Assembly (NCBI GenBank): GCA_964462795.1
Contig: CAYWZG010000001.1
Location: 3,197 to 67,196, forward strand
Direction: 5' to 3'
From: an uncultured Methanotrichaceae archaeon
GTDB taxonomy: Archaea; Halobacteriota; Methanosarcinia; Methanotrichales; Methanotrichaceae
Length of the DNA stretch: 64,000 nt
In this document: positions 1 to 64,000 of the stretch, piece by piece
Numbering within the stretch: the first letter of the stretch is position 1
Layout of the letters: each line of letters begins with the position of its first letter
Program-made: the position numbers and the translations under genes
Notes under the pieces: model-generated
Told to the model about the DNA's origin: nothing
Databases searched by the model: none
Seen by the model: the letters and a program-made list of their open reading frames with translations, nothing else

Positions 1-561
1 TTGAGCGAAAGGGTGACTGCAGCTCACTGTGTCTGGCTCTCCTCAAGGGATATCAAAATCCTGGCTGAGCGAAAGGTAAACGTCGCCCATTGCTCGATCA
101 GCAACCAAAAGCTCGCTTCAGGAATCGCGCCATTGGACCAGCTCCAGAAGGCGGGCGCTAACATCTGTCTTGGCACCGATGGCGCCTCCTCCAACAACAG
201 CCTCAACCTCTTCCAGGAGATGAAGACGGCGACCATCGCCCAGAAGTGCGCCCATTCAAGGCCCAACCTCTTCAAGGCCGAGGAGATTTGGAAGATGGGG
301 ACCACGAACGGCTACAAGGCCCTCGGCTTCGATATAGGACTGCGAAAAGGTGCTCTTGCAGACTTGGTACTGATTGATCTTGGTAAACCTTGGTTCTGTC
401 CGATCTCTAACGTCCTTTCACATCTGATATACAGCATGTCAGGCGGTGTGGACACTACAATCGTGAACGGGAAGATCTTGATGAAAGGTGGCGTAATCCC
501 TGGAGAAGAAGAGATATTAGAGAATGCCCAGGAACGATTTCTGGATCTGGTGAGCCGCTAA
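1..561 (+). CDS. mtaD: Amidohydrolase-superfamily nucleoside deaminase, C-terminal part (5'-methylthioadenosine/S-adenosylhomocysteine deaminase-like); the 5' end is outside the window
   Basis: The ORF is open from base 1. The translation has AHCVWL, NVAHCSISNQKLASGIAP and CLGTDGASSNNSLNLFQEM, which are typical metal-ligand blocks of MtaD/DadD-type amidohydrolases. Confidence 0.75.
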   Translation: MSERVTAAHCVWLSSRDIKILAERKVNVAHCSISNQKLASGIAPLDQLQKAGANICLGTDGASSNNSLNLFQEMKTATIAQKCAHSRPNLFKAEEIWKMGTTNGYKALGFDIGLRKGALADLVLIDLGKPWFCPISNVLSHLIYSMSGGVDTTIVNGKILMKGGVIPGEEEILENAQERFLDLVSR

Positions 562-565
562 CACC

Positions 566-694
566 TATAGTGTTTAATGATACCTTTCGGACAAATGTCG
601 AACTCGTAAGAGTTCGACATTTTGGCCTATTCGTGTCGTTAAACACTAATCTTTCGAGAACCGATCCGTCTCACCTAATCGGTTCTCGACTATA
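566..694 (+). repeat. Bipartite palindromic intergenic repeat, full copy (module A then module B)
   Basis: Sequence runs TATAGTGTTTAATGATACC...inner hairpin ATGTCGAACTC/GAGTTCGACAT...GTCGTTAAACACTA, then TCGAGAACCGAT...ATCGGTTCTCGACTATA. It starts 5 nt after the upstream stop codon and resembles the copies at 13472, 33984, 59544 and 62369. Confidence 0.9.
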
Positions 695-807
695 AACCAC
701 CCTAACTTGAAGATGCTTCAACTTTTTGGCAGCATCGATCCATTGCCCCCTTTCGAACGAGCCTTGAACCCTCGAAAAACGGGGGCGGTTCATTCCCCTA
801 CAAACCT

Positions 808-1869
808 TTACCACTTCTTTCGTCTCTTGATTTTGGGGACGTGTTTGGAAGCTCCGCCGAAGTAAAGAGCAATTATCAGCGTCGCGAGAATTGAGATTGT
901 GATGAAAGTCTTGAATCTTGAAGGTCGTTCCACCTTCATGAGTAGTGCAAGCTCTTCAGTTGTCTCCACTGCTTCCACTCCAATATCTTTTTGCGCTTCC
1001 TCGCCTGAAACATACCAGATCTGGCATATCAACCCCACATTCCCTGGCTCGATATCTTCCTCTACTTCTACCCAGAATTCAGTCTTCTTGGACTTCCCTG
1101 GAGCGATTTCTCCAACCACGAGAGGGTCTAAAGTTTCATCGCTCATCTTGAACCATGGCAGAGGTTCAAGCTTCGCCCTCAAATTCACGGCAGGCTCATC
1201 GCCTCTGTTTTCCAGCGTCACCTCGATCCAAGAACTATGACCTGGTGAGAGATCGCCCTGAACTTCCTTCACCACAATCCTGGGTCCTGTGACAACAGTC
1301 ACTTCCAGGGAAATGGTCTCTTGGGCTGAATCTCTCTGAAACTGGATCTCAGGATAAAGGGGATCTCCCCCCACCAGGACGTTATTTTGAACTTGGTAGC
1401 TTAGCTCCAGAACCATTGGGTAGACCTCTGCATTGGCATCCCCATCGATTCGCACCTGGAATTCAAGTGGACTTTTCGACACATCGCCACTCTGAAGAGA
1501 TCCGGCCAGTTGAGGTCCTGACAAGATCTCCACTTTATCGTCTTTGCTCATAAGTCTGGCCTCGATTCCCATGGCTTTAGAAGCTTCAAGTTCCATCTCA
1601 CCTTCGAGCGCCGCCAACATGTTCTCCATCTCACTTTGGGGCGACCTCTTGGGTTTCATGACGACATCGCCTAGGTTCTCAAGCTCTATCAAGACCGATC
1701 CCACACATCCTACCTTCATTTTGGAATCTACCGAAACTATCGCAAGCTTTGGACCGCCCTCCGCTTTGCAGTAGTCATCTCCAGTAGCGGTGGATACCAA
1801 AAAAACCGACACGATCGAGATGATCCAAAAAATGTGTGTCAAATCCATCTTAAGGTGGAACATTCTCAT
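808..1869 (-). CDS. Secreted cell-surface protein with a C-terminal TM anchor (S-layer/COG1361-like beta-rich domains)
   Basis: N-terminal hydrophobic signal (IFWIISIVSVFLVSTATG). Beta-rich body. C-terminal TM segment (FITISILATLIIALYFGG) followed by a basic tail, KIKRRKKW. Confidence 0.6.
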   Translation of the reverse strand: MRMFHLKMDLTHIFWIISIVSVFLVSTATGDDYCKAEGGPKLAIVSVDSKMKVGCVGSVLIELENLGDVVMKPKRSPQSEMENMLAALEGEMELEASKAMGIEARLMSKDDKVEILSGPQLAGSLQSGDVSKSPLEFQVRIDGDANAEVYPMVLELSYQVQNNVLVGGDPLYPEIQFQRDSAQETISLEVTVVTGPRIVVKEVQGDLSPGHSSWIEVTLENRGDEPAVNLRAKLEPLPWFKMSDETLDPLVVGEIAPGKSKKTEFWVEVEEDIEPGNVGLICQIWYVSGEEAQKDIGVEAVETTEELALLMKVERPSRFKTFITISILATLIIALYFGGASKHVPKIKRRKKW

Positions 1870-1904
1870 TTTTTCATCCTCAGATTGTCATTGCATGGTA
1901 ACAT

Positions 1905-1970
1905 ATTCGTATCGTTAAGCACCATTCTTGCGAGAACCAATAAGTTTCATCTAATCAGTTCTTGACTATA
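1905..1970 (+). repeat. Partial copy of the intergenic repeat (right arm of module A plus module B)
   Basis: ATTCGTATCGTTAAGCACCATTCTTGCGAGAACCAATAAG...CTAATCAGTTCTTGACTATA. Confidence 0.8.
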
Positions 1971-2474
1971 CATATTACATATCTCTACTTTCCAAGTTTT
2001 GATTTTTGCATACATTTGCCAGATTGTAAGCTGAATTAATGCTATTTTTATCGGAATATATGAGGCGTATTTAATTCCGTATGGTTCTCATATCATGCGA
2101 GACGCAAAGGTAGTTTATAAGCTGGGCGCGACCGAGGGAAAACTTGGAAAGTAGAGTTACATATTTCATCGGATCTCTCTTCCATCTGCACCAAAGATAT
2201 GAACCCGGTGGATCTTTCGGCCATCTTCTTATTCTTCGTCATAGCTTTCGCACTAGGTCCTGGCCCATTGACCTGATCGACCTCTTGGATTGGGGCACGA
2301 TCAAAGAGGGGACATATCCGCCCGATTTGTCATCTGAACTGTGAAAACATGTCCTTTGTCAGCAATCCAACAAGTATGGTTCACACCAATCCATTATCCT
2401 GGTTATTTGCCTTTTGTCCTTGCACCAAGATGTAAAGCATTTAATTTAAATTAATTATTGCGGACGCCCCTCCC

Positions 2475-2490
2475 GTTAAATTTTAATAGG
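2475..2490 (+). promoter_or_regulatory. Candidate archaeal TATA-like element upstream of the 2536-8166 operon
   Basis: GTTAAATTTTAATAGG lies about 46-60 nt upstream of the ATG at 2536. A perfect 14-bp AT palindrome, TTAATTTAAATTAA, precedes it at 2441-2454. Confidence 0.25.
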
Positions 2491-2535
2491 CATGCGCTCA
2501 TTTCCGATCAGTAAAAAATTGTCGGTCGTAGAGGC

Positions 2536-4524
2536 ATGAATCTCATAAAACCTACATTGCTTGTGTTGGTAGCAATCGCGCTGAGTTTTGCGCCTGCTTC
2601 GGGCCAAGCTTCGATGGACCTATCCCAAACTGGAACTTCGAAGATGCCCTTCAACGTAAACCAGCCCGTGATCTACAGCATTGATCTAATGAATAGCGGG
2701 AGCTTTATGCGCTATAACGTGGTCCTGGACGTGGGTCCTGACTACAGAGATTACACAATTACGAAAAGATACACCAAAACGGTCGATCTGGACTCAGGGA
2801 CCTCCAAAGCAATAGAATTCAAGATCAATTTCAGGTCGCCAGAGCTCTGCCAGGGTGAGTTTTGTGAATGGGCCTCAGATCCCGATGATACCACCACCTG
2901 GGAAAGATGTTGGTATCGAACATCGATCACTTCCAAGATGGGTGGGAAAATGGCGCCTCTTGAGAGTTACGACGGCAACCCGACCCTCATGAAGATGATC
3001 ACGATTTACAAAGACGCAGAAGTCTCGCCGCGGATGGGCACCAATGAGACCCTCTACGACTATCAGCTCGATGTGTTCTCCAGCGCAGATGACAACGTCA
3101 CATTGCAGGTGGCGCCCGAAACTACAGGACCATGGAACGACGTCAATACGAAGAGTTACACCACTCCTGGAACTTGGCAAACTCTAAAGTGGGAGAATGT
3201 ATCACTCGACTTTGACTTCGTAAAGGCCCATTATAAGTTCGTCGGACGAAAGCAGTCTGAAACTTCCGAGGGACCATTCTGGCCCATAGACTATGAATAC
3301 GGAAACGAAAGCGTCGCCCCCAACGATGGTTTTTCAGATACGCCATTCTCCTATGGTCTCGACTTCAAAGCCAACAAAGCTCTCGATGTTGTGCTGAACG
3401 TTTGGGACATAGACCAGAACCTGTTCAGGCCGATGGGACGGATGAGCTACACGAGCGCTCCGGAATGGGATCTGTTGGAGTGGCATGACATAAAGCCAAG
3501 CGAACAGATAGGGTCTGAAGGATCATCATCTTATTACTTTAGCTTCTATTACCCAGGATCGGAAAGCCCCTTGGGCACAAGCCAGGACGACGGCGGAAAA
3601 GTCTATCTCGGCCCGAGTATAATTCTGATAAAGTTTGGCAACACGACTGTAACGCCAGATGAAGGTAGCACCATCGCCCAGTACACTTACGGCGTCCAAG
3701 TCGATACAGGCCTTCCATGTTGCGACATTGAACTTCAGACTTGTGAGCCTGGAAGTTCTATCTGGAAGTCACAGGGCATCGCCACCTACAACGGAGATAG
3801 GGAGGTCTCCTGGGACAACATAACGTTCGAATGTGGTTTGGATGGTGTGGTGAAGTACAGGTTCCTCAAGGTGGCATCCCCGCCTGCAGTATATGACGGG
3901 CCTACCCTGACAAAACAGACCATCATAGGAGATGTTACTCCTGCAAGAGGCGTCCTGCAGGTCTTCTACGACAAAAACAATCGTTACAACTACACTTACA
4001 CAGTTGGGTTTGAGAATGTGGAAGAGGACGAGCTCTGGGTCGAGCTTCTCGTAAGAGCGCCCAAGTCAACCTGGAAGACCGTGGGTGAAAAAAAGCAGTA
4101 TGACGTCTCTGTTGGAGACCTTTCTTGGACCCTCAAGCCATTCTCGGACGTTGAGTTCTTGGGGAATGCCGAGTACAAGTTCCTCGTAAACGGCGTTAAT
4201 AGCAATAAGGTATTCAAAGGGCCAGAGATCGTGGCGATGTACAAGGGCCTGAACTTTGAGAAAAACACCGGTAGCCCTAACAAATACAATTACATGGCTC
4301 AGGTGAACTCTTCAGAGAACCTTACCGTGGATCTGATCCATTCGAACGATAACGTAAACTGGGAGAACCTCAACGACGAGAAACGCTACGTTGCCAACAC
4401 CGGATGGAAAACGCTTGTATGGAGCAGCAAGCCAGGATATAGGTACTACGAAATGGACATAACGTTCTATGACGAGACCTTGACAGGCATCATACCAGAG
4501 GCAGATGTCACATTAGAGGGATGA
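2536..4524 (+). CDS. Secreted repeat-domain protein (662 aa), function unknown
   Basis: Signal peptide (LLVLVAIALSFAPASGQA). At least four tandem modules of about 85-100 aa. Many N-x-S/T sequons. The stop overlaps the next start (ATGA at 4521-4524). Confidence 0.8.
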   Translation: MNLIKPTLLVLVAIALSFAPASGQASMDLSQTGTSKMPFNVNQPVIYSIDLMNSGSFMRYNVVLDVGPDYRDYTITKRYTKTVDLDSGTSKAIEFKINFRSPELCQGEFCEWASDPDDTTTWERCWYRTSITSKMGGKMAPLESYDGNPTLMKMITIYKDAEVSPRMGTNETLYDYQLDVFSSADDNVTLQVAPETTGPWNDVNTKSYTTPGTWQTLKWENVSLDFDFVKAHYKFVGRKQSETSEGPFWPIDYEYGNESVAPNDGFSDTPFSYGLDFKANKALDVVLNVWDIDQNLFRPMGRMSYTSAPEWDLLEWHDIKPSEQIGSEGSSSYYFSFYYPGSESPLGTSQDDGGKVYLGPSIILIKFGNTTVTPDEGSTIAQYTYGVQVDTGLPCCDIELQTCEPGSSIWKSQGIATYNGDREVSWDNITFECGLDGVVKYRFLKVASPPAVYDGPTLTKQTIIGDVTPARGVLQVFYDKNNRYNYTYTVGFENVEEDELWVELLVRAPKSTWKTVGEKKQYDVSVGDLSWTLKPFSDVEFLGNAEYKFLVNGVNSNKVFKGPEIVAMYKGLNFEKNTGSPNKYNYMAQVNSSENLTVDLIHSNDNVNWENLNDEKRYVANTGWKTLVWSSKPGYRYYEMDITFYDETLTGIIPEADVTLEG

Positions 4525-5939
4525 ACGTGAAATCCTTAACATTTATTTTAGTTGCTATGTGCCTCATCAACTGCGCTCTTTGTGCTGAGGGACCACCGCC
4601 AAATAATGGCGGCGATTCTAGCAGCAGTCACGGAGGCAAGAAGATCGTGAAACTGGATCTAGACGATCTCGTAGGAAACTTTGAGAAATGGAAGAAAGAA
4701 GATCCAAAGCAGTTCGATTATATGAAAAAACTGCTTCACATACCCTTTGAACCTTCAGGGAATTACAGTACGCCAACGGTCTTGATATATTATCCTTATA
4801 ACAACACCAACATCACCCGAAACGAGAAGCTCAAAATGATTGCTTGGGTTAAAAATGACAACCCAATCGAGGTGAGATCTAACATATACCTCCAATTGGA
4901 GGCAAAAGGCCCAGGCGAAAAGAACTTCAGCGCGGTGAGTTCGCAAAGGGTCGTACTTTCCAACGAGTACAGCGAAGATAGCAACGCCAGCATGAGAGAT
5001 TGGTCTGACATCACGCCATTCCTCGATTCAAAAGAGACCGGGAACGTATCTTTTAGGATATGGTTCAACGACATGCACCGCACATATTACACCAACACCA
5101 TGTACAACAAATCTTACCGCTCAGGCGATTTTTACAGCGAGCTGAACCTGAACCTGATCAACACGCCACCTGAGATTGATGAGGATTGCATCAAGGTCTC
5201 GCCGGACCAGGCAAGGTACAACGATCCCATAAAGTACGAGGCATGTTTCTTCGATTCGGAAGGGGACATGGTGAACGTGACGCTCCACGTCTTCGATGAG
5301 TTGGGCAACGAGCATAAGAACGCAACCCAGATAATTAAATCCGGGAAAAACGTGACATTTACCGCGAGCGAATACGGATTCTTTGGGGAAGAAGATGCAG
5401 GAAAGAACTTCACATACAGTTATTCATACGACGATGGGCTCAACGGCAGCGTAACGAAGACCATGCCGGGGCCAAGCCTCCTATCGTCTCCAAAAATATA
5501 CACCTCCAACCAAAATGTGACAGCAGAGGATAATAACCAGTACTGGTGGCAAAGCTACACGTTCAGCATCAAGGTGAAGAATCCTGAAGTGAATAACTTG
5601 AGGATCGATCTTTACACCGACACGCCAGCTCATGGTGGAAAACATCAAGTGTCAAAGTGTATCAACGCCTCTAAAGAGTCTGAAGAAGCAGAGGACGTGA
5701 GCTTCACTCTCAAACCCTTCGAGGTTTCAGATGCTGGCCAGCCCTTTACATATTACTTTACTTATTCTGCACCTGATCAAGCCTCTAGATCGGAATCTGA
5801 CCATGAAGCAGGGGGCGTCATCAACCCCAGGTTGGTGAAGTATCCGATACATTCGGGCGTGATGGTGGCAAACCTTCTTTTCATCTTGCTCATCTCCCTT
5901 GTGGCAGGCGTCGTGATCGAGAGGAGGTTGTATAGATGA
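4521..5939 (+). CDS. Secreted repeat-domain protein with a C-terminal TM anchor (472 aa), function unknown
   Basis: Signal peptide (LTFILVAMCLINCALCAEG). Very many N-x-S/T sequons. C-terminal TM (VMVANLLFILLISLVAGVVI) plus ERRLYR. ATGA overlaps at both ends. Confidence 0.8.
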   Translation: MNVKSLTFILVAMCLINCALCAEGPPPNNGGDSSSSHGGKKIVKLDLDDLVGNFEKWKKEDPKQFDYMKKLLHIPFEPSGNYSTPTVLIYYPYNNTNITRNEKLKMIAWVKNDNPIEVRSNIYLQLEAKGPGEKNFSAVSSQRVVLSNEYSEDSNASMRDWSDITPFLDSKETGNVSFRIWFNDMHRTYYTNTMYNKSYRSGDFYSELNLNLINTPPEIDEDCIKVSPDQARYNDPIKYEACFFDSEGDMVNVTLHVFDELGNEHKNATQIIKSGKNVTFTASEYGFFGEEDAGKNFTYSYSYDDGLNGSVTKTMPGPSLLSSPKIYTSNQNVTAEDNNQYWWQSYTFSIKVKNPEVNNLRIDLYTDTPAHGGKHQVSKCINASKESEEAEDVSFTLKPFEVSDAGQPFTYYFTYSAPDQASRSESDHEAGGVINPRLVKYPIHSGVMVANLLFILLISLVAGVVIERRLYR

Positions 5940-6631
5940 ACGCAATCGCCGTGAACGTAACTGCAGCGTCTCCGATTTCGTTGGTGGATATTCCACCTAC
6001 AGACGTGCTGTCGAACTTTTTATCAGGGCCTCTCGCCAGCATATCTTCCAACGGGTTCTTGGGAGTGGGCCTCTTCGCCTTCATTCTGGCCTTGGGATTG
6101 GTATTGCATAAATTGAACATGATGAGGACCTATAAGCGGGTGGTCTCAACTTCAGATGGGCTTGAGATATCTGAAGAGAGCCTCAGTGAGGAGATGTTCT
6201 CTCGTCAGGGTTCCAACTTCAATGCCGCTGCTGTGGGCGCCTGGATTTTCCTGTTCGTTGCCTTCGCCTACTTTTACTTCTTAACACCAAGCTTGATCCC
6301 TAAGTACAACTATTTCCAGGTGCCTTCTCTTGCCTCAAGCCCCATAGGGTTCTTCCTATTCGGATTTCTTGTGTTGTTGCTGACCGGCACGGCTTCGGCT
6401 TTTCTTCCAAGGGTGTTCTACAGTTATTACCAAGTATCGAAGAATGAAAAGATGGCCATAATGCTCACAATCCCGCTCCTGGCAGTCTCCATAATAATAT
6501 CGGTTTATCTAGGTACAATATGCCCTGCACAGGAGGTCAACCTGAGGACTGTGGCCTTTTTTGCCCTTTTCGTATCTCAGATCGCGTTGTTGTGGCCGGT
6601 TTACCTTGACACCTTGGAGGGAGTTCGATGA
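5936..6631 (+). CDS. Polytopic membrane protein (about 5 TM, 231 aa), function unknown
   Basis: Five hydrophobic segments of about 20 aa. ATGA overlaps with both neighbours. Confidence 0.75.
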   Translation: MNAIAVNVTAASPISLVDIPPTDVLSNFLSGPLASISSNGFLGVGLFAFILALGLVLHKLNMMRTYKRVVSTSDGLEISEESLSEEMFSRQGSNFNAAAVGAWIFLFVAFAYFYFLTPSLIPKYNYFQVPSLASSPIGFFLFGFLVLLLTGTASAFLPRVFYSYYQVSKNEKMAIMLTIPLLAVSIIISVYLGTICPAQEVNLRTVAFFALFVSQIALLWPVYLDTLEGVR

Positions 6632-8166
6632 GACTTTGTATCGTGGGAATTGGAGGATGTGGCGGACACCTGGCAGAACATTTCCTCAAGAACGAGGACG
6701 TCACCGTATTGAAGAAATCTCTGGGCCGTCACGTGTCATTCGGTAGCGTAAAAGGGCTATGGCTCGAAGCTGACGTCCAAGAAACCAACAACCAAGATTT
6801 CTTTGGGTCTATTGAAAGAGGCAAGTATCCTGGCTATTTCATACCACACGACGTCATAAAATCCGATTCCAAGGCGTCAAGAGCGGTCCAGGATATCTAC
6901 GGGTACGATATAAAGAAACAGGGGTTCATGAGGCAGGCCGAGTTCTTGAAAGCAGTCTTTGAAATATTCGACACTGACGAAGTGGTAAAGAGCGCGGCCC
7001 TTTCTGAATGCGAGTCGACAAACCCAATCTTGAGGAGGGCATGGGACCATATCCGCCCCTGTACCACCCTTGCCGGTGCTGAGAATAACAACAAGGCATC
7101 TGAACTGTGCGATGGGATACTCTTCTTGATATCTCTTGGCGGAGGGACTGGAACTGGTTTTGTCAACCCGATCACAGGATACATCCGAGGCGAGAGAAGC
7201 GCATATCCTGCATTTGTCCTGGCGGTGCTAACCGAGGAGGGAGTAGATCCGCAGCAGAGGGCTAAAGAGGCAAAGAGGGATATGGGCGCCATGATCTCTC
7301 TTTACGACCTCATCACCAAGAAGTCTGGGATAGGGGTTGATGGCGTGATTTTGGTGGATAACCAAATAATGATAGAGAAGTTTGGTCAGGATTATCCAGC
7401 TATCGATCAGTACATCTACCAGGCCATGAAGCCTTTTGTGGCGGGACACCATTATCCAGGAGAAGATCCGCCAAGCTTGGCCATGCGAGAGAAGTTCCTC
7501 GAAGGTTTGCCGAGCCCTCCGATTCTGGTTCCATGTTACTACCGAATGAAACGGCGCAACGATCCTGAAGACGAGTTAGTGAAAAGAGCGCTCAGCGAAG
7601 AAGGTCAGCTCTTTAGGTGTGACCCAAAGATGGCGGAGAGAGCTTATGTCTTTACGAGGGGGTTCATGGAATTTGACGAGATCGTGAACGCCGTTGCCAA
7701 ATACACTGGTCTACCTAAAGATAGGATCGAGCCCTGGAGGAAGCTTGGTGAGAATAAGTGGGACGAGGTCCTGATATTGCTCAGAAACCCTTACGGTGGC
7801 AAAGATAAGGCATATGAGGACAAACTCACGTTGGAGTACCGCCTCCACAGGACTTTGAGGATGGCTCTCAAGTACATGGACGATCCTGAGAGCAAATTGA
7901 TTCCGGAAGGCATGCCCGATAAGACCAGAGACGCTCTGGATGATTACTTTTATGGCAAAACTGGAATCAGGAATGAGTTCAAGCAGTCTTTAACCAGGAT
8001 CGAGAAGGGCGAAAAGCCCTTTTTCCTCCATGAAAGAAACATATTCGAGGATAAATCCGAACAGGGTTTTGGAAACAATACGAATCATGAAACCCTTCCG
8101 GATGACGACAAGATACGCAAGATCGTGATGGAAGAGATGGCCAAGATATTGGGTGAGCGGGCTTAA
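6628..8166 (+). CDS. Divergent tubulin/FtsZ-superfamily GTPase (512 aa)
   Basis: N-terminal IVGIGGCGG (T1-like GxGxxG, aa 5-13). GGGTGTG at aa 171-177 (nt 7138-7158) matches the tubulin signature [SAG]GGTG[SA]G. VDNQ lies downstream. No signal peptide or TM segment. Confidence 0.7.
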   Translation: MRLCIVGIGGCGGHLAEHFLKNEDVTVLKKSLGRHVSFGSVKGLWLEADVQETNNQDFFGSIERGKYPGYFIPHDVIKSDSKASRAVQDIYGYDIKKQGFMRQAEFLKAVFEIFDTDEVVKSAALSECESTNPILRRAWDHIRPCTTLAGAENNNKASELCDGILFLISLGGGTGTGFVNPITGYIRGERSAYPAFVLAVLTEEGVDPQQRAKEAKRDMGAMISLYDLITKKSGIGVDGVILVDNQIMIEKFGQDYPAIDQYIYQAMKPFVAGHHYPGEDPPSLAMREKFLEGLPSPPILVPCYYRMKRRNDPEDELVKRALSEEGQLFRCDPKMAERAYVFTRGFMEFDEIVNAVAKYTGLPKDRIEPWRKLGENKWDEVLILLRNPYGGKDKAYEDKLTLEYRLHRTLRMALKYMDDPESKLIPEGMPDKTRDALDDYFYGKTGIRNEFKQSLTRIEKGEKPFFLHERNIFEDKSEQGFGNNTNHETLPDDDKIRKIVMEEMAKILGERA

Positions 8167-8200
8167 GCCCGACTTTGCCCACCTTGCTTCATATTCCACT

Positions 8201-8638
8201 TCACATATACAGCCGTTTCCACATTAAAACAGCGTCTTTTCCGCGCCCGTAGTAGTTTTCCAGGCGCACTGCCTCTTTGTACCCAAGCTGAGAATAGAGC
8301 GCCAAAGCAGCACTATTTTCGACAGAAACTTCGAGCTGAACCGCCTTTGCACCGGCAGCGAGTAACTCTTGCTCCAAAGATTCTATCAAAGCAAAGCCAG
8401 CACCTCTGCCGCGGTTCAGCGGATGAACATCCAGGGTGATCACTTTTCCCCAATCGCCGCTCACAGCCCCCATCACGAATCCCAGGATCTTGCCCTCTTC
8501 TGCCACCAGGGCGATGCCCGTTCTCAGGAAGAATGAGAGCATGTCTTCAGAGAAGGCTACTTGGGGCGCAAAAGAAATACTCTCGATTGAAAGGATCGAG
8601 GGCAAGTCCCCATCTTTTGCCCTCCGAACTCTCATCAC
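8201..8638 (-). CDS. rimI: GNAT-family N-acetyltransferase (RimI-like)
   Basis: 145 aa. Acetyl-CoA binding motif RGRGAG, followed by a typical GNAT C-terminal half (LEVSVENSAALALYSQLGY). Confidence 0.7.
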   Translation of the reverse strand: MMRVRRAKDGDLPSILSIESISFAPQVAFSEDMLSFFLRTGIALVAEEGKILGFVMGAVSGDWGKVITLDVHPLNRGRGAGFALIESLEQELLAAGAKAVQLEVSVENSAALALYSQLGYKEAVRLENYYGRGKDAVLMWKRLYM

Positions 8639-9012
8639 TTCTCAGATACCTGCCTGACCACGTCGGTGTAAGCCCCAAACACCGAAGGTATGTCGACGGT
8701 TCCCACAACGTCCACAATGCCCACCGCTGCGATCACCGATCCGGCTTTGTCCTTGATGGGCGCAACAGAGACCGGGACGTCTTTGTAAGCGCCACCTTTC
8801 GGCACCGTTCTGATGGCCTTCCCAGTCCTTATCACCTCTTCCAGAACAGGGCCAGAATATTCCACGTCGAGAACTTTGCCGCCTTCCACTCGAACGCCTG
8901 GGGCTTTTGCGCTCTTCATGGTTATGGGAAGGCCCAATATCTGGTTGATCGCCACAGCCAGGGGTGCAAGATCTTCTGATCCCGAATTCTCGGATATTAC
9001 CAGCTCAGCCAT
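8635..9012 (-). CDS. Conserved hypothetical cytoplasmic protein (125 aa)
   Basis: Intact ORF with a 4-bp overlap with the downstream GNAT gene. I recognise no motif with confidence. Confidence 0.5.
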   Translation of the reverse strand: MAELVISENSGSEDLAPLAVAINQILGLPITMKSAKAPGVRVEGGKVLDVEYSGPVLEEVIRTGKAIRTVPKGGAYKDVPVSVAPIKDKAGSVIAAVGIVDVVGTVDIPSVFGAYTDVVRQVSEK

Positions 9013-9170
9013 GTGACCTTTTCAGGCTCTAATTGTTGATATAGTCTCCCTTCAGCGCCGTTCAATTTTGGCAGCCTTTGGCCCAAGTTCAAGCCTTTGG
9101 CACCTGCTCTAAGTGCGGGGCTTATTCTCCGCTTAACCTGACGCCTTCAAATTTTCAGGGCAGATCTTTT

Positions 9171-10400
9171 TCAGTATCGGTGGAGAAACCTTGCCTGAAA
9201 TCCATGGTACTTGGCAAACCCTTCGGCGTCCCGCTGGCTCAAAGTCTTGCTGTTGAAAGAGACCATTTCCTGATCATAGAGGGCGTCAGGCGACTTTCTC
9301 CCAACAGAAACGGCGCTGCCGCAGTAAAGTTTCATCTTCACAACGCCATTGACCCTTTCTTGGCTCTGATCTACAAAAGCGCAAAGATCTGCATAGAGCG
9401 GATCATTCACGAGGCCCATGTAAGCAAGCTCCGACCAAGCTTCATCCACCGCAGACTTGAACCGAAGCTCAGCTCTCGATAGGACCAGGCGTTCGAGATC
9501 CTGATGAGCGTTCAAGAGCACTGTTGCGGCAGGATGCTCGTAGTTCTCGCGAGCCTTTAGGCCCAATACCCGGTCTTCGATCATATCGGTCCTTCCAACA
9601 CCATGTTCACCTGCGATCTGGTTTAGCTTCGTTATGAGCTCCATACCACCTATCTTCTTGCCGTCCAGCGAGACTGGAACTCCCTTTTCAAACCCGATCT
9701 CCACGATCCTTGCGGGAAGGGCCCTTTCAGGCGACTTGGTCCAAGAGTAGATCTCCTCTGGAGGTTCGTAGAACGGCTCTTCCAGAAGGCCGCCTTCTAT
9801 GCTTCTTGACCAGAGGTTTTCATCAATGCTCCAAGGCTTTTCTTTGGTCACTGGAACATCTATTCCATGATCTCTTGCGTAATCAATCTCCCATTCCCTG
9901 CTTAGATCCATATCGCGCATGGGTGCGATCACTTCCATATCGGTAGCCCTAAAGATGGCTTCGAACCTTAGCTGATCGTTACCCCTGCCTGTGCAACCAT
10001 GAGCCAGAGCCTTTGAGCCCAAATCTCTTGCGATCTCCACAGTTTTTCTTGCGATAAGGGGCCTTGCGATGGCAGTTCCGAGGACATATCCTTCGAAAGA
10101 CCCGTTCGCCTTGATGGAAGGGAATATGTAATCCTGAATGAACTCTTCCTTCGCATCGATCACGTAATGCTCATCGCTTAGCGCCTCAGCTCTTTCGTTT
10201 CCTCTCGCGATGTCTTCACTTGGTTGGCCCACGTCTGTAAGAACTGTTATGACTTTATCAAACCCATAACTCTCTCGCAGAATGGGTATGCAGACCGACG
10301 TGTCAAGGCCGCCGGAATAAGCAAGCACAATGATTTTGGACAAACTAACATCACCAAAAACGTACTCGACAGACCAGTTATTTGAACTCTGCGCCACCAC
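9171..10400 (-). CDS. argG: Argininosuccinate synthase
   Basis: [11 protein letters not shown]-loop and full-length similarity pattern to ArgG. The true start may be the TTG at 10343, which would give [12 protein letters not shown]. Confidence 0.9.
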
Positions 10401-10443
10401 TCATGCGATAACTCTATAACTTCTCCGCCAGTATTGGACGGTA

Positions 10444-11538
10444 ATGATCCCCTTATTGAACACCATCGCGCTCAAAGTGGACTACGACGAGGATCGTAGG
10501 GAACTTCAGGCCCGAGGGGCTATCGGTATGCTGGTTCAACCGGCCCTCAACAGAATGAACCAGAGGTTGGCCGAAGAGAAACCCGCCCTGGTCCGAGATG
10601 AAGACATAGTTGCCTCAACCTGGCTTCCGCCCATTCCAAGCGACCCGTTCAAAAGGCTCGTCCTCAGCGAGGGCAAGATCGCCATAGGCAGGTTCATTCC
10701 TCAGACTGTGAGCATCGAGGTGACAGGAGAGGGCAGATCTGGGCAGGCCCACTCTTTGCCCCCCAAAAGTGACAACGCGATGGAAACTGAGGACATACTC
10801 CGGGTCATAGACGAGGCCTTGGACCTTGGGGCCAGCATAATAACCTTCACCGAAGGCGACCCCTTGTTAAGAGAAGACATCGCAGACCTGATCCGTCACG
10901 TAGATCCACAAAAGGCGGTAGTCGAGTGCTTCACCCGCGGCTTTAACATGACTCCAGAAAAGGCGCTAGAGCTGAAACGGGCAGGGCTATACAACCTTCT
11001 TGTTGGAATCTACAGCACAGATCCTGAAGAGCACGATCGAGTTCGAGGGATGGAAGGGGCATATCAAAAGGCGATAGAGGCCATCGAGATGGGGCTTGAA
11101 GCAGGCCTCTTGGTAACGATGTCCACCCATGTCAACGGTGGCCAAGTATCTCAGATACCGAATCTTTACAACCTTGCCGCGAACCTCAAAGTCCACGAGT
11201 TTTCGATATGGGAAGGGATCCCAAAGACGCACCAAGAGAAGATCACCCAGATCGAAAGGGAGACGATTCTCAGGTTCTACAAGAGGATCAACAAGACGTC
11301 TGGTGGGCCAAGGGTCTTTGCCAACACTTACTTCGAAGGAGAGATGATGGGCTGCATGGCGGGAAGAAGATGGCTTCACGTCTGCTTAGATGGAACTGTG
11401 AGAGCTTGTCCCTACCTGGAAGATGGCTACGGCAACGTGTTAAATAGCTCGCTCAAGGATATTTGGAAACATATAAGAAAATCAACTAATTTCAATCAGT
11501 TCAAAACAAATTGTCCTGCCCAAGAACTCTACATCTAA
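10444..11538 (+). CDS. Radical-SAM-fold / SPASM-like protein lacking the CxxxCxxC cluster motif
   Basis: The core has radical-SAM architecture (ITFTEGDPLLREDI, LLVGIYSTD, C-terminal GCMAGRRWLHVCLDGTVRACPY). At the cluster position it reads TGEGRSGQAHS instead of TxxCNxxCxxC. Confidence 0.6.
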   Translation: MIPLLNTIALKVDYDEDRRELQARGAIGMLVQPALNRMNQRLAEEKPALVRDEDIVASTWLPPIPSDPFKRLVLSEGKIAIGRFIPQTVSIEVTGEGRSGQAHSLPPKSDNAMETEDILRVIDEALDLGASIITFTEGDPLLREDIADLIRHVDPQKAVVECFTRGFNMTPEKALELKRAGLYNLLVGIYSTDPEEHDRVRGMEGAYQKAIEAIEMGLEAGLLVTMSTHVNGGQVSQIPNLYNLAANLKVHEFSIWEGIPKTHQEKITQIERETILRFYKRINKTSGGPRVFANTYFEGEMMGCMAGRRWLHVCLDGTVRACPYLEDGYGNVLNSSLKDIWKHIRKSTNFNQFKTNCPAQELYI

Positions 11539-11717
11539 TGAGCATTCTCAGCATTCGTCTTGGGGCCAAAAAGATCTATTGATCCTTTTAGCTCGCTTTC
11601 ACATAAGTTAATTTCTATCGACGTTGTCCCTCTCAGCCACAGTCGCTATTTATAAAACTTGGTGGAAAATTATTAGTATAGATATCGCTATCACTATCAC
11701 TTGAGAAGAGGATCAGC

Positions 11718-12356
11718 ATGAGCGTCATCAGATATTTCAGGGTGAATTTCACTTTCTGGATGAAACGTATTTTCAGGAAGAAGAGAGCTAGGATAGGGAT
11801 CTATGGTCCACCAAACGCCGGCAAAACGACCCTTGCAAATAGGATCGTGAGAGACTGGAGCGGCGAGGAGTTGGGGGGTGCTTCTGAAATACCTCATGAG
11901 ACGCGGAAGGCGATGAGAAGAGATGGCATCACCATAACTGGGATTAATGGGTCTAGTGTTGAGCTTGACATAATAGACACGCCAGGAATGGCCACTAAAA
12001 TAGATTTTAAAGAGTTCATGGCTTATGGGATGGAAGAAGTCGAGGCGAAAAAAAGGGCAAAAGAGGCGACAGAAGGGGTAATAGAGGCAGTCAAATGGCT
12101 GGACAATCTGGATGGAGTGCTTTTGGTCATGGACGCGACGGAAGATCCTTATACACAGGTGAACGTCACCGTCGTTGGGAACATGGAGGCAAGAAAGCTT
12201 CCACTTCTGATTGTTTCAAACAAGATCGATCTTCCCAACTCTTCTCCTAGAAGGATTAAATCTGCCTTTCCGCAACATCCAGTGGTGCAGATATCTGCAC
12301 TCAGGGGCGCGAACATCGATGGATTGTACGAAGCCATAGCAAAGCACTTTGGGTGA
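11718..12356 (+). CDS. Small P-loop GTPase (archaeal, uncharacterised family)
   Basis: G1 GPPNAGKT, G3 DTPG, G4 NKID. Basic amphipathic N-terminus. Confidence 0.8.
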   Translation: MSVIRYFRVNFTFWMKRIFRKKRARIGIYGPPNAGKTTLANRIVRDWSGEELGGASEIPHETRKAMRRDGITITGINGSSVELDIIDTPGMATKIDFKEFMAYGMEEVEAKKRAKEATEGVIEAVKWLDNLDGVLLVMDATEDPYTQVNVTVVGNMEARKLPLLIVSNKIDLPNSSPRRIKSAFPQHPVVQISALRGANIDGLYEAIAKHFG

Positions 12357-12360
12357 ATTT

Positions 12361-12729
12361 ATGGGAGAAGTACAGATGGACTTGATCTCCGCCGAAAGGC
12401 TGGAGAACATGCCCTCAACCGAGAAGATCCAACTCATATTGGACAAGGTGAAGAATGGAAAGATCGTGGTTCTGGAGACTGGGTTGACCCCTGAAGAAGA
12501 GATCAGGCTGATCGAGAAGACCATGACAGAGATTCGCGTCGACGAGTTTTCCGGGATCGAGATCGAGAGCTACCCTGCCAAGAAGAGGGGATCTTTTATC
12601 GACAAGATCATGGGAAAAACTGATATGGTGTGCAGGATGACCATCGTGGGACCTGCCAATCAGATCAGAACGACCGGAAAGAACCGGTACGAAATCACCA
12701 CCAAAGTCTCAATTGGTGACGGAGACTAG
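12361..12729 (+). CDS. Small conserved archaeal protein (DUF2073-like)
   Basis: The ORF track opens at a TTG at 12349. The ATG at 12361 follows the GTPase stop directly. The family call is from memory of the conserved GTPase/DUF2073/Zn-ribbon neighbourhood. Confidence 0.55.
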   Translation: MGEVQMDLISAERLENMPSTEKIQLILDKVKNGKIVVLETGLTPEEEIRLIEKTMTEIRVDEFSGIEIESYPAKKRGSFIDKIMGKTDMVCRMTIVGPANQIRTTGKNRYEITTKVSIGDGD

Positions 12730-12735
12730 ACCTGT

Positions 12736-13287
12736 ATGCCTCACATGTGCACTCGATGTAAAAACGTTTTTGACGATGGCGTCGACATATTGAGAGGGTG
12801 TCCTGTTTGCGGGCAGAAGAAATTTCTCTTCGTCAAGTCCGACGCCCAAATAAAGGAGGTCAAGAGAAAACTGAATGCGTCTGAGATTGGTGGTCCTTAC
12901 GAGCCCTGGCCCGAAAACGATGACAAACTCTCCGATATCTTAAAATCCCCTGGAAAAAAGAGAACTGATCCCGACAGAGTCCATCCTGACAATATCCATC
13001 CTGACAATATCCATCTTGACAATGTTCCTCAAAGCAAATTGGCCGGCGATGTGCGTGCAAAAGAGGGGGATATCCCCATGGGTGAAACACGTCAGTCGAC
13101 GAAAATATTGGAGAGCGTTCGGCAAAACGATGACGATATGGTAGAAAGCATCAGAATGTCTGAGCCTGGCACCTACGAACTCAACCTTCCCACCCTCTTC
13201 GAACGCGACGAACTGGTGATGTCCGTGAAAGACGGGACCTATTTGATAGATCTCTCCTCTGCCTTCAAGAAGTACAAAAAAGATTGA
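12736..13287 (+). CDS. Zn-ribbon protein (DUF2072-like) with an internal pentapeptide tandem repeat
   Basis: N-terminal CTRC...CPVC zinc ribbon. A 4 x 15-bp tandem repeat at 12967-13026 encodes DPDRV-HPDNI-HPDNI-HLDNV. Confidence 0.6.
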   Translation: MPHMCTRCKNVFDDGVDILRGCPVCGQKKFLFVKSDAQIKEVKRKLNASEIGGPYEPWPENDDKLSDILKSPGKKRTDPDRVHPDNIHPDNIHLDNVPQSKLAGDVRAKEGDIPMGETRQSTKILESVRQNDDDMVESIRMSEPGTYELNLPTLFERDELVMSVKDGTYLIDLSSAFKKYKKD

Positions 13288-13440
13288 TTATTTGGATTGT
13301 TCTTCACTCTCCACTTTGATCTCGATCTTTTCCCAGGCAGGGTCTACTCCATGCAGATTCTCAGCTATGGATGATATGACCCTTCCCATGATCTCCTGGG
13401 TGAACTTGTTCATAGGAACCCTCTTTCCGTCAATGATCAT
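13288..13440 (-). CDS. Possible small ORF (50 aa; 54 aa from the GTG at 13452), not in the supplied track
   Basis: My own translation of the minus strand gives MIIDGKRVPMNKFTQEIMGRVISSIAENLHGVDPAWEKIEIKVESEEQSK, ending at a TAA at 13288-13290. The composition looks protein-like but I recognise no motif. Confidence 0.3.
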   Translation of the reverse strand: MIIDGKRVPMNKFTQEIMGRVISSIAENLHGVDPAWEKIEIKVESEEQSK

Positions 13441-13471
13441 CTCAGTTTTCACCTTTACACCATCCTATGTG

Positions 13472-13613
13472 TAGTGTTTAACGATACCTTTCGGACAACT
13501 GTCGAACTCTCATGAGTTCGACATTTTGACCTATTCGTATCGTTAAGCACTAATCTTTCGAGAACCAACTAGTTTCATCTAACCGGTCCCCGACTATAAT
13601 TGGTTCTCGAACA
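13472..13613 (+). repeat. Intergenic repeat, full copy (A+B) with a displaced extra right arm of module B
   Basis: TAGTGTTTAACGATACCTTTCGGACAACTGTCGAACTCTCATGAGTTCGACA...GTATCGTTAAGCACTAATCTTTCGAGAACCAACTAG...GACTATAATTGGTTCTCGA. Confidence 0.9.
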
Positions 13614-13656
13614 TATTTTTAATCGAATATGCATGCCGCGGGTGGGGTAATTGGAC

Positions 13657-14043
13657 CTATTTCCCGCCAAAGATCATTATCGACGGCGTGAAAACCGTCG
13701 GATTGCCCACTGAGAAGGAGGGCGTCTGGATACTGGTTCTGGAATAAGTTCTGTTGCTCACCGAGATCGAGAACGGCGGAGTGTAGGTCACGGGGGTGGG
13801 CCCGCCCAGGGCGAGGACTTCCTTTGAGATGGAAGTGGTGCCAAAGCTGCCGCCCAAAGTTCTGACGTCGACTGGCTCTATGCCGCTTGTGGTGGTCTTT
13901 GGAGAGTACTTGATCTCTATAGGCGTAACGTGGGACGATGCAACTGCTTTCTTGCCCTTGGTGCTCAGGTCGATCGGATCTTCGGCGGCGACCAAACCTA
14001 TCAAGAGCATAGAGGCGACTATGGCTATCAGAATGAGTTTCAT
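13657..14043 (-). CDS. Small secreted protein (128 aa), function unknown
   Basis: Signal peptide MKLILIAIVASMLLIGLVAAE. S/T/P-rich mature part. I prefer this over the overlapping 13619..14047 frame, which is Arg/His-rich and has no signal. Confidence 0.55.
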   Translation of the reverse strand: MKLILIAIVASMLLIGLVAAEDPIDLSTKGKKAVASSHVTPIEIKYSPKTTTSGIEPVDVRTLGGSFGTTSISKEVLALGGPTPVTYTPPFSISVSNRTYSRTSIQTPSFSVGNPTVFTPSIMIFGGK

Positions 14044-14121
14044 ACATTAACCTCCCATTTATTCCTTAGCGTGACTTTCGAGTTTTTACCATTTATTCCT
14101 TTTGATGAACTTGATTCGAGC

Positions 14122-14213
14122 TATAGTGCTTAAAGATACCTTTCGGATAAGTGTCGAACTCTCATGAGTTCAACATTTTTAAAATTATCCCAAAGGTACT
14201 GTCAAACACTATA
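14122..14213 (+). repeat. Intergenic repeat, module A only (diverged right arm)
   Basis: TATAGTGCTTAAAGATACCTTTCGGATAAGTGTCGAACTCTCATGAGTTCAACA...CCCAAAGGTACTGTCAAACACTATA. Confidence 0.8.
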
Positions 14214-14312
14214 AGTACACAAAATATTCACAGAATTAAAAATTGAAGGTGTCGGGGTCAGTGCTAGGCCAAACCAGCTTTCGGCGTGGCCTTTATGCTT
14301 TACTCTTGCGCC

Positions 14313-15731
14313 TCACCAGAAGGTGTAACCGAAATACCTGGCGGAAAATACCAAGCCAGTTGCGATTATCAGAAGGCCGAAAGCCCTCGATATCCATTTT
14401 CCAGCAGAAAGGTACCTTTCGCCGATCGCACCGCAAAAGGTCCTGGAGAAGGTAGAAATGGGAATTATGGGAACGCCATGGCCCACGCCAAAGACGAAGA
14501 GCATCAGACCTCCTGTGAGTGGCGCAACGTTCTGAGACATCAGCCATATCAAGACCGGAAAGACCAGTGATATGGCGCAAGGGGCCCAACCCAATGCGAA
14601 GAAGACGCCCAAAGAAAACGCACCGATGAAGGCGGAGTACTTGAACAAGGCGACCGAGACGTTGATCAGATGCTCTAGAATCGACTTATTTTGCCTGATA
14701 TCGCCAACTGCCCCATCTCGTCGCAGTGAAGGCAGGCGAGAGGTGATTGGTTCTAGAATCTCTCCCAAGGGCTTGAAGCTGGTAATCCCCAGCATTATCA
14801 TGAGAACCCCTGCAGCTAAGTCGAAGAACCTGGAATCTCTTAAGAATACCCCAAGGTTGGATATGAAGACTCCGATGAAGAAGAAGACCATCGCCATCCC
14901 CAGGGTGAAGGCCACCCCGATCATGAATCCTTCTTTGGGAGATGACTTGCTCTCATCTGCATCCAGAATCTTTCTTCGGTGGGTTGTCATGAGGTAAGAG
15001 AAAACGGCTATGAAGAGTGCAAGAGAACAAGGGGCAAGAGATGTGATTATTCCAAGGCTAAACATTCCAACGAAAGTAACCTCCTGAATGGGAACGTCAA
15101 CCTCTTCCACATTTCCTGATTCGAGATTTCCTGCTCGCTGGAAAAGGACTTCTGCATCCTGAGTACCCTCTATCACGCCTTCGCCCATCTGGTATACGTG
15201 GTGAAACTCGGCGACTTTGCCATCGTCACCCACTAAGATTATCGTAGGATTGGCAAACCCAGATCCTCTGCTCCAGTATTCAACGTACTCGGATGCGGTG
15301 GGGTAAGGTTCAAAGTCCTCAACCCAAGGCCAGCTCACATCGACCCCCCACCAAGCTTCGGCCAATGTTTGGCCATCCTTGGAATAAGGGTTCTTCCTCA
15401 TGTTTATTGTGACAAGGTTGATTTCAGGGTGATTTTCTTTGAGCTTTTGGAGTTCTTCAACCTGTGCTTCGAGAGAAGGCTCACATTCAATGCACAAGGG
15501 ATTTTCGATGTTTGTTATGTGAAGAATCACCACTTCACCATTGAAATCACTCAGGCTGAAAGTACCTGCATCAAGATTGATCTTCTCGACGCCACCGGAA
15601 TGATCGAACGGCTCTTCCAAAGCCCCACCGATTGGGAGGACCACAAAGATGAACAAAAGCAATATTAGGGCCCAACGGCCCTGACAGGAGAGCGTCTCGC
15701 TCGCCGATCTCATCGCGCTCAATTGATTCAC
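14313..15731 (-). CDS. Fusion of an extracytoplasmic thioredoxin-like domain with a CcdA/DsbD-type transmembrane thiol-disulfide electron-transfer domain
   Basis: N-terminal signal/anchor. CIEC redox motif in a thioredoxin-like region. Multi-TM C-terminal half with two membrane-embedded APC motifs (SLAPCSLALF, GWAPCAISLV). Confidence 0.7.
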   Translation of the reverse strand: MNQLSAMRSASETLSCQGRWALILLLFIFVVLPIGGALEEPFDHSGGVEKINLDAGTFSLSDFNGEVVILHITNIENPLCIECEPSLEAQVEELQKLKENHPEINLVTINMRKNPYSKDGQTLAEAWWGVDVSWPWVEDFEPYPTASEYVEYWSRGSGFANPTIILVGDDGKVAEFHHVYQMGEGVIEGTQDAEVLFQRAGNLESGNVEEVDVPIQEVTFVGMFSLGIITSLAPCSLALFIAVFSYLMTTHRRKILDADESKSSPKEGFMIGVAFTLGMAMVFFFIGVFISNLGVFLRDSRFFDLAAGVLMIMLGITSFKPLGEILEPITSRLPSLRRDGAVGDIRQNKSILEHLINVSVALFKYSAFIGAFSLGVFFALGWAPCAISLVFPVLIWLMSQNVAPLTGGLMLFVFGVGHGVPIIPISTFSRTFCGAIGERYLSAGKWISRAFGLLIIATGLVFSARYFGYTFW

Positions 15732-16315
15732 TCGTCCCGGGTTTCATTGTTCCATCTATCAGAGTTATCTTCGTAAAAGTCGATGGCGTCTTTAACGTAA
15801 GAGCGAATCGGGCTCTCGCCGCCGTAACCTACATAACTGTGCCACCCGACCTGAACAGATCCATTTGAGTCAGGTACCAGAGTCATTAGGACTGTTACAG
15901 GAACGTATCTGGGATCCCCATGAGGGTCGTAAGTCACAATAGCTTCGTTGGCAATATCGGCACTTTTTCCGTCTGTCAATAGGTCGTCGTATGTTATCTT
16001 ATTGCCCATTTCTTTGAGGACATTATTGATGTCGCTCTCCTGCTTTATGCAGGCAGGACAGCCTCCGCGGTGAATCAACAAGATGATAGGTCCGTCTTCC
16101 AGATCTTCTAGGACCCATTCGGGATGTTTCACTTCGGAACCAGAATCAGAATGCTGATCAGGATATTCGATCCACCAGTCAGCGTCATCCGACCCGATAG
16201 AATATGCCTTTGTAGTGGACATCACGCTGAAGAAACCTGCTGCCAGAATCGTCCCCACGATCAAGGCTGCGAGAAATTTGCCAACCATCATATACGAAAT
16301 ATTACCAACTCCCAC
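15728..16315 (-). CDS. Membrane-anchored thioredoxin-fold protein
   Basis: N-terminal TM segment. CPAC active-site motif (HRGGCPACIKQ). 4-bp overlap with the downstream CcdA-fusion gene. Confidence 0.7.
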   Translation of the reverse strand: MGVGNISYMMVGKFLAALIVGTILAAGFFSVMSTTKAYSIGSDDADWWIEYPDQHSDSGSEVKHPEWVLEDLEDGPIILLIHRGGCPACIKQESDINNVLKEMGNKITYDDLLTDGKSADIANEAIVTYDPHGDPRYVPVTVLMTLVPDSNGSVQVGWHSYVGYGGESPIRSYVKDAIDFYEDNSDRWNNETRDE

Positions 16316-17168
16316 TTAATCTACAATATTATCCCCATTTCTCACACCAAGGTCCCAACGATCCGTCTTCTAAGTTCACAGTCATTCACATCACACATAT
16401 ATCGCAAGTATCTTAAAGGTATCAAATCTACAGATCTAGGACCTAAATTTATGTGAACTCCATCAACTCACAGAGAACCGCTTGGATTCCCGGTGGTTGG
16501 TGACTGGTATTCGTATATAAGGTTGCTGGATTGGTTATTAATCCACATTATATCACATATATGGACTTAGCTTTGTCATTATGATATGGTCATTGGCACC
16601 GAACTGTCGTAACTAGATTACTATTCGATCCTTCAAATGACGAGGGATGCTGGACGGAAAACTGGCACTACTTCTGTTGAACAACGCCGCCGCCGAACGT
16701 CAGGCGAGATCGTTGCTTGCCGTCTGCTACTTGTGGCGTGATCGTCACCTCACACTGGAAGTTCACCCTGCCCGACCTTGCGGCCAAAGACTTGGGCATC
16801 CTGAAGCCCGCACGTTGAAACGGTGAGACAAACGCTGGCGAAATGGCAGAATCAGAGTTTATTGGAGATGGAAGTTAGGGTAGTCACCCTGTAGCGTGTT
16901 GTTATTGCTCCTACTTCGTCACGTTTCAGGGACAATCCGAGATTAGCGACCTGATAGGATGTCGAATAACTCCAGCCTGTTGCGAGATCTGTCGCTGCAA
17001 CTCACTCCGTGGTAAAATCAACAACAACAGCAAATGTATCTGTCACGTCAGACGAGGTAGAATTGTTCAACAACACTCATGGTGGAGACTACCAAAGTTA
17101 GAAAAATGGCAAAAGCGGGAGGATGAAGGAGACGATCGGCGCCCCCTCCCCCCCTATTTTCCTTTCTA

Positions 17169-17945
17169 CTAGACCGTCATGCACTCGGACGTTTCGCAGT
17201 TGGCGCCGATAACGATTTCGTTTCCGACGTCGGTCTTGATGCGCCACATTGGCTCTTCGACCTCTGGGGTCAATGGCCAGCTGAGGCTTAGACCTACGAA
17301 GGTGCTGCCGCAGTCCATCGACTGCATGACGGCGATCGCTTCCTTAAAGTCCACCATGTAGCTGTCAAAGGATTGGACACCCAAAAGACAGTCCACTTCC
17401 ATGGGCTTCGTCATCCCTATCAAAGGTGCCTGGGCCACGTAGTAGCTGTAGCACGTTCCGTTCACGTCCTTGTAGATGACGTCCCATCCCAGAACGTCCT
17501 CTGCCGTATGCCCGGCGGAGTTGTTGATCCGGGCAACCTTTGAGATCAACCCCTTTGACTCGACGGAGGGCTTGCATTTATCCTTCATGGTCCATTTGCT
17601 GCAGTTAGAGGGCTGACATTCGCCATCGAAGTACTTCTGCTCGTCGCATTCAGAACAGTCATCGAAGACGCAGACCGCGTACTCAGCGGTCCAGGTTCCC
17701 ATATCTTCCACCCTATTCTCGATCTTGTAGCCCTGCTGCTCGCAGTAAGTGAAGTTCTGGCCGCACTTGCCCCTGTAGAAGTCCCAGGTCGGGCAGGAGG
17801 TACCGTCTGGGAAAACGCAATCACCATCTTGACATTCGTAGCCCAAGGCGCTGCAGTAGACACAGGAAGGATCGGCAATACCTTCTGCCAACGCTGGCAT
17901 CGCGAGAATTGCCAACGCCAAAACTATAATTTTGGATATGTTCAT
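17169..17945 (-). CDS. Secreted cysteine-rich protein with two DUF333-like repeats
   Basis: I moved the start to MNISKIIVLALAILAMPALAEG, where an AGGTGA lies 7 nt upstream. The repeats are CVFPDGTSCPTWDFYRGKC and CVFDDCSECDEQKYFDGEC. I count 18 Cys in the mature part. Confidence 0.65.
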   Translation of the reverse strand: MNISKIIVLALAILAMPALAEGIADPSCVYCSALGYECQDGDCVFPDGTSCPTWDFYRGKCGQNFTYCEQQGYKIENRVEDMGTWTAEYAVCVFDDCSECDEQKYFDGECQPSNCSKWTMKDKCKPSVESKGLISKVARINNSAGHTAEDVLGWDVIYKDVNGTCYSYYVAQAPLIGMTKPMEVDCLLGVQSFDSYMVDFKEAIAVMQSMDCGSTFVGLSLSWPLTPEVEEPMWRIKTDVGNEIVIGANCETSECMTV

Positions 17946-18092
17946 CAAATTCACCTCTGTACATAATAGAGATGCTATAATATATAATAATTTTCGAAAC
18001 TTCGGTTGAAACAAGCGCCATCTTAAAAAATAAATCCTTCCGCGCAGGGCCGAATCGAGAACCCCGCGCGTATCCCCGCTCACAGGATGAAC

Positions 18093-20942
18093 TCACTGAA
18101 TGAATATGGCGGGCCTTCCAGGCTCGGCATTCCGGCTCTTTCCCATGGGATCTTCGCCGGGCTCGTCTGCCGAATAGACCTCGACCGCGCAATCCAAGGA
18201 CTTTTCCAGATAAGCCATCTCTCGTGCGAGAGTATCGAGCTCATCAAGCCTCAATGGCTCAGAGCTTAAGGAGTGTGCGCCTTTCATGAGCTTCTGAGCG
18301 TACTTGGATGCCTCTTTCTTGTGGGCGGCAACTTCTGGAAGTGACATGACACCTTTCATGAGAGCGCCCACGTTGAGGCCGTCTGCCTCTTTCAGGCTCA
18401 GAGCCTCTTTGAGCATGGCACACTTCCAGGAAGGTGCAGTGTACAAAACCACCTTCTCAGGAGTCTGGTTCGTGATCTTCAGGATAGACTCGACGTCCTC
18501 CAAGGTCTTTTTCAGGAGGTCTTCTGCCATCTCAGCTTCCTCGTCTATGAGGGACAAGTCTGGCGTTGGCCACCGAGCCAAAGAGACGTAACCGTCGCCC
18601 AACTCTTCCCAGATCTCCTCGCAGACGTGAGGCGTGAACGGGACCATAAGCCTCACCCAGGTTAAAAGGACGTTCTTGAGCTGATTCTTTCCGCCTCGCC
18701 TCTGGTACCACCGCAGATCGTTGATTATATGATAAAAAGCGCTCTGAAGAGCCCGCCGGGTCTGAATGGACTCTAACGCCTCAGAAGTCTCGACTATCCG
18801 CCGCTGGAGCCTGCTCAGTATCCACCGGTCGACGAGCGTCTTTTTGGCATTCTCGTCTATCTCGGAATTGGTGATAATATCCCAAGCAATGTTGTAGAAC
18901 CTTCCGACCTGGTGCCGGGAGGATTCCACGCCCTCGGTTCTCCAGTCCGCATCTTGGGTGTGCTCTGCGTTTGAAAGAATGTAAAGACGTGTCACATCGG
19001 CACCGTTCTCTTCCACGGCTTCTCTCAAGGTTAGCAAGGGGCCCTTGGACTTGGACATCTTCTTTCCCTCAAGGGATACGAAACCGTTCACCGCCATGGC
19101 GCGAGGCCAAAGGTCCCGTGGGAATATGGCGACGTGATGGTAGAGGAAGAAGAGAAGGTGGTTTGCCACGAGGTCTTTTCCAGACGACCTAAGATCGACG
19201 GGGTACCAGTACTCAAAGTCGGTCCTGATCTGCTTTACCGTCTCTTCGGGTATGCCGGTCAATTCGGCAACATTTTGAGATTCACCCTTCCCTAAGAATA
19301 TGTAGTCGAAGAACTCGGGCGGGAGCGAATCGATCTTCATCCCGGCGTTCACGTACTTTGCAAGGATGTAGTAGGCCATGTAAATGGTGGAATCGCCCAA
19401 CGATTCGATCAGCCATTTTTTATCCCAGGGAAGGTTCGTTCCAAGGCCCTTGCGTCTGGCACAAGCCTTCTCCTTGAGCCAGTCCACTTTGTTCTCAAAC
19501 TCGGTCCTGATCTCTTCTGGAATCAGCCTCATGTCGGCAAGACAGCTCAAAACTTCCCCTTTCCAGACGGGATCAGAATAGTTGAGGAACCACTGGTCTC
19601 GAACCATCTTTACGACACATCGAGTACCGCACCTGCATATCACCGGGTTTTCGCTGAACTCGTAGAACACCTCAGCGATGTTCTGATCGATCAGGTCTGA
19701 AAGAAGCTGATCTTTGATCTTTGATACAGGAATTCCGGCGTACTTTCCGGTGTTCTCTTTGAGAACGCCGTTATGAAACTCGCGTCTGTAAACAAACTTG
19801 GTGGCCGCTTCGGCTTTGGGATCGTTCTGGTCTTTTACGCCCAGTTCCTGGACCGCTTCGATCGCAGGGTACTCGCCATAATCTGGGACCTTGATCAATG
19901 ATATGAACCTGATATCTCTCAAGTCTTCAGTAATGCCGTACTCGCTCAGGTCTTCGTCGTATAGGTCTTTCAAGGCGAGGTAGTCGTAAGGCGCATGAGC
20001 CGGAACGCTCATTACAATCCCGCTTCCGTTGTCGGGATCCACGAACGAAGCTGGCAAGGTGAGGACCTCAGTACCGGTCAGGGGGTTTGTTACTTTCTGG
20101 CCGACGAGTTTGGATCCATCGATCTCGCCGATCCGCTCGACCGATCTATCGGTATAAATCAGCTTCTCGTAAGCCTCGTTGCTCACAACCCAGGTCTCGT
20201 CGTTCACCTTGGCAACTACGTGAACCACGTCAGGATTTATCCAGAGGTTGGTCACTCCAAAGACCGTTTCGGGCCGGAGAGTAGCGCAGGGCAGGATCTT
20301 GTCGCCCCACCTGAACTTGACGAGGGCAAAGTCTATGATGGTGGTCTCTTCGCCCTTCAGTATGTCATGATCCTCAACCGGGTTTTCGTCGTTGGGACAC
20401 CACCGAACTGGATGGCTCCCTTTGGTCACGTAACCTTTGTCTTGGAGTATGTAGTACTGCCACTCGATAAACTTCTTGTAGGCGGGATCGGTGGTGGTAA
20501 ACTCCCGTCTCCAGTCGATTGAGTATCCGATGCTCTCCATCGCGGCTCTTGACTCTTTTCTGAAATAGTCAACTATCGCCTGTGGCGTCGTCAAAGTCTC
20601 GAAAACTTCAGGAGGGATTCTGTGATGTTTTGTGTAGACTCTCTCGATCTCTGGATCTTTGTTCTTCACAAGCTCGCTTAGACCGACGATTGGAGTTCCT
20701 GTGACATGAAACGCCATGGGAAAGAGGACGTTATCCCCATTCATCCGCTTGAACCTGGCCACCACATCTCCGATGGTGAAAGTTCTGGTGTGGCCTGCGT
20801 GCAGGTTCCCGTTGAGGTATGGATAAGGGATTGTTATCAAGAACTTCTCGCGGGTGTCAGGTTCAGCCTGGAACACTCCTTCCTCTTCCCACTTTCGTTG
20901 CCATTTGGATTCGATCTTTGAAGCTGAATAATCTTGAAGCAA
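18093..20942 (-). CDS. leuS: Leucyl-tRNA synthetase (archaeal type)
   Basis: 949 aa. HIGH-type motif (NLHAGHTRT), KMSKS motif present (GKKMSKSKG), and archaeal-type length. Confidence 0.95.
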   Translation of the reverse strand: MLQDYSASKIESKWQRKWEEEGVFQAEPDTREKFLITIPYPYLNGNLHAGHTRTFTIGDVVARFKRMNGDNVLFPMAFHVTGTPIVGLSELVKNKDPEIERVYTKHHRIPPEVFETLTTPQAIVDYFRKESRAAMESIGYSIDWRREFTTTDPAYKKFIEWQYYILQDKGYVTKGSHPVRWCPNDENPVEDHDILKGEETTIIDFALVKFRWGDKILPCATLRPETVFGVTNLWINPDVVHVVAKVNDETWVVSNEAYEKLIYTDRSVERIGEIDGSKLVGQKVTNPLTGTEVLTLPASFVDPDNGSGIVMSVPAHAPYDYLALKDLYDEDLSEYGITEDLRDIRFISLIKVPDYGEYPAIEAVQELGVKDQNDPKAEAATKFVYRREFHNGVLKENTGKYAGIPVSKIKDQLLSDLIDQNIAEVFYEFSENPVICRCGTRCVVKMVRDQWFLNYSDPVWKGEVLSCLADMRLIPEEIRTEFENKVDWLKEKACARRKGLGTNLPWDKKWLIESLGDSTIYMAYYILAKYVNAGMKIDSLPPEFFDYIFLGKGESQNVAELTGIPEETVKQIRTDFEYWYPVDLRSSGKDLVANHLLFFLYHHVAIFPRDLWPRAMAVNGFVSLEGKKMSKSKGPLLTLREAVEENGADVTRLYILSNAEHTQDADWRTEGVESSRHQVGRFYNIAWDIITNSEIDENAKKTLVDRWILSRLQRRIVETSEALESIQTRRALQSAFYHIINDLRWYQRRGGKNQLKNVLLTWVRLMVPFTPHVCEEIWEELGDGYVSLARWPTPDLSLIDEEAEMAEDLLKKTLEDVESILKITNQTPEKVVLYTAPSWKCAMLKEALSLKEADGLNVGALMKGVMSLPEVAAHKKEASKYAQKLMKGAHSLSSEPLRLDELDTLAREMAYLEKSLDCAVEVYSADEPGEDPMGKSRNAEPGRPAIFIQ

Positions 20943-20964
20943 AAAGCTAATCCTCCTTGGTAAG

Positions 20965-22137
20965 TCAAAGAGACCTGTCCTCTTCTACCATCGTTTCGAT
21001 CCTTGAGACCGCAATATCGATCCTTTCTGTGGGCTGTGTCACCGAGAACCGGACGTAACCTTCGCCATATTCGCCAAATCCAACGCCAGGCGTCGCGACA
21101 ATCCCGAGTTTTCGTATGAGATTTTGGGCGTACTCAGCAGAGCTACCCTCGATTCCAGCCCAGATGTAGAAAGTAGCTTCGGGCATTTGGACCTTTAACC
21201 CAAGTTTGGCAAGGCTCTGGTAAAGGTTCTCTACCCGCTTTTTGTAGGTCTCTCTCATCTCGACTACGAACTTCTTGGACTCAGGGTTCAGAAGAGCGGC
21301 TTCTCCTGCGTCTTGAACCGCGCCGAAGATTCCTGAATCGATGTTGCTCTTGACCTTGCCGATTCCCTGGACGATATCGGCGTTTCCCACCACAGATCCG
21401 ACGCGCCACCCGGTCATGTTGTAGGTCTTGGAAAGCGAATGAAACTCGACGGCAACGTCCATCGCCCCTTTCACTTCCAAGATGCTTGGGGGCCGAGTCT
21501 CGCCAAAATAGACATCGGAGTAAGGGTTATCGTGCATCAGCAAGATGTCGTTATCTGTGGCAAAGTCGACCATCTCTTTGAAAAAGGAGATGTCAGCACA
21601 AGCGCCCGTGGGATTGTTGGGGTAGTCTAGGAAGATAATCTTGGCTTTTTTTGCCACCTTTGGATCTATCGATTCGAGGTCAGGGAGGAAATCGTTCTCT
21701 TTTTTCAAGGGAAGGGTTACTGGAACGCCTCCTGCAAATTGGACCGAGGTCTTGTATACAGGGTATGCAGGATCCGGCACGAGTGCGAGATCACCAGGGT
21801 TCAAAAAGGCAAGAGGTGCGTGAGCGATTCCTTCCTTGGAACCTATGAGCGCTACAATTTCAGACTCGGGATCGAGGTTCACTTGGAAAGTTTCTTTATA
21901 CCAGTCTGAGATGGCGGATCTGAAGGAGAGCTTACCCTCGTAAGAAGGGTATTGGTAATTCTCTGGATCTTTTGCGGCCTTGCAGAGCGCATCTACAATA
22001 TGAGGTGGCGTGGGCAAGTCCGGATCGCCCACGCCCAGGTTTACGACGTCCACCCCTCTATTCATCGCCTCGAGTTTGGCTTTATCAATTGCTGCGAACA
22101 GATAGGGGGGGAGGGATTTTATCCGATCAGCGTACAT
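20965..22137 (-). CDS. Class I/II PLP aminotransferase, probable LL-diaminopimelate aminotransferase type
   Basis: N-terminus ADRIKSLPPYLFAAIDKAK...NLGVGDPDLPTP. SLSKTYNMTGWR carries the PLP lysine. dapA and dapB lie in the same window. The substrate assignment is inference. Confidence 0.6.
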   Translation of the reverse strand: MYADRIKSLPPYLFAAIDKAKLEAMNRGVDVVNLGVGDPDLPTPPHIVDALCKAAKDPENYQYPSYEGKLSFRSAISDWYKETFQVNLDPESEIVALIGSKEGIAHAPLAFLNPGDLALVPDPAYPVYKTSVQFAGGVPVTLPLKKENDFLPDLESIDPKVAKKAKIIFLDYPNNPTGACADISFFKEMVDFATDNDILLMHDNPYSDVYFGETRPPSILEVKGAMDVAVEFHSLSKTYNMTGWRVGSVVGNADIVQGIGKVKSNIDSGIFGAVQDAGEAALLNPESKKFVVEMRETYKKRVENLYQSLAKLGLKVQMPEATFYIWAGIEGSSAEYAQNLIRKLGIVATPGVGFGEYGEGYVRFSVTQPTERIDIAVSRIETMVEEDRSL

Positions 22138-22252
22138 TTAACTATCTCCGTCAATGATATACACAGGCAGCGTCGCCCTGATTGCTTTTTAGGGCCTTAA
22201 GAGCACCGCACTTTCGAAGTAGTTCACGTTGTATATAAAGGTAGAGGAATAG

Positions 22253-24331
22253 ATGCTGAATATGGACGATCTGGCCTCTTGGATTCCCACAGAGGCCTTG
22301 GAGCATTATAAGAAAAAAGGCATATTGGAGCTTTATCCGCCCCAGGCTGAGGCTGTGGAACGAGGCCTTCTAGAAGGAAATAGCATGGTGGTGGCGGTTC
22401 CAACTGCTGCAGGAAAGACCTTGCTTGCGGAACTTGCGATGTTAAGGGCGGCCTTGAGAGACGAGCGGTCCCTTTACATCGTTCCCCTAAGAGCCCTCGC
22501 TTCAGAAAAGTACGCAGCGTTCCAAGAGTTTGAAGAACTTGGCGTCACGACCGGCGTTAGCACCGGCGAGTTTGAAAGGCGCGACGAGAGGTTGGGCAAA
22601 AATCACATTGTGGTGGCAACTTCAGAGAAGGCAGACTCGTTGATCAGGAACGGCGCCTCCTGGATAAAGGACATCTCGGTCTTGGTCGTCGACGAGATTC
22701 ATCTTCTAAACTCGGTCAATCGAGGCCCCACCCTCGAAATGACCATCACTAAATTGATGCGTTTAAACCCCCATATGCAGGTTATAGGGCTTAGCGCTAC
22801 TGTCGCCAACGCCTCGCAGTTGGCAGAATGGCTCAAGGCAGACCTGGTCTTGAGCGAATGGAGGCCTGTCGACTTGAAAGAGGGCGTTATCCTCGACGGA
22901 GTTCTCCATTACCCAGGCGAGACCCAGTCTATCAAGAAAGGTCGAGACGATCTGGTGGCCCTGGTCAAAGACACCCTGAGCCAGAACGCCCAGATGCTGA
23001 TCTTCGAGAGCAGCAGGAGAAATGCCGAAGCCACTGCGACCAAGTTGAGCAAACTTTTGAAAGAGGAGTCCCAGGAGCGTTACGAAAAGGTCCTTGCAAC
23101 CGGCGAGAGCGAAACTGGAAAGAAGCTGGCCAGCTGCGTGAAAAAGGGCGTGGCTTTCCATCATGCTGGACTTTTGCCAGAACAGAGGCAGATGGTCGAA
23201 GATGGGTTTCGATCCGGCGAGATACGGGTGATCGCCAGCACCCCGACCCTCGCCGCAGGCCTGAACATGCCTGCAAGAAGGGTCTTGATCAGGAGTTACA
23301 AACGGTTTGAGGGCAGTCGAGGAATGGTTTCCATACCTGTGATGGAGTACCGCCAGATGGCGGGCCGAGCAGGTAGGCCTGGCCTTGACCCTTACGGCGA
23401 ATCGTTCCTCATGGCAAAGAGCAAGTCAGAATTGGACGACCTGATGGACCACTACGTTCACGGTGAGCCCGAAGAGATCTGGTCGAAGCTCGCCATGGAA
23501 AACGCGCTCAGGACTCATCTTCTCTCGACCATAACCACGGGGTTTGCATCCAGCCACGAAGAACTCAAAGAGTTTGTCAAGGCCACTTTTTACGCTCACC
23601 AGCAAGACGCATGGCACCTTGACACCGTGATCGAAAAGATGCTGGAGTTTCTCATAGAAAGCGATATGATAACCGAGGAGCTAGAACCAACGCCGTTGGG
23701 CATCCTCGTGTCCAGGCTCTACATCGATCCGCTCAGCGCAAGGATCGTGGTGGACAACTTGAGGTCCAAGGATCAAATCACTGACCTATCCCTTCTCCAT
23801 CTCATATCGATGACCCCTGACATGGAACTTTTGTATGTACGGGCTTCAGACGGCTGGATCGAGCTATTCATAGATCAGCATCATCTCGAACTCTACCCCG
23901 AAGACAATTACGACTGGCTGCTAAGAGAGGCCAAGACCACCTCTCTTTTGATGGATTGGATATCCGAGATGGCTGAAGAACAGATATCTGGCCGGTATCA
24001 TGTGGGGCCCGGTGACGTAAGGAGGGTTGCAGGGACTGCAGAGTGGCTCATGCACTCGGTTGCGCGCCTTTCTCAGCAGCTTGATCTCGGCGCCACCTAC
24101 AACGCATCTTTGTTGGAAAAGAGGATTCATTACGGCGCAGGTCCTGACTTGATGGCTCTGCTCGACCTGAAAGGAGTGGGCCGGGTCAGAGCAAGAAAGC
24201 TCCATGAGGCCGGTTATACCAGCCTTGAGAAGATCCAGAAGGCGGATCAATCCTCTTTGAGCGAGGTCATCGGACCCAAGACTGCAGAGAAGTTGATGGC
24301 TCAGCTTCGAGAAATGATGCCGGTGAGGTAA
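22253..24331 (+). CDS. hel308: Hel308/Ski2-type DNA helicase
   Basis: 692 aa. Walker A AVPTAAGKT, DEIH box (VVDEIHLL), C-terminal HhH-like tail. Confidence 0.9.
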   Translation: MLNMDDLASWIPTEALEHYKKKGILELYPPQAEAVERGLLEGNSMVVAVPTAAGKTLLAELAMLRAALRDERSLYIVPLRALASEKYAAFQEFEELGVTTGVSTGEFERRDERLGKNHIVVATSEKADSLIRNGASWIKDISVLVVDEIHLLNSVNRGPTLEMTITKLMRLNPHMQVIGLSATVANASQLAEWLKADLVLSEWRPVDLKEGVILDGVLHYPGETQSIKKGRDDLVALVKDTLSQNAQMLIFESSRRNAEATATKLSKLLKEESQERYEKVLATGESETGKKLASCVKKGVAFHHAGLLPEQRQMVEDGFRSGEIRVIASTPTLAAGLNMPARRVLIRSYKRFEGSRGMVSIPVMEYRQMAGRAGRPGLDPYGESFLMAKSKSELDDLMDHYVHGEPEEIWSKLAMENALRTHLLSTITTGFASSHEELKEFVKATFYAHQQDAWHLDTVIEKMLEFLIESDMITEELEPTPLGILVSRLYIDPLSARIVVDNLRSKDQITDLSLLHLISMTPDMELLYVRASDGWIELFIDQHHLELYPEDNYDWLLREAKTTSLLMDWISEMAEEQISGRYHVGPGDVRRVAGTAEWLMHSVARLSQQLDLGATYNASLLEKRIHYGAGPDLMALLDLKGVGRVRARKLHEAGYTSLEKIQKADQSSLSEVIGPKTAEKLMAQLREMMPVR

Positions 24332-24332
24332 G

Positions 24333-25145
24333 ATGACTGAAGATAAGAAAGAATCTGAAGAATCTAACGGGGCGAAAACGCCAGAATCGTCAAAAAATCC
24401 CGAGAAGATGGATACAGTTGAACTGCTAAAAAAGGCGGATCCAACGAGCCTGAACCTGGGCGGGATCGTCCCCCTCTCGACGGTGGATTGGCCCGGGACC
24501 GCCTCGATGGTGATATTCATGAGAGGGTGCCCACTCAGGTGTCCTCACTGTTTTAACGATCATCTCCAAACTGGCGAGAGTTTTGAAGATCTCGCCTTCG
24601 TGGAAAAAGAGATCGAGAATGCAGCTCTGTTCATAAGCAGCATCGTCTTTTCGGGCGGTGAAGCCTTGATGCAGTCTGATGCAGTTCGGTATATCGCCGG
24701 TTTTGCCAAAAAGCTGGGCCTGAAGGTGGGAGTTGAAAGCTGTGGATTTTACCCAGAAAGGCTCGCAAGCTTGCTGGAAGAATGTCTCCTTGACCAGGTT
24801 TTTCTGGACGTGAAGGCTACCTTGAAAGATCCGGAGTATGCCAGTGCTACAAGCAGGTTTGGTGTCGCCCCTAAAGTGATCGAATCGCTGGAAATTTGTC
24901 TTGAGGCTGGAGCGCCTTTTGAGGTCAGGGTCACCGTTTTTCCTGAGACTGCAAAATGTGTTGAAAATATTGGAACGACGCTTTCGCATATGGGGATTGG
25001 TTTGGTCACGTTCCAGCAAGGCATGCCAAAGGAAAGCGAAGAGCCTTTTGAGCCGGTCCCGAAAGATCAGCTTGAGGCTTTCGCCGAGTCGTTTCGAGCT
25101 TTGGGCATAAGCGCGAAAGTTCGAATCAAGGGAGAATTGGATTGA
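24333..25145 (+). CDS. Radical SAM activating enzyme (NrdG/PflA-like)
   Basis: TVDWPGTASMVIFMRGCPLRCPHCFN contains the CxxxCxxC motif. The N-terminus is a K/E-rich low-complexity stretch. Confidence 0.75.
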   Translation: MTEDKKESEESNGAKTPESSKNPEKMDTVELLKKADPTSLNLGGIVPLSTVDWPGTASMVIFMRGCPLRCPHCFNDHLQTGESFEDLAFVEKEIENAALFISSIVFSGGEALMQSDAVRYIAGFAKKLGLKVGVESCGFYPERLASLLEECLLDQVFLDVKATLKDPEYASATSRFGVAPKVIESLEICLEAGAPFEVRVTVFPETAKCVENIGTTLSHMGIGLVTFQQGMPKESEEPFEPVPKDQLEAFAESFRALGISAKVRIKGELD

Positions 25146-25756
25146 AGATCATAGGATTTGTGGGGATGCCAGGTTCTGGAAAGTCGGTTGCCTCCAACGT
25201 GGCTTGCGATATGAAAATACCGGTCGTGGTCATGGGCGACGTCATAAGGGAGGAAGCAAGAAGGCTTCAATTGGAGCCGACAGACCAGAACCTGGGACAA
25301 GTGGGAAACTCCTTGAGGGAAAAAGAGGGCCCTTTTGCCATCGCCAGAAGATGTCTAGAGAAGATCGAGACGCTCGAAAAAGCCGGATCAAACCCTTCAG
25401 TTGTGGTGATCGAAGGGATCCGGAGCAAAGACGAGGTGGACCTTTTCAGAGAACAGAGTTCTGATTTCCGACTGATCGAGGTCTGGGTACCTGACGATAT
25501 CAGGATGAGGCGGATTGCAGCTCGGGGGCGAGCTGACGACTGTTGTGGGGCCGATACCAAAGAGGCGATGGACAAGCGGGATAAACGTGAGATGGGTTGG
25601 GGGATGGGTGAGGCCATAAAGTCTGCTGACATGAGGGTCGAGAACGGCGGGTCGCTTGAAGAGCTCGAAGGAAAGGTAAGAGAAGTGCTACGCGAGATAG
25701 AGAAAACCTCAGACTCGATACTTAATGCAGCATCCCAAAGAAAATCACTTTGCTAA
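25142..25756 (+). CDS. P-loop nucleotide-kinase-like protein (archaeal UPF0200 / dephospho-CoA-kinase-like family)
   Basis: MKIIGFVGMPGSGKS P-loop. TTG start overlaps the upstream stop (TTGA). Confidence 0.6.
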   Translation: MKIIGFVGMPGSGKSVASNVACDMKIPVVVMGDVIREEARRLQLEPTDQNLGQVGNSLREKEGPFAIARRCLEKIETLEKAGSNPSVVVIEGIRSKDEVDLFREQSSDFRLIEVWVPDDIRMRRIAARGRADDCCGADTKEAMDKRDKREMGWGMGEAIKSADMRVENGGSLEELEGKVREVLREIEKTSDSILNAASQRKSLC

Positions 25757-25846
25757 TGGAAACATTGGAGTATGTGTTTTAGATGGAGCCTGAAAAACCG
25801 GTCCTGTGAAGAAGTATTTTAGGGATGAACGCTACCACATGAGCTC

Positions 25847-26251
25847 ATGAAAGAGTACTCCAACGACGAGATCACTGTTCGCTGGGACCCAAAAAAGTGC
25901 ATCCATTCGGGTGAATGTGTCAAGTGCCAGCCAGGAGTCTTCGATCCAGACAGGTCCCCCTGGATCAAGATGGATGCGGCCAGCACCGAAGAGATTACAA
26001 AAGCCATCGACAAGTGCCCTTCTGGCGCACTCTCCTACGTGAAGACGACCAAAGCAGAAAAGGCCGAGCCAAAAAGTGAACCTGCTGCAAAGATCCGAGC
26101 AATGAAGGATGGGCCATTGACGGTGCAAGGAAGCTGCATTCTGATCGACGAGGACGGGTCCATTCTCGCCGAAGAAGGGCCCTTCGCCCTCTGCAGGTGC
26201 GGTAAATCCAAAAAGAAACCCTATTGTGATGGGAGCCACAAGAAAGCATAG
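25847..26251 (+). CDS. Iron-sulfur protein: divergent 4Fe-4S mono-cluster domain fused to a CDGSH-type domain
   Basis: KKCIHSGECVKCQPGVFD...KCPSGALSY, followed by CRCGKSKKKPYCDGSH. Confidence 0.75.
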   Translation: MKEYSNDEITVRWDPKKCIHSGECVKCQPGVFDPDRSPWIKMDAASTEEITKAIDKCPSGALSYVKTTKAEKAEPKSEPAAKIRAMKDGPLTVQGSCILIDEDGSILAEEGPFALCRCGKSKKKPYCDGSHKKA

Positions 26252-26580
26252 AACTGATCGTGTTCGGCAGGACATTTGGGACGAATGCCAATTACCGCCA
26301 CCTGTCCGATCAAGTCACATCGGGACTCATCCCAAAAAGCCGATCAGCATTATGTTGTGCAGATTTTGCAGACACAAAAAACTAAGTCAAGCTTTCAAAC
26401 TTTGAAGAGGATTGGAAACGCTCACTACCCAAAGGTTCATGCCCGAAAGATGAAAACTGATATGTTATATTTTCATGAGAATGTCAGTTCGATGGCATGT
26501 TTAGGCTATTTTCATGGGAAAATCAGTTAAATGATGAATACACATTTTTGTACCACTAATATCCAACTCAAGGGTCAGTT

Positions 26581-28014
26581 ATGCATATCACTGGTACACC
26601 ACTTAGAGCGATCTTCGTAGCAGTTCTAATATTAATATTAGTCTTGCCCACCTTCTGCCTGATCGAAAGTGCGTCTGCCGCTCCGATTAAGTACACGCTA
26701 GAAGGTTATACGCTAGATCCCAAGGAGAAATGGACTACCGGTGCCATAAAGGGATGGTCAGAAGGTGAATGCATACCTTTTCGGTATACTGTGACCAATT
26801 CTGGATCAAATCCAGAGTCATTACACCTGAATATAATATTCGATAGCGAGAAAGATGGAATAGTAGGGGTCGAAAGTTTCGAAGCCTTTCAGATTCCTGC
26901 AGGCACAATCGAGGGTCCTATCTTCGACGGTGAGGTAAACGGTTGGTACACTTGGGATGTAATCGTGCCCAGGGGTTCGACCTATATATTGGAGTGGTGT
27001 GCCCAACTTGGATTCGAGTCGGGGCTTTGGCCTGGGGCGAGCATCCATGTGAGCGCCAAGAATGGCGGAAGCATGGACGTTCCGATAATGGTTGGCGACC
27101 TTGAAACTCCTGACGTTTACGTCACAAAAACCGCAAGCTCAAGCTGTGGCGAAATCCGTTATACGATCCAATACGGCAATTGGGGTAAAATTGATCAGAC
27201 CAGAACCGTTCTTGTCGCCTATTATGATGCAGAACAGGTTTTTGTGATAGATTCAAGCGGCGGCCTTGATGATGGAAACTCTATTGCATGGCAGATAGGC
27301 GATCTCGCTTCTGGAACTGTCGAATCGTTAAGTTACGTGATGGCGATAAAATATCAAGTCCTCCCAGGTACATCGATCGCTTCAAACGCATTCATATCAG
27401 GCGATTTGGCAGAACGCTCCACTAAAGACAACTCTTGCGAAGTGGTGGCTTATGCAAAGCTGCTTCCTCGAGTGAATGCAGGACTCGAAAAGACGATCTT
27501 AGAGGGCGAATCGACTGGATTAGGGGGCAATCCAATTGTCGTTGGAAGTTTTGGAAACTACACAACCCTCTGGACTCCAGCATATGGCCTCGATGATCCT
27601 GCAAAACCAAACCCTACGGCATCACCAGGCAAGACTACAACTTACGTCGTGAAGGTGACGGATGCAAATGGATGCAGCAACCAAGATGAAGTGATGGTGA
27701 ATGTATTGTCAAATCCGTTCTGCCAAATCGAAGGACCAGGGTCGATCTGTGAGAACAGTCATGTTGCAACCTTTTATTATGTGGGCGAAGACACAAGCAT
27801 GGCAGATTTCGGGTTCATATGGTCGATCGATGGTGTCGTGGTCGGAAACGACGAGGCGATCGACGTAGATTTCTCACATTTTGGTTTTGGTCAACACAGC
27901 TTGATCTTGGACGTCTTTAAGACGTATCCTTCCGGAGAAGTGACCTATAACCGCTGTGTTCACCCGATAACTTATATCGAATCGCCAAAAGTCTCTATAA
28001 CCGTCAGTGGATGA
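26581..28014 (+). CDS. Secreted surface protein (477 aa) with a DUF11-like repeat and Cys-containing Ig/PKD-like C-terminal domains
   Basis: Signal peptide. DVYVTKTASSSCGEIRYTIQYGN...WQIGDLASG is DUF11-like. The C-terminal about 100 aa are paralogous to the C-terminus of the 40352-41011 product. Confidence 0.75.
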   Translation: MHITGTPLRAIFVAVLILILVLPTFCLIESASAAPIKYTLEGYTLDPKEKWTTGAIKGWSEGECIPFRYTVTNSGSNPESLHLNIIFDSEKDGIVGVESFEAFQIPAGTIEGPIFDGEVNGWYTWDVIVPRGSTYILEWCAQLGFESGLWPGASIHVSAKNGGSMDVPIMVGDLETPDVYVTKTASSSCGEIRYTIQYGNWGKIDQTRTVLVAYYDAEQVFVIDSSGGLDDGNSIAWQIGDLASGTVESLSYVMAIKYQVLPGTSIASNAFISGDLAERSTKDNSCEVVAYAKLLPRVNAGLEKTILEGESTGLGGNPIVVGSFGNYTTLWTPAYGLDDPAKPNPTASPGKTTTYVVKVTDANGCSNQDEVMVNVLSNPFCQIEGPGSICENSHVATFYYVGEDTSMADFGFIWSIDGVVVGNDEAIDVDFSHFGFGQHSLILDVFKTYPSGEVTYNRCVHPITYIESPKVSITVSG

Positions 28015-28032
28015 GGCTGGTGTTAAGACTAT

Positions 28033-31000
28033 ATGGCAACCCACTCGACCTGTGATGTCTCAAAGACTTGGACAATCCTTGCATTGTCGGTCCTTTTAGC
28101 ACCGGTCTTTTGTCTGCAAGTTTTGGCCTTTGAGGATCCGATATACTCTGGAGACATCTGTACTTTTGAGCCGGTTGACTCGTCAGCGAACTGGACCTAC
28201 AGCTGGAACGCCTCGGATGGCCACCCCTCCAGTTCAGACTCGAGAGTTTTTGAGTGGACCGCCCCAATGGTTTTCTACACGTCCAAGTCAATTCTCATCA
28301 CCCTTATAGTCTCTAACAGTTATTGTCCCAGCACAGATGAGATGGCGGTGACGGTACACCCAAAGCCCGGCCTTGAGGTACGCAAATGGCTTGAATCGCC
28401 AGATAGCGTGCCAAAGGTGGGTGACGTTCTATCCTACAAGATCAAGATAATCAATGTCGGCCAGACAAAAGTCGTGTCGATCCCTCTGGTCGATGACTAT
28501 CCCGAGGACGTGATGATCCCCCTTGGTTCAGATATTCCATGGGACGAAGATGACGGAACGAAACTTCGTTGGAACAATCTCGTAGATGACCCCCTCGATC
28601 TGGGCGAAGCTGTGGTCATTTCAGCGGACTTTCGTGTCATCTCTTCAAGCTCTGAGGCGGTGGTCAATTTCGCCAGGATCGAGGATGCAAAGGACGATAT
28701 TGGAAATTCGATTTCACCCATTTTTGACGAAGAAACAGTCGAGAAAGTAGACGTATTTGATGACCTTGGGCCGGATCGAACCTGTGAATACGCCACCATC
28801 CACTTCTTTGCGGCATCGAGGGTCGAAAGTTGCAAGTGGAATGCGTTCGACTTGACCGGTTCAGAGGTTGGAGGCTTTAACGATACCAGAACATCCAAGG
28901 TCGAGTGGACTCCAACCGACTCTGGTGAGTATAACATCACAGTCCTGATGAGCGATCACGATTGGACCTTGCTACGTCATCAGACCGTTTCGGTTTCGCC
29001 TCGGCCCAATTGCACCATAGTTGGAGAAAATGTAGTCTGTAACGACACTTGGACCACTTTTCACGCAATTGTAGATCCAGATTGTTCTTATCGGTGGGAC
29101 GCCTCGGCCGGGTCCTTTCGGGCAGACGATTTGCCATCTGTAGAGTGGCGATCTCCAGAAGTTCCAGGCGAGTACCAGATCAACTTGACCGTTGTTTCAA
29201 AGGGGGGTTGCTCCTGTAGCGGCACTCATAGAGTTGAAGTTGAACCGTGTGCGTCCAAGATCAGTCTTGTAAAGGACTGCATATATGAAGATCCCACAAG
29301 GGTGGGTGACACTGTAGTTTATACTTACTCGGTGACAAACGCTGGAGATCTCTCACTTGGGTCAGTCAACCTCACAGACGTCCAGGAGTGGGGTCCTGGC
29401 TGCGATCCCCGTTATGTAGGTGGCGATTCTAACGAAGACGATCTTCTTGATCCTGATGAATCCTGGAGGTACGAATGCCTTTACGTCGTGCCAAACCCCG
29501 CCGATTATGAGATTCTATCCATAATGTCCACAGCTAACCCTCTGGCAAGGCAGATCCAAAGGTTGAGCAGGACGACCTCGAGGCTCAAGATCAAGATAGC
29601 TAATTTGATCGACGCACGAGAAAGGTTTGACTTTCCCAGGGCCGAACTTGAAATGTCGCAACAAATTGTCCTTGGCAAGCGTGTTACGTTTTACAACTAC
29701 ACTAACTCTTACTCTAACGAGCGCCTGAGTTTGATGAAGGACGAGCACGATATTATCATCAAATCCGAATATTATAATCCCATATCTGACACCGTCTTGA
29801 CATCCGTTTATGCACCTTCGGGCGAATCTGTATCAGATTTATATATATCGAAGCAGACGAAAGAAAGCCTGCGCCTCGAATACGACAAGCCCATGCCAGG
29901 ATACTGCACCTACACCATCATCGATTATGGTACTGGGGACTCTCTTATTTCCATCGTTGATGCCACCGGCGCGACCATCGAGCGAAATTACAGAAGAGTC
30001 CCTGGATACCTGGTTTACGAAAAGGAGATCTGGCTCCACAATACCGCCACCGTCACAGCTCAGGATCTTCGCGGAAAAACGGTCTTGGATTGGGATGTCT
30101 ACTCGCTAAAAGTCGAGCCGCCTCTGCCAATCCTCAAAATAACGAAGATTGCAGATCCCGATCCGGTAAATCCTGGGGAACTTCTCACTTACACAATCGA
30201 GTATTCAAACCAGGGGATGGTCGAGGCTCACGACGTGGTGATTGTGGAAACTTATGACGAGAACGTGAGCTTCGTCTCTTCGAGTTCAGAACCAGATTTC
30301 ATCTCAGGATCTGAGCGCAACAGATGGTCTCTTGGCGACTTGATGCAAGGAGCTTTTGGGACCATAACGATAGATGTTCTGGTCGATCCCGGTCTTGAAA
30401 CGGGACATGTGTTGGAAAATCTGGTCAACATCTCGTGCAGTGAGAACGTGACCGAAAACGCCAGCGTCATAACTCGCATCCTTGCACCCAATATCAAGAT
30501 CTGGAAAGAAGATTCGCCAGATCCCGTAGATGTTGGGTCTTTGCTGAACTACACCATCATATATGAAAACCTTGGAGATGCTGCGGCTCACAATGTCGAG
30601 ATCAAAGAGAGTTACGATGCGAACGTGAGCTTTGTCGCCTCAAATCCAGAACCCGATGAGGGAACAAACGATCACTGGACCCTCGGAAACTTATCCTCTA
30701 AAGAGAAAGGCACAGTCTTCATCACAGTTCAGGTTCGTCCTCAGACGGGAAATGGAACTATTCTCAACAACACAGCAAGAATCACCTGCAACGAGGGTTT
30801 CTTTGAGGAAGCAAAGGCCAACACAACGGTGGGCGCGCCCATCCTCAAGGTGAAAAAGGTCGCCCCATCGGATTTGGTCCGACCGGGATCTTGGCTGAAT
30901 TACACGATAACCGTAGTCAACGAGGGGACGGCGAACGCAACAAACGTCATTGTGACCGACGTAATAGATCCGAACCTAGATTTCAATATCACGAATTCAT

Positions 31001-33966
31001 CTCCCAATTATAGTCACAACGACCGTACATACATGTGGCATTATGAGAGTTTGGGTCCTGAAGAGAGCATATCCATCAAAATAAATACCACAGTCCTCGA
31101 CAATACTTCACCCAACTCCTCAGTCATATACAACCGCTACAAGGCAAATTGCACTCAGTCAGAGGGCGTCTTCTCGACTCTGGTCACCTGGGTGATCTCT
31201 TCTCTTTGGATCGATAAGATTGCGGAAAAATCGACATACGAAACCGCTGAACAGGTAATTTATCATATAACATACGGAACCGATCTGAATCCCACGGCCT
31301 CGAACGTTACCATTGTGGACCACTTTCCACAGGATCTGGTCTATGTGAGTGCCACTCCCTCGCCGGACACCATCCGCGACGGCGTTTTGATCTGGAACAT
31401 GGGGCCGCTAGAAGAAAATCAGACCGGATCGATCGAATTATTGTTTGACATTCTGAAACGGCCTGATGTTCGATTCGAGGAAACGTCATCTATTTCTGGT
31501 GAGGGTTTTGTATCACTGCGAAAACACTTATCAACCACTCGAGATTCCTACAAACTGATAAATCGAGTCAACATCACAGGTTGTTACACTGGAACTAACA
31601 ACTCCTTAACGTCTCACGAGGATTCTGCGAGCATCACGGTAACTGACATGGCAGGGGCCACGATTTCGACCCTTGAACATGGAAGCGGGTATTACGAAGA
31701 AGAGGTCTTATCCAAGCTCAACACCACAAACGGAAGCATACAGATGGATAAGCAGGTCTTTGCTAGCCATAAACCTACGAGCTTTTCGTTGCCCGGAACG
31801 GACGTGAGCTATGACTCTCTTTGGACTGACTGGACCTGTGCAAAGAACCTTTTTCAAGGAGAGTCCGTCGCCGAAAGTTACCGCTACATGGAATTCATCG
31901 AGAAGAACAGTTCTTTTCTGGTGGACGAAAACGAGACAGCTTACGCGTCTGACGCCGAGTTTAGCGGTGGGATCGCCCAGATCGGGTACCTAAAGCGTGA
32001 TCAGACGAGCGGAAAGACCGTGGTTGAACTGAGCGATCGATATCATGGCGACTTCAGGGCAGAAACCCATATCGAAAGCGGGGGATCCTCAGAAAAGTCC
32101 GTGAAAGGTATCGGTTTTGTGGCGTCTGACAAACGAGTCGATGACAAGGTTGGATCTTTTGAACATGGAAGTGGCTATTACGAATCTGAGGAGAAGGTCT
32201 CGTCCAGCACGATCCAAAAAGATGTCAGCATGGCTCACATCCCAGAAGAGGTACGCCTTGGAAGCTTTGGAGTCAACTATTCATCAAGGTGGGGAGAAGG
32301 GATCTGGGCAAAGGACAAAGATTCATCGATAGGTGAAAGGATAAGCTTTGCAACTCGGATTGATAAAGAAAGCGAGATCACACCTGGCTCGATGGCGCTA
32401 TTTGGCGATTTTGAAGGATATGGAGAAATCTTGGCAGTTTCGAAATATCCGGACGGGGAACGAGCGAGGGTCGACCAGGTGTTCCATGGGGATTATACCA
32501 TTGCCACTTCGGTTGCCATATATAAAACGCCGAAATATCTGGAACCTCACATCAACCTGACCAAGACCGTATCAAGAGAGGACGAAACGATCAAGTTCAA
32601 CATAAACGTGACCAACGATGGGAACAAACCGTTGGGACCGATCAACCTTTCTGACCACTTGCCAGAAGGCATGACATTTATCAAGTCGAACCCAAAGCCC
32701 GAAGTCGTGGGCGAGGTCGTCATATGGACGATTTCCTCAATACCGATAGGCGGGATGCAGACGGTAGAGCTTTGGGCCAGTGAGACCGACTCGAAAGGCA
32801 CTTTGACGAATAAGGCGAACGCAACCGCATATTATGATGGCGGAGTGGTTACTGCGGATTGTTCTTGTAAGTTTGATTCTGCCAACTGGCTTTCGATCCC
32901 CACTATAACTATGGCAAATGTTAGTGGAGCTGAAAGTCCCTCCGATGAAACAACATCAGATTCTGCAAAAATTTCGGCGAGGACAAGGCCGGTATTGCTG
33001 AACTTGATGATAGATGCTGAACTTTATCCCGTGGCTGCCAACGAGACCATCGAAGATAGTATCGAGATCGAAGCAGTCTCACTCATAGATATGCTAAACG
33101 AGATCGATCCAGAAGAGCTGAACGTCACAATTTATTCTACAAGCGATTTCGTCTCAGCAAGAAGCGCAAACGCATCTTACAAGCTCTATGCAACCAGGAT
33201 AGGTGCCAAAGATAACCACGAGATGGCATTCCATGGAATGACCACTGACGAGCTTCTCGGAACTATGACCTATGGTGTGCAGTATCCGCTCCTCATAAAA
33301 GCAAAACGGCTCGTCGAAGAGGCCTACATATGCGAGGGCAGGAAGATAGAAGCAAAGGGCTTTAGGCCTCAGCAGTTCAATCAGAGTGAGACCACCTACA
33401 AGATCCTGGACAAGATGGGCTTTGAATATGATTCAGGGTATCTAGCAGGTCTGATCTACCTTCCAGATCATGAGAACGATACCTGGCCCTACCCGGCAGA
33501 AGGGCACCGTTTCTATGCAGTTCCGGTGAGCACACATCTGTTTTCAGGTGAGCTTGTACCCTTATCTGATAGGTTCGCAAAAGAGGAGCTTGGCCTTACA
33601 GGATCTCAGTGGTACGACCTTCTCATCGCCGAGTTTGAGGAATGTTCCAAAGAAGGCGACCCCATGGTGGTTATATTCCACAATTTCGTATACGGAACCG
33701 ACGAAGAGTATCAAAAGGCTTATACAGGTTTCGTAGAGTACGCCATCTCAAAAAGGGCGGATTTCATTTCAACCATGGAGCTGGTCGAGATCGCGAAAGA
33801 TCCTTCAAAAGCCGGATATCTTTCAATCACGGATTTCGATGACGAAGAGCAGATCCATCAAACTCTTCATGATTACGGAGCGTGGAAGCCTCCCGAATGG
33901 AACATGACCTGCGAGGAGATGGGTTGTTATGATGGCATCTGCGAGTACTACGACAACCTGGAATAA
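28033..33966 (+). CDS. Giant secreted adhesin-like protein (1977 aa) with at least 7 DUF11-type repeats, PKD-like domains and a C-terminal polysaccharide-deacetylase-like domain
   Basis: Signal peptide. DUF11-type repeats such as ITKIADPDPVNPGELLTYTIEYSNQG...RWSLGDL. The C-terminal about 300 aa carry HEMAFHG, KGFRPQQF...GFEYDSGY and VVIFHNF, which fit the deacetylase pattern. Confidence 0.85.
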   Translation: MATHSTCDVSKTWTILALSVLLAPVFCLQVLAFEDPIYSGDICTFEPVDSSANWTYSWNASDGHPSSSDSRVFEWTAPMVFYTSKSILITLIVSNSYCPSTDEMAVTVHPKPGLEVRKWLESPDSVPKVGDVLSYKIKIINVGQTKVVSIPLVDDYPEDVMIPLGSDIPWDEDDGTKLRWNNLVDDPLDLGEAVVISADFRVISSSSEAVVNFARIEDAKDDIGNSISPIFDEETVEKVDVFDDLGPDRTCEYATIHFFAASRVESCKWNAFDLTGSEVGGFNDTRTSKVEWTPTDSGEYNITVLMSDHDWTLLRHQTVSVSPRPNCTIVGENVVCNDTWTTFHAIVDPDCSYRWDASAGSFRADDLPSVEWRSPEVPGEYQINLTVVSKGGCSCSGTHRVEVEPCASKISLVKDCIYEDPTRVGDTVVYTYSVTNAGDLSLGSVNLTDVQEWGPGCDPRYVGGDSNEDDLLDPDESWRYECLYVVPNPADYEILSIMSTANPLARQIQRLSRTTSRLKIKIANLIDARERFDFPRAELEMSQQIVLGKRVTFYNYTNSYSNERLSLMKDEHDIIIKSEYYNPISDTVLTSVYAPSGESVSDLYISKQTKESLRLEYDKPMPGYCTYTIIDYGTGDSLISIVDATGATIERNYRRVPGYLVYEKEIWLHNTATVTAQDLRGKTVLDWDVYSLKVEPPLPILKITKIADPDPVNPGELLTYTIEYSNQGMVEAHDVVIVETYDENVSFVSSSSEPDFISGSERNRWSLGDLMQGAFGTITIDVLVDPGLETGHVLENLVNISCSENVTENASVITRILAPNIKIWKEDSPDPVDVGSLLNYTIIYENLGDAAAHNVEIKESYDANVSFVASNPEPDEGTNDHWTLGNLSSKEKGTVFITVQVRPQTGNGTILNNTARITCNEGFFEEAKANTTVGAPILKVKKVAPSDLVRPGSWLNYTITVVNEGTANATNVIVTDVIDPNLDFNITNSSPNYSHNDRTYMWHYESLGPEESISIKINTTVLDNTSPNSSVIYNRYKANCTQSEGVFSTLVTWVISSLWIDKIAEKSTYETAEQVIYHITYGTDLNPTASNVTIVDHFPQDLVYVSATPSPDTIRDGVLIWNMGPLEENQTGSIELLFDILKRPDVRFEETSSISGEGFVSLRKHLSTTRDSYKLINRVNITGCYTGTNNSLTSHEDSASITVTDMAGATISTLEHGSGYYEEEVLSKLNTTNGSIQMDKQVFASHKPTSFSLPGTDVSYDSLWTDWTCAKNLFQGESVAESYRYMEFIEKNSSFLVDENETAYASDAEFSGGIAQIGYLKRDQTSGKTVVELSDRYHGDFRAETHIESGGSSEKSVKGIGFVASDKRVDDKVGSFEHGSGYYESEEKVSSSTIQKDVSMAHIPEEVRLGSFGVNYSSRWGEGIWAKDKDSSIGERISFATRIDKESEITPGSMALFGDFEGYGEILAVSKYPDGERARVDQVFHGDYTIATSVAIYKTPKYLEPHINLTKTVSREDETIKFNINVTNDGNKPLGPINLSDHLPEGMTFIKSNPKPEVVGEVVIWTISSIPIGGMQTVELWASETDSKGTLTNKANATAYYDGGVVTADCSCKFDSANWLSIPTITMANVSGAESPSDETTSDSAKISARTRPVLLNLMIDAELYPVAANETIEDSIEIEAVSLIDMLNEIDPEELNVTIYSTSDFVSARSANASYKLYATRIGAKDNHEMAFHGMTTDELLGTMTYGVQYPLLIKAKRLVEEAYICEGRKIEAKGFRPQQFNQSETTYKILDKMGFEYDSGYLAGLIYLPDHENDTWPYPAEGHRFYAVPVSTHLFSGELVPLSDRFAKEELGLTGSQWYDLLIAEFEECSKEGDPMVVIFHNFVYGTDEEYQKAYTGFVEYAISKRADFISTMELVEIAKDPSKAGYLSITDFDDEEQIHQTLHDYGAWKPPEWNMTCEEMGCYDGICEYYDNLE

Positions 33967-33983
33967 TCTCACTTGTCAACAGA

Positions 33984-34111
33984 TATAGCGCTTAACGATA
34001 CCTTTCGGACAAATCTCTAACTCGTGATAGTTTGAGATTTGTCCCATTCGTATCGTTAAGCACTAATCTTTCGAGAACCGATTAGTCTCATCTGATCGGT
34101 TCTTGACTATA
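33984..34111 (+). repeat. Intergenic repeat, full copy (A+B)
   Basis: TATAGCGCTTAACGATACCTTTCGGACAAATCTCTAACTCGTGATAGTTTGAGATTT...GTATCGTTAAGCACTAATCTTTCGAGAACCGATTAG...GATCGGTTCTTGACTATA. It begins 18 nt after the giant gene's stop. Confidence 0.9.
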
Positions 34112-34169
34112 ATCAACAAACACAAATCACGTCACAACTCTTACATATTATGGAAACTTACCTTTCCAT

Positions 34170-34532
34170 GTGTCCAGGTCTGGTGCTCTCAAGCCTTTGA
34201 ACCAAGAGGTGCAGAAACGCTTACAGGAATCGCTATCAGAACGAGATCAGATAATCTACCTCGTCCTTCAGGATTCTGGTCTTCCCATAGTCGATTTCTT
34301 GGAGGCAAAGGTCACCGACTTGGATTTGGAGATGGGCATTCTTCGCCTCAAATCGAAAGAAGTCACTCTCACTTCGGCGACCACAACAGAGCTTAAAAGG
34401 CTTTTGAACCAGTTTTCAGGCCGAGTCTACCTCTTCGAGGGCAGATGCGGAAAGCCGGTGACGCCCAAGTGGATCCGTTGCGTTTTGGAGCCATCGGCCC
34501 GCAAACTGGGGGCAGGCGAGATCATCATTTGA
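34170..34532 (+). pseudogene. Tyrosine-recombinase (integrase)-like remnant, truncated and degenerate
   Basis: The spacing pattern LSERDQIIYLVLQDSGLPIVDFLEAKVTDLDLEMGILRL...VYLFEGRCGKPVTPKWI resembles the first half of a Xer/phage-integrase catalytic domain, but the GLR arginine is Pro. The HxxR and Tyr regions are missing. A shifted frame just downstream reads GPHNCTTHL. Confidence 0.4.
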
Positions 34533-34625
34533 TAAAGGATCTGATGGAGCCAGGACCGCACAACTGCACAACTCATCTTCCCAGATCGAAAGTTTGATCT
34601 TCTGCCCTGCATCGTAAAACAAATT

Positions 34626-35735
34626 GTGTATTCTGCAGTGGTGGTGGGCGCAGGACCTGCTGGAAGTTCTGCAGCCCGGTTTTTATCCAAGATGGGGCAC
34701 GAAGTTCTCATCGTTGACAGAAAAGAAGTGGTGGGTGAGCCAAAGCAGTGCGCAGAGGGTCTCTTCACGGACTGTTTTTCCGAGTTTTCAATGGAGCCTG
34801 CCGACTTTGTCACGGGCATGGCCCGTTACCTTGAGATCGTCTTTCCGAACGGGACTCGTTACCGCGTCAAAGATGACGTCTGCATGTTAGATCGGCCTAA
34901 GTTTGACCAGCATCTTTTGAAGCTGGCCGAAAGGTCCGGGGCCGATCTGATGCTTGGAAGGAAGGTCAAACGGATCGATCCCGTTTCTGGTAAGGTCTGC
35001 TTTGAAGATGGAAAAGTGATCGACACCAGAGTGATAGTGGGCGCGGACGGTCCTGTCTCCAACGTGGCAAGGTCAATTGGGATCAAAAATCAGCTCATAC
35101 CAGGGGCGCAGGTGGTGATTGATTGGCCCAAGGACGATGCGATTTACGCTTATCTCGACAAAGATATCAGTCCCTACTCGTCCTGGATATTTCCTAAAGT
35201 TGAAACTGGCACCGCCAACGTGGGCTGTTTTGGGACGCCTTCACAGCTTCGTCGGTTCATCGAGAAGTATGAGATTAAAGGTGAAGTTCTGGAGAAGAAC
35301 GGGGGTGCAATACCCCTTGGCGTTGCATCCAAGCTCCAGGAAGGGTGCGCCGTCCTGATCGGAGATGCGGGCGGGCTTACCAACCCGTTCACGGGAGGCG
35401 GCCTTTATCCTGCTGCAAGATCTGCACATATAGCAGCAAAAGCCATCGATTCCTATCTTGGGGGCGGACGGCTCGATTACGAATCTCGGGTGAGACGGGA
35501 TTTGATCGCAAGCCAGGTCCATTTGAGAGCAAGAGATCTTCTGGCTAGCCTCTCCAACGAGGAGTTGAACCGACTGGGTAACGCCATGAACGGGCTCGTC
35601 TTTCCAGGTGTCAAGTTCAGCTCCAGCCCCTGGCTCATATGGCGAGCGCTTCTCCACCCCAAGATCGTCAAGATGAAGTACCGGCCACTTCTGGAGGTGT
35701 TGCTCCGATACTGCTTTGCCGGAAAAGTTTGGTAG
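34626..35735 (+). CDS. Geranylgeranyl-reductase-family FAD-dependent oxidoreductase
   Basis: VVVGAGPAGSSAARFLSKMGHEVLIVDRKE dinucleotide fold. GDAGGLTNPFTGGG motif. GTG start. Confidence 0.8.
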   Translation: MYSAVVVGAGPAGSSAARFLSKMGHEVLIVDRKEVVGEPKQCAEGLFTDCFSEFSMEPADFVTGMARYLEIVFPNGTRYRVKDDVCMLDRPKFDQHLLKLAERSGADLMLGRKVKRIDPVSGKVCFEDGKVIDTRVIVGADGPVSNVARSIGIKNQLIPGAQVVIDWPKDDAIYAYLDKDISPYSSWIFPKVETGTANVGCFGTPSQLRRFIEKYEIKGEVLEKNGGAIPLGVASKLQEGCAVLIGDAGGLTNPFTGGGLYPAARSAHIAAKAIDSYLGGGRLDYESRVRRDLIASQVHLRARDLLASLSNEELNRLGNAMNGLVFPGVKFSSSPWLIWRALLHPKIVKMKYRPLLEVLLRYCFAGKVW

Positions 35736-35780
35736 CAACTTAGGTAGCAACTTATCCTTGAGAATAAGAGAATGGATCGA

Positions 35781-35823
35781 TGGCGAGGGGCCAGTTAGGT
35801 TCCTTCAATTGGTTCTCGACTAT
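35781..35823 (+). repeat. Solitary, degenerate module B of the intergenic repeat
   Basis: GGCGAGGGGCCAGTTAGGTTCCTTCAATTGGTTCTCGACTAT aligns with the reverse complement of 59544-59590 (module B of the 59544 copy). Confidence 0.6.
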
Positions 35824-36400
35824 CCCTCCCGCTTGATTGTTCGCAAGGTTGCGGCCACGATTATCTCGCATCAGGGACCCCGCCTGCAAGGCTGCGCTGC
35901 TTGCACCCTAATCTGGCTCAGACACCTCCTTTTGATCTGCCCCATTTTCAGATCCACATTATGAAAGACTGGTCGCGAGATCGAAATCTTCCAGCATCAC
36001 CACGACCATTGAGGTCGCCAGCCGGATCGACTCGCCTTACTGCTGGCTCGGATGGTGATCAGTGGCGTCTCGTCAGAAGAAGAATACGTAAGCGAGCAAC
36101 AATACCACGATCTCCACGAAAAGGATGGCAGAGAGGACGGTGTACCTTCTATGTAGATGTGGACTCTGGCGGAAAGCCTCTCGCAGGGCCTCGTTTCGCT
36201 TCATTCCCTCATTGGTAATATACAAATAATATATAAACGTTGCTGAGTGGTTTTGGCCCATCCATGAATCTCTCGGGTGAAGCAATGACGAGATGATTGT
36301 GTCCTCCAATCAAAGATGCGTAATAAGTAACGATAATTATAGTCGAGATTTGCCCGCCGATAACTTATAACGTCACCACCTCCTGTGACCGGCAGGTGGT

Positions 36401-37684
36401 TTGGACGTGAAGTGGCTCAAGAAGATATTCGGCAAAGACGAGGGCAAAAGAAAGGCGGATGCTCCTAGCAGTATTGCTCTTTCGAATCTGGATGAGTGGC
36501 TGGAGGAAAGGGCACGCCAGCCCGAGTTTGAGGAGACTGTTCGAGACCTTTATAGGCAGGTTGACGAAGTGGCGGCTGAATTAGATCGCAACTTAAAGAC
36601 ACTCAGATCGGCAACTCCTGCCCAAGGCCCTCCTCCAAGGCTCGTCAAAGCAGGCCTTGCTTCCCGAGAGAAAGTGGGAACCCAGCTGGAGGCTCTCAGA
36701 ACAAAGCTTACTTTGCCCCAAGATCTGGGCGTTGACTCTGCAAAAGATTACCACGCTGGGATCATGAAACAGTTGGAGAACACCATGATCAAGTTTGGCA
36801 GGGCTCAGAAGTACATGGCCCACCTCTTCCCGGAAGAATCAAGAAAGGTAAACGCAAGCTTGGGCAGCATTGCCCAGATCATCTCCGAGCTGAATGACGC
36901 AGTGGAGATGCAAGAGCAAGATATGAGTGCCTTTCGAAAGGCTCGCAAGTACCTTTCCAAGCTAGAGGCCGAACGCGCCCAGATCGGGCCGATCCAGGCC
37001 GAGATTTCAAACGACGAAGACGCTCTCTTTCGACATCGGGCCGCTGCAAAAGATATCGAAACCGAAATGGAAACGTTGGCGTCTGGCACAGAAGGACAGC
37101 AAAGGGTGGAATTGAAAGAATCCTTGAAAGATGCGCGCCAGGAGCTTCTCAATATCGAGGCCGAGATGACAAGTCTTGTATCCCCCTTAAGCAAGGCTTT
37201 GGCAAGGATGGTAAAACAAGATGAAAGCGAAAGGCTCAGCCTCCAGCACCGAGAGATCTTCGAGAAGCTCACGACCTCACCTGCCGATGCATTGGACGAA
37301 GATATTTCAGGTGCACTTCTGGAGATTAAGTCGAAGCTTGGCTTATTGGGGCTCCGACCCAAGATGAAGGACAAGGTCGAAGATCACTTGGACCTATTGG
37401 TCGAAGAGCGGCCCTTAGAGACGCTTAAATCCAGTCATTCTCAGCTCGAAAAAGAGATCCAAGGCCTGGGGCAGAGTCTAGTCGAGACCGGGCGTGGAAT
37501 TAATCTCTTGGAAGAGCGGTTTGCTCGCGAGAAGGGAAAAATGGAAGGCATTGAAGCCCGATTGAGTGATAACAAAAAGAAGCTTGCTGTTCTGAAAGAT
37601 CAGGCCCAAATATGTGGAGAAGAGCTGAACGCCGCAGTCGAGGAGATCGCAGGTAAATCTCTCGATATCGACATGGGATCATAG
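36401..37684 (+). CDS. Long coiled-coil protein (427 aa), function unknown
   Basis: Heptad-rich E/K/L/R composition throughout. AGGTGG lies upstream. The start may be the TTG at 36401 or the GTG at 36407. Confidence 0.6.
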   Translation: MDVKWLKKIFGKDEGKRKADAPSSIALSNLDEWLEERARQPEFEETVRDLYRQVDEVAAELDRNLKTLRSATPAQGPPPRLVKAGLASREKVGTQLEALRTKLTLPQDLGVDSAKDYHAGIMKQLENTMIKFGRAQKYMAHLFPEESRKVNASLGSIAQIISELNDAVEMQEQDMSAFRKARKYLSKLEAERAQIGPIQAEISNDEDALFRHRAAAKDIETEMETLASGTEGQQRVELKESLKDARQELLNIEAEMTSLVSPLSKALARMVKQDESERLSLQHREIFEKLTTSPADALDEDISGALLEIKSKLGLLGLRPKMKDKVEDHLDLLVEERPLETLKSSHSQLEKEIQGLGQSLVETGRGINLLEERFAREKGKMEGIEARLSDNKKKLAVLKDQAQICGEELNAAVEEIAGKSLDIDMGS

Positions 37685-37754
37685 GCCAAAAGTTTTGGAT
37701 AGTTTGTGATTTTTTCGGTTTGGCGAGGCGACCAGAACCGAACCCATCTTGAAC

Positions 37755-38306
37755 TTACAGCTGGACAAACCGCTTTATGATCCACCGGTTTCGAACCTCT
37801 GGATGGAAGAGTATACCGTAAATCGGCTTTTCTTGATGCTTGAAGGCCTCGATGCTGCTTCGCGTTCCTGCCACAATCAAGAATCCTTCTGGAAGGGTGA
37901 TTCCATAGTTATGGAGATGGTAGCCTTCGATCATGCGAGATTGGCCCAACAGTCCAGTCTCCGTGGTGATCTCTATTTGTTCGAGCCCGATCTTTGGTTG
38001 AGAGACTATGGCACCTCCAAAGGACGATCCTATAACCTGCATTCCTGCACATATCCCCAGAATCGGGACCTTGCATTCCCTGATCCACGAGAAGGATTCG
38101 ATATTCTTTGCGTAGATGTTGTCTTTGAGGGCGGTTCCGCATAATATGACCTTCTCACATCCCTTTATCTCATCGCCCTTAACTTCCGAGAAGTGCAGTA
38201 CCTTTGAGAGTGATCCAGCTCGCCTAACGCAATCTCTAATCGGATCCACGAACTCAGATCTGGAAAGAGATCCCTTCTTGTAACAGAGGTCAATCAAAAG
38301 TATCAT
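37755..38306 (-). CDS. Class I glutamine amidotransferase (stand-alone, GuaA-subunit-A-like)
   Basis: Nucleophile elbow GICAGMQ and the C-terminal HPE triad element (GILFHPEV). 4-bp overlap with the upstream dph6-like gene. Confidence 0.7.
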   Translation of the reverse strand: MILLIDLCYKKGSLSRSEFVDPIRDCVRRAGSLSKVLHFSEVKGDEIKGCEKVILCGTALKDNIYAKNIESFSWIRECKVPILGICAGMQVIGSSFGGAIVSQPKIGLEQIEITTETGLLGQSRMIEGYHLHNYGITLPEGFLIVAGTRSSIEAFKHQEKPIYGILFHPEVRNRWIIKRFVQL

Positions 38307-39007
38307 TTTCTCGCCTCTTGTTTTTCCATCAGCCTCATATCCTCTATCCGGAAATGGCCTCTGTAGTTCCCATAAGTCTTAGTGGCCCGGATAATCTGGA
38401 TCCGCTTCTTGAATATGGGGCCGTCGAGAACGAAGGTCTCAAGTTCGCCGCCTTCACCCGCAGGGTTGATATGATACCGGTTTTGGAGCTTTTCAAGCTC
38501 TTTGACCCGTCTTTCGTCGATCTTGGCCCCAACCCAGGACTCGTCAAGGGGGTAAGCGAAAACTCCTGTGATGATGACCTCAAAACCTTCAGATATCAAA
38601 AGCTTGAGATAACTCACCTGATCGATCTGCCAGATCGGGTTAAAGCACCAGAGGGCGAGATCTCGACAGATCCTCTGGACCCGAGCCGCTTGGTAAACCG
38701 ATTCAATAGCACCTGTCACGATTCCCTCGATTCCATACGTTTCCTTTGCAGCAGAGATCGCATCTTTTAGATCTTCCAATTCCTTTTCTTCTTCACCTTT
38801 GGTGGGCCAAGTGAGAAGTGGAATACCAATCGCCTCTGCCAGAAAATCGACTCGCCGGATGTTGGGTGTGTGGAACATGTAGCTATCTTCGTTTTCGGAG
38901 ACTATCGCGATCAAAGAGACGACCTCGTTTTTCTCCATCGCGCGAAAACAGGCAAATACTGAATCTTTGCCGCCGGAAAAAAGGACTCCAAGCCTCATTT
39001 CGATCAC
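38303..39007 (-). CDS. dph6: Diphthine-ammonia ligase (MJ0570/Dph6-family PP-loop ATPase)
   Basis: VLFSGGKDS PP-loop. SENEDSYMFHTPNI, HINPAGEGGELETFVLDGPIFKKRI. Confidence 0.8.
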   Translation of the reverse strand: MIEMRLGVLFSGGKDSVFACFRAMEKNEVVSLIAIVSENEDSYMFHTPNIRRVDFLAEAIGIPLLTWPTKGEEEKELEDLKDAISAAKETYGIEGIVTGAIESVYQAARVQRICRDLALWCFNPIWQIDQVSYLKLLISEGFEVIITGVFAYPLDESWVGAKIDERRVKELEKLQNRYHINPAGEGGELETFVLDGPIFKKRIQIIRATKTYGNYRGHFRIEDMRLMEKQEARK

Positions 39008-39690
39008 CGGGTAGCCAGCGGGTCCAAAGCGCCGTTAGCGCTGAACGCTTCGATCCGCTCAATACAGGTCGGGCATTTGCCGCAGGGCTTTTGGCCGCCT
39101 TCGTAGCAGCTCCAGGTAAGCTCGTAGGGCACGTTTAGCTTAAGCCCTAGCCGAACTACGTCGGATTTTTCCAATCCCTCAAACGGTGCCACTAACCTGA
39201 CCGGAGACCAAGCTGAACTTCTCTCGATCGTAATCTTTGCAGCATCGATGAACTCCGACCTGCAATCTGGATAGACCAATTGGTCATTCTTGTGAGCGCC
39301 GTAATATAGGTCGGGGATCTGATGGGCTTCGCAGTAGGTAGCTCCGACAGAGAGGAATATCAGGTTCCGTCCAGGAACCACCGTCGATGGGGACGCCTCT
39401 TTAGAATAGGGACCTTTTGGAACCTGTACAGAGTCGTCGAGAAGGCTGTGGCCGGTTCTTGATATAAGGGAGAAGATGGATGAGAGATCTACAATCCTGT
39501 GGACGATTCTTGTGCCACAATCTTCTTTTGTTCGCAGAATTACGGCCTTTGCAGCCACTAACTCTCTCTTGTGGCGCTGTCCATAATCGAAGCTCAAGGC
39601 GTGAATTTCTTCGTAATCCTCTTGGATTAGCTTGTAAAGGAGGGTAGAAGAATCAAGGCCGCCAGAGAATATCAGGGTTGCAATTTTCAT
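39004..39690 (-). CDS. queC: 7-cyano-7-deazaguanine synthase
   Basis: IFSGGLDSS PP-loop. DYGQRH. C-terminal zinc Cys cluster CYEGGQKPCGKCPTCIERIEAF. Confidence 0.9.
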   Translation of the reverse strand: MKIATLIFSGGLDSSTLLYKLIQEDYEEIHALSFDYGQRHKRELVAAKAVILRTKEDCGTRIVHRIVDLSSIFSLISRTGHSLLDDSVQVPKGPYSKEASPSTVVPGRNLIFLSVGATYCEAHQIPDLYYGAHKNDQLVYPDCRSEFIDAAKITIERSSAWSPVRLVAPFEGLEKSDVVRLGLKLNVPYELTWSCYEGGQKPCGKCPTCIERIEAFSANGALDPLATR

Positions 39691-40040
39691 ATCAACTGCC
39701 CCTCAGAAATATTGTCTCTTCTGTTTTGGTCGCGAAATATTCTTCTGATGCTATTTGGATCGTAAACATATGATCCCGCGAGGATTGGGCTAATATTTGA
39801 TAAGGCAATCGGCTGCTTTGATCAAGTCATCCAAAACTGTTGATTTGATTAGCTGAGTTAGGCAAGATTAAGTTGTACAGTTATAAGATTACTAGTATGT
39901 AGCCATTGGTCATCAGTTAAGACAAAAATCGCAATGTAGCAATGATCTTGGTAGCAAATCCGATGAGATCGACCGGATTAAAAAAGGTATATCGGACCCG
40001 TTTCCGATTTCTCAAAGATAAGAGCTTCCGTGTTGCGGAA

Positions 40041-40105
40041 GTATAATAGTCGAGAACCAATTAGATGAAACTAATTGGTTCTCGCCAGAATAGCGTTTAA
40101 CGATA
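40041..40105 (-). repeat. Partial intergenic repeat, reverse orientation (module B plus proximal arm of module A)
   Basis: TATAATAGTCGAGAACCAATTAGATGAAACTAATTGGTTCTCGCCAGAATAGCGTTTAACGATAC. Confidence 0.85.
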
Positions 40106-40351
40106 CTTAAAGAAAAAAGAGCAAATTGAATCTTTGATGATCATGGTCATCGCACTTTTGGTATTCAACTATACAAAACGAAAATTGCGTGAGAATTTAG
40201 AAAACCTACAAAAAGGCCTACAATGAAATGGCATTTCTTCCCCTTCACTGGTGTTACAAAAGTGCTCGCCAAAACACACTAATTTTGTGGATAAATAAAA
40301 ATATGCCAGGCGTTCTGCCTGGCTCATATCATAGAACAATATCGCTTCACG

Positions 40352-41011
40352 TCACTTTCTGACCAGAGATATCGTCGCAGCGGGTGACTCTATGTATGCC
40401 GTCGGGAACTCACAAGCAGATTCGACAAACGCGCCGTTTTCGTAGGCCTTTGTAACCACCAATGTGAGTGTGTGCGCGCCAAAGGTGTACGAGGTCCAGT
40501 CGATTTCAATCACTTCATCGGTTGTTCCAACCTCGGTTCCGTCAACCGACCAGATGAAGGTGAAAGCTGCCGTGGTAGTATCTTCTCCTGTGTAGATATA
40601 AGTCTTGACAGGTGAATCCTCACACACGTCAAAGTCGCCATCTACACCACAGACTGGCGGCGCCAAGACGTTCATGTACATCACGGTCTCGCCGATACAA
40701 CCCTTCCCATCAGTTACCAGCAGACGGACGTTGATGGTCTTTCCAGGTTCGATATCTTTAACCTCGAAATCAAGATCTTTATTCGTGTTCTCCGTGATTG
40801 TGGTCCCATCAACGTCAACGGTCCACAGGTAATCATACTTCACATCGCCCTCTAAGTAATCAAGCTGGATCGGTTCAGGACCTTGAAGGGTGATATTTTC
40901 ACCTGGCGCTACGTCTCCAAGGGATTCTCCTTCCTGTGCATAAACTACAGGCACTAATGCGGAAAACACAATTAGTGCCATAAAGGCGGCTATAATCCTA
41001 CATATAGACAA
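40352..41011 (-). CDS. Secreted Ig/PKD-like protein (219 aa), paralogous to the C-terminus of the 26581-28014 product
   Basis: Signal peptide. NVLAPPVCGVDGDFDVCEDSPVKTYIYTGEDTTTAAFTFIWSVDGTEVG aligns with NVLSNPFCQIEGPGSICENSHVATFYYVGEDTSMADFGFIWSIDGVVVG. Confidence 0.75.
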   Translation of the reverse strand: MSICRIIAAFMALIVFSALVPVVYAQEGESLGDVAPGENITLQGPEPIQLDYLEGDVKYDYLWTVDVDGTTITENTNKDLDFEVKDIEPGKTINVRLLVTDGKGCIGETVMYMNVLAPPVCGVDGDFDVCEDSPVKTYIYTGEDTTTAAFTFIWSVDGTEVGTTDEVIEIDWTSYTFGAHTLTLVVTKAYENGAFVESACEFPTAYIESPAATISLVRK

Positions 41012-41558
41012 TTTTCACACCCCATAACTTCATATTCCGATTGGATCTAACAGGACTATCAGCTGTAGTACTGGAAAACTCGTCGTGAGATCTCGCTGGC
41101 CATATCCAGAAGTAAAAACTAATGCGTTCCCCCATCGAGAGCGATCCCTCTTACTTGGAAATGTGTATTCCAATCTCGAATCCCTGGGATGAACATTGCC
41201 AAAGCAGCATGTCCTTTTGATCCAGACGGTGTTATGTATGTTAATCACTAATGATATATTATCATTTCGATTTACATTAATATTCATATCATTTAATTTA
41301 TTAAACATATTATGCAGATATTTTAAATCACCCTCACATATTGAATAAGATTTGATCCTGTGCTGAGCAGGATTAGGGCCCGCGAAGAAATAACCTTGTC
41401 ATATGAATGATTCGCAATTATTATACTGAATCCGCTTCATATCGGTTTCGTATAATGGCCGTACACGATTATGTGCAAGTTATTTCTCTACGAGCCCTAA
41501 GGGAAAAAATTATATGTTATCATAAGTATTATGAGGGTTACAGGAGCTACATATCAAT

Positions 41559-41664
41559 ATATAATCGAGAACCAATTAGAAACTAATTGGTTCTCACCAG
41601 AATAGTGCTATAACGATACGAATAGGTCAGATCTCAAACTCTTACGTTTTTGATATTTGTCCTA
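41559..41664 (-). repeat. Intergenic repeat, reverse orientation, distal arm of module A truncated
   Basis: TATAATCGAGAACCAATTAGAAACTAATTGGTTCTCACCAGAATAGTGCTATAACGATACGAATAGGTCAGATCTCAAACTCTTACG... Confidence 0.85.
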
Positions 41665-41735
41665 CCCGTGCCATCGAACGGTTCTTGACCGTAGTTTCTG
41701 CAGATAGATTCGTAAGGCAAGAAGGCGTTACATAT

Positions 41736-42653
41736 ATGATACATAAAAAATTATTATTTATAGGATTCGTGATATGCATTGTACCTTTGATCCTTTCCGG
41801 TGGTGTGTTAGGATCGAACGAATCAGTTGTCCTTAACGTTATGATAGATGCCGAGCTTTGTCCATGGGACTTGAACGTGACCCCTGAAGAAAAGGTAGGG
41901 ATAGAAGCAAGGTCTTTGATAGATATGCTCAACAAGATTGATCCCGACGAGCTGAACGTCACAATTTATTCTACAAGCGATTTCGTCTCAGCAAGAAGCG
42001 CAAACGCATCTTACAAGCTCTATGCAACCAGGATAGGTGCCAAAGATAACCACGAGATGGCATTCCATGGAATGACCACTGACGAGCTTCTCGGAACTAT
42101 GACCTATGGTGTGCAGTATCCGCTCCTCATAAAAGCAAAACGGCTCGTCGAAGAGGCCTACATATGCGAGGGCAGGAAGATAGAAGCAAAGGGCTTTAGG
42201 CCTCAGCGATTCAATCAGAGTAAGACCACCTACAAAATCCTTGACAAGATGGGCTTTGAATACGATTCAGGGTATCAGGCAGGTCTGATCTACCTTCCAG
42301 ACCACAAGAACGATACCTGGCCCTACCCAATGGAAGGATATGGATTCTATGCAGTTCCTGTGAGCACTCATGAATTCTCTGATGAGCTGGTACCCATATC
42401 CGACCGGTTCGCAAAAGAGGAGCTTGGAATCAACGGATCTCAGTGGTACGACCTTCTCATTGCAGAGTTTGAGGAGTGTTCCAGAAAAGGCGATCCCATG
42501 GTGGTTATATTTCACAATTTCGTATACGGAACCGACGAAGAGTACCAGAACGCGTATACAGAATTCGTAAATTATGCCATCTCAAAAGGGGCTGACTTTG
42601 TCTCAACCATGAAGCTTGTCGAAATAATGAAAACCGAAAACGAAGCGTCCTAA
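41736..42653 (+). CDS. Secreted polysaccharide-deacetylase-like protein, stand-alone paralogue of the C-terminal domain of the 1977-aa protein
   Basis: I moved the start to MIHKKLLFIGFVICIVPLILSGG (signal peptide). The motifs HEMAFHG, KGFRPQRF...GFEYDSGY and VVIFHNF are present. An 86-aa block is identical to the giant protein. Confidence 0.8.
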   Translation: MIHKKLLFIGFVICIVPLILSGGVLGSNESVVLNVMIDAELCPWDLNVTPEEKVGIEARSLIDMLNKIDPDELNVTIYSTSDFVSARSANASYKLYATRIGAKDNHEMAFHGMTTDELLGTMTYGVQYPLLIKAKRLVEEAYICEGRKIEAKGFRPQRFNQSKTTYKILDKMGFEYDSGYQAGLIYLPDHKNDTWPYPMEGYGFYAVPVSTHEFSDELVPISDRFAKEELGINGSQWYDLLIAEFEECSRKGDPMVVIFHNFVYGTDEEYQNAYTEFVNYAISKGADFVSTMKLVEIMKTENEAS

Positions 42654-42664
42654 TCCCTAAACGC

Positions 42665-42943
42665 TTATTTTTTTGATCCACCCCAAAGCGGGTCGTCACC
42701 AAACCGCTCCTGCCACCATCTGCCGTAATCGGACTTGCCTGCTGTTCTCACCGTTTTGTCCTCGAAGGAATACTCGTAATTTTCACAATATTTGAGAATA
42801 ATCTCGTAGGCCCGATTCACTTTCTGCATCATCTCTTCACATCTCTTCACATCTTCGGTGCTGGTGTCAGGATGCCACCTGACCGAGAGATTTTTGTAAA
42901 TGTTCTTGATTTGTTTCATGTTGGCTCTTGGAGGTAGCCCCAA
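42665..42943 (-). CDS. Small J-domain protein
   Basis: KQIKNIYKNLSVRWHPDTS has the HPD tripeptide in J-domain helix II/III context. 92 aa with no further domains. Confidence 0.6.
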   Translation of the reverse strand: MGLPPRANMKQIKNIYKNLSVRWHPDTSTEDVKRCEEMMQKVNRAYEIILKYCENYEYSFEDKTVRTAGKSDYGRWWQERFGDDPLWGGSKK

Positions 42944-42986
42944 AAATTCGACAGCCCATTTGAGGTCTTCTGATCCATTGCCCTTT

Positions 42987-43424
42987 TTAGACGTCGATCG
43001 TCACCCCGAAAACCTTCTCGAACTTCTCGAACTTGGACCTGGCTCGGTAGAGGTTCTGACGAGTGTAAGGCTCGCCTTTCTCGCAAGCGATCATGTCTCG
43101 GATCTCTGCGGGAGTGAAGACGGCCTCAAGCTGTTCTCGCGAAAGGGAGGATATGCCAGCCATCTTAGAAAATGGCTCGACTTCCTCAAGCTCAAAATCC
43201 CCGAGCCAACACCAAGAAGAGTCATACCGGATCAAGACCTTCTTGCGACAATCGCGACATTGGGCCGTGACCATCCACTCGTCTTGGGTTCGGTAATAAG
43301 CAAGGCTCATGAGTTCGCCCTCGCAATTTTGGCAAAATCCCACCATGCACTCATCAACGCGGACTGGCTCTAGCCGCGTGTCATCAAAAGAGAGGAAATG
43401 GCCCCCCTTTTCGATCTTGTACAT
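42987..43424 (-). CDS. Hypothetical Cys4 zinc-ribbon protein (145 aa)
   Basis: CQNC...(21 aa)...CRDC motif. Same strand as the J-domain gene and 43 nt upstream of it. Confidence 0.5.
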   Translation of the reverse strand: MYKIEKGGHFLSFDDTRLEPVRVDECMVGFCQNCEGELMSLAYYRTQDEWMVTAQCRDCRKKVLIRYDSSWCWLGDFELEEVEPFSKMAGISSLSREQLEAVFTPAEIRDMIACEKGEPYTRQNLYRARSKFEKFEKVFGVTIDV

Positions 43425-43427
43425 CTT

Positions 43428-44216
43428 CTAGATTTGACCTTTCTGGCCCAGTACCTGAGCCATGCTGTATACCCCAGGCGACGCTCCGACTACCCATCCT
43501 GCTGCCCTCACCGCGCCGCTGCTGAAAGCCCGCCTGCTGTGAGCTTGATGCCTTATCTCAAGCCGTTCACCAGGTCCTGCAAATAGGACCGTGTGATCGC
43601 CCACGATATCTCCTGCTCTGATGGCATGTACCCCGATCTCATGTCCACGAAGACCTTGGCCCTCTCTTCCATGAACGACATTCTCGATCTTCATAGCTTC
43701 GGCGAGAACTTCCACGGTTTTCGAAGCAGTCCCACTGGGGGCGTCTATCTTCCCTTTGTGATGGGCTTCAATCACTTCAACGTCGTAATCATAGTCCTGA
43801 AGTGCAAGGCCTGCAGCTTCGATCAGGCTCCAAAAGAGGTTCACGCCCACGCTGAAGTTGGGTGAGATGACCGCAGCCACATTTCCTTCTATAGCCTGAA
43901 CCATCTCGGCCTTTTGATCCTTTGAGAGACCCGTAGTCCCGACCACGAGGTTTACGCCCTTTTCTGCTGCAATCTTTGTGTTCTCGATTGCTGCAGAGGC
44001 GGTGGTAAACTCGATCAGAACGTCGGGCTTTGTCTCATCCAAGACTTTGGCAAGATCAGATGCATGAGAAACGATAACGTTTCCACCCAGAAAGGACCCT
44101 ACATCCACGAGATCAAAACCCGCAACCAGATCCATGCCCTCTGAGTTTTGGACGTCCTCAGCCAAGAGCTGGCCCATCCGACCTTTGGCCCCGGTGATCG
44201 CCACTTTTATAGTCAT
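43428..44216 (-). CDS. dapB: 4-hydroxy-tetrahydrodipicolinate reductase
   Basis: ITGAKGRMGQ NAD(P) fold. EAHHKGKIDAPSGTA signature. Confidence 0.9.
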   Translation of the reverse strand: MTIKVAITGAKGRMGQLLAEDVQNSEGMDLVAGFDLVDVGSFLGGNVIVSHASDLAKVLDETKPDVLIEFTTASAAIENTKIAAEKGVNLVVGTTGLSKDQKAEMVQAIEGNVAAVISPNFSVGVNLFWSLIEAAGLALQDYDYDVEVIEAHHKGKIDAPSGTASKTVEVLAEAMKIENVVHGREGQGLRGHEIGVHAIRAGDIVGDHTVLFAGPGERLEIRHQAHSRRAFSSGAVRAAGWVVGASPGVYSMAQVLGQKGQI

Positions 44217-45094
44217 CTAAACTCGCCCAAACCGTCCAAAACGTCTTTCAGCTTCTTTTCATTTTCCTCAGACATGGGCGCCAGAGGCAGCCTCAAAGGT
44301 CCATCTGCAAGGCCGATCATCCCGCAAGCAGTCTTGACAGGTATCGGGTTCGTCTCGAGGAAAAGAGCTCTCATCAGAGGGGAAAGCTGGAAGTGAATCC
44401 TCTTTGCTTCCTCCAAATCGCCCTTCAACATGGCATCTATCATGGCCACCGTCTTTCTTGGAGCCACGTTGGCAACCACAGAAATCACTCCAACGCCACC
44501 AAGAGCCATTATCGGCAAGGTCAGGCCATCATCTCCTGAGATCACCTCGAACGCCTCGTCCTGGGTCATTTCGATTATCTGAGAGACTTGGCTTAAGTTG
44601 CCGCTGGCCTCCTTGATCCCTATGATGGAATCCATCTTGGCAAGCTTTGCCACTATTTCTGGCTCGAGGTTCGTGCCAGTTCTCGAAGGGACGTTGTACA
44701 GTACTAAAGGCAGATCGCAGCTTTCAGCCACGGTCTTATAATGGGCCACCATTCCACGGTCGTTGGGCCGGTTGTAGTAGGGTGTAATCAACAAGGCAGC
44801 ATCTGCACCCACGTCTGCCGCGTGTTTGGTCAGCTCCACCGCTTCGTGAGTGTTGTTAGAGCCAGTTCCAGCTATGACCTTCAATTTTGTTGCACAATCT
44901 ACAGCGATGTCCACTACAGTCTTGTGCTCTTCAAAGGACATGGTGGCAGATTCACCAGTCGTGCCACAAGGAACTATTCCTAAGGCGCCTGCCTCTTCGA
45001 GATACTCGATATTTCCCCGAAAACCCTCTTCATCCAGCTCGCCGTTTTCTTTGAAGGGTGTAATGATGGCAACGATTACACCTTCAAACATCAA
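44213..45094 (-). CDS. dapA: 4-hydroxy-tetrahydrodipicolinate synthase
   Basis: GTTGESATMSFEEH and YNVPSRTG motifs. 4-bp overlap with dapB. Confidence 0.9.
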   Translation of the reverse strand: MMFEGVIVAIITPFKENGELDEEGFRGNIEYLEEAGALGIVPCGTTGESATMSFEEHKTVVDIAVDCATKLKVIAGTGSNNTHEAVELTKHAADVGADAALLITPYYNRPNDRGMVAHYKTVAESCDLPLVLYNVPSRTGTNLEPEIVAKLAKMDSIIGIKEASGNLSQVSQIIEMTQDEAFEVISGDDGLTLPIMALGGVGVISVVANVAPRKTVAMIDAMLKGDLEEAKRIHFQLSPLMRALFLETNPIPVKTACGMIGLADGPLRLPLAPMSEENEKKLKDVLDGLGEFR

Positions 45095-45096
45095 TT

Positions 45097-45285
45097 CTAC
45101 GCCCCTTTTCTCATTTTGCGAGTAACGTAACCAGCAATTCGGTTTCTGATATCCTTGTTCTGGATATCGGTGTACTCATTAACTTTATGCTTATTGTACT
45201 CGAAATCGTGAATGAAGGAACCCTCATAAGTCTTCATCAATTCTTTTGCAAAATTCTTAATATAGCTTGGCTTTACACTTCCCAT
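45097..45285 (-). CDS. rps17e: Ribosomal protein S17e
   Basis: MGSVKPSYIKNFAKELMKTYEGSF...RNRIAGYVTRKMR. Start placed at the MGSV Met. Confidence 0.85.
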   Translation of the reverse strand: MGSVKPSYIKNFAKELMKTYEGSFIHDFEYNKHKVNEYTDIQNKDIRNRIAGYVTRKMRKGA

Positions 45286-45348
45286 AGCAGACACTCCTGA
45301 TAAAGAACCGCAATATAAACGCGCCTAACTTTGATTTATAGGTTCCTA

Positions 45349-46683
45349 TCAGATCTGGTGACGCTGCCTTGCCATATCCAAAGCAAGGCCTGCAACTTTC
45401 TTGGCGTCTGAGCCCAGTATTCTCACCATGGGTTCCTTTCTGGGGCCACCCTTATCCCATATGATGTCGGGAACTTTGCCACAATCAGAGATCGCTCGGC
45501 TCGTTCCCCAGCTCATAGTGTGCGACCCAGATGGTTCGTCTGATCTATCAAAAGAGGCTACCTGAAGACCCATTTTTGAGCATACGTCCAAGAGATCTTG
45601 GCTCAATTTCACGTTCATTGCAGCATGCATCTTTGGATCGAAGCTCATGGCCGCAAGAATTATCCTTGCGACGTGGCCGCTGGCCCCAAAACGGACGCAT
45701 CCAGAGGCATGAACCCTTTTTCCGGACTTGACGAGCCTTCCTTCCACCGCGGCGATGTCTTCGAGTTTGGTTGCGCCATCGATTGCCATGCCCACATTGG
45801 ACCCAACTTCTGGGATCAAGTGGCGAAAAAGGGGATCTGCCACCAGCATCTCCAACGCCTCGTTCACCTGAACATAGGTTCGGTACCGGCTCGCCTCTTC
45901 GAGAACTTCGCCCAACTGGTTCACGGGTGAAGGGCCACGTCCCAAGTCGCGACTTTTCAGAATCGAGGCAGCCGCGAACATTTTAGCGTCATGAGCGGCA
46001 TCGAAGAACGCTGAACCCTTCGCAAGGTATGCTGTGATCGCTGCAGAATAGGTGCAGCCCACACCATGGTTTCCACCTTCCTCGATCTTGCCAGGTATGA
46101 TACGAACGTCACCCGTTTTCGCGAGAAGGTCAGCCCCTTTCAAGTGACCTCCTGTGATTATTGCCGCCTCTGCGCCGAGCTTCAAGATGTGCTCTGCCGC
46201 TACTTTTGCGGTTTTCTCATCGTTGACTTTGATCCCGGTCAGAACTTCCGCCTCGAATATGTTAGGGGTGACGACACTTGCAAGCGGCATGAGCCTTTTG
46301 CGGAGCACTTCGACGGCGTCTGAATCCAAAAGCTTGCCACCAGCCTCAGCTTCCATCACTGGGTCTAATACGAGGGATATGTCCCGATCTCTAACCCAGT
46401 CTGCCACCACAGAGGTCGTCTTGGCAGAATAAAGCATCCCGGTCTTGGCGCACTTGATCTTGAAGTCTTCAGCCAAAGCCTCAAGCTGCTGGGATACTGC
46501 CTCTGGCGAAAGTCCGAAGACGTTTTTCACGCCAGAGGTGTTCTGGGCCGTAACTGCAGTTATCGCAGAGGTGCCGTGAACGCCCAGTGCCGCAAAGGTC
46601 TTGAGATCTGCTTGGATCCCGGCACCCCCAGAAGAGTCGGACCCACCTATGGTTAGAACGACAGGATACGTGTAGCTCGACAT
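45349..46683 (-). CDS. thiDN: Bifunctional ThiD (HMP/HMP-P kinase) and ThiN (thiamine-phosphate synthase) protein
   Basis: [17 protein letters not shown] in the ThiD N-terminal half, plus a ThiN-type C-terminal half of about 180 aa. The ATG at 46683 is preceded by GTGAGG. Confidence 0.8.
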
Positions 46684-46692
46684 TATCCTCAC

Positions 46693-47250
46693 TTAGCGAC
46701 CTTGTACCTTTGATTTTGCTTCCTTGACAAGTTCCTCGGAAAGCTTGTACTTTTGTGCAAGCTTGAGAGCTTTGTTGTAGAGGCCAGAATCCATGTGTTT
46801 CCTGAAAGCTGCCTCTGCAGCCTCCTTCTTCATGCCCTCAGGAAGATCGAACTGATCTGCGATATCGGCTGCGTTTTTCATCAGCCCAAAATCCATGCTC
46901 TTTTCGTAGGCCTGGATGGCTGCATTTTGGATCATGTCTTGGGATAAGCAAAACTGTTTAGCGTATTCTGCAGCAGCCTTGTGATGCCCGCCGTCGACTT
47001 TCCTCTGGAAAGACTTGACTGCGGCATTTTTGATCAGATTTTCTGGCAGGCTGTAAAGCTTAGCCAGCTCCGCTGCTACAGAGTATTCGCCCAGGTTCAT
47101 GTTCTGTTCATACGCGTTCGTGACCGCGTCCTGGAGCATATCTCTTGGAAGGCTGTACTCTTCCTTGATCTTCGCCGCCTCTTTGTACTTCCCTTGCGAC
47201 ATCTTCAGCTCAAACTGCCTGGCGCCCTTAACTAGAGTATCTTCTGCCAT
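46693..47250 (-). CDS. Helical repeat protein (5 x about 34-aa repeats), function unknown
   Basis: The repeats are KEEYSLPRDMLQDAVTNAYEQNM, AKLYSLPENLIKNAAVKSFQRKV, AKQFCLSQDMIQNAAIQAYEKSM, ADQFDLPEGMKKEAAEAAFRKHM and AQKYKLSEELVKEAKSKV. The stop abuts thiDN. Confidence 0.6.
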   Translation of the reverse strand: MAEDTLVKGARQFELKMSQGKYKEAAKIKEEYSLPRDMLQDAVTNAYEQNMNLGEYSVAAELAKLYSLPENLIKNAAVKSFQRKVDGGHHKAAAEYAKQFCLSQDMIQNAAIQAYEKSMDFGLMKNAADIADQFDLPEGMKKEAAEAAFRKHMDSGLYNKALKLAQKYKLSEELVKEAKSKVQGR

Positions 47251-47306
47251 TTATCAACAACCCCATGAGAATAACAAGTCTCCCAGGATATAAAATCTAT
47301 ATCAGG

Positions 47307-47720
47307 TCATCGAAGCGAGACGACGAAAGCATATTGGCTCGCCGTAGGGAGCTTTCTTCTCAAATCTCGAACATCCGGCAGATAGATTATCACGAACTTA
47401 TCATCGCTTCGATCAATGTTCAAGAGCTTTCTTACGAGTTCGCATTCGGCAGGGCCTTGTATCCGGGCCGATCCGCTCCCGTAGTGGGGAGACATCTCTA
47501 TGAGTATGGGAAGCCTCAGCTGATCCCACATGTATCTAGGAAGGGCGTTACAGACCAGGTCTAGTTCGGATTTGTCAATTATGTAAAAGGTGTTATCCTT
47601 ACCTCTGACACCGGGCTTTTCTTCCTTGAGAAGATCGGTCAGCTTCCTTCTTTTTCCTGGAAGATGCTGGTTCATGGTCTGAACCGTCTTGATAATCATC
47701 TTATTGTCTACGACAACCAT
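47307..47720 (-). CDS. UPF0216 (DUF61) family archaeal protein
   Basis: MNQHLPGKRRKLTDLLKEEKP...LPILIEMS pattern typical of UPF0216. Family call from memory. Confidence 0.55.
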   Translation of the reverse strand: MVVVDNKMIIKTVQTMNQHLPGKRRKLTDLLKEEKPGVRGKDNTFYIIDKSELDLVCNALPRYMWDQLRLPILIEMSPHYGSGSARIQGPAECELVRKLLNIDRSDDKFVIIYLPDVRDLRRKLPTASQYAFVVSLR

Positions 47721-47988
47721 CCCGAAATACTAGGATCGGACCTGATTTAAAGATGACTGATATCCCAAAAAGGCCAAAACCCCAAAGAGCGTCGGAAACT
47801 TTTGTACCAACGCGCCCGAGACGCTAGTGTCGAAACAGTGCCAAAAATTCGATCGTTCGGATAGTTCGAGATCTGGCGACGATTTTTTGAGTTGCCCGAA
47901 AACGGGATCGTAGCATATCGACGTTCAATATTTTGGGCAAGATCCTTTGGATCATGGACGTTTTCAAACAGAAACTTTGCAAGGCTCG

Positions 47989-49173
47989 TCACAGGTCTTG
48001 GAGGGTATGTTGTACAGGATTTCGTCCTATATTGAGACATTTCCTTGCGGCCTGTTCCACGACCTCTCTTTGGTCTTCAGTGGTGTAGACCCCAAACCTC
48101 CAAGCGGCAAGGTGAGCCTTCTCCATGATGGAGACCAACGGGGACACCGCTCTCAAGGGCCTCGATTCGCTTCCGTCCCATATGGGAACGTTACCCTCCG
48201 CAATTTGGGGTAAGGAGGGGTTATCCACCAGAACGTAGAGCGGATCGACGCCAGCAGCATCTGCGATCTCTTCCGCAATCCGGGTCTCCTTCTCACGAAT
48301 CGGCGTTCCAAGATTCTCTTCGCCGACGTAAATTGCGCGTTTAAAGAGCCTTCGAGACGTTATATTCTCTACAATCTCGGCCGGGTAACCTGTTTCAGAT
48401 TTCATGGCCGCAATCAACCCAATATCGTCCATCGCTCTGATCTTTTCGGGTTTCCATCCTTGCTCTTCGATCATGTAGAATACGCCACTTTGGATCATTC
48501 GCTGAGCGATCCTCGACACGTGGTGAAAATAGACTGTAGGGTACATTAGAAGCCGTGATACTAGAAGCGATTCCGCCGAGTGAACACCGCTGGCCTCCAC
48601 TGCGAGCTGCCCTCTCCTGATGGTCATCTTCTCTATCAACCTCTGATAGTCCACAACTCCATAGGCAACGCCAGTATAGTGAGCATCCCGCAGCAGGTAA
48701 TCCATCCTATCCACGTCGATCTCACCGCTCACCATCTGGCCCAAAGCCGTCTCTCCCTTGATCAACGCCTGGATCCGACTGGAAGAAAGGCCGTGATCCA
48801 AAAGAGCCTCGCCCAGTTCACCGCTCTTGAGCTTATCTGCCACACACTCGTGCTCTTCTCTCAAATACGTGGCGAAAACCGGCTCAGTGGCGTGGGATAA
48901 GGGACCGTGACCCACATCGTGAAGTAGGGCTGCCGCCCGGATCTCACCTTGCTCATCCTCTTCAAGGCCAAGATGATGAGCCAGGAGCCCAGCCAGATGA
49001 AACGCGCCCAGGCTGTGCTCGAACCTGGTATGGTTCGCCCCAGGGTAGACAAGGTTTGCCAGGCCAAGCTGTTTGATCCATCTCAGGCGCTGCATCTGGG
49101 CGGTGTCTACCAGGCTTCGAGCCGTCTCGTCCAGCTTCACGTAACCGTGTATGGGATCTCGGATGGCGGTCAT
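47989..49173 (-). CDS. HD-domain phosphohydrolase (SAMHD1/dGTPase-like dNTP triphosphohydrolase family)
   Basis: IRDPIHGYV, HTRFEHSLGAFHLA, LLHDVGHGPLSH, DVDRMDYLLRDAHYTGV. Confidence 0.8.
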   Translation of the reverse strand: MTAIRDPIHGYVKLDETARSLVDTAQMQRLRWIKQLGLANLVYPGANHTRFEHSLGAFHLAGLLAHHLGLEEDEQGEIRAAALLHDVGHGPLSHATEPVFATYLREEHECVADKLKSGELGEALLDHGLSSSRIQALIKGETALGQMVSGEIDVDRMDYLLRDAHYTGVAYGVVDYQRLIEKMTIRRGQLAVEASGVHSAESLLVSRLLMYPTVYFHHVSRIAQRMIQSGVFYMIEEQGWKPEKIRAMDDIGLIAAMKSETGYPAEIVENITSRRLFKRAIYVGEENLGTPIREKETRIAEEIADAAGVDPLYVLVDNPSLPQIAEGNVPIWDGSESRPLRAVSPLVSIMEKAHLAAWRFGVYTTEDQREVVEQAARKCLNIGRNPVQHTLQDL

Positions 49174-49250
49174 CTGTCACTTAATAGGACCTTGGATCAT
49201 TTACCCTTTGTGTCAAACTTGATTAATATCATCCAAATCAAGAGAAGTAT

Positions 49251-49916
49251 ATGAATTCGAGTCGCATTTGGGCGTTGGTCCTTTTGGCTTCTGTCTCGAT
49301 CGCAGCCTGCTCGGCCGAAGAAGACGTTGAGGTCACCGGTCTGTGGGGCGTCTTTTGTGATCCTCAAGAAGGTGTGATGGGCTTTGAATCAAGCCAGATA
49401 GGAGAATTTGCCATGGTGCTGTATCAAGAAGGGTCTTCCCTCTTTGGAGCCTGCACTGGAGAGAGCCCAGAACCCTGGAACGGCCTTGTCATGGGCGAGA
49501 TTGTGGACGATCAGATTCACCTCGAAGTCTCGATTCTTAACCCAATACTTACCATGGCGGGGTTGAACGGCGAATTTCTGGAGGGGGGCTCTATAGAAGG
49601 CAATTTCGTCTGTTCTGATGAAGAAGGGAACGGATGGCATGGCACCTTTATGGGATGGCTCACCAATCCAGATCCTTCACTCTACGAGCCAGCTTTGGTC
49701 AAGCAGGTTTCGACAGAAGTCTCTCTGATCGTCCCAGTTGCAGTTGCTTTGGTCGAATCTCAGGTGAACTTGAGCGTGTCTCAAGCTATGTCTCAAGATG
49801 CTGAAAAGCTCCAGGAGCTTGAAGCGCTCGTGGCGGAGCCTAGCCAAGAGAAGGCAAAAACAGTTTATCGCATTGACTACACCCACGATACCATTTATCC
49901 AAGACCGGTGATGTGA
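49251..49916 (+). CDS. Secreted or lipid-anchored hypothetical protein (221 aa)
   Basis: Signal peptide with a lipobox-like VSIAACS. Confidence 0.55.
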   Translation: MNSSRIWALVLLASVSIAACSAEEDVEVTGLWGVFCDPQEGVMGFESSQIGEFAMVLYQEGSSLFGACTGESPEPWNGLVMGEIVDDQIHLEVSILNPILTMAGLNGEFLEGGSIEGNFVCSDEEGNGWHGTFMGWLTNPDPSLYEPALVKQVSTEVSLIVPVAVALVESQVNLSVSQAMSQDAEKLQELEALVAEPSQEKAKTVYRIDYTHDTIYPRPVM

Positions 49917-50082
49917 AACGAGCAACAAATTGTGGCGGCTCAAGCGTCGTAGCAATCCTGCGGTTTTCATCACCGCTTTTTTCTTTGATTCCGATAAAAA
50001 TAACATCGCAGCTTGTGAAAAACACACTGTCATAAATGAGCATGCAAATATCTAAATACGTATCGGTCTAATTAAGTGAACT

Positions 50083-50706
50083 ATGAACGAGGCAGAAAAG
50101 CTTGAATTCGAGATTGAAGTTGACGATAAGGGCCTGATCAGGATCACAGATGAAGTGCAAAAAGCCGCAAAGATCGTCCCAGGCAGCATCGTGACAATCA
50201 GGATGAAGATTATCCAGGGCGGTGAGGAAATACCGGAGGGAGTATGCGAGGTCGCGCCAAAAAAGTTCGAATTTACAGACGAGTTAGATGAAGAAGGCTA
50301 CCTCAGAGTTCCCGAGATGGTAAAGAAAGCTGCAGGCATCTCAGCAGGGAGCATTGCAGAGGTCAGCGTAGAGCATGTTTTGGGCAGAGAGGTGAAGTTG
50401 GCGGTTCACAAGTTTGAATTCGTGGATGAAGTCGATGAAGAGGGGCGCCTCAGAGTTCCCGAGATGACGAAGAAGGCGGCTCGCATATCCGCTGGAAATA
50501 TCTTGTCGATCAGGCTCAAACACGTCTTGGAGACTGAGGGCAAGCCTGTAGATCTCCTAGTAGAAAACGTGGACAAGTTCGATTTCGCGAGCAAAGTCGA
50601 CGATGAGGGACGGGTGACCATACCCAAAGATTTGCAGAGATCTATACCCATCGCCTCCGGCAACATCTTGACGGTCAGGGTAGAAAACATCCTGGATAGC
50701 GAGTAG
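50083..50706 (+). CDS. Protein made of four tandem SpoVT/AbrB-like domains
   Basis: The four units are GLIRITDEVQKAAKIVPGSIVTIRMK, GYLRVPEMVKKAAGISAGSIAEVSVE, GRLRVPEMTKKAARISAGNILSIRLK and GRVTIPKDLQRSIPIASGNILTVRVE. Confidence 0.65.
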   Translation: MNEAEKLEFEIEVDDKGLIRITDEVQKAAKIVPGSIVTIRMKIIQGGEEIPEGVCEVAPKKFEFTDELDEEGYLRVPEMVKKAAGISAGSIAEVSVEHVLGREVKLAVHKFEFVDEVDEEGRLRVPEMTKKAARISAGNILSIRLKHVLETEGKPVDLLVENVDKFDFASKVDDEGRVTIPKDLQRSIPIASGNILTVRVENILDSE

Positions 50707-50765
50707 GTCTCAGATCACCCAACCAGGGTCCTTTGAGTTGAAAAAATAACGGGAGAGGGCTGTTT

Positions 50766-52163
50766 TTAATCGCCCTCTATGTCCTGAGCTTTCACAGGCT
50801 CCAGATCGCTGGGCTTGATACATATGCGGTTGCCCAGCACCTCATCCCACTCTTGATATTCCAGGTAAGGATTGTGAGGTATCTCCACATCTAGTCCCAT
50901 GAGGACGGCCATTATCTCCACCTGGTCCGCAAAGGGCATCTTGGATCCGCTGGAGTTTCTGCCGTCCATTATGTTTCGTCTGCAGAAGGGACAGGTACTG
51001 GACATTATCTCTGCGCCCACCTCTTCTCCATCTCTTACTCTTGCCTCGGCACATCCCAAAGCTAGGTCAGCTTGGCCTGCCTTCACGCCACCACCGGCGC
51101 CGCAGCACCTTTGGAGCTCTCTGGAACGCGGCATCTCGACGTACTCCACACCCGGAAATGCTTTGTACACGTCACGGGGTGCCTCAAAAGCCCAATCCTT
51201 TCCAACGTAGTGCAGAAGATGTCTGCCACTGTGACAGGGATCGTGGAAGGTCAACTTCTTGTCCAGTGAATATTTCCACTCCACCTCGCCGTTATCGATC
51301 TTCTCTCTCAGATAGACCGAAAGGGGCACGTTCTTGTAGGGTATGTATCCCTCGTACCAGCGAGGCCAGTCGATGGTGGCAGTCCTGACACAGCCAGCGC
51401 AGGCGTAGAGTACCGTCTCCACTCCTCTGTCTTTGAGAGCGTCGACGTTGTGTACTGCGTGGGCCTTCATTATATCACGCTGGCCGGTCCTTACCAGTAC
51501 CGAAGCGCAGCACCACTCGTCTTCGCCCATCATACAGAAGGGAATGTCAAGCGCGTTCAGTATCCTCACGGTGGCCACGCCCAGAGTCTGTTGCCGGAAA
51601 GCTGCGGTACATCCTGGGAAGTAGGCAATCTTCGCCGATTCCAAGACGTCTGCATCTGGCGGAACGAAACAGAGCCGGTCTTCTTGTTTTCCCTGATAGG
51701 GGTTTCGATTTGCTTCTAGTAGCTTGGGGAAAAAGTTCTGCTTGCCCCAAGGTCCGGTCCCGCGAACAACTAGGTTTGGTCTTATGGCTTCCCAGAGCTC
51801 GACTGTGTTGATGCCAGATTCGCAGACGGTACCGCAGACGCCGCAGGTGGTACACATGTAGGTATCATCCATGAACTGATCGATCTCGTCCTCGTTTAGG
51901 GGCTTGGAACCAAAGAGTTTCGCCCGGAGGCCGTGCTGACTTCCCAGAAGCTCCCTGAACTTGGCGATCTTGTACATGGGAGTTATCTCTGGTCTGTCAT
52001 TGTAAACGTCGTAAGCTGGACACCACTTCATGCACTCTTGGCATCGAGTGCATGCATCCAGCTCCATGAGCTGGGTGGATCTGAGAAATCCTGATAGGAG
52101 TGGCTTTCCCTCAGGGCTGGTTTTTGTTTCCTCTGCCATCTTATTCTCCTCCTCTGTTTGCAA
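50766..52163 (-). CDS. HdrD/DsrK/HmeD-type iron-sulfur oxidoreductase (2 x 4Fe-4S plus two CCG domains)
   Basis: CTRCQECMKWCP and CTTCGVCGTVCE ferredoxin motifs. CCG-type motifs EWCCASV and LQRCCGAGGG. Confidence 0.8.
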   Translation of the reverse strand: MQTEEENKMAEETKTSPEGKPLLSGFLRSTQLMELDACTRCQECMKWCPAYDVYNDRPEITPMYKIAKFRELLGSQHGLRAKLFGSKPLNEDEIDQFMDDTYMCTTCGVCGTVCESGINTVELWEAIRPNLVVRGTGPWGKQNFFPKLLEANRNPYQGKQEDRLCFVPPDADVLESAKIAYFPGCTAAFRQQTLGVATVRILNALDIPFCMMGEDEWCCASVLVRTGQRDIMKAHAVHNVDALKDRGVETVLYACAGCVRTATIDWPRWYEGYIPYKNVPLSVYLREKIDNGEVEWKYSLDKKLTFHDPCHSGRHLLHYVGKDWAFEAPRDVYKAFPGVEYVEMPRSRELQRCCGAGGGVKAGQADLALGCAEARVRDGEEVGAEIMSSTCPFCRRNIMDGRNSSGSKMPFADQVEIMAVLMGLDVEIPHNPYLEYQEWDEVLGNRICIKPSDLEPVKAQDIEGD

Positions 52164-52893
52164 GAATCGTCAGTGGCGCTGCAATTATGTGCATGTACTT
52201 GCTCCAGGGCAAGATTGCAACGAAGAGTGCCAGCGCTAGTATGGTGTGAAGCAAAGAGAAATGAGGTGCATATACGGAGTTCGCAAAGGCGTCACCGACC
52301 AGGAAAGAGTTACCACGCAACCACTCTGCGTAGAATCCAGTTATGGTGATCAAGAACACGCCACCGAGCAGAACGACATCGTATGCTGAGGTGTTGTCCC
52401 TCACCTGCTTGAGGAGGATTCTCCTTGCAACGCCGATGGTAGAACCGACAAGGAGCATGTAACCGAAGATGTCGAAGGGAAGTTCCATGAAGCCTTTTAC
52501 CATCTCTGCTTGGTGAGTGAGACCAAGTAGGTTGAAATGCTCAATAATATCCATGAAAAGGCCCAAGCCTGAGAGTGCTGCTAAAGTTACGAATCCGTAG
52601 AACATGGTCATGTGCATGACCCACCTAACAGGACTCCTTCTCAGGGTTCTTCTGAGAAGCAACACGTCGAGCACAGCGGTCTTTATGAATACCCATATGC
52701 CGTCCTTAAACGCCTCATGAATCCACGTGGCGATGAAGAGCCAAAAGCTGTTGCGCAGCTTATCTTGATAACCAGTAGATCCCATACCCCATTTCTTGAA
52801 ATTGAAATATAGGCCGTAGATCCATATTGCCAATACCGAAATGGTAAGGGCGATCACAATCCAAAAGGTGAGACCAAGTGTGTAAAATGCCAT
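52141..52893 (-). CDS. NarI/HdrE/DsrM-type membrane (putative heme b) subunit
   Basis: About 5-6 TM segments with conserved-looking His in TM helices (WIHEAF, WVMHMTMFYG, LLHTILAL, KYMHIIA). Overlaps the downstream HdrD-like gene by 23 nt. Confidence 0.65.
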   Translation of the reverse strand: MAFYTLGLTFWIVIALTISVLAIWIYGLYFNFKKWGMGSTGYQDKLRNSFWLFIATWIHEAFKDGIWVFIKTAVLDVLLLRRTLRRSPVRWVMHMTMFYGFVTLAALSGLGLFMDIIEHFNLLGLTHQAEMVKGFMELPFDIFGYMLLVGSTIGVARRILLKQVRDNTSAYDVVLLGGVFLITITGFYAEWLRGNSFLVGDAFANSVYAPHFSLLHTILALALFVAILPWSKYMHIIAAPLTILANRGGE

Positions 52894-53470
52894 ATCACGT
52901 CCTCCTTCCTATAGCCACTACCGACTCCTTCCGACCATCCATTTTCATTTGAGAGTAATCTACCAGAGAAACTAATACTTAAACGTTCCCTTCTAGCCTG
53001 TTTTTGCCTCTTGGATAGGGGTTGACAAAGCAGAAAAAGGTGTTCTTAGGGGCCCAGAAGATGATCATTTCCCCCACTTTGTCGTCCAGCGTCTTTTCTC
53101 TCCGCTCCGATCGAAGCTCACGCCTACCGCCGTCAGAAATGATACGTTCGAGTCCAAGAGAGAAATTAGGCAGATGAATCCCAGCTCTAGGTGGGTTATG
53201 AGACCGCCTATTTCGCCAGTCATGCTAGAAAATGTCTTGCCACTGGATACAGGTGGAGCCTGACAGTATCGTAATCGAGCTTCGACCATGAGTATAGAAA
53301 TCAGAGGTTTTAGAGGTCAAGCATCCCCTCTAAGTGCATTATTGTTGACCCCACTCGGTTACGGTCACGTATAATGCACTGGAGGCCCATCTCCAATGCT
53401 GTGGGGGCCAGGCCCCTGCGTCCAGCGATTTCAAGTTTCTTCTCGTCTTAAAATGTGTGCCTTGACAAAA

Positions 53471-53556
53471 ATAAGCACTTTAACGATAAGATCCGACCAA
53501 TTCGGAAACTCGTAAGATTTTCCGAATTGTCCGGAACGTATCGCCAAGCACTATAA
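53471..53556 (+). repeat. Intergenic repeat, module A only, with a different but still complementary inner stem
   Basis: AAGCACTTTAACGATAAG...CAATTCGGAAA-CTCGTAAGAT-TTTCCGAATTG...GTATCGCCAAGCACTATA. Lies 18 nt downstream of the cdhB stop. Confidence 0.8.
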
Positions 53557-53573
53557 AATGAAGAAGTGGTGAT

Positions 53574-54128
53574 CTACTTCTTCAATATTGCGATTACCTC
53601 GTCGACCGCCTCATGGTAGCCATCCTGGTCGAATGCCAGGTTGCCAAAAGTCATGTTGGCGTTGACGTGATAGTACCTGTCGATGGAGATCCTCTTGATA
53701 TCTCTGTTAAAGTTTTTCAGAGCCGAGAACATGGCACTGGAGAACTTATAGAAGATTCCCGCGAAGATTACTACATCGTACTGGCCGTTGCCGTCAAGAC
53801 CATTCCAGTCCTTGAACCGAAGATAGCTGGTCAAGGGCTGAAGCCCGATCATGTGAACGTTGTCGGTGTATCCCCTCTCGATGAACCCTTTGATGGAATG
53901 GGCCGTTGCTGCGATGGGAATGCCCGTCTTGCCGATTTCGATCGCCTTGTCGAACATTTCAGGATCTTCGAAGAACTCTGCTCCGACGACCAAAAGAGGC
54001 CTCTTTGCCTTCTTGATTATAGCGCCAATGACCTTGGTGTTGTAGGTCTTAGCCATCTCGGGCCCTGGAATCTGGGCCATCTCGAAAGGAACTGCATTCT
54101 TGGTAGTGTCGACTGCCATTTCAATCAC
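53574..54128 (-). CDS. cdhB: Acetyl-CoA decarbonylase/synthase complex epsilon subunit
   Basis: 184 aa immediately downstream of cdhA. AQIPGPEMAKTY...KRPLLVVGA pattern. Confidence 0.8.
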   Translation of the reverse strand: MIEMAVDTTKNAVPFEMAQIPGPEMAKTYNTKVIGAIIKKAKRPLLVVGAEFFEDPEMFDKAIEIGKTGIPIAATAHSIKGFIERGYTDNVHMIGLQPLTSYLRFKDWNGLDGNGQYDVVIFAGIFYKFSSAMFSALKNFNRDIKRISIDRYYHVNANMTFGNLAFDQDGYHEAVDEVIAILKK

Positions 54129-54129
54129 C

Positions 54130-56583
54130 TCACTTCTTCACCCTGATCTTCCTTTCGATGTTGGTCGGATCGAAGCTAACATCCGTCTTCCTGATAGGTC
54201 CGGGCTTGTCGCTTCCAGGCTCAGGAACGATGATTGCCTTTCTCTTCCAGTCGATCTCCCAACCGTACTTCTCCTCAAGCTCCTTCATCATGCCTTCCTT
54301 CCATTTGAGCGGAAGTTCAGAGGCGTGTCTCACGTAGAGAGGCCAGTCTGGAGGCATGCAGCCAAAGTACTTCATGCAAATGTCGCAGTAGTGGGTCAGC
54401 TTGATCATTCTGCCCTGGCTGTTGTCACTGGGCCTGAAGCAGAGCTTGGACATCATCAGCATACACTCTTCTACAGACTCGGCAACATAAAGCAGATGCT
54501 CGGGCGCTGGTTCACAGTAGATCCTGGAACCGTCCCTGGCGTCGATGATCTCCCAGTCTTCTTTCTTGTCGACCCTGCCGAGGAACGCTCTTCTGTACAT
54601 CACGCTGTGGGGCTGGCACACTGCTGGTATACCGAGCCTGTTGAAACCGGTCGCAATAGATGCGGCCTTCTGAGACATGGCACCCCAGGCGACACCACAA
54701 GCACCGACTTTACACAAGATGTAGTCAGCGATGTCGTCGTAGTTTCCACGCTCGTTTCTTCCGGCGAAGATTGTGGCCACTTTGATGGCAGCTCCGTGGA
54801 TGTGAGCGTTGGATACGCAAGACCCTATGTTGCAGATGTTTCTGCCGTCGAACCCGCCTGGGAACTGTTCCCAGATGGTCTTGCCCTCTTCATCGGTGTA
54901 AATGGACATGTCCATGGCCATGCAGCCGGTGGTTGTGACGATGTAGCCTCTGTCAACGAACTCACGAGCGATATCGTAGCACTCCTTGGTTCCGTTGGGG
55001 TAATTGGCACAGCCGATAATGGCGATGATTCCAGGAATGGTTCCCAGAACCAAGGGTGCACCCACACGCCTGATCTCTGTGTCTTTCACGGGGCCACGAC
55101 CTGCTCTCATCTTGAACTTGTGGTTCTTGATGAATTCCTGGTTTGCATAGGCGAACATGCTCAGTATGGGTATTTTCTGGGGACAAACATACTCGCATCT
55201 TCTGCATCCAACGCAGATCTCATAGGTGGAGCTGAACGGCTCAAGGTTGCCCTTGGCAGCCTCCTGGACCACGTCACCGATCTTGATGTGGGGCGGACAG
55301 ACGAACTGGCAGGAGTGGCAGTAGGTACAGGATTCTGCGTACTTTTGGAACTCCTCGTCAGAAAGGAACGTATGTGCAGCCTCGTCGGCGCGGTTTGGCT
55401 TGACGCCAATGGCGGTTCTGACGCCGACTTCGCCAGCCTTGATTGGGTCTATGATGGCAACTCCTGGCATCTTGAAGTTGACCAGGTCGTCCACGATCTC
55501 GTCGATGGGATCGTTTGTCCTGTCAGGCAGGCCCAACATGATCTTCTCGTTGGTGGCGATCACGGGAACCTTGCGGGCAGAGCACTCCTCAAGAGCATCG
55601 GTACAGACGCATTGCTCGTCAACCATGACGCAGTCCATGACGCCTGCTCGGACCAGCTTTCTCCACCAGCCCATAGCTCCTGCAACCTTACCTTTGGTTC
55701 CAATCATCCTGTATTTGTCGTTGATCTCTGCGGGATAACCAAGACCCTCACCGATTCTGGTATTGTCGATGGCAGTACAACAGACGCCGCCGATGTCAAC
55801 CTGATTCCAAAGGTCGTTGTCCTCAGTATAGAACATGGCTTCTGCAGAGCCTGCGATGTTGTGACCGTAAGTAATGAGGATGGCCTTGCTCTTGTCCAGG
55901 GTGCCCATGCCGCACTCAACCAAGGGTGCGTCCTCGTCACCACGAGGCATATCATAGGAGATGATCTGGATCATATCTGAGACCTCTTTGCCCAGTGAAT
56001 CCAGCATCCCTGCATGAAGTGCTTTGGACTCGAAGTCCATGTAGTGCCCTTCCTGACCGACGTGAGTAGAAGCCAGAAGCTGAGCCACTTCTTCCTCGAT
56101 GTAGCTCAAGACTGGTCCGAATTCTTTCAGAGTCTTGGGCTTCATGCCGGTTATTGTCCGGGTGAGTGGCGCATCTACCAAAATCTCGTCGCCCATATTG
56201 AAGGGGATATCTCCGAACTTGTCCAGACACCAGTGGTAAAGGTGTCTGCCATGGCCACAGTGAGCAGTACAACCCATCAAGACTGCCAGAAGAACGATTC
56301 TGCCCTGTTGAGCTGCCTGGTTGAGACCACAAGCACCATGCTTGTCACCGGTTAAGTCACAAGGACCGTAGGTACAAAGGGTACACCTGTCACAAATTGG
56401 AGAGTAAAATACTCGATACCTGTTCAGAAGCTTGAAATCCCAGTTTCGAAGGGTGGAGATACTCGGACAGGGATATGGTCCCATGGGCTGATCCCATTCC
56501 TCTGCCTCCTTCACGACATCGCCGATGTTAATCTGGACATTTTGCATGTCCTCGACGGCAAAGCTGCCTTCCATCTTATCCAT
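54130..56583 (-). CDS. cdhA: Acetyl-CoA decarbonylase/synthase complex alpha subunit (Ni-CO dehydrogenase)
   Basis: 817 aa. CDRCTLCTYGPCDL N-terminal cluster motif. Inserted 2 x 4Fe-4S ferredoxin domain (CTYCHSCQFVCPP, CVGCRRCEYVCPQ). GSCVSNAH motif. Confidence 0.9.
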   Translation of the reverse strand: MDKMEGSFAVEDMQNVQINIGDVVKEAEEWDQPMGPYPCPSISTLRNWDFKLLNRYRVFYSPICDRCTLCTYGPCDLTGDKHGACGLNQAAQQGRIVLLAVLMGCTAHCGHGRHLYHWCLDKFGDIPFNMGDEILVDAPLTRTITGMKPKTLKEFGPVLSYIEEEVAQLLASTHVGQEGHYMDFESKALHAGMLDSLGKEVSDMIQIISYDMPRGDEDAPLVECGMGTLDKSKAILITYGHNIAGSAEAMFYTEDNDLWNQVDIGGVCCTAIDNTRIGEGLGYPAEINDKYRMIGTKGKVAGAMGWWRKLVRAGVMDCVMVDEQCVCTDALEECSARKVPVIATNEKIMLGLPDRTNDPIDEIVDDLVNFKMPGVAIIDPIKAGEVGVRTAIGVKPNRADEAAHTFLSDEEFQKYAESCTYCHSCQFVCPPHIKIGDVVQEAAKGNLEPFSSTYEICVGCRRCEYVCPQKIPILSMFAYANQEFIKNHKFKMRAGRGPVKDTEIRRVGAPLVLGTIPGIIAIIGCANYPNGTKECYDIAREFVDRGYIVTTTGCMAMDMSIYTDEEGKTIWEQFPGGFDGRNICNIGSCVSNAHIHGAAIKVATIFAGRNERGNYDDIADYILCKVGACGVAWGAMSQKAASIATGFNRLGIPAVCQPHSVMYRRAFLGRVDKKEDWEIIDARDGSRIYCEPAPEHLLYVAESVEECMLMMSKLCFRPSDNSQGRMIKLTHYCDICMKYFGCMPPDWPLYVRHASELPLKWKEGMMKELEEKYGWEIDWKRKAIIVPEPGSDKPGPIRKTDVSFDPTNIERKIRVKK

Positions 56584-56636
56584 CTTGTCACCTCTTTCTG
56601 GTCAAATATCTGCGCCTGACACTACGTTAATTGCTC

Positions 56637-56644
56637 GATATAAA
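56637..56644 (-). promoter_or_regulatory. Candidate TATA box for cdhAB
   Basis: The minus strand reads AAGGTTTATATCGAGC about 54 nt upstream of the cdhA ATG. AGAGGTGA lies 5-12 nt upstream of the ATG. Confidence 0.3.
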
Positions 56645-57133
56645 CCTTATGGGCTATCTGTCATGATATCCCATGATATATTATCTGTAAAATCCAATTT
56701 TGGCGATTTACATCAAGCTGAAAGATGAAATCGATACGGATCATTTTACAAAAAACGCCACAAAAACCGGAGTTGTTTACGAAGTTCGCATAAAACTCTG
56801 AAGCGATCTTTTTACAAAATAGATGCTAAAATTCGCGACGATACGTGGCATATAATGAACAAATTTTGGGCAAATTGTTCACAAAAGAGATCTAGTCACT
56901 GTTACAGACTAGGGATCTCAGTTCGCGACTGTTTGATATGAGGCGACCAAAGGCTCTCGAATACGCCCAAAAATTGAATGCGACGGCACAAATGACCTAA
57001 ATGATAGACCCAACTAAAATAGGAGGATTAAGTCCCAAAAAGGTGTGATTCCAATTGTTTTCAACATTTTTTGAACATATATGCTATTTTCATCCCATTA
57101 TGTTGTTATGAGGGTCTCACAGACCCCCAACAC

Positions 57134-57868
57134 TTACTTCATCAACATATCTAGAATCACCTTCAGATCCTTCACGCTGATCTGCCCTGGAGCAGTCTCT
57201 TCGCCGATATAACCATAGGTGAAAACCGATCCATAAAGGGGTGCCATGACGCGAAGATGGCGGCCCAAAGGCCCCATTCCCATCAAACAGATGTATGTCC
57301 TTGTCTCCAAAAGAAGCTCGATAAGCGAAAGGCAGTCGTTAAGACTCTGAGGCGTCACTGCGATCTTCGCGATGTTGGAACCCACCTTGGACATCTCGTC
57401 TCTCAAGCGCTTAAGGGCTTCATAAGAGGGCATTCCCTGAAAATCGTGGTACGAGACGATGATGGGTTTATTCACTTGTTCCATCAATTGATCCCGGCCT
57501 TCGGCTCTGAACTCCACATCTACGAGGTTGGCCCATTTGGCAGCTTCGCAGAGGAGGGCGATTCTCTCATCCTCGTCACCACAAAACTTGCCGCCCTCTT
57601 GAAGCATCCTGTTGGTGGCAATTATGGGAAGGCGCGTTGCCTTCCGCAAGGCTTTGATCTCCTCGAGAGGATCGCCTGAGACGAGATCGAGCCGTATCTC
57701 CACCAAATCTGCACCCAGCTCTTCTGCCAGTCGTGCTTTAGAGGCAGCCTCGCCGCTGAGAGATGCGACGATGGCAGGTCCCTCTATCAAGAGATCGTCC
57801 AGATGCATGAATCTCCCGATCGACTGACTCTTCGATTGACTCTTTTTCGAACTCATTTTCAGACTCAC
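57134..57868 (-). CDS. aroD: 3-dehydroquinate dehydratase, type I
   Basis: VSYHDFQGMP and NIAKIAVTP (Schiff-base Lys context). The true start may be internal (MHLDD...). Confidence 0.8.
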   Translation of the reverse strand: MSLKMSSKKSQSKSQSIGRFMHLDDLLIEGPAIVASLSGEAASKARLAEELGADLVEIRLDLVSGDPLEEIKALRKATRLPIIATNRMLQEGGKFCGDEDERIALLCEAAKWANLVDVEFRAEGRDQLMEQVNKPIIVSYHDFQGMPSYEALKRLRDEMSKVGSNIAKIAVTPQSLNDCLSLIELLLETRTYICLMGMGPLGRHLRVMAPLYGSVFTYGYIGEETAPGQISVKDLKVILDMLMK

Positions 57869-57894
57869 TATTTTTCTAAATTCGTTTTTAGAGT

Positions 57895-59019
57895 TTACTT
57901 TTCCAAGATGCTCTCTTCGATCTTCATCCCAAAATGCCTTGCGACACCTTCCACGTGAACCAATACCTTGTCGCCCACTTTCAAGTCAGTTACAGACCTG
58001 GGCGTGCCGTCTTTGCAAACCAACTTTATGGTCTCGGCGTTCTGGAGAAGGGTGACTACTTTTTCGCCCTTCGCTTCGGCCTCAACTAACATAAGAGGGC
58101 GCTTTTCGATCTTGACTCTGCCCACCACAGCGGTCTGAGTTTCACCATCTTTGCTCACAACGGTCACTTCGTCTCCAGCCGAAAGCTCTGATAGGTACCG
58201 GGTCTTCTCCCCCACCATGATGTAAGCGTGGACTGCGCCAGCGTTCACCCTGAAGGGCCTTGCGGCAACGTAAGAGCTCTCTTCAGATTCGCTGTGAACT
58301 AGGAACTGAGCCTTGGCCTGAGACCCGACCAGCATGCCTTCGCCAACTTTCATCATGGTACAGGTATCCACGCAAACTCGATCTCCCATGCCAACAGGCC
58401 TAATCTCGGTGATTGTGGCTGGCATAAGATCGAGCTGTGCCATTCCAGCCTTCTCGGCCGCGGTCTGGGTCTTCTTGATCTGAGATAAATCTGCCGTGTC
58501 CAAAAGGATCCCGTCTGACCCTTTCTCCAGGGTTGTGAGGGCGATCTTGGCTTCTTCCGCGTTCTTGACGCCGCTTATTATCTTGCCATCAGACCCGTGC
58601 AACCCGGCGATGAGATTTTCCAGAGGGATGACTTTCCAGTCAGTTCCAATGACTATAATGTAGTCCACTTCTTTGCCAAGCTCGACGGCGAAGTTCTCGT
58701 AATCTTTGCCCCTTACCTCGACGTAACCGGCAATTGCACCCTCCGTGGTCTTTGCAAGGCTAATGTCAAGAGAATTTCTGGGGTCTTCAGGGAGAGGAAC
58801 GGACCCATCGCCTTCGCCGCCCCTGCCGATTATGAGTATGTCTTCAGACTCCCTTTCGGTGCCAAAACAGGCGACCTTTATATCGCCCAATTTTCTAACT
58901 CGATCGACGTCTTCTTGTTTCACCACAACGCAGTCGTACCCAGATTCAAGGGCGGTGGTTATTCGAGGCTTGAGGTCTTCCCAAGAACCCTCCGAGGCCA
59001 TGAGCCATTTCTCTTTCAT
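57895..59019 (-). CDS. aroB': 3-dehydroquinate synthase II (archaeal ADH-pathway type)
   Basis: 374 aa. N-terminus KEKWLMASEGSWEDLKPRITTALESGYDCVVV is typical of the archaeal type-II enzyme. Confidence 0.8.
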   Translation of the reverse strand: MKEKWLMASEGSWEDLKPRITTALESGYDCVVVKQEDVDRVRKLGDIKVACFGTERESEDILIIGRGGEGDGSVPLPEDPRNSLDISLAKTTEGAIAGYVEVRGKDYENFAVELGKEVDYIIVIGTDWKVIPLENLIAGLHGSDGKIISGVKNAEEAKIALTTLEKGSDGILLDTADLSQIKKTQTAAEKAGMAQLDLMPATITEIRPVGMGDRVCVDTCTMMKVGEGMLVGSQAKAQFLVHSESEESSYVAARPFRVNAGAVHAYIMVGEKTRYLSELSAGDEVTVVSKDGETQTAVVGRVKIEKRPLMLVEAEAKGEKVVTLLQNAETIKLVCKDGTPRSVTDLKVGDKVLVHVEGVARHFGMKIEESILEK

Positions 59020-59199
59020 GCCTGGTGAAATGCGTTGAAATTACAAATTCCTTTTGCAGATTTGTCGCACGGGTATTGCCACCACCTCGGGCCACGAAAC
59101 CGTTCTCATGAAAAGGGTCTGGCCATAGGACCGAAACATGTCAATTTTCATTACTTCGGGAGCACGGAGGGTCACGGATACCCCAACTTTTAGGTCGGT

Positions 59200-59492
59200 C
59201 TCGTTAACTCATGGAGTTAACGGGAGTTAGCGACGATAAGTCACTAACAGGAGGAAGTGAACCCTCGCCCGTTTTTCGTGTTCCTTTAAATCGGTAAAAC
59301 TTTGGAGACTGTTCAGAGGAAACCGAAAGTAGAGTTTCAATCGTGCAGATCTGGGAAATCTGGGCAACGAAGACTCAAAGATTTCTGAAATCCGGAAAAA
59401 CGGGCGTGCGGCCCCGAAGCATATCTCATCCTTTAGGGCGGGGTGGGCCGCACGCAATTTGATTTTTCGGGCATGATCCCTCGGATCATGTG
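59200..59492. ncRNA. Candidate structured non-coding RNA or leader (strand undetermined)
   Basis: Perfect hairpins at 59202-59222 (9 bp) and 59472-59490 (8 bp). An 11-bp GC-rich stem, 59404-59414 with 59445-59455. A 12-bp long-range pairing, 59266-59277 with 59395-59406. T-runs follow the GC stem on both strands. No convincing ORF. Confidence 0.3.
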
Positions 59493-59543
59493 CGTTTCAA
59501 ATAAAGATGCCCTTGAAGAACTGAAACCAATTTTTTAGGATTT

Positions 59544-59671
59544 TGTAGTCGAGAACCAATTGGATGAGACTAACTGGTTTTCGCCAGAATAGTGTTTAAC
59601 GATATGAATAGGTCAAATTTCAAACTCTTACAAGTTTGAAATTTGTCTGAAAGGTATCGTTAAGCACTATT
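59544..59671 (-). repeat. Intergenic repeat, full copy, reverse orientation (B then A)
   Basis: TGTAGTCGAGAACCAATTGG...CTGGTTTTCGCCAGAATAGTGTTTAACGATATGAATAGGTCAAATTTCAAACTCTTACAAGTTTGAAATTTGTCTGAAAGGTATCGTTAAGCACTAT. Confidence 0.9.
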
Positions 59672-59736
59672 ATGTCACACTCATCGTATCCCAAAATTAG
59701 ATATTGGTTGAATGGACATTACATAACTAGCAGTGG

Positions 59737-60075
59737 GTGATCAACATGATTGTGGTTACAGATGTAGCAGCCGAAGTTTTGAAGAGCACCATGCGTGAAG
59801 ACAAAGTTGTCAGGATGTTTTTGGTCAACATAGACGCCACCGGGGCTAACTATAATCTCGGTTGGGGCGATCCTCTCGATGACGACAAGGTCTTTGAGTG
59901 CAATGGCATAAAGATTTACATGACGCCCGACGATACCGAGATGCTCGGTGAAAGCGAAACAATAATAGACTACGTCGAGACCGAAGAGCTCGGACGCGGT
60001 TTCGTAATCCAAGGGCCCGAAGAAGACTCTTGCGAATGCGGTTACGATCATGAACATGGCGATTGCGGCTGTTGA
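59737..60075 (+). CDS. HesB/IscA-like Fe-S cluster insertion protein (atypical Cys pattern)
   Basis: IscA-like length and pattern (VTDVAAEVLKS...IKIYMTPDD...DYVE). C-terminal CECGYDHEHGDCGC. Confidence 0.55.
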   Translation: MINMIVVTDVAAEVLKSTMREDKVVRMFLVNIDATGANYNLGWGDPLDDDKVFECNGIKIYMTPDDTEMLGESETIIDYVETEELGRGFVIQGPEEDSCECGYDHEHGDCGC

Positions 60076-60136
60076 ACCGCCTCTCTTTTCATTTTATATT
60101 ACAGAATAGTGAGCATAAGATCAAGGAGATATCAGC

Positions 60137-60916
60137 ATGTTCAAAAATCACACTTATAACCGCATCGCAGGAATCAGTCTCTTACTGACCTCATTCCTGC
60201 TCGTTGGTTTTGCACAAGAGGCAGACATTGTGGTAAGTCCTGATGGCGAATACACTTCGATTCAGGCCGCAATTGACTTCGCGATCACTGGAGACATAAT
60301 CGAGGTCCAAAGTGGAATCTACGAAGAGAACGTGGACGTCAACAAGCCCATCACGCTCAGAGGGGCTGATACGGGGTCCTGGAAACCGGTGGTAGACGCG
60401 AAAGGTAACGGAACTGCCATAACCATATCTACAAATGGTGCCGTGCTGGAAAATTTCTGCGTCATCAATGCCGGGAAACACCCCAATGCCGGAATAAAGG
60501 TCACATCTGACAATAGCATCATATCCAACTGCAACGTCTGGAACAACGGACATTGGGGCGTATATTTGAACCGCGCAAAGGAGTGCCTGGTCACAGGATG
60601 CTTGATCAGCAACAATGGCAACGATGGGATTCTAGTATACCGCTCCAACAAGAACGTCCTCAGATACAACACGATCAGCAACAATGGCGATGGCGGCATC
60701 CAGTTGCTCGAATCCGACCAAAACTCCCTTGTGAGCAACTCTGCAGACATCAACATGGGTAGCGGCATCCTTCTCGACAATTCCCAGAACAATTTGGTCC
60801 GAGGCAATGCCATAACCAACAACATATTTGGAATCCAGCTCCGGAATTCCAGCACAGAGGGCGTTGGCCCCAACCTCTTCGTAAACAACACCCAAGATAC
60901 TCGCGTGGAGAGTTGA
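60137..60916 (+). CDS. Secreted right-handed parallel beta-helix repeat protein (NosD-like)
   Basis: Signal peptide. Repeated PbH1-type units (ISNCNVWNNGHWGVYL, VTGCLISNNGNDGILV, LRYNTISNNGDGGIQL, VRGNAITNNIFGIQL). Confidence 0.75.
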   Translation: MFKNHTYNRIAGISLLLTSFLLVGFAQEADIVVSPDGEYTSIQAAIDFAITGDIIEVQSGIYEENVDVNKPITLRGADTGSWKPVVDAKGNGTAITISTNGAVLENFCVINAGKHPNAGIKVTSDNSIISNCNVWNNGHWGVYLNRAKECLVTGCLISNNGNDGILVYRSNKNVLRYNTISNNGDGGIQLLESDQNSLVSNSADINMGSGILLDNSQNNLVRGNAITNNIFGIQLRNSSTEGVGPNLFVNNTQDTRVES

Positions 60917-61021
60917 ATAGACCACCCCTTACCCCCCATTTTTCCCTTCAAATCTTGAAGGGCGAGCGATTGAGGCGGTTTGGACGTGTGAATTTAAACG
61001 CGAAGATTTGAATAATATTAA

Positions 61022-62272
61022 ATGGCCGAGACGGATAAGCTCTTCCTTCGAAACCAATTTAACCTACGGAACCCACGTTCTCCTCCAGACATGCAAGATT
61101 ATTCCGTCAATCAGTTTTTGGAACTTGCCGGGACTCCCAAGATCGATATCGAGGTGTGTGACGTCACGCTCAGAGATGGCGAACAGATGCCAGGAGTCGT
61201 CTTCAGGCCCGACGAGAAGATAGACATCGCAGTCAGGCTGGACGAAGTTGGGGTCGAGATAATCGAAGCTGGCTTTCCGGTGGTCTCCGAAGCCGAGAAG
61301 AGGGCAGTAATGGACGTCTCCAAATTGGGCCTGAACGCCAAGATTTCGGTCCTTTCAAGGTCGGTCAAGAAAGATGTGGACGCAGCTTTAGACTGTGACG
61401 TGGACATGGTAAGCGTCTTTATAGCAACTTCTGATCTACACCTGAAATACAAGCTCCACATGAGCTGCGACGAGGCCGTAAGCTGCGCCTATGATACTCT
61501 GGAATATGCCAAGGACCACGGACTTATCGTCAGGTTCTCGGCGGAAGATGCCACCAGGACCGATTTTGGGCTTTTGAAGACGTTCTACAAAAAGGCCGAA
61601 GATTACGGTGCCGATTACGTGAGCATCGCCGACACAATTGGCATATTGAATCCCAGGACCACCTACTACATGGTAAGCGAGATCAAAAAGTTGGTGAATA
61701 TCCCTATCTGTATGCACTGTCACGATGACTTGGGCCTTGCGCTGGCAAACACGCTCGCTGCAGCAGAGGCCGGAGCCAAACAGCTTCACACCACAGTAAA
61801 TGGGATCGGTGAAAGGAGCGGGAACACCCCTCTTGAGGAGCTGATGGTGGCGCTAAAGGTTCATTATGGAATTGATCGGTACAACACCACAAAACTCTCG
61901 TCGCTTTCCCACCTCGTTCAGAGCTATTCTGGAGTTATCGTCTCCAAGAATAAGGCTGTAGTGGGTGAAAACGCCTTTGCTCATGAATCAGGCATCCACG
62001 TAGCTGCGGTTTTAGAAGAGCCCAGAACTTACGAGCTTTATTCTCCGGAGATGGTGGGGTCTGGCAGGAAGATCGTAATCGGGAAACATACCGGCGCCAA
62101 GGCTCTGAAGTACATCACCAAGAAGATGGGGTATAACCTGGAGAACGACGATATATGTCATCTCGCAGAGAAGGTGAAAAGGTGCAGCGAGTTCAAGCGC
62201 CCAATATCTTGTGAAGATCTGCGACGGCTGATCCACGACCTTGATATCGAGATTGTCTATCCAGACCTGTAA
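61022..62272 (+). CDS. 2-isopropylmalate/homocitrate/citramalate synthase family enzyme, short form without the LeuA regulatory domain
   Basis: DVTLRDGEQ and MHCHDDLGLALANTLAAAEAGA (HxH metal site). About 390 aa from the probable start MQDYS, so there is no LeuA-dimer R-domain. Confidence 0.8.
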   Translation: MAETDKLFLRNQFNLRNPRSPPDMQDYSVNQFLELAGTPKIDIEVCDVTLRDGEQMPGVVFRPDEKIDIAVRLDEVGVEIIEAGFPVVSEAEKRAVMDVSKLGLNAKISVLSRSVKKDVDAALDCDVDMVSVFIATSDLHLKYKLHMSCDEAVSCAYDTLEYAKDHGLIVRFSAEDATRTDFGLLKTFYKKAEDYGADYVSIADTIGILNPRTTYYMVSEIKKLVNIPICMHCHDDLGLALANTLAAAEAGAKQLHTTVNGIGERSGNTPLEELMVALKVHYGIDRYNTTKLSSLSHLVQSYSGVIVSKNKAVVGENAFAHESGIHVAAVLEEPRTYELYSPEMVGSGRKIVIGKHTGAKALKYITKKMGYNLENDDICHLAEKVKRCSEFKRPISCEDLRRLIHDLDIEIVYPDL

Positions 62273-62368
62273 ATCACCCATCATTAAAGTGACGGGCATT
62301 TGACGTGCCCGGGTTTACCAGATCATCAATTGGGAGATAATATAATTGATAATCGATAGGAACGAATT

Positions 62369-62497
62369 TATAGTCAAGAACCGATTAGATAACACTAATC
62401 AGTTCTCACCAGAATAGTGCTTAACGATACGAATAGGCCAAATCTCAAACTCTTGCGAGTTAGAGATTTAGCTCAAAGGTATCGTTAAGCACTATAG
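62369..62497 (-). repeat. Intergenic repeat, full copy, reverse orientation
   Basis: TATAGTCAAGAACCGATTAG...CTAATCAGTTCTCACCAGAATAGTGCTTAACGATACGAATAGGCCAAATCTCAAACTCTTGCGAGTTAGAGATTT...AAAGGTATCGTTAAGCACTATAG. Confidence 0.9.
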
Positions 62498-62733
62498 TTA
62501 CCCTGGAATGCCGCCTCAGTTTCAGGCTCTAAGGGCACCGGTTAAACAGTCCCGATGGGTAGGGGCAGTGCTTGTGCCATTCAAAACCGTTCCATATCCG
62601 ATCGAGAGGAAGTCGGATCCCGGGATTGACTCCACAATCTTGGGTACGCACAACTCCATTCGTGGAGGTAAACTCTATGTTAGTTTACACAAATTCGAAC
62701 GCGTGGGTTCAGGCAGTGGATCTAATTTAGGTG

Positions 62734-64000
62734 GTGGCTTTGGGCTGGTGGGGTGAGATACTCAGGGTAGACCTGAGCAGGAATGCCATATCAAAAGAGC
62801 GGCTCGATGAGGTCGTACTCTCTCGTTTTGTGGGCGGGAGGGGGCTTGGCGCAAAGCTGGTCTATGACGAAGTCGACCCAAAGGCGGATCCATTGGGGAT
62901 CGAAAACAGGCTGGTCTTTGCCGCAGGACCGCTCTCTGGGACCCGCGCGCCCACTTCCGGCAGGTTTTCAGCTTCTTTCAAGTCGCCCCTAACTGGCCTT
63001 ATCACCGACTGCAATTGCGGCGGGTTCTTTGGTCCCTGGATAAAGAAAGCCGGTTATGATGCCATCGTGATTCAGGGCACATCTGATGAGCCCTGTTACC
63101 TATCAGTCTCAGACCAAGGTTGTGACATTTTTGATGCTGGCGACTTTTGGGGAATGGGTACCTTTGAAACCGATAAAGTCCTTGAAAAGAAACATGGCGG
63201 CAAGGTGGCCTGCATCGGGCCTGCTGGTGAGTGTGGTGGGCTAATATCCAGCGTGATCGTCAATGGGAGACGTGCACTTGGAAGGGGTGGCATCGGTGCT
63301 GTGATGGGATCAAAGAAGCTAAAAGCCCTGGTAGTGGCTGGCAAAAAGAAGGTCCTAATTCAAGATGAAAAGCGGTTCGAAAGGGCCGTAGGTGTGGCAA
63401 AAGACCTCATCAAGGGAAAGATCAACAAAGGCTGGAGCCTTCCAGCCATGGGGACGCCCTCGATATTTCATATCTTGAACGCCGAAGGGATGTTGCCCGT
63501 CAAGAATTTTCAAGAGTCTGAGTGGCCGTTTGAGAAGGCAGATCTTGTCAGCGGCGAGCGGCTCAGGCAAGATTTCATCTCGGGAAAGCAGGGCTGTTAC
63601 ATGTGTCCCATCATATGTGGCCACAAGGTCACTTTGCCCGATGGAAACGAGATGAAGTCGCCAGAGTTTGAGACGCTCTGGTCATTTGGACCGGACCTTG
63701 ATAACTCCGATCTCGAGTCGATAGTGAAAGCTGGCGCCCTCTGTGACGACTACGGGCTAGATACCATATCCACTGGCGCTACAATCGCGTCTGCAATCGA
63801 GCTTGTGGAACTGGGCAAGCTGAAAGCCGATCTTGGGTGGAATGATCCTGAAAAGGTGCTACAGCTCATATCCAAGATCGCTCACATGGAAGGCATCGGG
63901 CAAGAGTTGGCAGAGGGCTCAAAAAGGTTGTGCGAACGTTATGGTGCACCCGAAACATCGATGAGTTCAAAGGGACTTGAACTTCCCGCCTACGATCCAC
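62734..64000 (+). CDS. aor: Aldehyde:ferredoxin oxidoreductase family tungsto/molybdo-pterin enzyme; the 3' end is outside the window
   Basis: Not in the supplied track. My translation of the frame opening after the TAG at 62728-62730 reads (V)ALGWWGEILRVDLSRN...LVFAAGPLSGT...GRGGIGAVMGSKKLKALVV...QGCYMCPIICGH...LCDDYGLDTIS, open to base 64000. Candidate starts are GTG 62731, GTG 62734 and TTG 62740. Confidence 0.85.
   Translation, partial: MALGWWGEILRVDLSRNAISKERLDEVVLSRFVGGRGLGAKLVYDEVDPKADPLGIENRLVFAAGPLSGTRAPTSGRFSASFKSPLTGLITDCNCGGFFGPWIKKAGYDAIVIQGTSDEPCYLSVSDQGCDIFDAGDFWGMGTFETDKVLEKKHGGKVACIGPAGECGGLISSVIVNGRRALGRGGIGAVMGSKKLKALVVAGKKKVLIQDEKRFERAVGVAKDLIKGKINKGWSLPAMGTPSIFHILNAEGMLPVKNFQESEWPFEKADLVSGERLRQDFISGKQGCYMCPIICGHKVTLPDGNEMKSPEFETLWSFGPDLDNSDLESIVKAGALCDDYGLDTISTGATIASAIELVELGKLKADLGWNDPEKVLQLISKIAHMEGIGQELAEGSKRLCERYGAPETSMSSKGLELPAYDP

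Follow-up and report, generated by a model that had tools for sequence, protein, structure and literature searches.

The dispersed repeat in this stretch of archaeal DNA is a non-autonomous DNA transposon (MITE) specific to a Methanothrix/Methanotrichaceae lineage, a reading to which we assign a probability of about 85 %. A MITE had been one option in the first-pass annotation; it is borne out by TA duplications at three sites, by nested copies with periods of 27 and 99 nt and by presence or absence of copies in relatives. The MITE family is new and, as far as we checked, undescribed; Rfam returned no match for the repeat. As a kind of selfish element it is well known and does not represent a new kind of genetic system.

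The repeat family in the window and in related contigs

The window, i.e., the whole 64-kb stretch of DNA analysed, belongs to an uncultured archaeon of the Methanothrix/Methanotrichaceae, methanogens which use acetate. nhmmer searches with a profile built from the five full copies recovered 11 repeat loci, including every locus claimed initially, which establishes the family as real: five full copies, one near-full copy, two 3'-fragments, two hairpin-A-only units and one weak hairpin-B fragment (Table 1). The copy formerly placed at 13472-13613 is a full forward copy as stated; its true end is at 13598 and the rest is flank. The core 16-mer GTATCGTTAARCACTA occurs 14 times with up to 2 mismatches allowed, compared to 0.03 occurrences expected from shuffles. 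A further 11.6 kb of the window's own genome contains zero repeat loci. The similarity is not confined to the window: 931 kb of related genome and metagenome contigs hold 215 non-overlapping matches, 145 of them full copies, although these contigs were retrieved using the element itself as a seed and densities outside the window are therefore biased. Several contigs terminate within a repeat copy. The mean pairwise identity among copies is 84 %.

Table 1. Repeat copies in the 64-kb window.
Position	Strand	Type	nhmmer E value	Features
566..694	+	full copy	1.3e-42 (match 566-696)	CM 147 bits; hairpin A, linker ATCTTTC, hairpin B; TA flanks 566-567 and 693-694; begins 4 nt past amidohydrolase stop codon (561)
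1901..1970	+	3' fragment	5.7e-17	profile positions 61-130; end of hairpin A, complete hairpin B; terminates ACTA-TA
13470..13598	+	full copy	4e-41 (match 13470-13600)	5' TA now TG; flanking genes oapC and 142-aa ORF
14122..14213	+	hairpin-A-only unit	1.6e-13 (match 14121-14211)	TA on each side (TA-TAGTG...CACTA-TA); 3' half altered
33984..34111	+	full copy	8.7e-43 (match 33984-34113)	TA at either side; starts 17 nt beyond stop codon of 1977-aa ORF
35791..35823	+	weak hairpin-B fragment	0.035; 0.004 with B-only profile	falls in ~560-nt stretch missing from relative L200
40046..40106	-	3' fragment	1.4e-15	profile positions 69-129; borders 2.6-kb low-GC insert; relatives L200/L201 without insert
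41560..41672	-	near-full copy	1.5e-23	~15 nt missing at 5' end; B loop shortened
53473..53555	.	older, diverged A-type unit	4e-08 (match 53479-53555)	immediately downstream of cdhB; inner stem sequence differs yet pairing kept
59544..59671	-	full copy	2e-39 (match 59542-59670)	flanks degenerate (AA / CA); divergent region between DHQS-II gene and Fe-S assembly gene; at border of 534-nt stretch missing from relative L161
62369..62496	-	full copy	2.5e-41 (match 62367-62497)	TA at either side; interrupts HEARO (IscB omega) RNA gene, 62269-62619

Insertion at TA, self-nesting and strain turnover

Target-site duplication, envisaged in the first-pass annotation, is evident from three independent pairs of filled and empty sites; the two members of each pair differ by the element and an additional TA. 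The HEARO site reads GAATT-TA-GTTACC in an intact paralogue (L112:4-255) and GAATT-TA[TAGTC...CACTA]TA-GTTACC at window 62369-62496. At GAAC-TA-ACAT the element is missing from L077, L134, L112 and the window; L110:4550-4677 carries it. The third site, CACTT-TA-ACGAT, is empty at window 53481-53482, within the diverged unit downstream of cdhB, and filled in the orthologue L161:3991-4120. At all three the junction sequences rule out a 3-bp target duplication. The same alignments revise the supposed termini TATAGT/ACTATA, in which the outer TA is the duplicated target and TAG.../...CTA are the ends of the element. TA is found at both ends of 117 of the 138 distinct copies, and the flank logo reads A(0.50) A(0.57) T(0.51)-TA-A(0.68) T(0.58) T(0.45). 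The target preference is palindromic, roughly AAT-TA-ATT, with TA duplicated on both sides.

An internal TA target, CGGAT-TA-ATCTC, exists at positions 26-27 in 20 of 138 copies. Insertion at this point predicts periods of 25+2 = 27 and 97+2 = 99 nt, and exactly 27 and 99 nt were reported by Tandem Repeats Finder. A clean nest at L158:3353-3620 consists of outer 5' part, TA, a complete inner copy, TA and outer 3' part. The tandem-looking arrays are thus shown to be nested self-insertions. Counts within arrays are unequal (LLR, LRR, L4R2, L6R3), which requires secondary slippage or may be due to assembly error; copy numbers in these arrays, which come from short-read metagenomes, are uncertain. 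The presence/absence polymorphism suggested for related strains is also apparent: copies at several sites differ between the window and L161 (86-94 % identity) or L200/L201 (~92 %).

A 2-nt repeat is formally unable to separate a true duplication from a target plus a terminal TA. This is relevant for a possible derivation from IS200/IS605 ('PATE'), in which a Y1 (HUH) TnpA would move single-stranded DNA via subterminal hairpins; of the two TAs, one would then represent the target and the other the 3' end of the element, with no duplication involved. Stable hairpins do adjoin both ends and are preserved by compensatory changes, and the same genomes contain IS200/IS605-family relics in the form of HEARO/IscB omega RNAs, as well as an IscB that is intact (L145:3184-4413). 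Nevertheless, we regard this derivation as very improbable. The symmetric target differs from the asymmetric rule 'insert 3' of a tetranucleotide' and fits a dimeric DDE enzyme acting on double strands. The left and right hairpins of IS200/IS605 elements are near-identical structures of 20-25 nt, whereas hairpins A and B are dissimilar in sequence and size. Further, the inverted ends of A-only units match perfectly over 16 bp, mostly with TA on each side, copies display no consistent strand bias along contigs, and no Y1 transposase was seen.

Anatomy, fold and genomic setting

The mobile unit is 124 bp long (5'-TAG...CTA-3') and comprises hairpin A, a linker of 5-6 nt and hairpin B; exactly 124 bp separate the TA flanks in 102 of 128 measured copies. 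Hairpin A (~81 bp) has a near-perfect outer stem of 16 bp (TAGTGYTTAACGATAC / GTATCGTTAARCACTA), an internal loop of 5+5 nt, an inner stem of ~17 bp and mostly a GNRA loop (96/138 copies, 70 %). Hairpin B has a 15 bp stem and a 6 nt loop. Of the 138 distinct copies, 122 have the end TAGT and 121 the end ACTA. For a classic MITE the inverted ends of the full element are weak, i.e., perfect for 4 bp only (TAGT/ACTA) and then 8/13. Some TA-flanked units consist of hairpin A only and, occasionally, of hairpin B only (L051:1305-1364), so that the most fitting reading of the 124-bp element is a fusion between two palindromic mini-elements which uses the outer end of each. The linkers (TTCTGGC 79, TTCTGGT 14, ATCTTTC 12 of 138) mark mere subfamilies; their assumed association with orientation was a sampling accident.

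The two-hairpin structure described initially is confirmed by the fold of copy 33984..34111 (-62.9 kcal/mol, z = -13). Compensatory changes keep the hairpins paired, with 140 double-sided changes compared to 65.5 +/- 10.4 in shuffles. In hairpin B, for example, one pair is GC in 59 and AT in 53 copies, another AT in 86 and GC in 38. This exceeds what a model of two binding sites needs and gives room for recognition of a single strand, DNA or RNA.

Such features could be ascribed to a structured RNA selected by the host, e.g., a terminator, stabiliser, processing site or small RNA, with spread being secondary. The GNRA loops, the compensatory changes and the very high fold stability of either strand (z -13 and -10.5) agree with this proposal, as do the mismatches of the canonical strand, where G.U outnumbers A.C (273 vs 155), and median distances of 76 nt to gene ends but 130 nt to gene starts. 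However, much of the G.U excess derives from few inherited positions, i.e., 95 cells at two hairpin A sites and some wobble pairs that recur in hairpin B, and quasi-palindrome correction can generate compensatory changes without selection. An orientation rule is absent. Where the neighbouring genes are co-directional, antisense placement of the canonical strand (36 cases) outnumbers sense placement (19), in conflict with the G.U signal; 26 copies reside between divergent gene starts and 20 are in convergent settings. The element sequence lacks the T-run used in archaeal termination, and strains that are near-identical differ by gains and losses of copies. Termination or RNA stability, proposed at first, is hardly the raison d'être of a family which faces gene starts 128 times and gene ends 106 times and uses both orientations in all types of intergenic regions; we give a host-selected RNA little credence. 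Copy placement, the shorter distance to gene ends included, is as expected for selfish insertion.

Least credible is a REP/BIME-type palindrome mosaic, a resemblance pointed out in the first-pass annotation. In this rival a RAYT transposase would maintain the family, and the host would exploit it, e.g., to bind DNA gyrase or IHF or to protect mRNA 3' ends. Modules A and B do occur together, alone or with A inverted relative to B (5 copies), and window copies are strictly extragenic, three of them 4-19 nt past stop codons, both as annotated, but REPs are units of 20-40 nt with a GTAG signature and without target duplication, whereas the modules here measure 45-81 bp, lack GTAG, duplicate TA, adjoin gene starts as often as gene ends and are accompanied neither by a detectable RAYT-like gene nor by an Rfam match.

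Probable mobilisation and comparison with known systems

The element inserts at TA in intergenic DNA, in other mobile or RNA genes and in its own internal TA. It is probably mobilised in trans by a DDE transposase which cuts and joins at TA and would recognise the conserved ends TAGTnnnnAACnA. With moderate confidence we consider an enzyme of the IS630/Tc1-mariner type as most likely. Hairpins would be retained since transposition continues only in copies whose paired ends are intact, and possibly also through hairpin-templated repair. Decaying copies yield fragments, and copies lie at the edges of indels between strains; effects on neighbouring genes would be secondary, if any.

The initial statement that no transposase is visible in the window holds. 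In the 931 kb no ORF is flanked by A- or B-type ends, and no multi-copy transposase family emerged from the related contigs. A PHROG screen covered 225 mid-size ORFs, with the best 25 families listed. A single transposon turned up, at L147:3808-4862; it belongs to the IS5 family, its ends are unrelated and its duplication is 8 bp long.

Among archaea, the SM1 MITE of Sulfolobus, described by Redder and colleagues in 2001, is reportedly a relative of ISC1048, an IS630-family element, with similarity to the ends of this parent IS; the relationship to the IS630 type implies TA targeting. SM1 and other archaeal MITEs are likewise small, non-autonomous and presumably mobilised in trans by a resident IS transposase; SM1 belongs to another phylum and is unrelated in sequence. 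Stowaway/Tc1-mariner MITEs share the TA duplication, an AT-rich palindromic target, strong hairpins and frequent nesting, yet their hosts are eukaryotes. The Tc1 end, presumably TA-CAGTGCT..., resembles TA-TAGTGCT... of the Methanothrix element, a 7/9 match which may be chance. BIMEs of E. coli are also modular palindrome mosaics; their units depend on RAYT.

TA-flanked, hairpin-forming MITEs are well described in bacteria, e.g., RUP of Streptococcus pneumoniae, which is attributed to IS630-Spn1 and enters IS elements (PMC2229807). Similar to the Methanothrix element, RUP is ~100-130 bp long and non-coding, has >100 intergenic copies, short inverted ends and TA insertion, and its transcripts are long stem-loops (PMC2229807). 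RUP often lands in other IS elements (PMC2229807); the Methanothrix element does so in an IscB/HEARO element and in its own copies. The differences are that RUP is a single end-to-end stem-loop and not two side-by-side hairpins, that its host is bacterial, that no sequence similarity exists, and that RUP ends match an IS630-family element of the same genome while no partner was found here. Correia/NEMIS of Neisseria is likewise 100-150 bp long and present in hundreds of copies; it also shares TA duplication, terminal TA, variants with internal deletions and hairpin-forming transcripts (PMC2229807). Its inverted ends of 24-26 bp pair end-to-end, unlike those of the Methanothrix element, and IHF sites, promoters and processing by RNase III have been documented for it. 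The two-armed layout has a counterpart in CIR of Caulobacter/Brucella, where two long inverted repeats form two arms and a linker (PMC2229807). CIR meets the definition of a MITE in part, with inverted ends absent and duplication uncertain (PMC2229807), whereas the TA duplication of the Methanothrix element is proven.

The repeat family and its range

The bipartite palindromic intergenic repeat that the first-pass annotation had proposed at 11 or more loci is real. An nhmmer profile built from the five full copies and searched back on the window recovered every locus that had been listed (see table). The 16-mer core GTATCGTTAARCACTA, at up to two mismatches, occurs 14 times in the window, against 0.03 occurrences expected from dinucleotide-preserving shuffles. 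The coordinates first assigned are accurate with one exception: the copy placed at 13472-13613 stops at 13598. The family makes up about 1.7 % of the window, i.e., roughly one copy per 6-7 kb. Extrapolated to the whole genome, the same density would give several hundred copies; for an archaeon this would be a heavy load of MITEs.

Copies of the repeat in the window as recovered by the five-copy nhmmer profile
Feature	Position	Strand	nhmmer E-value	Remark
Full copy	566-696	+	1e-39 to 1e-43 (range of full copies)	
Full copy	13470-13600	+	1e-39 to 1e-43 (range of full copies)	element ends 13598
Full copy	33984-34113	+	1e-39 to 1e-43 (range of full copies)	
Full copy	59542-59670	-	1e-39 to 1e-43 (range of full copies)	
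Full copy	62367-62497	-	1e-39 to 1e-43 (range of full copies)	
Near-full copy	41560-41672		1.5e-23	
3' fragment	1901-1970			
3' fragment	40046-40106			
Hairpin-A-only unit	14121-14211			unit boundaries 14122-14213; TA on both sides
Hairpin-A-only unit	53479-53555			
Weak hairpin-B fragment	35791-35823		0.035	0.004 with a B-only profile

The window encodes the archaeal proteins OapC, CdhA/CdhB and a type II 3-dehydroquinate synthase. Its CdhA falls into one cluster (at least 90 % identity) with proteins named Methanothrix sp., M. harundinacea and Candidatus Methanocrinis. A scan of the 16-mer across one genome per species returned chance matches in bacteria and hits on many contigs of uncultured Methanotrichaceae MAGs (CAZXBV01, CAYQFP01) and of Methanosaeta sp. 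UBA204. In metagenomes a 20-mer matched at least 80 loci with at least 118 matching stretches. Over the related contigs (931 kb) together with the window, nhmmer identified 215 non-overlapping matches, comprising 145 full, 12 A-only, 3 B-only and 55 partial copies. Of the full copies 138 have distinct flanks. Since the related contigs were gathered by seeding with the element, densities outside the window are biased, and the unbiased value is the 11 loci in the 64-kb window. A further 11.6 kb of the same genome contain no copy. Presence and absence of individual copies differ between the window and three related loci (L161, L200, L201). The family explains intergenic differences and one RNA-gene difference between near-identical strains.

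Contigs which end inside a repeat are the usual sign of a high-copy repeat that breaks short-read assemblies. Several of the related contigs do terminate within a copy, which indicates why Methanothrix-like assemblies break. With a covariance or HMM model of the family, MAGs of these acetate-using methanogens, a group of environmental importance, would be better assembled, annotated and typed to strain level. At gathering thresholds the whole window has no Rfam 15 match. The sole sub-threshold match near a copy, HEARO, is the host sequence of one insertion. The element is unmatched in IMG/VR viral contigs, PLSDB plasmids and GenBank phages. A literature search, literal core sequences included and the supplements of a large prokaryotic MITE census lying outside it, returned no description of the family.

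The 124-bp unit and its modules

Similarity among the aligned copies ends directly outside ...TA|TAGTG and GACTA|TA.... Measured between the TA flanks, 102 of 128 copies are 124 bp long to the base, and 117 of 138 copies have TA on both sides. The ends read TAGT in 122 and ACTA in 121 of the 138, and mean pairwise identity is 84 %. At this length the unit is too short to encode a transposase and, being non-coding and under about 300 bp, has the size of a MITE. The architecture is the one initially described, in which a short linker joins the long hairpin A to hairpin B (predicted fold -62.9 kcal/mol, z = -13 on one strand; -60.6 kcal/mol, z = -10.5 on the other). Two linker subtypes had been tied to copy orientation. 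This tie dissolves into mere subfamilies: among the 138 copies TTCTGGC occurs 79 times, TTCTGGT 14 times and ATCTTTC 12 times.

The terminal inverted repeats of the full element comprise a perfect TAGT/ACTA (4 bp), beyond which 8 of 13 positions match. On its own, hairpin A forms a unit about 81 bp long whose inverted ends are near-perfect over 16 bp. A-only units, including the one at 14122-14213, are mostly flanked by TA on both sides, and a B-only unit with TA flanks exists at L051:1305-1364 on a related contig. Hairpins A and B share TAGTnnnnAACnA at their outer ends. Together with the A-only and B-only units this leads us to read the 124-bp element as a fusion of two palindromic mini-elements, which would transpose via an outer end from each. 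Hairpin A is reversed relative to B in five copies (loop TTGC instead of GCAA), as recombination between the inverted arms of A would produce. The 42-nt fragment TATAGTCGAGAACCRATTAGATGAWACGTAYGTGTTTAGCTC recurs at L155:4323, L089:5076, L118:12881 and L109:3329; it shares the hairpin-B end, then continues divergently, and may represent a deletion subfamily or a second small element with the same end.

Insertion at TA, self-nesting and the HEARO loci

Pairs of filled and empty sites demonstrate a 2-bp TA duplication at three independent positions. The window copy at 62369-62496 sits in a conserved non-coding sequence of which a paralogue without interruption exists. Empty, the site is GAATT-TA-GTTACC; filled, it is GAATT-TA[TAGTC...CACTA]TA-GTTACC. 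A second position of this conserved sequence is filled in L110 alone (GAAC-TA[TAGTG...GACTA]TA-ACAT), and L077, L134, L112 and the window have the empty GAAC-TA-ACAT. The third pair comes from L161, which is colinear with the window from 49.8 to 60.0 kb at 86-94 % identity and has a full copy lodged in the old A-type unit that follows cdhB. In the window this place reads CACTT-TA-ACGAT (TA at 53481-53482), in L161 CACTT-TA[TAGTC...CACTA]TA-ACGAT. At all three sites the junctions permit a 2-bp duplication and exclude one of 3 bp. The flanks of all copies reveal an extended target which is symmetric and palindromic, roughly AAT|TA|ATT. For the copies at 33984 and 59544 clean empty sites were not found in L200/L202 and L161, which are rearranged there, so that alignments break near the element.

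The element inserts into itself as well. In several contigs a 27-nt unit, which corresponds to the 5' end of the element, is repeated in tandem, and tandem repeats of a 99-nt unit, the remainder, come after it; Tandem Repeats Finder reports periods of exactly 27 and 99. A CGGAT-TA-ATCTC variant in 20 of 138 copies places a TA at element positions 26-27. Insertion there predicts the junctions CGGAT-TA-TAGTG and GACTA-TA-ATCTC and periods of 25+2 = 27 and 97+2 = 99, all of which are observed. A clean nest is present at L158:3353-3620, with the outer 5' part, TA, a whole inner copy, TA and the outer 3' part. The tandem arrays are nested self-insertions and preserve a clean record, made in nature, of how targets are chosen. 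An origin of the arrays primarily by slippage between short direct repeats was dropped because nested TA insertion predicts the junctions and both periods exactly. Unit numbers are unequal (LLR, LRR, L4R2, L6R3), which would require later slippage or recombination between direct repeats and may also reflect assembly error.

The non-autonomous transposon, one of several options initially offered, is thus the reading which the TA duplication, the self-nesting and the dispersed copies varying between relatives support. We consider the element to be a MITE, with a probability of about 0.9.

The conserved sequence into which the copy at 62369-62496 has inserted is a HEARO RNA (IscB omega RNA, RF02033). 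At 62 bits the interrupted HEARO (window 62269-62619, +) falls below the gathering score of 83, and its intact paralogue (L112:4-226 = L204:14569-14776) reaches 96.6 bits. The solo HEARO of the window, split by the MITE, begins at the stop codon of a homocitrate-synthase-like gene, and the intact paralogue, which is inverted, is found about 2 kb beyond the end of the window. Both HEARO copies flank an AFOR-CooT-prefoldin-Pcc1 segment. L145:2782-4413 (including IscB), L077:728-1077, L084:656-1006 and L110:4742-5091 carry this insertion too, antisense and at the identical point of HEARO, in differing contexts, and L134 probably does. In L145 an intact 409-aa IscB (RRXRR + HNH) follows the MITE-carrying HEARO. 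Two explanations present themselves: continued spread of the interrupted element, or a hot spot at this TA.

Several indels have edges which coincide with MITE fragments or a full copy, and this suggests that copies take part in rearrangements. A low-GC (41.5 %) insert of about 2.6 kb at 39690-42564, bounded by MITE fragments, is absent from the approximately 92 %-identical L200/L201. It carries two hypothetical ORFs, one of which is paralogous to the C-terminus of a 1977-aa protein (300-nt repeat, 32998-33297 vs 41832-42131, 88 %). An indel of about 560 nt relative to L200 (35736-36300) and one of 534 nt relative to L161 (59105-59675) likewise have an edge at MITE sequence.

Other neighbours are recorded here. 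A 120-aa ORF with weak XerA/tyrosine-recombinase similarity (a fragment; 34170-34532, +) directly follows the MITE at 33984-34111 and is kept in L200/L202, where the upstream sequence is different. The gene for the origin-associated protein, oapC (12736-13287, +), lies 182 nt upstream of the MITE at 13470-13598; a replication origin may therefore be nearby. A four-protein operon (2536-8166, +; 662, 472, 231 and 512 aa) has no Pfam match at normal thresholds; precomputed annotation of the same genome (L207) gives its last protein, of 512 aa, a faint Tubulin match (PF00091).

Possible host function, probable mobilising enzyme and comparison with known elements

Could the hairpins serve the host? 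Of the hairpin cells 91.9 % are paired, and double-sided changes number 140 against 65.5 +/- 10.4 in shuffles; the strongest compensatory cases are two B pairs (GC 59/AT 53 and AT 86/GC 38). On the canonical strand G.U pairs (273) outnumber A.C mismatches (155), and the A loop is GNRA in 96 of 138 copies. A few inherited positions account for much of the G.U excess, and a mild orientation bias favours the opposite strand. Hence no coherent RNA-level signal emerges, and a strand-specific RNA signature was rejected because its two lines, G.U versus A.C and gene orientation, are weak and mutually conflicting. Selection for transposition-competent ends together with hairpin-templated quasi-palindrome correction would suffice to maintain the hairpins. 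Given the same-point insertion in HEARO at six or more loci (L134 being probable), one of them beside an intact IscB gene, a 128-nt double hairpin may be tolerated, or used as an additional arm of a guide-RNA scaffold. Selection of the hairpins beyond transposition, by co-option of some copies such as the HEARO arm or by a TA-specific enzyme which reads folded single strands, nevertheless appears very improbable to us. Such an enzyme would represent a mode of transposition undescribed in archaea.

A role as terminator or RNA-stability element, also suggested by the first-pass annotation, finds no consistent downstream sense position. Crude ORF calls place 26 full copies between divergent genes, 20 between convergent genes and, between co-directional genes, 19 in sense and 36 in antisense orientation; gene starts face the element 128 times, gene ends 106 times. 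The median distance is 76 nt to gene ends versus 130 nt to gene starts (p = 2e-4), as purifying selection against promoter disruption would give and unlike what a terminator or 3'-UTR element would show.

Domain searches of the window ORFs agree with the earlier statement that no transposase is visible, and none was detected in the 11.6 kb of flanking genome. The window ORFs 808-1869, 13619-14047 and 40352-41011 were rejected as transposases: they have weak Ig-like/CARDB-type matches and no transposase domain. A- and B-type ends enclose no ORF in the 931 kb, apart from ordinary genes situated between two copies. The 5'-only and 3'-only fragments were rejected as termini of a longer IS, since each of them occupies a short intergenic spacer and is thus a decayed copy. 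The multi-copy ORF families of the 931 kb comprise surface proteins, AAA ATPases, NosD and similar proteins and one IscB family, and no transposase. A PHROG screen covered 225 ORFs of 260-470 aa, with the best 25 families listed. An IS630-type DDE_3 transposase was not seen in the window or the related contigs, nor was an autonomous IS with matching ends in the window, its 11.6-kb extensions or the 931 kb. A screen for ORFs flanked by inverted repeats retrieved genes bracketed by MITE copies and one IS5-family element. The latter, with a 313-aa DDE transposase, lies at L147:3808-4862 directly beside a MITE copy and is the only intact IS found; its 15-bp ends (TGCTGTGTTGACTAA) and 8-bp duplication (GCGTCATA) show that it is unrelated to the MITE.

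For a MITE linked with an IS there is precedent in archaea, i.e., SM1 and ISC1048 in Sulfolobus. RUP with IS630-Spn1 is a bacterial one, and Correia elements duplicate TA (PMC2229807). On the basis of the exact 2-bp TA duplication, the palindromic target and such precedent, the element is probably moved by an enzyme of the IS630/Tc1-mariner type. The TA targeting points to an active or recently active transposase of this kind in Methanotrichaceae.

In its behaviour the element resembles RUP, Correia, Stowaway-type and archaeal SM-type MITEs. Two hairpins side by side and a perfect terminal inverted repeat of only 4 bp set it apart from the typical MITE. The Caulobacter CIR repeat has a similar two-arm layout, yet is without proven mobility (PMC2229807). 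PATEs derived from IS200/IS605 produce no duplication, insert asymmetrically 3' of a fixed 4-5-nt target and have similar left and right hairpins, whereas here the target is symmetric around TA and hairpins A and B are dissimilar; this class is improbable. A 2-nt repeat taken by itself would be compatible with it. The likeness to REP/BIME sequences that had been noted fails on unit size, signature and duplication: those are RAYT-associated imperfect palindromes of 20-40 nt with GTAG/CTAC and without target duplication, and here the modules measure 45-81 bp, the ends are TAG/CTA and TA is duplicated. We conclude that this is a new family of a known kind of element, and no new kind of genetic system.

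Follow-up and report, generated by a model that had tools for sequence, protein, structure and literature searches.

Architecture of the locus

The 64-kb stretch of DNA analysed in this study (hereafter the window) carries two paralogues that reside 8.8 kb apart in direct orientation, one as the C-terminal portion of a giant surface-protein gene and the other as a small stand-alone gene. The relevant features are as follows.

26581..28014, + strand: gene for a 477-aa DUF11 protein directly upstream of the giant gene, given for context and taking no part in the exchange
28033..33966, + strand: giant surface-protein gene, 1977 aa, defined by its ORF and translation, its Pfam domains and its orthologue L004
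32992..33816, + strand: CE4/NodB-like domain of the giant gene, defined by 825 bp of ungapped homology to the stand-alone gene, with its fold assigned by homology with the modelled stand-alone paralogue
33115..33373, + strand: tract copy 1, in the giant gene, 86 codons, with HEMAFHG as putative CE4 motif 2 and KGFRPQ as putative motif 3
41736..42653, + strand: stand-alone paralogue, 305 aa, with a signal peptide ahead of a CE4/NodB-like domain, and with the end ...EAS and stop codon
41826..42650, + strand: region of the stand-alone gene homologous to the giant-gene domain, defined by ungapped alignment
41949..42207, + strand: tract copy 2, in the stand-alone gene, an exact match to copy 1

The giant protein begins with a hydrophobic, signal-like segment, which is followed by PKD, CLIPPER_2 (DUF7507), five CLIPPER (DUF11) and DUF7619 domains, the CE4/NodB-like domain, and a Cys-rich, acidic tail of ~50 amino acids that forms the C-terminus. 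Pfam matches include DUF11 (2.5e-66, five stretches) and DUF7507 (5e-29, two matches) in addition to DUF7619 and PKD, and no sorting-signal domain was among the matches in this general Pfam search. A long protein with tandem CLIPPER and CLIPPER_2 repeats is what is expected of the fibrillar adhesins with a CLIPPER (DUF11) stalk (PMC12617251). The term ‘adhesin’ used in the first-pass annotation of this DNA fits this repeat architecture, and should be read as a label of architecture. An orthologue of the giant gene (L004) shares 91.5% identity across 2.7 kb.

The ATG start of the stand-alone gene is backed by its signal peptide, which the orthologues conserve. Orthologues of identical length, with homologous signal peptides, include P0002 (88%) and P0003 and P0004 (61-62%). 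The stand-alone gene is the only partner copy of the giant-gene domain in the window, where it does not form part of an array, and no tRNA or Rfam elements were found in the window. MITE-like hairpin repeats flank both genes.

A putative deacetylase-like fold

Neither window protein matches a Pfam model in the CE4/NodB-like domain, including PF01522, even at E = 10, and single-sequence searches of the PDB returned nothing for either. The family was therefore assigned by using an alignment profile and a structure model. The profile matches the chitin deacetylase 5zns (E = 6e-6), with HEMAFH aligning to HEIAVH, and 14 of 31 homologues pass PF01522 (best 9.8e-11). An AlphaFold2 model of the stand-alone paralogue (pLDDT 90.7, pTM 0.86) adopts the distorted (beta/alpha) barrel of the NodB fold, and its top Foldseek matches in the PDB comprise only polysaccharide deacetylases, chitin deacetylases and PuuE (TM 0.60-0.67, E about 1e-10, probability 1.0). 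Thus, the earlier ‘deacetylase-like’ description is borne out by the predicted fold and the family profile, although the domain of either window protein, taken on its own, falls short of every Pfam model.

Candidate equivalents of the canonical motifs TFDD, HSxxH, RxPY, DxxDW and LxH are MIDAE, HEMAFHG(MTT), FRPQ, NDTW and IFH, respectively. The predicted fold resembles that of the CE4/NodB deacetylases (PF01522; PDB 3rxz, 5znt, 3qbu and PuuE 3cl6), but these window proteins differ from them by their lack of a Pfam match and by a Thr that aligns with the second His of HSxxH, and deacetylase activity is putative here. Stand-alone copies from a second clade (clade B, described below) carry MIAAD where the window has MIDAE, which replaces the motif-1 Asp with Ala.

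A sharply bounded tract of identity between diverged paralogues

Direct comparison revealed that positions 33115-33373 are identical to positions 41949-42207 over 259 bp, and that the match does not continue for a single base on either side. The 259 bp are read in frame and comprise 86 identical codons, including those for HEMAFHG. The identity, the encoded 86-aa block, the strings quoted for the start and end of the tract, and the gene coordinates all agree with the first-pass annotation.

Over the 825 bp where the two genes align without gaps, they differ at 119 positions. The 117 bp preceding the tract are 31% divergent, and the 418 bp that follow it are 15% divergent. The greater divergence previously noted upstream is therefore borne out, whereas the downstream estimate of one difference in eight to ten positions, made for copies that do align there, was somewhat too low. 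In this downstream part, the stand-alone copy has a block of its own at 42330-42474, for which a third paralogue would be a candidate donor.

The length of the run far exceeds what chance would produce, as 119 differences placed randomly 200,000 times gave a longest uninterrupted run of 100 bp and never reached 259 bp (analytic expectation about 4e-16). The homogenisation also extends to synonymous positions. Among degenerate codons specifying identical amino acids, 0 of 83 in the tract carry a synonymous difference versus 32 of 117 downstream (Fisher p = 5e-9), and the probability of observing none in the tract at the downstream rate is 3e-12. Nei-Gojobori dS between the copies drops from 1.32 upstream of the tract to 0 within it, and rises again to 0.73 downstream. 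Synonymous divergence that was uniformly low across the alignment would have spoken against recombination, and this is not what we observe. When the sites that vary among four sequences (the two window copies and the orthologues described below) were put to a Sawyer-type test, the run contained 25 concordant polymorphic sites, a value that was reached in none of 200,000 permutations.

Each copy retains the flanks of its own gene type

Two relatives from the clade of the window, L001 (stand-alone type) and L004 (giant type), permit the history of individual sites to be examined. They derive from different samples and perhaps from different species. Within the tract, L001 and L004 differ from the window at 20 and 16 positions, respectively, which are mostly synonymous (14 and 12 synonymous codon differences, 5 and 4 non-synonymous; dS 0.27-0.35). 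Therefore, selection does not freeze the bases of the tract.

Of the 39 variable sites that precede the tract, 24 exhibit the ‘abba’ pattern, in which the giant gene agrees with the giant orthologue and the stand-alone gene with the stand-alone orthologue. In the tract, 11 sites are of the ‘aabb’ type, in which both window copies differ from both relatives. The ‘abba’ pattern returns at the 3′ end with seven sites between 33741 and 33789 (and three more at 33504, 33660 and 33711) versus one ‘abab’ site. Because ‘abba’ sites are present on both sides of the tract, each copy is joined to its correct flanks and an assembly path swap is absent. At the tract sites where L001 and L004 disagree, the window matches L004 at nine and L001 at five, and these sites are interleaved. 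Segment NJ trees for this clade agree with the site patterns, as copies of the same type pair at both the 5′ and the 3′ end, and copies from the same genome pair in the core. When both clades are included, even the 5′ and 3′ segments of the DNA split first by clade (498-500 of 500 bootstraps).

The 3′ flank of L001 resembles the region downstream of the giant gene of the window, with a breakpoint located beyond the terminator, at a MITE. We considered that L001 might be a stand-alone/giant hybrid generated by unequal crossing-over and rejected this candidate, as L001 retains the 3′ end, stop codon and terminator of the stand-alone type.

Other searches for relatives were less productive. A protein-pattern scan of metagenomes with the giant-gene domain gave 114 pattern matches and no confirmed relative, and a protein search with a giant-specific query recovered proteins of stand-alone length only, with no giant orthologues. 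A degenerate DNA pattern for HGMTTDELLG recovered only the clade-B giants L006 and L007, and not the samples holding L001 and L002, such that no giant-gene contig was recovered for the population of L001.

An old gene pair and a second event in another clade

The same gene pair is present in a second Methanothrix clade (clade B), as represented by L005, L008 and L009, with giants also found on L006 and L007. This clade shares only about 70% DNA identity with that of the window, and the paralogues within each genome are 86-90% identical. In clade B, the giant gene carries the same fusion and shares the tail motif YGxWxxPxWNxTxxEMxC...EYY with the giant gene of the window, and the 305-aa stand-alone gene carries a homologous signal peptide and the ...EAS end. 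The clade-B giant gene is likewise preceded by a 503-aa counterpart of the 477-aa DUF11 gene.

Across both clades, the protein columns that distinguish the giant from the stand-alone type are found only at alignment positions 2-29 and 270-272, whereas 65 clade-specific columns are scattered throughout the alignment. The core of ~240 residues (about 30-269 of the aligned region) contains zero paralogue-specific residues. This restriction of type-specific residues to the domain ends indicates partial concerted evolution. The shared architecture, the tail motif and the 10 type-specific protein columns, rather than a clean tree, indicate that the duplication giving rise to this pair is old.

One clade-B genome yields a second event. 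The giant and stand-alone genes of L008 share a perfect run of 261 bp at alignment columns 180-440, which overlaps the tract of the window (columns 124-382 of the same alignment). Its sister L005 exhibits 22 paralogue-specific differences at the sites changed in L008, and the stand-alone gene of the more distant L009 carries the stand-alone state at 16 of these 22 converted sites, which identifies the giant copy as the donor. On these site comparisons, the L008 event ran from giant to stand-alone. The window and L008 are the only two same-genome conversion events that were resolved. The clade-B loci also undergo conversion yet lack the MITE-like hairpin repeats, which were therefore rejected as necessary drivers.

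Evaluation of alternative explanations

We conclude that the tract was very probably left behind by a recent gene conversion between paralogues (ectopic conversion), as the newest of many such exchanges in the pair, and that the 259-bp identity exists in otherwise diverged copies because one copy recently overwrote the other. The tract is longer than its flanks predict, it is homogenised at synonymous positions, and it lies in a core that groups by genome between flanks that group by type, with the deepest DNA split falling between clades in every segment. The proposal in the first-pass annotation that recent non-reciprocal recombination, rather than uniform purifying selection, produced the island is thus supported by the step in dS, the freedom of synonymous sites to change, the topology switch and the tract in L008.

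The most serious competing explanation, although an unlikely one, is an assembly or polishing artefact in which the loci truly differ and the sequence of one copy was written over the other. The window derives from a metagenome-type contig, short-read assemblers generally struggle with exact repeats longer than k, and mis-mapped reads used in polishing can make paralogues alike. However, De Bruijn assemblers break or mis-join at repeats rather than create identity, and both flanks of each copy match the right orthologue type. If the tract had diverged to a flank-like extent (8-15%), read mapping would have been unambiguous and mis-recruitment would not be expected. Moreover, L008 comes from an independent, SPAdes-style assembly (a NODE_ contig) in which the copies are in inverted orientation, yet it carries its own tract of the same kind, and path-switching there would have to rely on only ~19 bp shared at the left edge, as judged from the unconverted sister L005. 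The deep pattern of concerted evolution likewise speaks for real exchange in this gene pair. A few true differences inside the tract could nevertheless have been smoothed by an assembler or polisher.

Programmed cassette variation in the manner of pilE/pilS or vlsE, with the stand-alone gene as a donor that would replace sequence in the enzymatic head of the giant protein, appears very improbable. It would account for a large surface protein with a nearby partial homologue, and for short-patch transfers that recur in the same region in two clades. The stand-alone gene, however, is not a silent donor but an intact, conserved gene for a secreted protein of fixed length (305 aa) with a signal peptide, and it is a single partner rather than an array. 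Furthermore, the one event of resolved direction proceeded from giant to stand-alone, and the exchanged part is the most conserved region, such that transfers lower diversity. We give slightly less credence still to independent recent duplications, in which each lineage re-copied all or part of the stand-alone gene onto the giant gene and similarity merely reflects youth. This history would be in keeping with the clade-first split of all DNA-tree segments, and with more distant family members that are stand-alone and have no giant neighbour within 10 kb. But giants of both clades share the junction context, a homologous ~50-aa tail that is missing from the stand-alone type, and type-specific residues at the N-terminal end of the domain, and a fresh copy would be uniformly identical, and not only along 259 bp bordered by sequence at dS 0.7-1.3. 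Selection on the nucleotides themselves, whereby an embedded RNA, regulatory element or overlapping gene freezes the 259 bases in both copies, can be set aside almost entirely. The tract does span the most conserved part of the protein and its putative catalytic motifs, but the 16-20 mostly synonymous substitutions tolerated by orthologues effectively refute this explanation, protein constraint cannot erase synonymous differences, and the Rfam search of the window was blank. A template/variable-repeat arrangement of the DGR type was also rejected, as the copies match perfectly instead of differing specifically at adenines, and the neighbours scanned include no reverse transcriptase.

A proposed route for gene conversion

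Gene conversion would begin with two old CE4/NodB-like paralogues, one fused at the 3′ end of a giant CLIPPER/DUF11 gene and one encoding a free, secreted 305-aa protein. A break or gap in one copy could be repaired by homologous recombination with the other copy as template. In archaea, RadA would likely carry out the strand invasion, and synthesis-dependent strand annealing or heteroduplex repair would complete the process, such that a patch of <=259 bp would be copied without exchange of the flanks. Repeated and independent rounds across lineages have very probably homogenised the core of the domain, while the diverged 5′ and 3′ ends keep their paralogue-specific sequence. These ends probably stay distinct both because divergence blocks heteroduplex extension and because they serve type-specific functions (signal peptide versus linker/tail).

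In both resolved events, the tract covers the putative active-site region HEMAFHG...FRPQ. A considerably more tentative proposal, and one we would not favor at present, is that homogenisation does not simply arise from the likeness of the sequences, and that selection keeps the tethered and free CE4-like cores matched in substrate specificity, perhaps for the organism’s own envelope or sheath glycans. The pair would then constitute a putative co-evolution module, confined to one domain and long-lived across Methanotrichaceae, in which exchange preferentially occurs near these motifs.

Discussion

There are precedents for the archaeal recombination machinery copying short tracts non-reciprocally and in a homology-dependent manner. 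Short-patch conversion tracts occur in Sulfolobus, and Archibald and Roger are said to have described, in 2002, gene conversion among archaeal chaperonin subunits. Gene conversion and the equalisation of genome copies are also known from Haloferax volcanii (PMC11276520). The Haloferax and Sulfolobus cases are allelic or between chromosome copies and have been measured experimentally, whereas the event described here is ectopic, occurs between diverged paralogues and is deduced from sequence.

Long-lasting, recurrent concerted evolution of prokaryotic paralogues has been documented (Wang & Chen 2018, PMC6053082). As in those cases and in the chaperonins, paralogues within a genome are closer than orthologues between species, and conversion is confined to part of the gene. 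Those examples mostly involve subunits of one complex or pathway, whereas the present pair comprises tethered and free forms of one enzyme-like domain. The closest precedent is the mtrA-1/mtrA-2 pair of methanogens, in which domain-restricted concerted evolution affects paralogues of different architecture (2015, PMC4632066; PMC6053082). There, too, old neighbouring duplicates in methanogenic archaea are homogenised by recurrent conversion only in the shared domain while architecture-specific parts remain distinct. However, that pair encodes a methyltransferase subunit rather than a CE4-like surface/secreted enzyme-like domain in Methanotrichaceae, and the time depth is much shallower here (two clades with about 70% DNA identity), where a single fresh tract has base-level edges. 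We came across no earlier description of the present tethered/free pair.

The phenomenon is thus known and the mechanism is not new, and the locus offers a fresh and clean example of ectopic gene conversion, resolved to the base, in acetoclastic methanogens of an uncultivated lineage. We know of no genetic system for these organisms. The tract indicates that this Methanotrichaceae lineage carries out short-patch homologous recombination between diverged repeats that lie 8.8 kb from each other. There are also practical consequences: trees made from the CE4-like domain cluster by genome rather than by gene and can lead to misleading orthology calls, and the exact 259-bp repeat is a hazard for assembly and binning. 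Finally, as exchange keeps the two CE4-like domains, tethered and free, alike, they may share a substrate, which may provide a lead on the surface-glycan biology of Methanothrix.

A probably recently homogenized tract within two diverged genes

Positions 33115-33373, in the 3′ part of the giant 1977-aa ORF (28033-33966), are identical base for base to 41949-42207 in the 305-aa stand-alone ORF (41736-42653). As the first-pass annotation reported, the match is exact over 259 bp. It extends by 0 bases on either side, and screening all of the window for repeats yields only these two copies. The homologous parts of the genes (32992-33816 and 41826-42650) form an ungapped 825-bp alignment carrying 119 differences, none of which falls within the tract. 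Outside it, the 117-bp upstream part differs at 31% of positions and the 418-bp downstream part at 15%. When the 119 differences were randomly re-placed 200,000 times, the longest identical run was 100 bp, and the analytic expectation for a 259-bp run is ~4e-16. In a Sawyer-type test restricted to the 157 positions polymorphic across four related sequences, the observed run of 25 concordant sites was matched in none of 200,000 shuffles.

Conservation of the encoded protein is insufficient to yield such a tract, because 0 of 83 degenerate codons specifying the same amino acid in both copies differ within it, versus 32 of 117 downstream (Fisher p = 5e-9) and 11 of 24 upstream. The Nei-Gojobori dS between the window copies falls from 1.32 upstream to 0 within the tract and rises again to 0.73 downstream.

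Orthologues vary within the tract

The relatives of the window genes belong to Methanotrichaceae/Methanothrix. Two JGI metagenomes (L001 and L002) carry the stand-alone orthologue, 87% identical and with a syntenic upstream flank, and a Methanotrichaceae MAG (L004) carries the giant-gene orthologue, 91.5% identical over 2.7 kb. The tract sequence of L001 departs from that of the window at 20 positions and the L004 sequence at 16, with 14 and 12 of the affected codons, respectively, being synonymous (dS 0.27-0.35). Because these relatives vary within the tract, and largely synonymously, nucleotide-level selection cannot account for the identity, and constraint of this kind is refuted.

Site patterns change along the alignment. 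Of the 39 variable sites within the 117 bp preceding the tract, 24 join the giant copy to L004 and the stand-alone copy to L001. Within the tract, both window copies differ from both relatives at 11 sites; downstream, the patterns among the window copies, L001 and L004 are mosaic until the orthologous pattern returns in the last ~50 bp (7 sites versus 1). Segment trees for the window’s clade likewise pair the copies by type at the 5′ and 3′ ends and by genome in the core.

A dense block of substitutions at 42330-42474 (aligned with 33496-33640) is peculiar to the window stand-alone gene; here the giant copy, L001 and L004 mutually agree. Either a giant-type copy overwrote this block in the stand-alone gene of L001, or an unseen third paralogue supplied sequence to the window copy.

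An independent event in a second clade

A second Methanothrix clade (clade B, L005-L009) is ~70% identical in DNA to that of the window. Both genes lie on single contigs in L005, L008 and L009, and only the giant gene is present in L006 and L007. In the clade-B layout, the stand-alone gene lies in divergent orientation upstream of a 503-aa DUF11 gene and the giant gene. The giant domain and stand-alone gene of L008 share their own perfect run of 261 bp (columns 180-440), overlapping the window tract (columns 124-382).

Copies of the L008 tract (ENA ERZ25073599 NODE_1870)
about 506-766, minus strand, copy of the tract, domain-alignment columns 180-440
about 8138-8398, plus strand, second copy, inverted relative to the first, same columns

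L005, the sister of L008, is 95.9% identical to it overall, and their giant-domain copies differ at 1 of 840 positions. The L005 paralogues lack the 261-bp tract, their longest identical run being 67 bp. The giant gene acted as donor in L008 and the stand-alone gene as recipient, because L005 retains 22 differences between its two copies at sites identical in L008, and at 16 of these its stand-alone state is shared by the stand-alone gene of the more distant L009. An identical block of 67 bp that already existed (columns 374-440) makes up the right-hand end of the tract in L008, and therefore observed tract lengths exceed the length truly copied.

Divergence between L005 (1-10891) and L008, ~96% identical, is very patchy (0 to 75 differences per 300 bp), with a hyper-divergent region at L005 3599-4456 and several identical stretches of 600 bp or more, which suggests frequent allelic recombination in the population.

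An old pair evolving partly in concert

The giant-gene fusion and the duplication predate the clade split, given that in both clades the giant-type copies carry a common C-terminal tail motif of ~50 aa (YGxWxxPxWNxTxxEMxC...EYY) and the stand-alone copies share a homologous signal peptide, a length of exactly 305 aa and an ...EAS end. This age argument rests on architecture and protein signatures, because NJ trees on DNA p-distances place the clade split first even in both end segments. Paralogues within a genome are 86-90% identical. Amino-acid columns separating the two types in both clades are confined to alignment positions 2, 5, 12, 14, 16, 18, 29 and 270-272, and 65 clade-specific columns are scattered over the entire domain. 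The pattern is one of partial concerted evolution of the giant domain and the stand-alone gene. P0015 and P0024, distant family members encoded by stand-alone genes, have no giant neighbor within 10 kb.

Could the window tract instead be an artefact of assembly or polishing? We consider this improbable, though less so than the other rival readings. An assembler path swap is disfavored because each window copy is flanked on either side by sequence of the correct type, and repetition of one artefact is improbable because L008 was assembled independently, with its copies inverted, and carries its own tract. Independent recent duplications do not fit either, since the giant-type tail is common to both clades and the island of identity sits inside diverged flanks. 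Nor does a cassette-style variation system match the data, given that the partner gene is intact and its product secreted, that the one transfer of known direction (L008) runs from the giant to the small gene, and that exchange affects the most conserved part. The initial proposal of recent recombination rather than purifying selection is supported by the dS profile, the freely varying orthologues, the topology switch and the second event in L008.

The two proteins and their shared domain

The giant protein comprises a hydrophobic N-terminal segment, PKD, two DUF7507 (CLIPPER_2) domains, five DUF11 (CLIPPER) stretches and DUF7619, an architecture known from bacterial and archaeal surface proteins of the fibrillar-adhesin-like kind (PMC12617251). 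The name ‘giant adhesin’ reflects this architecture, and an adhesive role is putative. In clade-B giants (L005 ~9900-10000; also L009 and L006) a poly-Glu linker of up to ~14 consecutive residues directly precedes the CE4-like domain, where the window protein has a Ser/Thr/Asp-rich linker.

Searched singly, the two window proteins give no hit to Pfam models or PDB sequences. An alignment of 31 family members matches the insect chitin deacetylase 5zns at E = 6e-6, where HEMAFH lines up with HEIAVH, as well as a CE4 xylan esterase, and 14 of these members match PF01522 when searched one by one. The best PDB matches of the AlphaFold2 model of the stand-alone protein (pLDDT 90.7) are polysaccharide/chitin deacetylases and PuuE (TM 0.60-0.67). 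The description ‘deacetylase-like’ thus holds at the level of fold and family. Catalytic competence is putative, because Thr aligns where the canonical second His of motif 2 stands. The tract spans putative motifs 2 (HEMAFHG) and 3 (FRPQ).

At domain-alignment column 8, clade-B stand-alone proteins (L005, L008 and L009) read MIAAD, and giant-type proteins and both window copies MIDA(E/D). Ala takes the place of an Asp in CE4 motif 1 that is a candidate for catalysis or metal binding, so catalysis by the free form may be altered in clade B.

Intergenic repeats and a rearrangement

The neighborhood consists of unremarkable chromosomal genes (geranylgeranyl-reductase-like flavoprotein, diphthamide synthase, QueC, DapB, DapA and ThiD/ThiN). 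A family of palindromic, MITE-like intergenic repeats of ~130 nt is represented at least 10 times in the 64 kb, by complete or partial copies.

MITE-like repeats and an adjacent ORF
568-700, repeat
1897-1976, repeat
13472-13604, repeat
14124-14179, repeat
33985-34117, repeat
34170-34532, plus strand, tyrosine-recombinase-like ORF, 120 aa (PF00589, 21.9 bits against a cutoff of 27.1)
40040-40171, repeat
41567-41662, repeat
53473-53560, repeat
59539-59676, repeat
62364-62501, repeat
L001 410-518, repeat
L001 1618-1755, repeat

One copy begins 19 nt past the giant-gene stop codon, with the recombinase-like ORF directly beyond it, and another lies ~75 nt ahead of the stand-alone start. Two long hairpins are predicted for 33980-34120 (-65.4 kcal/mol, z = -11.5). 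The family has no Rfam match and is not present in the clade-B loci L005-L009. Because L001 1850-1914, the homologue of window 34150-34214 (94%), follows the stand-alone gene and a repeat, whereas the window segment follows the giant gene, the comparison indicates a rearrangement between relatives with a repeat at the breakpoint.

Proposed mechanism and precedent

We propose that RadA-mediated homologous recombination repaired a lesion in one copy, with the ectopic paralogue serving as template, and left a short non-crossover patch. The conserved core would offer identity stretches long enough for heteroduplex to start and extend, and the diverged ends would not. Homogenization of the core would then be self-reinforcing and the ends would stay distinct, because only the core would support heteroduplex. 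The 67-bp block at the end of the L008 tract fits such homology-anchored initiation. A crossover between the direct repeats would remove 8.8 kb, including the diphthamide-synthase and QueC genes, and is probably selected against.

The closest precedent is mtrA-1/mtrA-2 of methanogens, where long-lasting gene conversion homogenizes only the shared domain of differently built paralogues (PMC4632066); the present pair differs in family and lineage. A prokaryote-wide survey of such cases exists (PMC6053082). The phenomenon is real and recurs in this pair of genes, with overwhelming statistical support, but it is ordinary in kind: the giant and stand-alone genes are a further case, in a new family and lineage, of a mechanism that is not itself new.

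Follow-up and report, generated by a model that had tools for sequence, protein, structure and literature searches.

Paired stem changes in an abundant, TA-duplicating palindromic MITE of a Methanotrichaceae archaeon

MITEs, IS630 derivatives that duplicate a TA dinucleotide, and hairpin repeats with correlated mutations in their arms are all already known. The MITEs of the IS630/Tc1-mariner group, among them Nezha of cyanobacteria and Stowaway of plants, are short and non-coding, carry terminal inverted repeats and duplicate TA upon insertion; they reach high copy numbers between genes, in genomes that also hold an IS630-type transposase with a matching terminus. The repeat family described here resembles them in each of these traits, the comparison being one of traits. 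Unlike Nezha and Stowaway, it resides in an archaeal host of the Methanotrichaceae, its two composite termini are only weakly alike, and it is bipartite, a long palindromic module A being joined to a fold-back insertion-sequence end (module B), with each module mobile alone.

The Correia or NEMIS elements of Neisseria are similar in size (~100-150 bp) and abundance (one per ~10 kb), in their TA duplication, in their potential to form a long hairpin and in having internal inversion variants. Their termini begin with TATAG, as do those of the present family, and no homology is known beyond the first few terminal bases. They are, however, bacterial and have no known parent transposase, whereas the MITE described here has a candidate parent. 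The REP and REPIN sequences associated with the Y1 transposase RAYT are likewise interspersed, hairpin-forming repeats with correlated mutations in the two arms. REPINs differ in that they make no target duplication and that the RAYT gene is flanked by REPs, whereas here TA is duplicated and the IS200/IS605-type Y1 genes are unflanked.

Matched changes in two arms can also arise by template-switch mutation within a quasi-palindrome (the Ripley/Lovett model), which perfects an imperfect inverted repeat by multi-nucleotide changes in one step, inverts the spacer, and gives rise to apparent compensatory substitutions without selection (Monttinen and Loytynoja 2022, PMC8794818). The same process creates and maintains hairpins and produces multibase compensatory changes (PMC8794818); it also homogenises the arms of inverted repeats and inverts their spacers (PMC8604942). 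Most descriptions of template-switch mutation come from bacteria, yeast, primates and rRNA genes; here the substrate would be a multi-copy archaeal MITE, the mechanism being deduced from sequence patterns. A large census recorded MITEs in 20% of archaeal genomes, with a maximum of 251 in any one archaeal genome (PMC11602168). In the literature on Methanothrix/Methanosaeta we found no description of the present IS630-type family, which apparently is undescribed; its copy number is unusually high by archaeal standards, and its footprints of the template-switching kind are unusually clear.

Census, architecture and mobility of the repeat

The window analysed is a 64-kb stretch (64,000 nucleotides) of a Methanotrichaceae genome (G000) of 2.43 Mb, which is assembled in 188 contigs and has a GC content of 49%. 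A profile built from five copies in the window was run genome-wide and found 290 non-overlapping loci of a ~131-nt two-hairpin repeat. Full-length copies (module A plus module B) make up 157 of these loci, and 40 more have module A alone or with a truncated B; the remainder are B-containing fragments (65 loci) and other partial copies (28 loci). The ~290 loci take up 1.2% of the 2.4-Mb genome, and 276 of the 290 are intergenic on a crude ORF map. The copies in the window are the following.

566..698, plus strand: full-length A+B element, inner stem class GTCGAAC/GTTCGAC
1901..1970, plus strand: truncated copy that retains module B and the 3' arm of module A
13470..13602, plus strand: full-length A+B element with loop TCAT; an orthologous copy (o45) is present in the sister genome G001
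14122..14211, plus strand: module-A-only copy flanked by TA
33984..34114, plus strand: full-length A+B element with one T:T mismatch in an inner stem of class CTCTAAC/GTTTGAG
40044..40106, minus strand: truncated copy, module B plus a fragment of a module A arm
41560..41670, minus strand: near-full copy with a decayed outer arm
53473..53560, strand not assigned: the copy under study, a diverged, module-A-only member of the MITE family
59541..59670, minus strand: full-length element, inner stem TTCAAAC/GTTTGAA, perfect
62366..62496, minus strand: full-length element of the GAGCC/GCAA subfamily, one T:T (A:A) mismatch in the stem

The four inner stems quoted in the initial annotation of this DNA are all present as written and where it had placed them: ATGTCGAACTC/GAGTTCGACAT within 595-620 (arms at 595-605 and 610-620 of the 566..698 copy), CAATTCGGAAA/TTTCCGAATTG, perfect, in the copy that it delimited as 53471-53556, a perfect stem in the copy at 59544, and stems with one mismatch each, T:T (A:A), in the copies at 33984 and 62369.

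The mobile unit is ~127 nt long (TAGTG...GACTA), inserts at TA and duplicates TA. Module A is a near-palindrome of 82-88 nt with 17-bp terminal inverted repeats (TAGTGYTTAACGATAC/GTATCGTTAAGCACTA), and module B has terminal inverted repeats of 14 bp (CGAGAACCGATTAG). The two ends of the composite element have just the letters TAGT..AAC..GAT in common. An extra solo terminal fragment, TAATTGGTTCTCGA, follows the 13470..13602 element. We observed one or two such extra fragments (TAATTGGTTCTCGAC...) behind some elements (13600-13613 in the window; copies o43 and o45 in the host genome) and a 17-nt unit that is present in the host and absent from the sister genome. These observations point to end fragments repeated in tandem or to slippage at the element's B end.

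We examined mobility by comparing the flanks of elements in 0.93 Mb of G001, a sister genome of the same genus, with the host genome. For 17 full-length sister elements the host has a precise empty site, and at least 11 of these 17 filled/empty pairs display an exact duplication of TA to TA...TA, the filled site reading TA[TAGTG/TAGTC ... CACTA/GACTA]TA and the empty one ...TA.... Modules A and B also insert alone, TA duplications being found at one A-only and one B-only insertion. Eight sister elements of at least 100 nt occupy a site that is filled in both species. The empty sites together with the TA duplication thus identify the repeat as a MITE that has been active recently and duplicates a 2-bp TA target site. 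It is short (~131 nt, below 300 bp), non-coding and multi-copy (290 loci), and it combines terminal inverted repeats and target-site duplication with presence or absence at orthologous sites. The initial annotation had set the hairpin against the decay of a dead mobile element; that framing does not fit a family that is recently active, duplicates TA and has a candidate parent of IS630 type.

Among the relatives' genomes searched, the repeat family is confined to two genera. It is abundant in the sister genome and sparse in two genomes (G006 and G020) of one other genus of Methanotrichaceae; G009 has a single 37-nt match, and the other 36 relatives searched gave no matches. Within the host genome, the orientation of the repeat in tandem gene contexts is mildly biased (77 vs 49), and its placement shows a weak bias towards convergent over divergent gene contexts (57 vs 42). 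We rejected orientation and context as a sign of RNA function because both biases are weak. Throughout the genome, many single genes or gene pairs have an element on either side, the two elements being 0.6-2.5 kb from each other, and the enclosed genes could in principle be mobilised or recombined by such pairs. A different, unassembled repeat that starts with GTAACTACTCAGCCCCCAACCACAAAATTTATTATGTTTAACGATATATTA occupies seven contig ends (C3, C44, C56, C57, C89, C145 and C148) and contains a motif, TTATGTTTAACGATAT, that resembles the module-A terminus. This repeat, too, is probably a multi-copy mobile element, and one at which the assembly breaks.

The host genome carries a gene for an IS630-family transposase that is split into two frames. 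Its N-terminal part has matches to HTH_32 (56.1 bits) and HTH_29 (45.6 bits) and its second part to DDE_3 (103.9 bits); a frameshift in the gene, programmed or not, is likely. The insertion sequence lies outside the window, at C15:27481-28559 and on into C136:1-~260, and since contigs break inside it, it is multi-copy. Both the TA target duplication and a host DDE_3 transposase with an N-terminal HTH, the hallmarks of the IS630/Tc1-mariner group, are thus found. The left terminus of the insertion sequence, TA followed by TAGTCAAGAACCAATTAGATGACACTA, and the B end of the MITE agree at 24 of 27 nt. Past this terminus the second arm of module B is absent from the insertion sequence, and module B consequently looks like a fold-back (reverse-complement) duplication of the terminus. 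The right end of the copy, on C136, matches the MITE poorly, and a search of half-copies and IS630 homologues found no insertion sequence with an A-type terminus; parentage is therefore just partly shown. The half-copies were rejected as insertion-sequence ends, being truncated elements, and the IS630 homologues of relatives were rejected as an A-type parent, being without similar termini. In the sister genome, which is 80% complete, no match to this transposase was found. That the hairpin belongs to an IS630-type MITE is close to certain, and the HTH + DDE_3 transposase is, judging from its sequence, the candidate enzyme that would move it.

The last ~130 nt of contig C22 also hold a full MITE, inserted at a TA within another copy of the IS630 transposase gene (…CAGTGTT TA TAGTCAAG…), a knock-out of a copy of its own putative mobiliser. 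Genes for Y1 transposases of the IS200/IS605 type are present at C29:15055-16606 and C104:3162-3527, one of them followed by a 391-aa ORF that is, on position alone, probably TnpB-like. No copy of the repeat flanks the Y1_Tnp genes at C29 and C104. The TA duplication and the lack of linkage between these genes and the repeat speak against a REP/REPIN-RAYT system, and the link to a Y1/TnpA-REP transposase envisaged in the initial annotation is accordingly unsupported.

The relic behind cdhB

The copy at 53473-53560 has a perfect inner stem of 11 bp, formed by CAATTCGGAAA (53498-53508) and TTTCCGAATTG (53519-53529), around the loop CTCGTAAGAT (53509-53518). Folded as single-stranded DNA, 90 nt comprising this copy gave z = -5.9 and -6.9 against shuffles for the two strands; a full 131-nt copy gave z = -11.5. 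Compared by hand with the family consensus, four positions per arm of its inner stem differ, and the differences, also counted by hand, amount to three fully compensated pairs (transversion/transition), one repaired T:T mismatch and one broken pair. The host genome contains no second copy of this relic, and an exact search for its inner stem in 185,579 species genomes gave no matches. The relic therefore does not belong to any large hidden subfamily. Its position is 14 nt past the stop codon of cdhB, in the 3' flank of the cdhA/cdhB pair (53574..56583).

53574-54128, minus strand: cdhB ORF, with the relic in its 3' flank
54130-56583, minus strand: cdhA ORF, 88-90% identical to Methanothrix/Methanotrichaceae MAGs

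We take these two genes, whose names were read off the translations, to encode the alpha (cdhA) and epsilon (cdhB) subunits of acetyl-CoA decarbonylase/synthase. At 64 cdhA loci of Methanotrichaceae the relic was absent downstream of cdhB, and its sole carrier besides the host is the sister species. The copy is an old, A-only relic that is older than the split from this sister species.

The 5' end of the relic (53471-53486) reads AAGCACTT in place of the family's TAGTGCTT. Here the 6-mer AGTGCT has been replaced by its reverse complement AGCACT, so that the end is now a direct copy of the AAGCACT of the 3' arm. The relic's outer stem can pair only by way of G:T wobbles when the minus strand is read. 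Next to the cdhAB-relic region, immediately downstream and likewise on the minus strand (50766-52893), the window carries an hdrD-like gene (465 aa, CCG-domain) and an hdrE-like gene (250 aa, membrane). The ~680-nt spacer that contains the relic must also house the promoter of these two genes.

Compensated changes and arm rewriting

Covariation was assessed in 152 distinct full copies from the host genome, placed on a maximum-likelihood tree. Four stem pairs are given below with their counts among the 152 copies and their mutual information ranks among 8256 column pairs.

Pair 31:52: CG 79, GC 27; rank 4th
Pair 34:49: TT 58, GC 33, AT 28, GT 18; rank 13th
Pair 96:113: GC 87, AT 39; rank 8th
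Pair 25:58: AG 60, CG 40, AT 22; rank 28th

Columns 31-34 and 49-52, which do not pair with each other, ranked 2nd and 3rd and covary as strongly as 31:52 and 34:49. This marks the two main inner-stem classes as linked haplotypes and hence as subfamilies. When changes were counted along the tree, 31 double changes on the same branch ended in a Watson-Crick pair, compared with 1-11 for controls with slid partners and a mean of 8.3 (maximum 19 in 500 sets) for controls with random partners. The 31 compensated events involve 19 different pairs, and 29 of them fall on terminal branches. There were 22 Watson-Crick cells that combine a rare allele with a rare allele; 1000 shuffles gave 4.8 on average and 13 at most. 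The excess was replicated in an independent set of 41 copies from the sister genome: 15 pairs had a change on both sides vs 8.2 +/- 2.0 (reached in 2 of 500 shuffles), and 48 cells were changed on both sides vs 17.2 (0 of 500 shuffles), these counts leaning towards structure since the covariance-model alignment (A3) is fitted to it. An earlier covariance-model alignment (A2) had mixed the two strands of the palindrome, and the stricter A3 was used instead. The compensated changes are real and go beyond what subfamily structure alone explains. The covariation check on the genomic copies that the initial annotation had proposed thus came out positive. Covariation above phylogeny is one mark of a structured RNA; since template switching also yields an excess of covariation, this mark is not specific to RNA.

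Tests for constraint on individual copies gave a different picture. Rare variants per column were 4.17 in paired and 4.81 in unpaired positions (p = 0.21), and rare one-sided changes produced G:T 134 times vs A:C 120 times, which indicates neither wobble tolerance nor strand asymmetry. Two further marks of a structured RNA, namely that G:U is tolerated in a strand-specific way and that one-sided changes are scarce in stems, were thus both absent from the copies, and a scan of the window at Rfam gathering thresholds gave 0 matches. T:T and A:G stem mismatches are present in the most abundant subfamily, and chimeras with one arm from each stem class occur at several loci; these mismatched chimeras and the mismatched main subfamily have nonetheless proliferated. 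Overall, no structural constraint was seen on individual copies. The columns of the B stem have fewer rare variants than the B loop (3.5 vs 7.3), which may reflect some constraint. When orthologous copies were compared in situ, 6 of 7 double differences kept a Watson-Crick pair, in an underpowered sample of ~15 usable pairs in which the total of doubles was near chance.

Several copies show one arm, or the loop, rewritten as a block. Module A has a conserved asymmetric internal loop (CTTTC opposite TATTC) which in 7 of 198 A modules has been turned into a palindrome. In each of the seven, the rewritten loop is exactly complementary to the opposite arm of the same copy and agrees with that copy's private or subfamily variant; rewriting has occurred in both directions. 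Each of these 5-6-nt rewritings needed 4-6 simultaneous base changes. Reverse-complemented loops are also present, TTAC for GTAA, TTGC for GCAA, and TCAT alongside ATGA. The loop core, which the initial annotation had described as nearly constant, is in fact variable: CTCGTAAGAG is found in 44 of 152 copies and CTCGCAAGAG in 32 of 152, in addition to the reverse-complemented forms.

The relic behind cdhB provides a further case. Its orthologue in the sister genome, at the same site behind cdhB, carries a full MITE nested at a TA in the outer arm and has lost the 24-nt inner hairpin. Its 3' arm, TCGAATCTTATCG, is a perfect complement of its 5' arm, CGATAAGATTCGA, the host counterpart of this rewritten 3' arm being CCGGAACGTATCG. 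The arm differs by 4 changes in 13 nt, whereas the adjoining flank on the cdhB side is 94% identical. Two other orthologous copies, o25 and o54, have patches replaced by the sequence of another subfamily; these are ectopic conversions, able to break or to preserve pairing. Arm homogenisation, spacer inversion and one-step compensation, all observed here, are known outcomes of template switching in quasi-palindromes.

Origin of the matched changes and its implications

The matched stem changes are probably best explained by three processes together, namely palindromic founders, template switching within the element and ectopic conversion. The subfamily founders would already have been palindromic. 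Module B looks like a fold-back copy of an IS630-family terminus, and the HTH + DDE_3 transposase is the putative mobiliser of the element. During replication or repair, template switching within the quasi-palindrome would copy one arm onto the other, so that a mutation in one arm would either be erased or become a 'compensated' pair in one step; the same switching would make internal loops symmetric and invert the loop. Short ectopic gene conversion between copies would add to these changes. From the rewriting patterns we infer that template switching, and not selection, underlies most of the compensated pairs.

If the stem classes were merely separate subfamilies, each derived from a palindromic founder, no excess covariation would be expected. 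The main classes are indeed linked haplotypes tied to module B markers, the unpaired columns 31-34 and 49-52 covary like the pairs 31:52 and 34:49, and module B, which looks like the fold-back of an insertion-sequence end, would itself be a palindromic founder. Even so, the event-based and rare-allele tests show compensated doubles in 3- to 5-fold excess; the doubles involve 19 different pairs and lie chiefly on terminal branches, and the excess is replicated in the sister genome. Founders alone also leave the self-complementarity of each founder unexplained. As the sole explanation, phylogeny is largely refuted, and we regard it as highly improbable. The possibility of separate palindromic-founder subfamilies, raised in the initial annotation as what might undo its finding, thus holds for the main stem classes and fails for the excess covariation, so that the finding is not fully refuted. 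It is also very unlikely that the arms are double-stranded sites for the same transposase or host protein and track its specificity without any hairpin. In favour of symmetric binding, the best conserved parts of the element are its outer 17 bp and its B arms, terminal inverted repeats akin to the IS630 terminus. However, the inner stem varies among copies of one genome with one transposase, rare private doubles (6:77 G:C to T:A, 9:74, 36:47) cannot reflect co-evolution with a protein, and one terminus of the composite element is unlike the other.

Selection on the hairpin, whether as single-stranded DNA, cruciform or RNA, could act for the spread of the element or for a host role such as mRNA 3'-end stabilisation, termination or processing. 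It would account for the excess of compensated doubles in two genomes, for the retention of a long hairpin with very strong fold z-scores in all subfamilies and for the lower variability of the B-stem columns relative to the B loop. The relic 14 nt past the cdhB stop codon has kept a perfect 11-bp inner stem, among the high-frequency mismatches read on the A-to-B strand G:T (5 pairs) outnumbers A:C (2 pairs), and the mild orientation bias in tandem contexts (77 vs 49) points the same way. Terminal branches, moreover, cover unsampled source lineages: each includes the history before insertion, so that single-pair doubles could equally be the survivors of selection in those lineages. Yet rare one-sided changes are equally frequent in stems and loops, with G:T (134) about as common as A:C (120); T:T and A:G mismatches are a feature of the largest subfamily, and several loci hold arm chimeras. 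Symmetrised or inverted loops are not an expected product of selection on a defined RNA, an Rfam match is absent in the window, and the inner hairpin of the orthologous relic has been deleted in the sister species. Transposition of the IS630/Tc1 type is a double-strand cut-and-paste reaction for which a hairpin is not required, which also counts against selection. We therefore consider it unlikely. The initial annotation had read the compensation as evidence of selection on structure; the paired changes stand, and exceed subfamily structure, but they do not by themselves establish selection on a functional RNA or single-stranded DNA hairpin.

A bolder reading makes the hairpin itself the unit of selection, either because the element multiplies via a folded single-strand (fold-back) intermediate or because the archaeon has recruited it, behind genes such as cdhAB, to act on RNA 3' ends or stability in either orientation. 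The compensated variants would then come from template switching and be kept by selection. We think this quite unlikely; if true, the family would be an archaeal counterpart of REPINs with an IS630-type enzyme as its driver.

Compensatory changes in a repeated hairpin alone are no proof of a functional RNA, since arm-to-arm copying in palindromic mobile DNA gives the same signature. The MITE family explains why these Methanothrix-like MAGs assemble into many short contigs, and it provides a natural data set for rates of template switching and ectopic conversion in archaea. Its insertions beside genes of central methanogenesis (cdh, hdr) could affect their expression.
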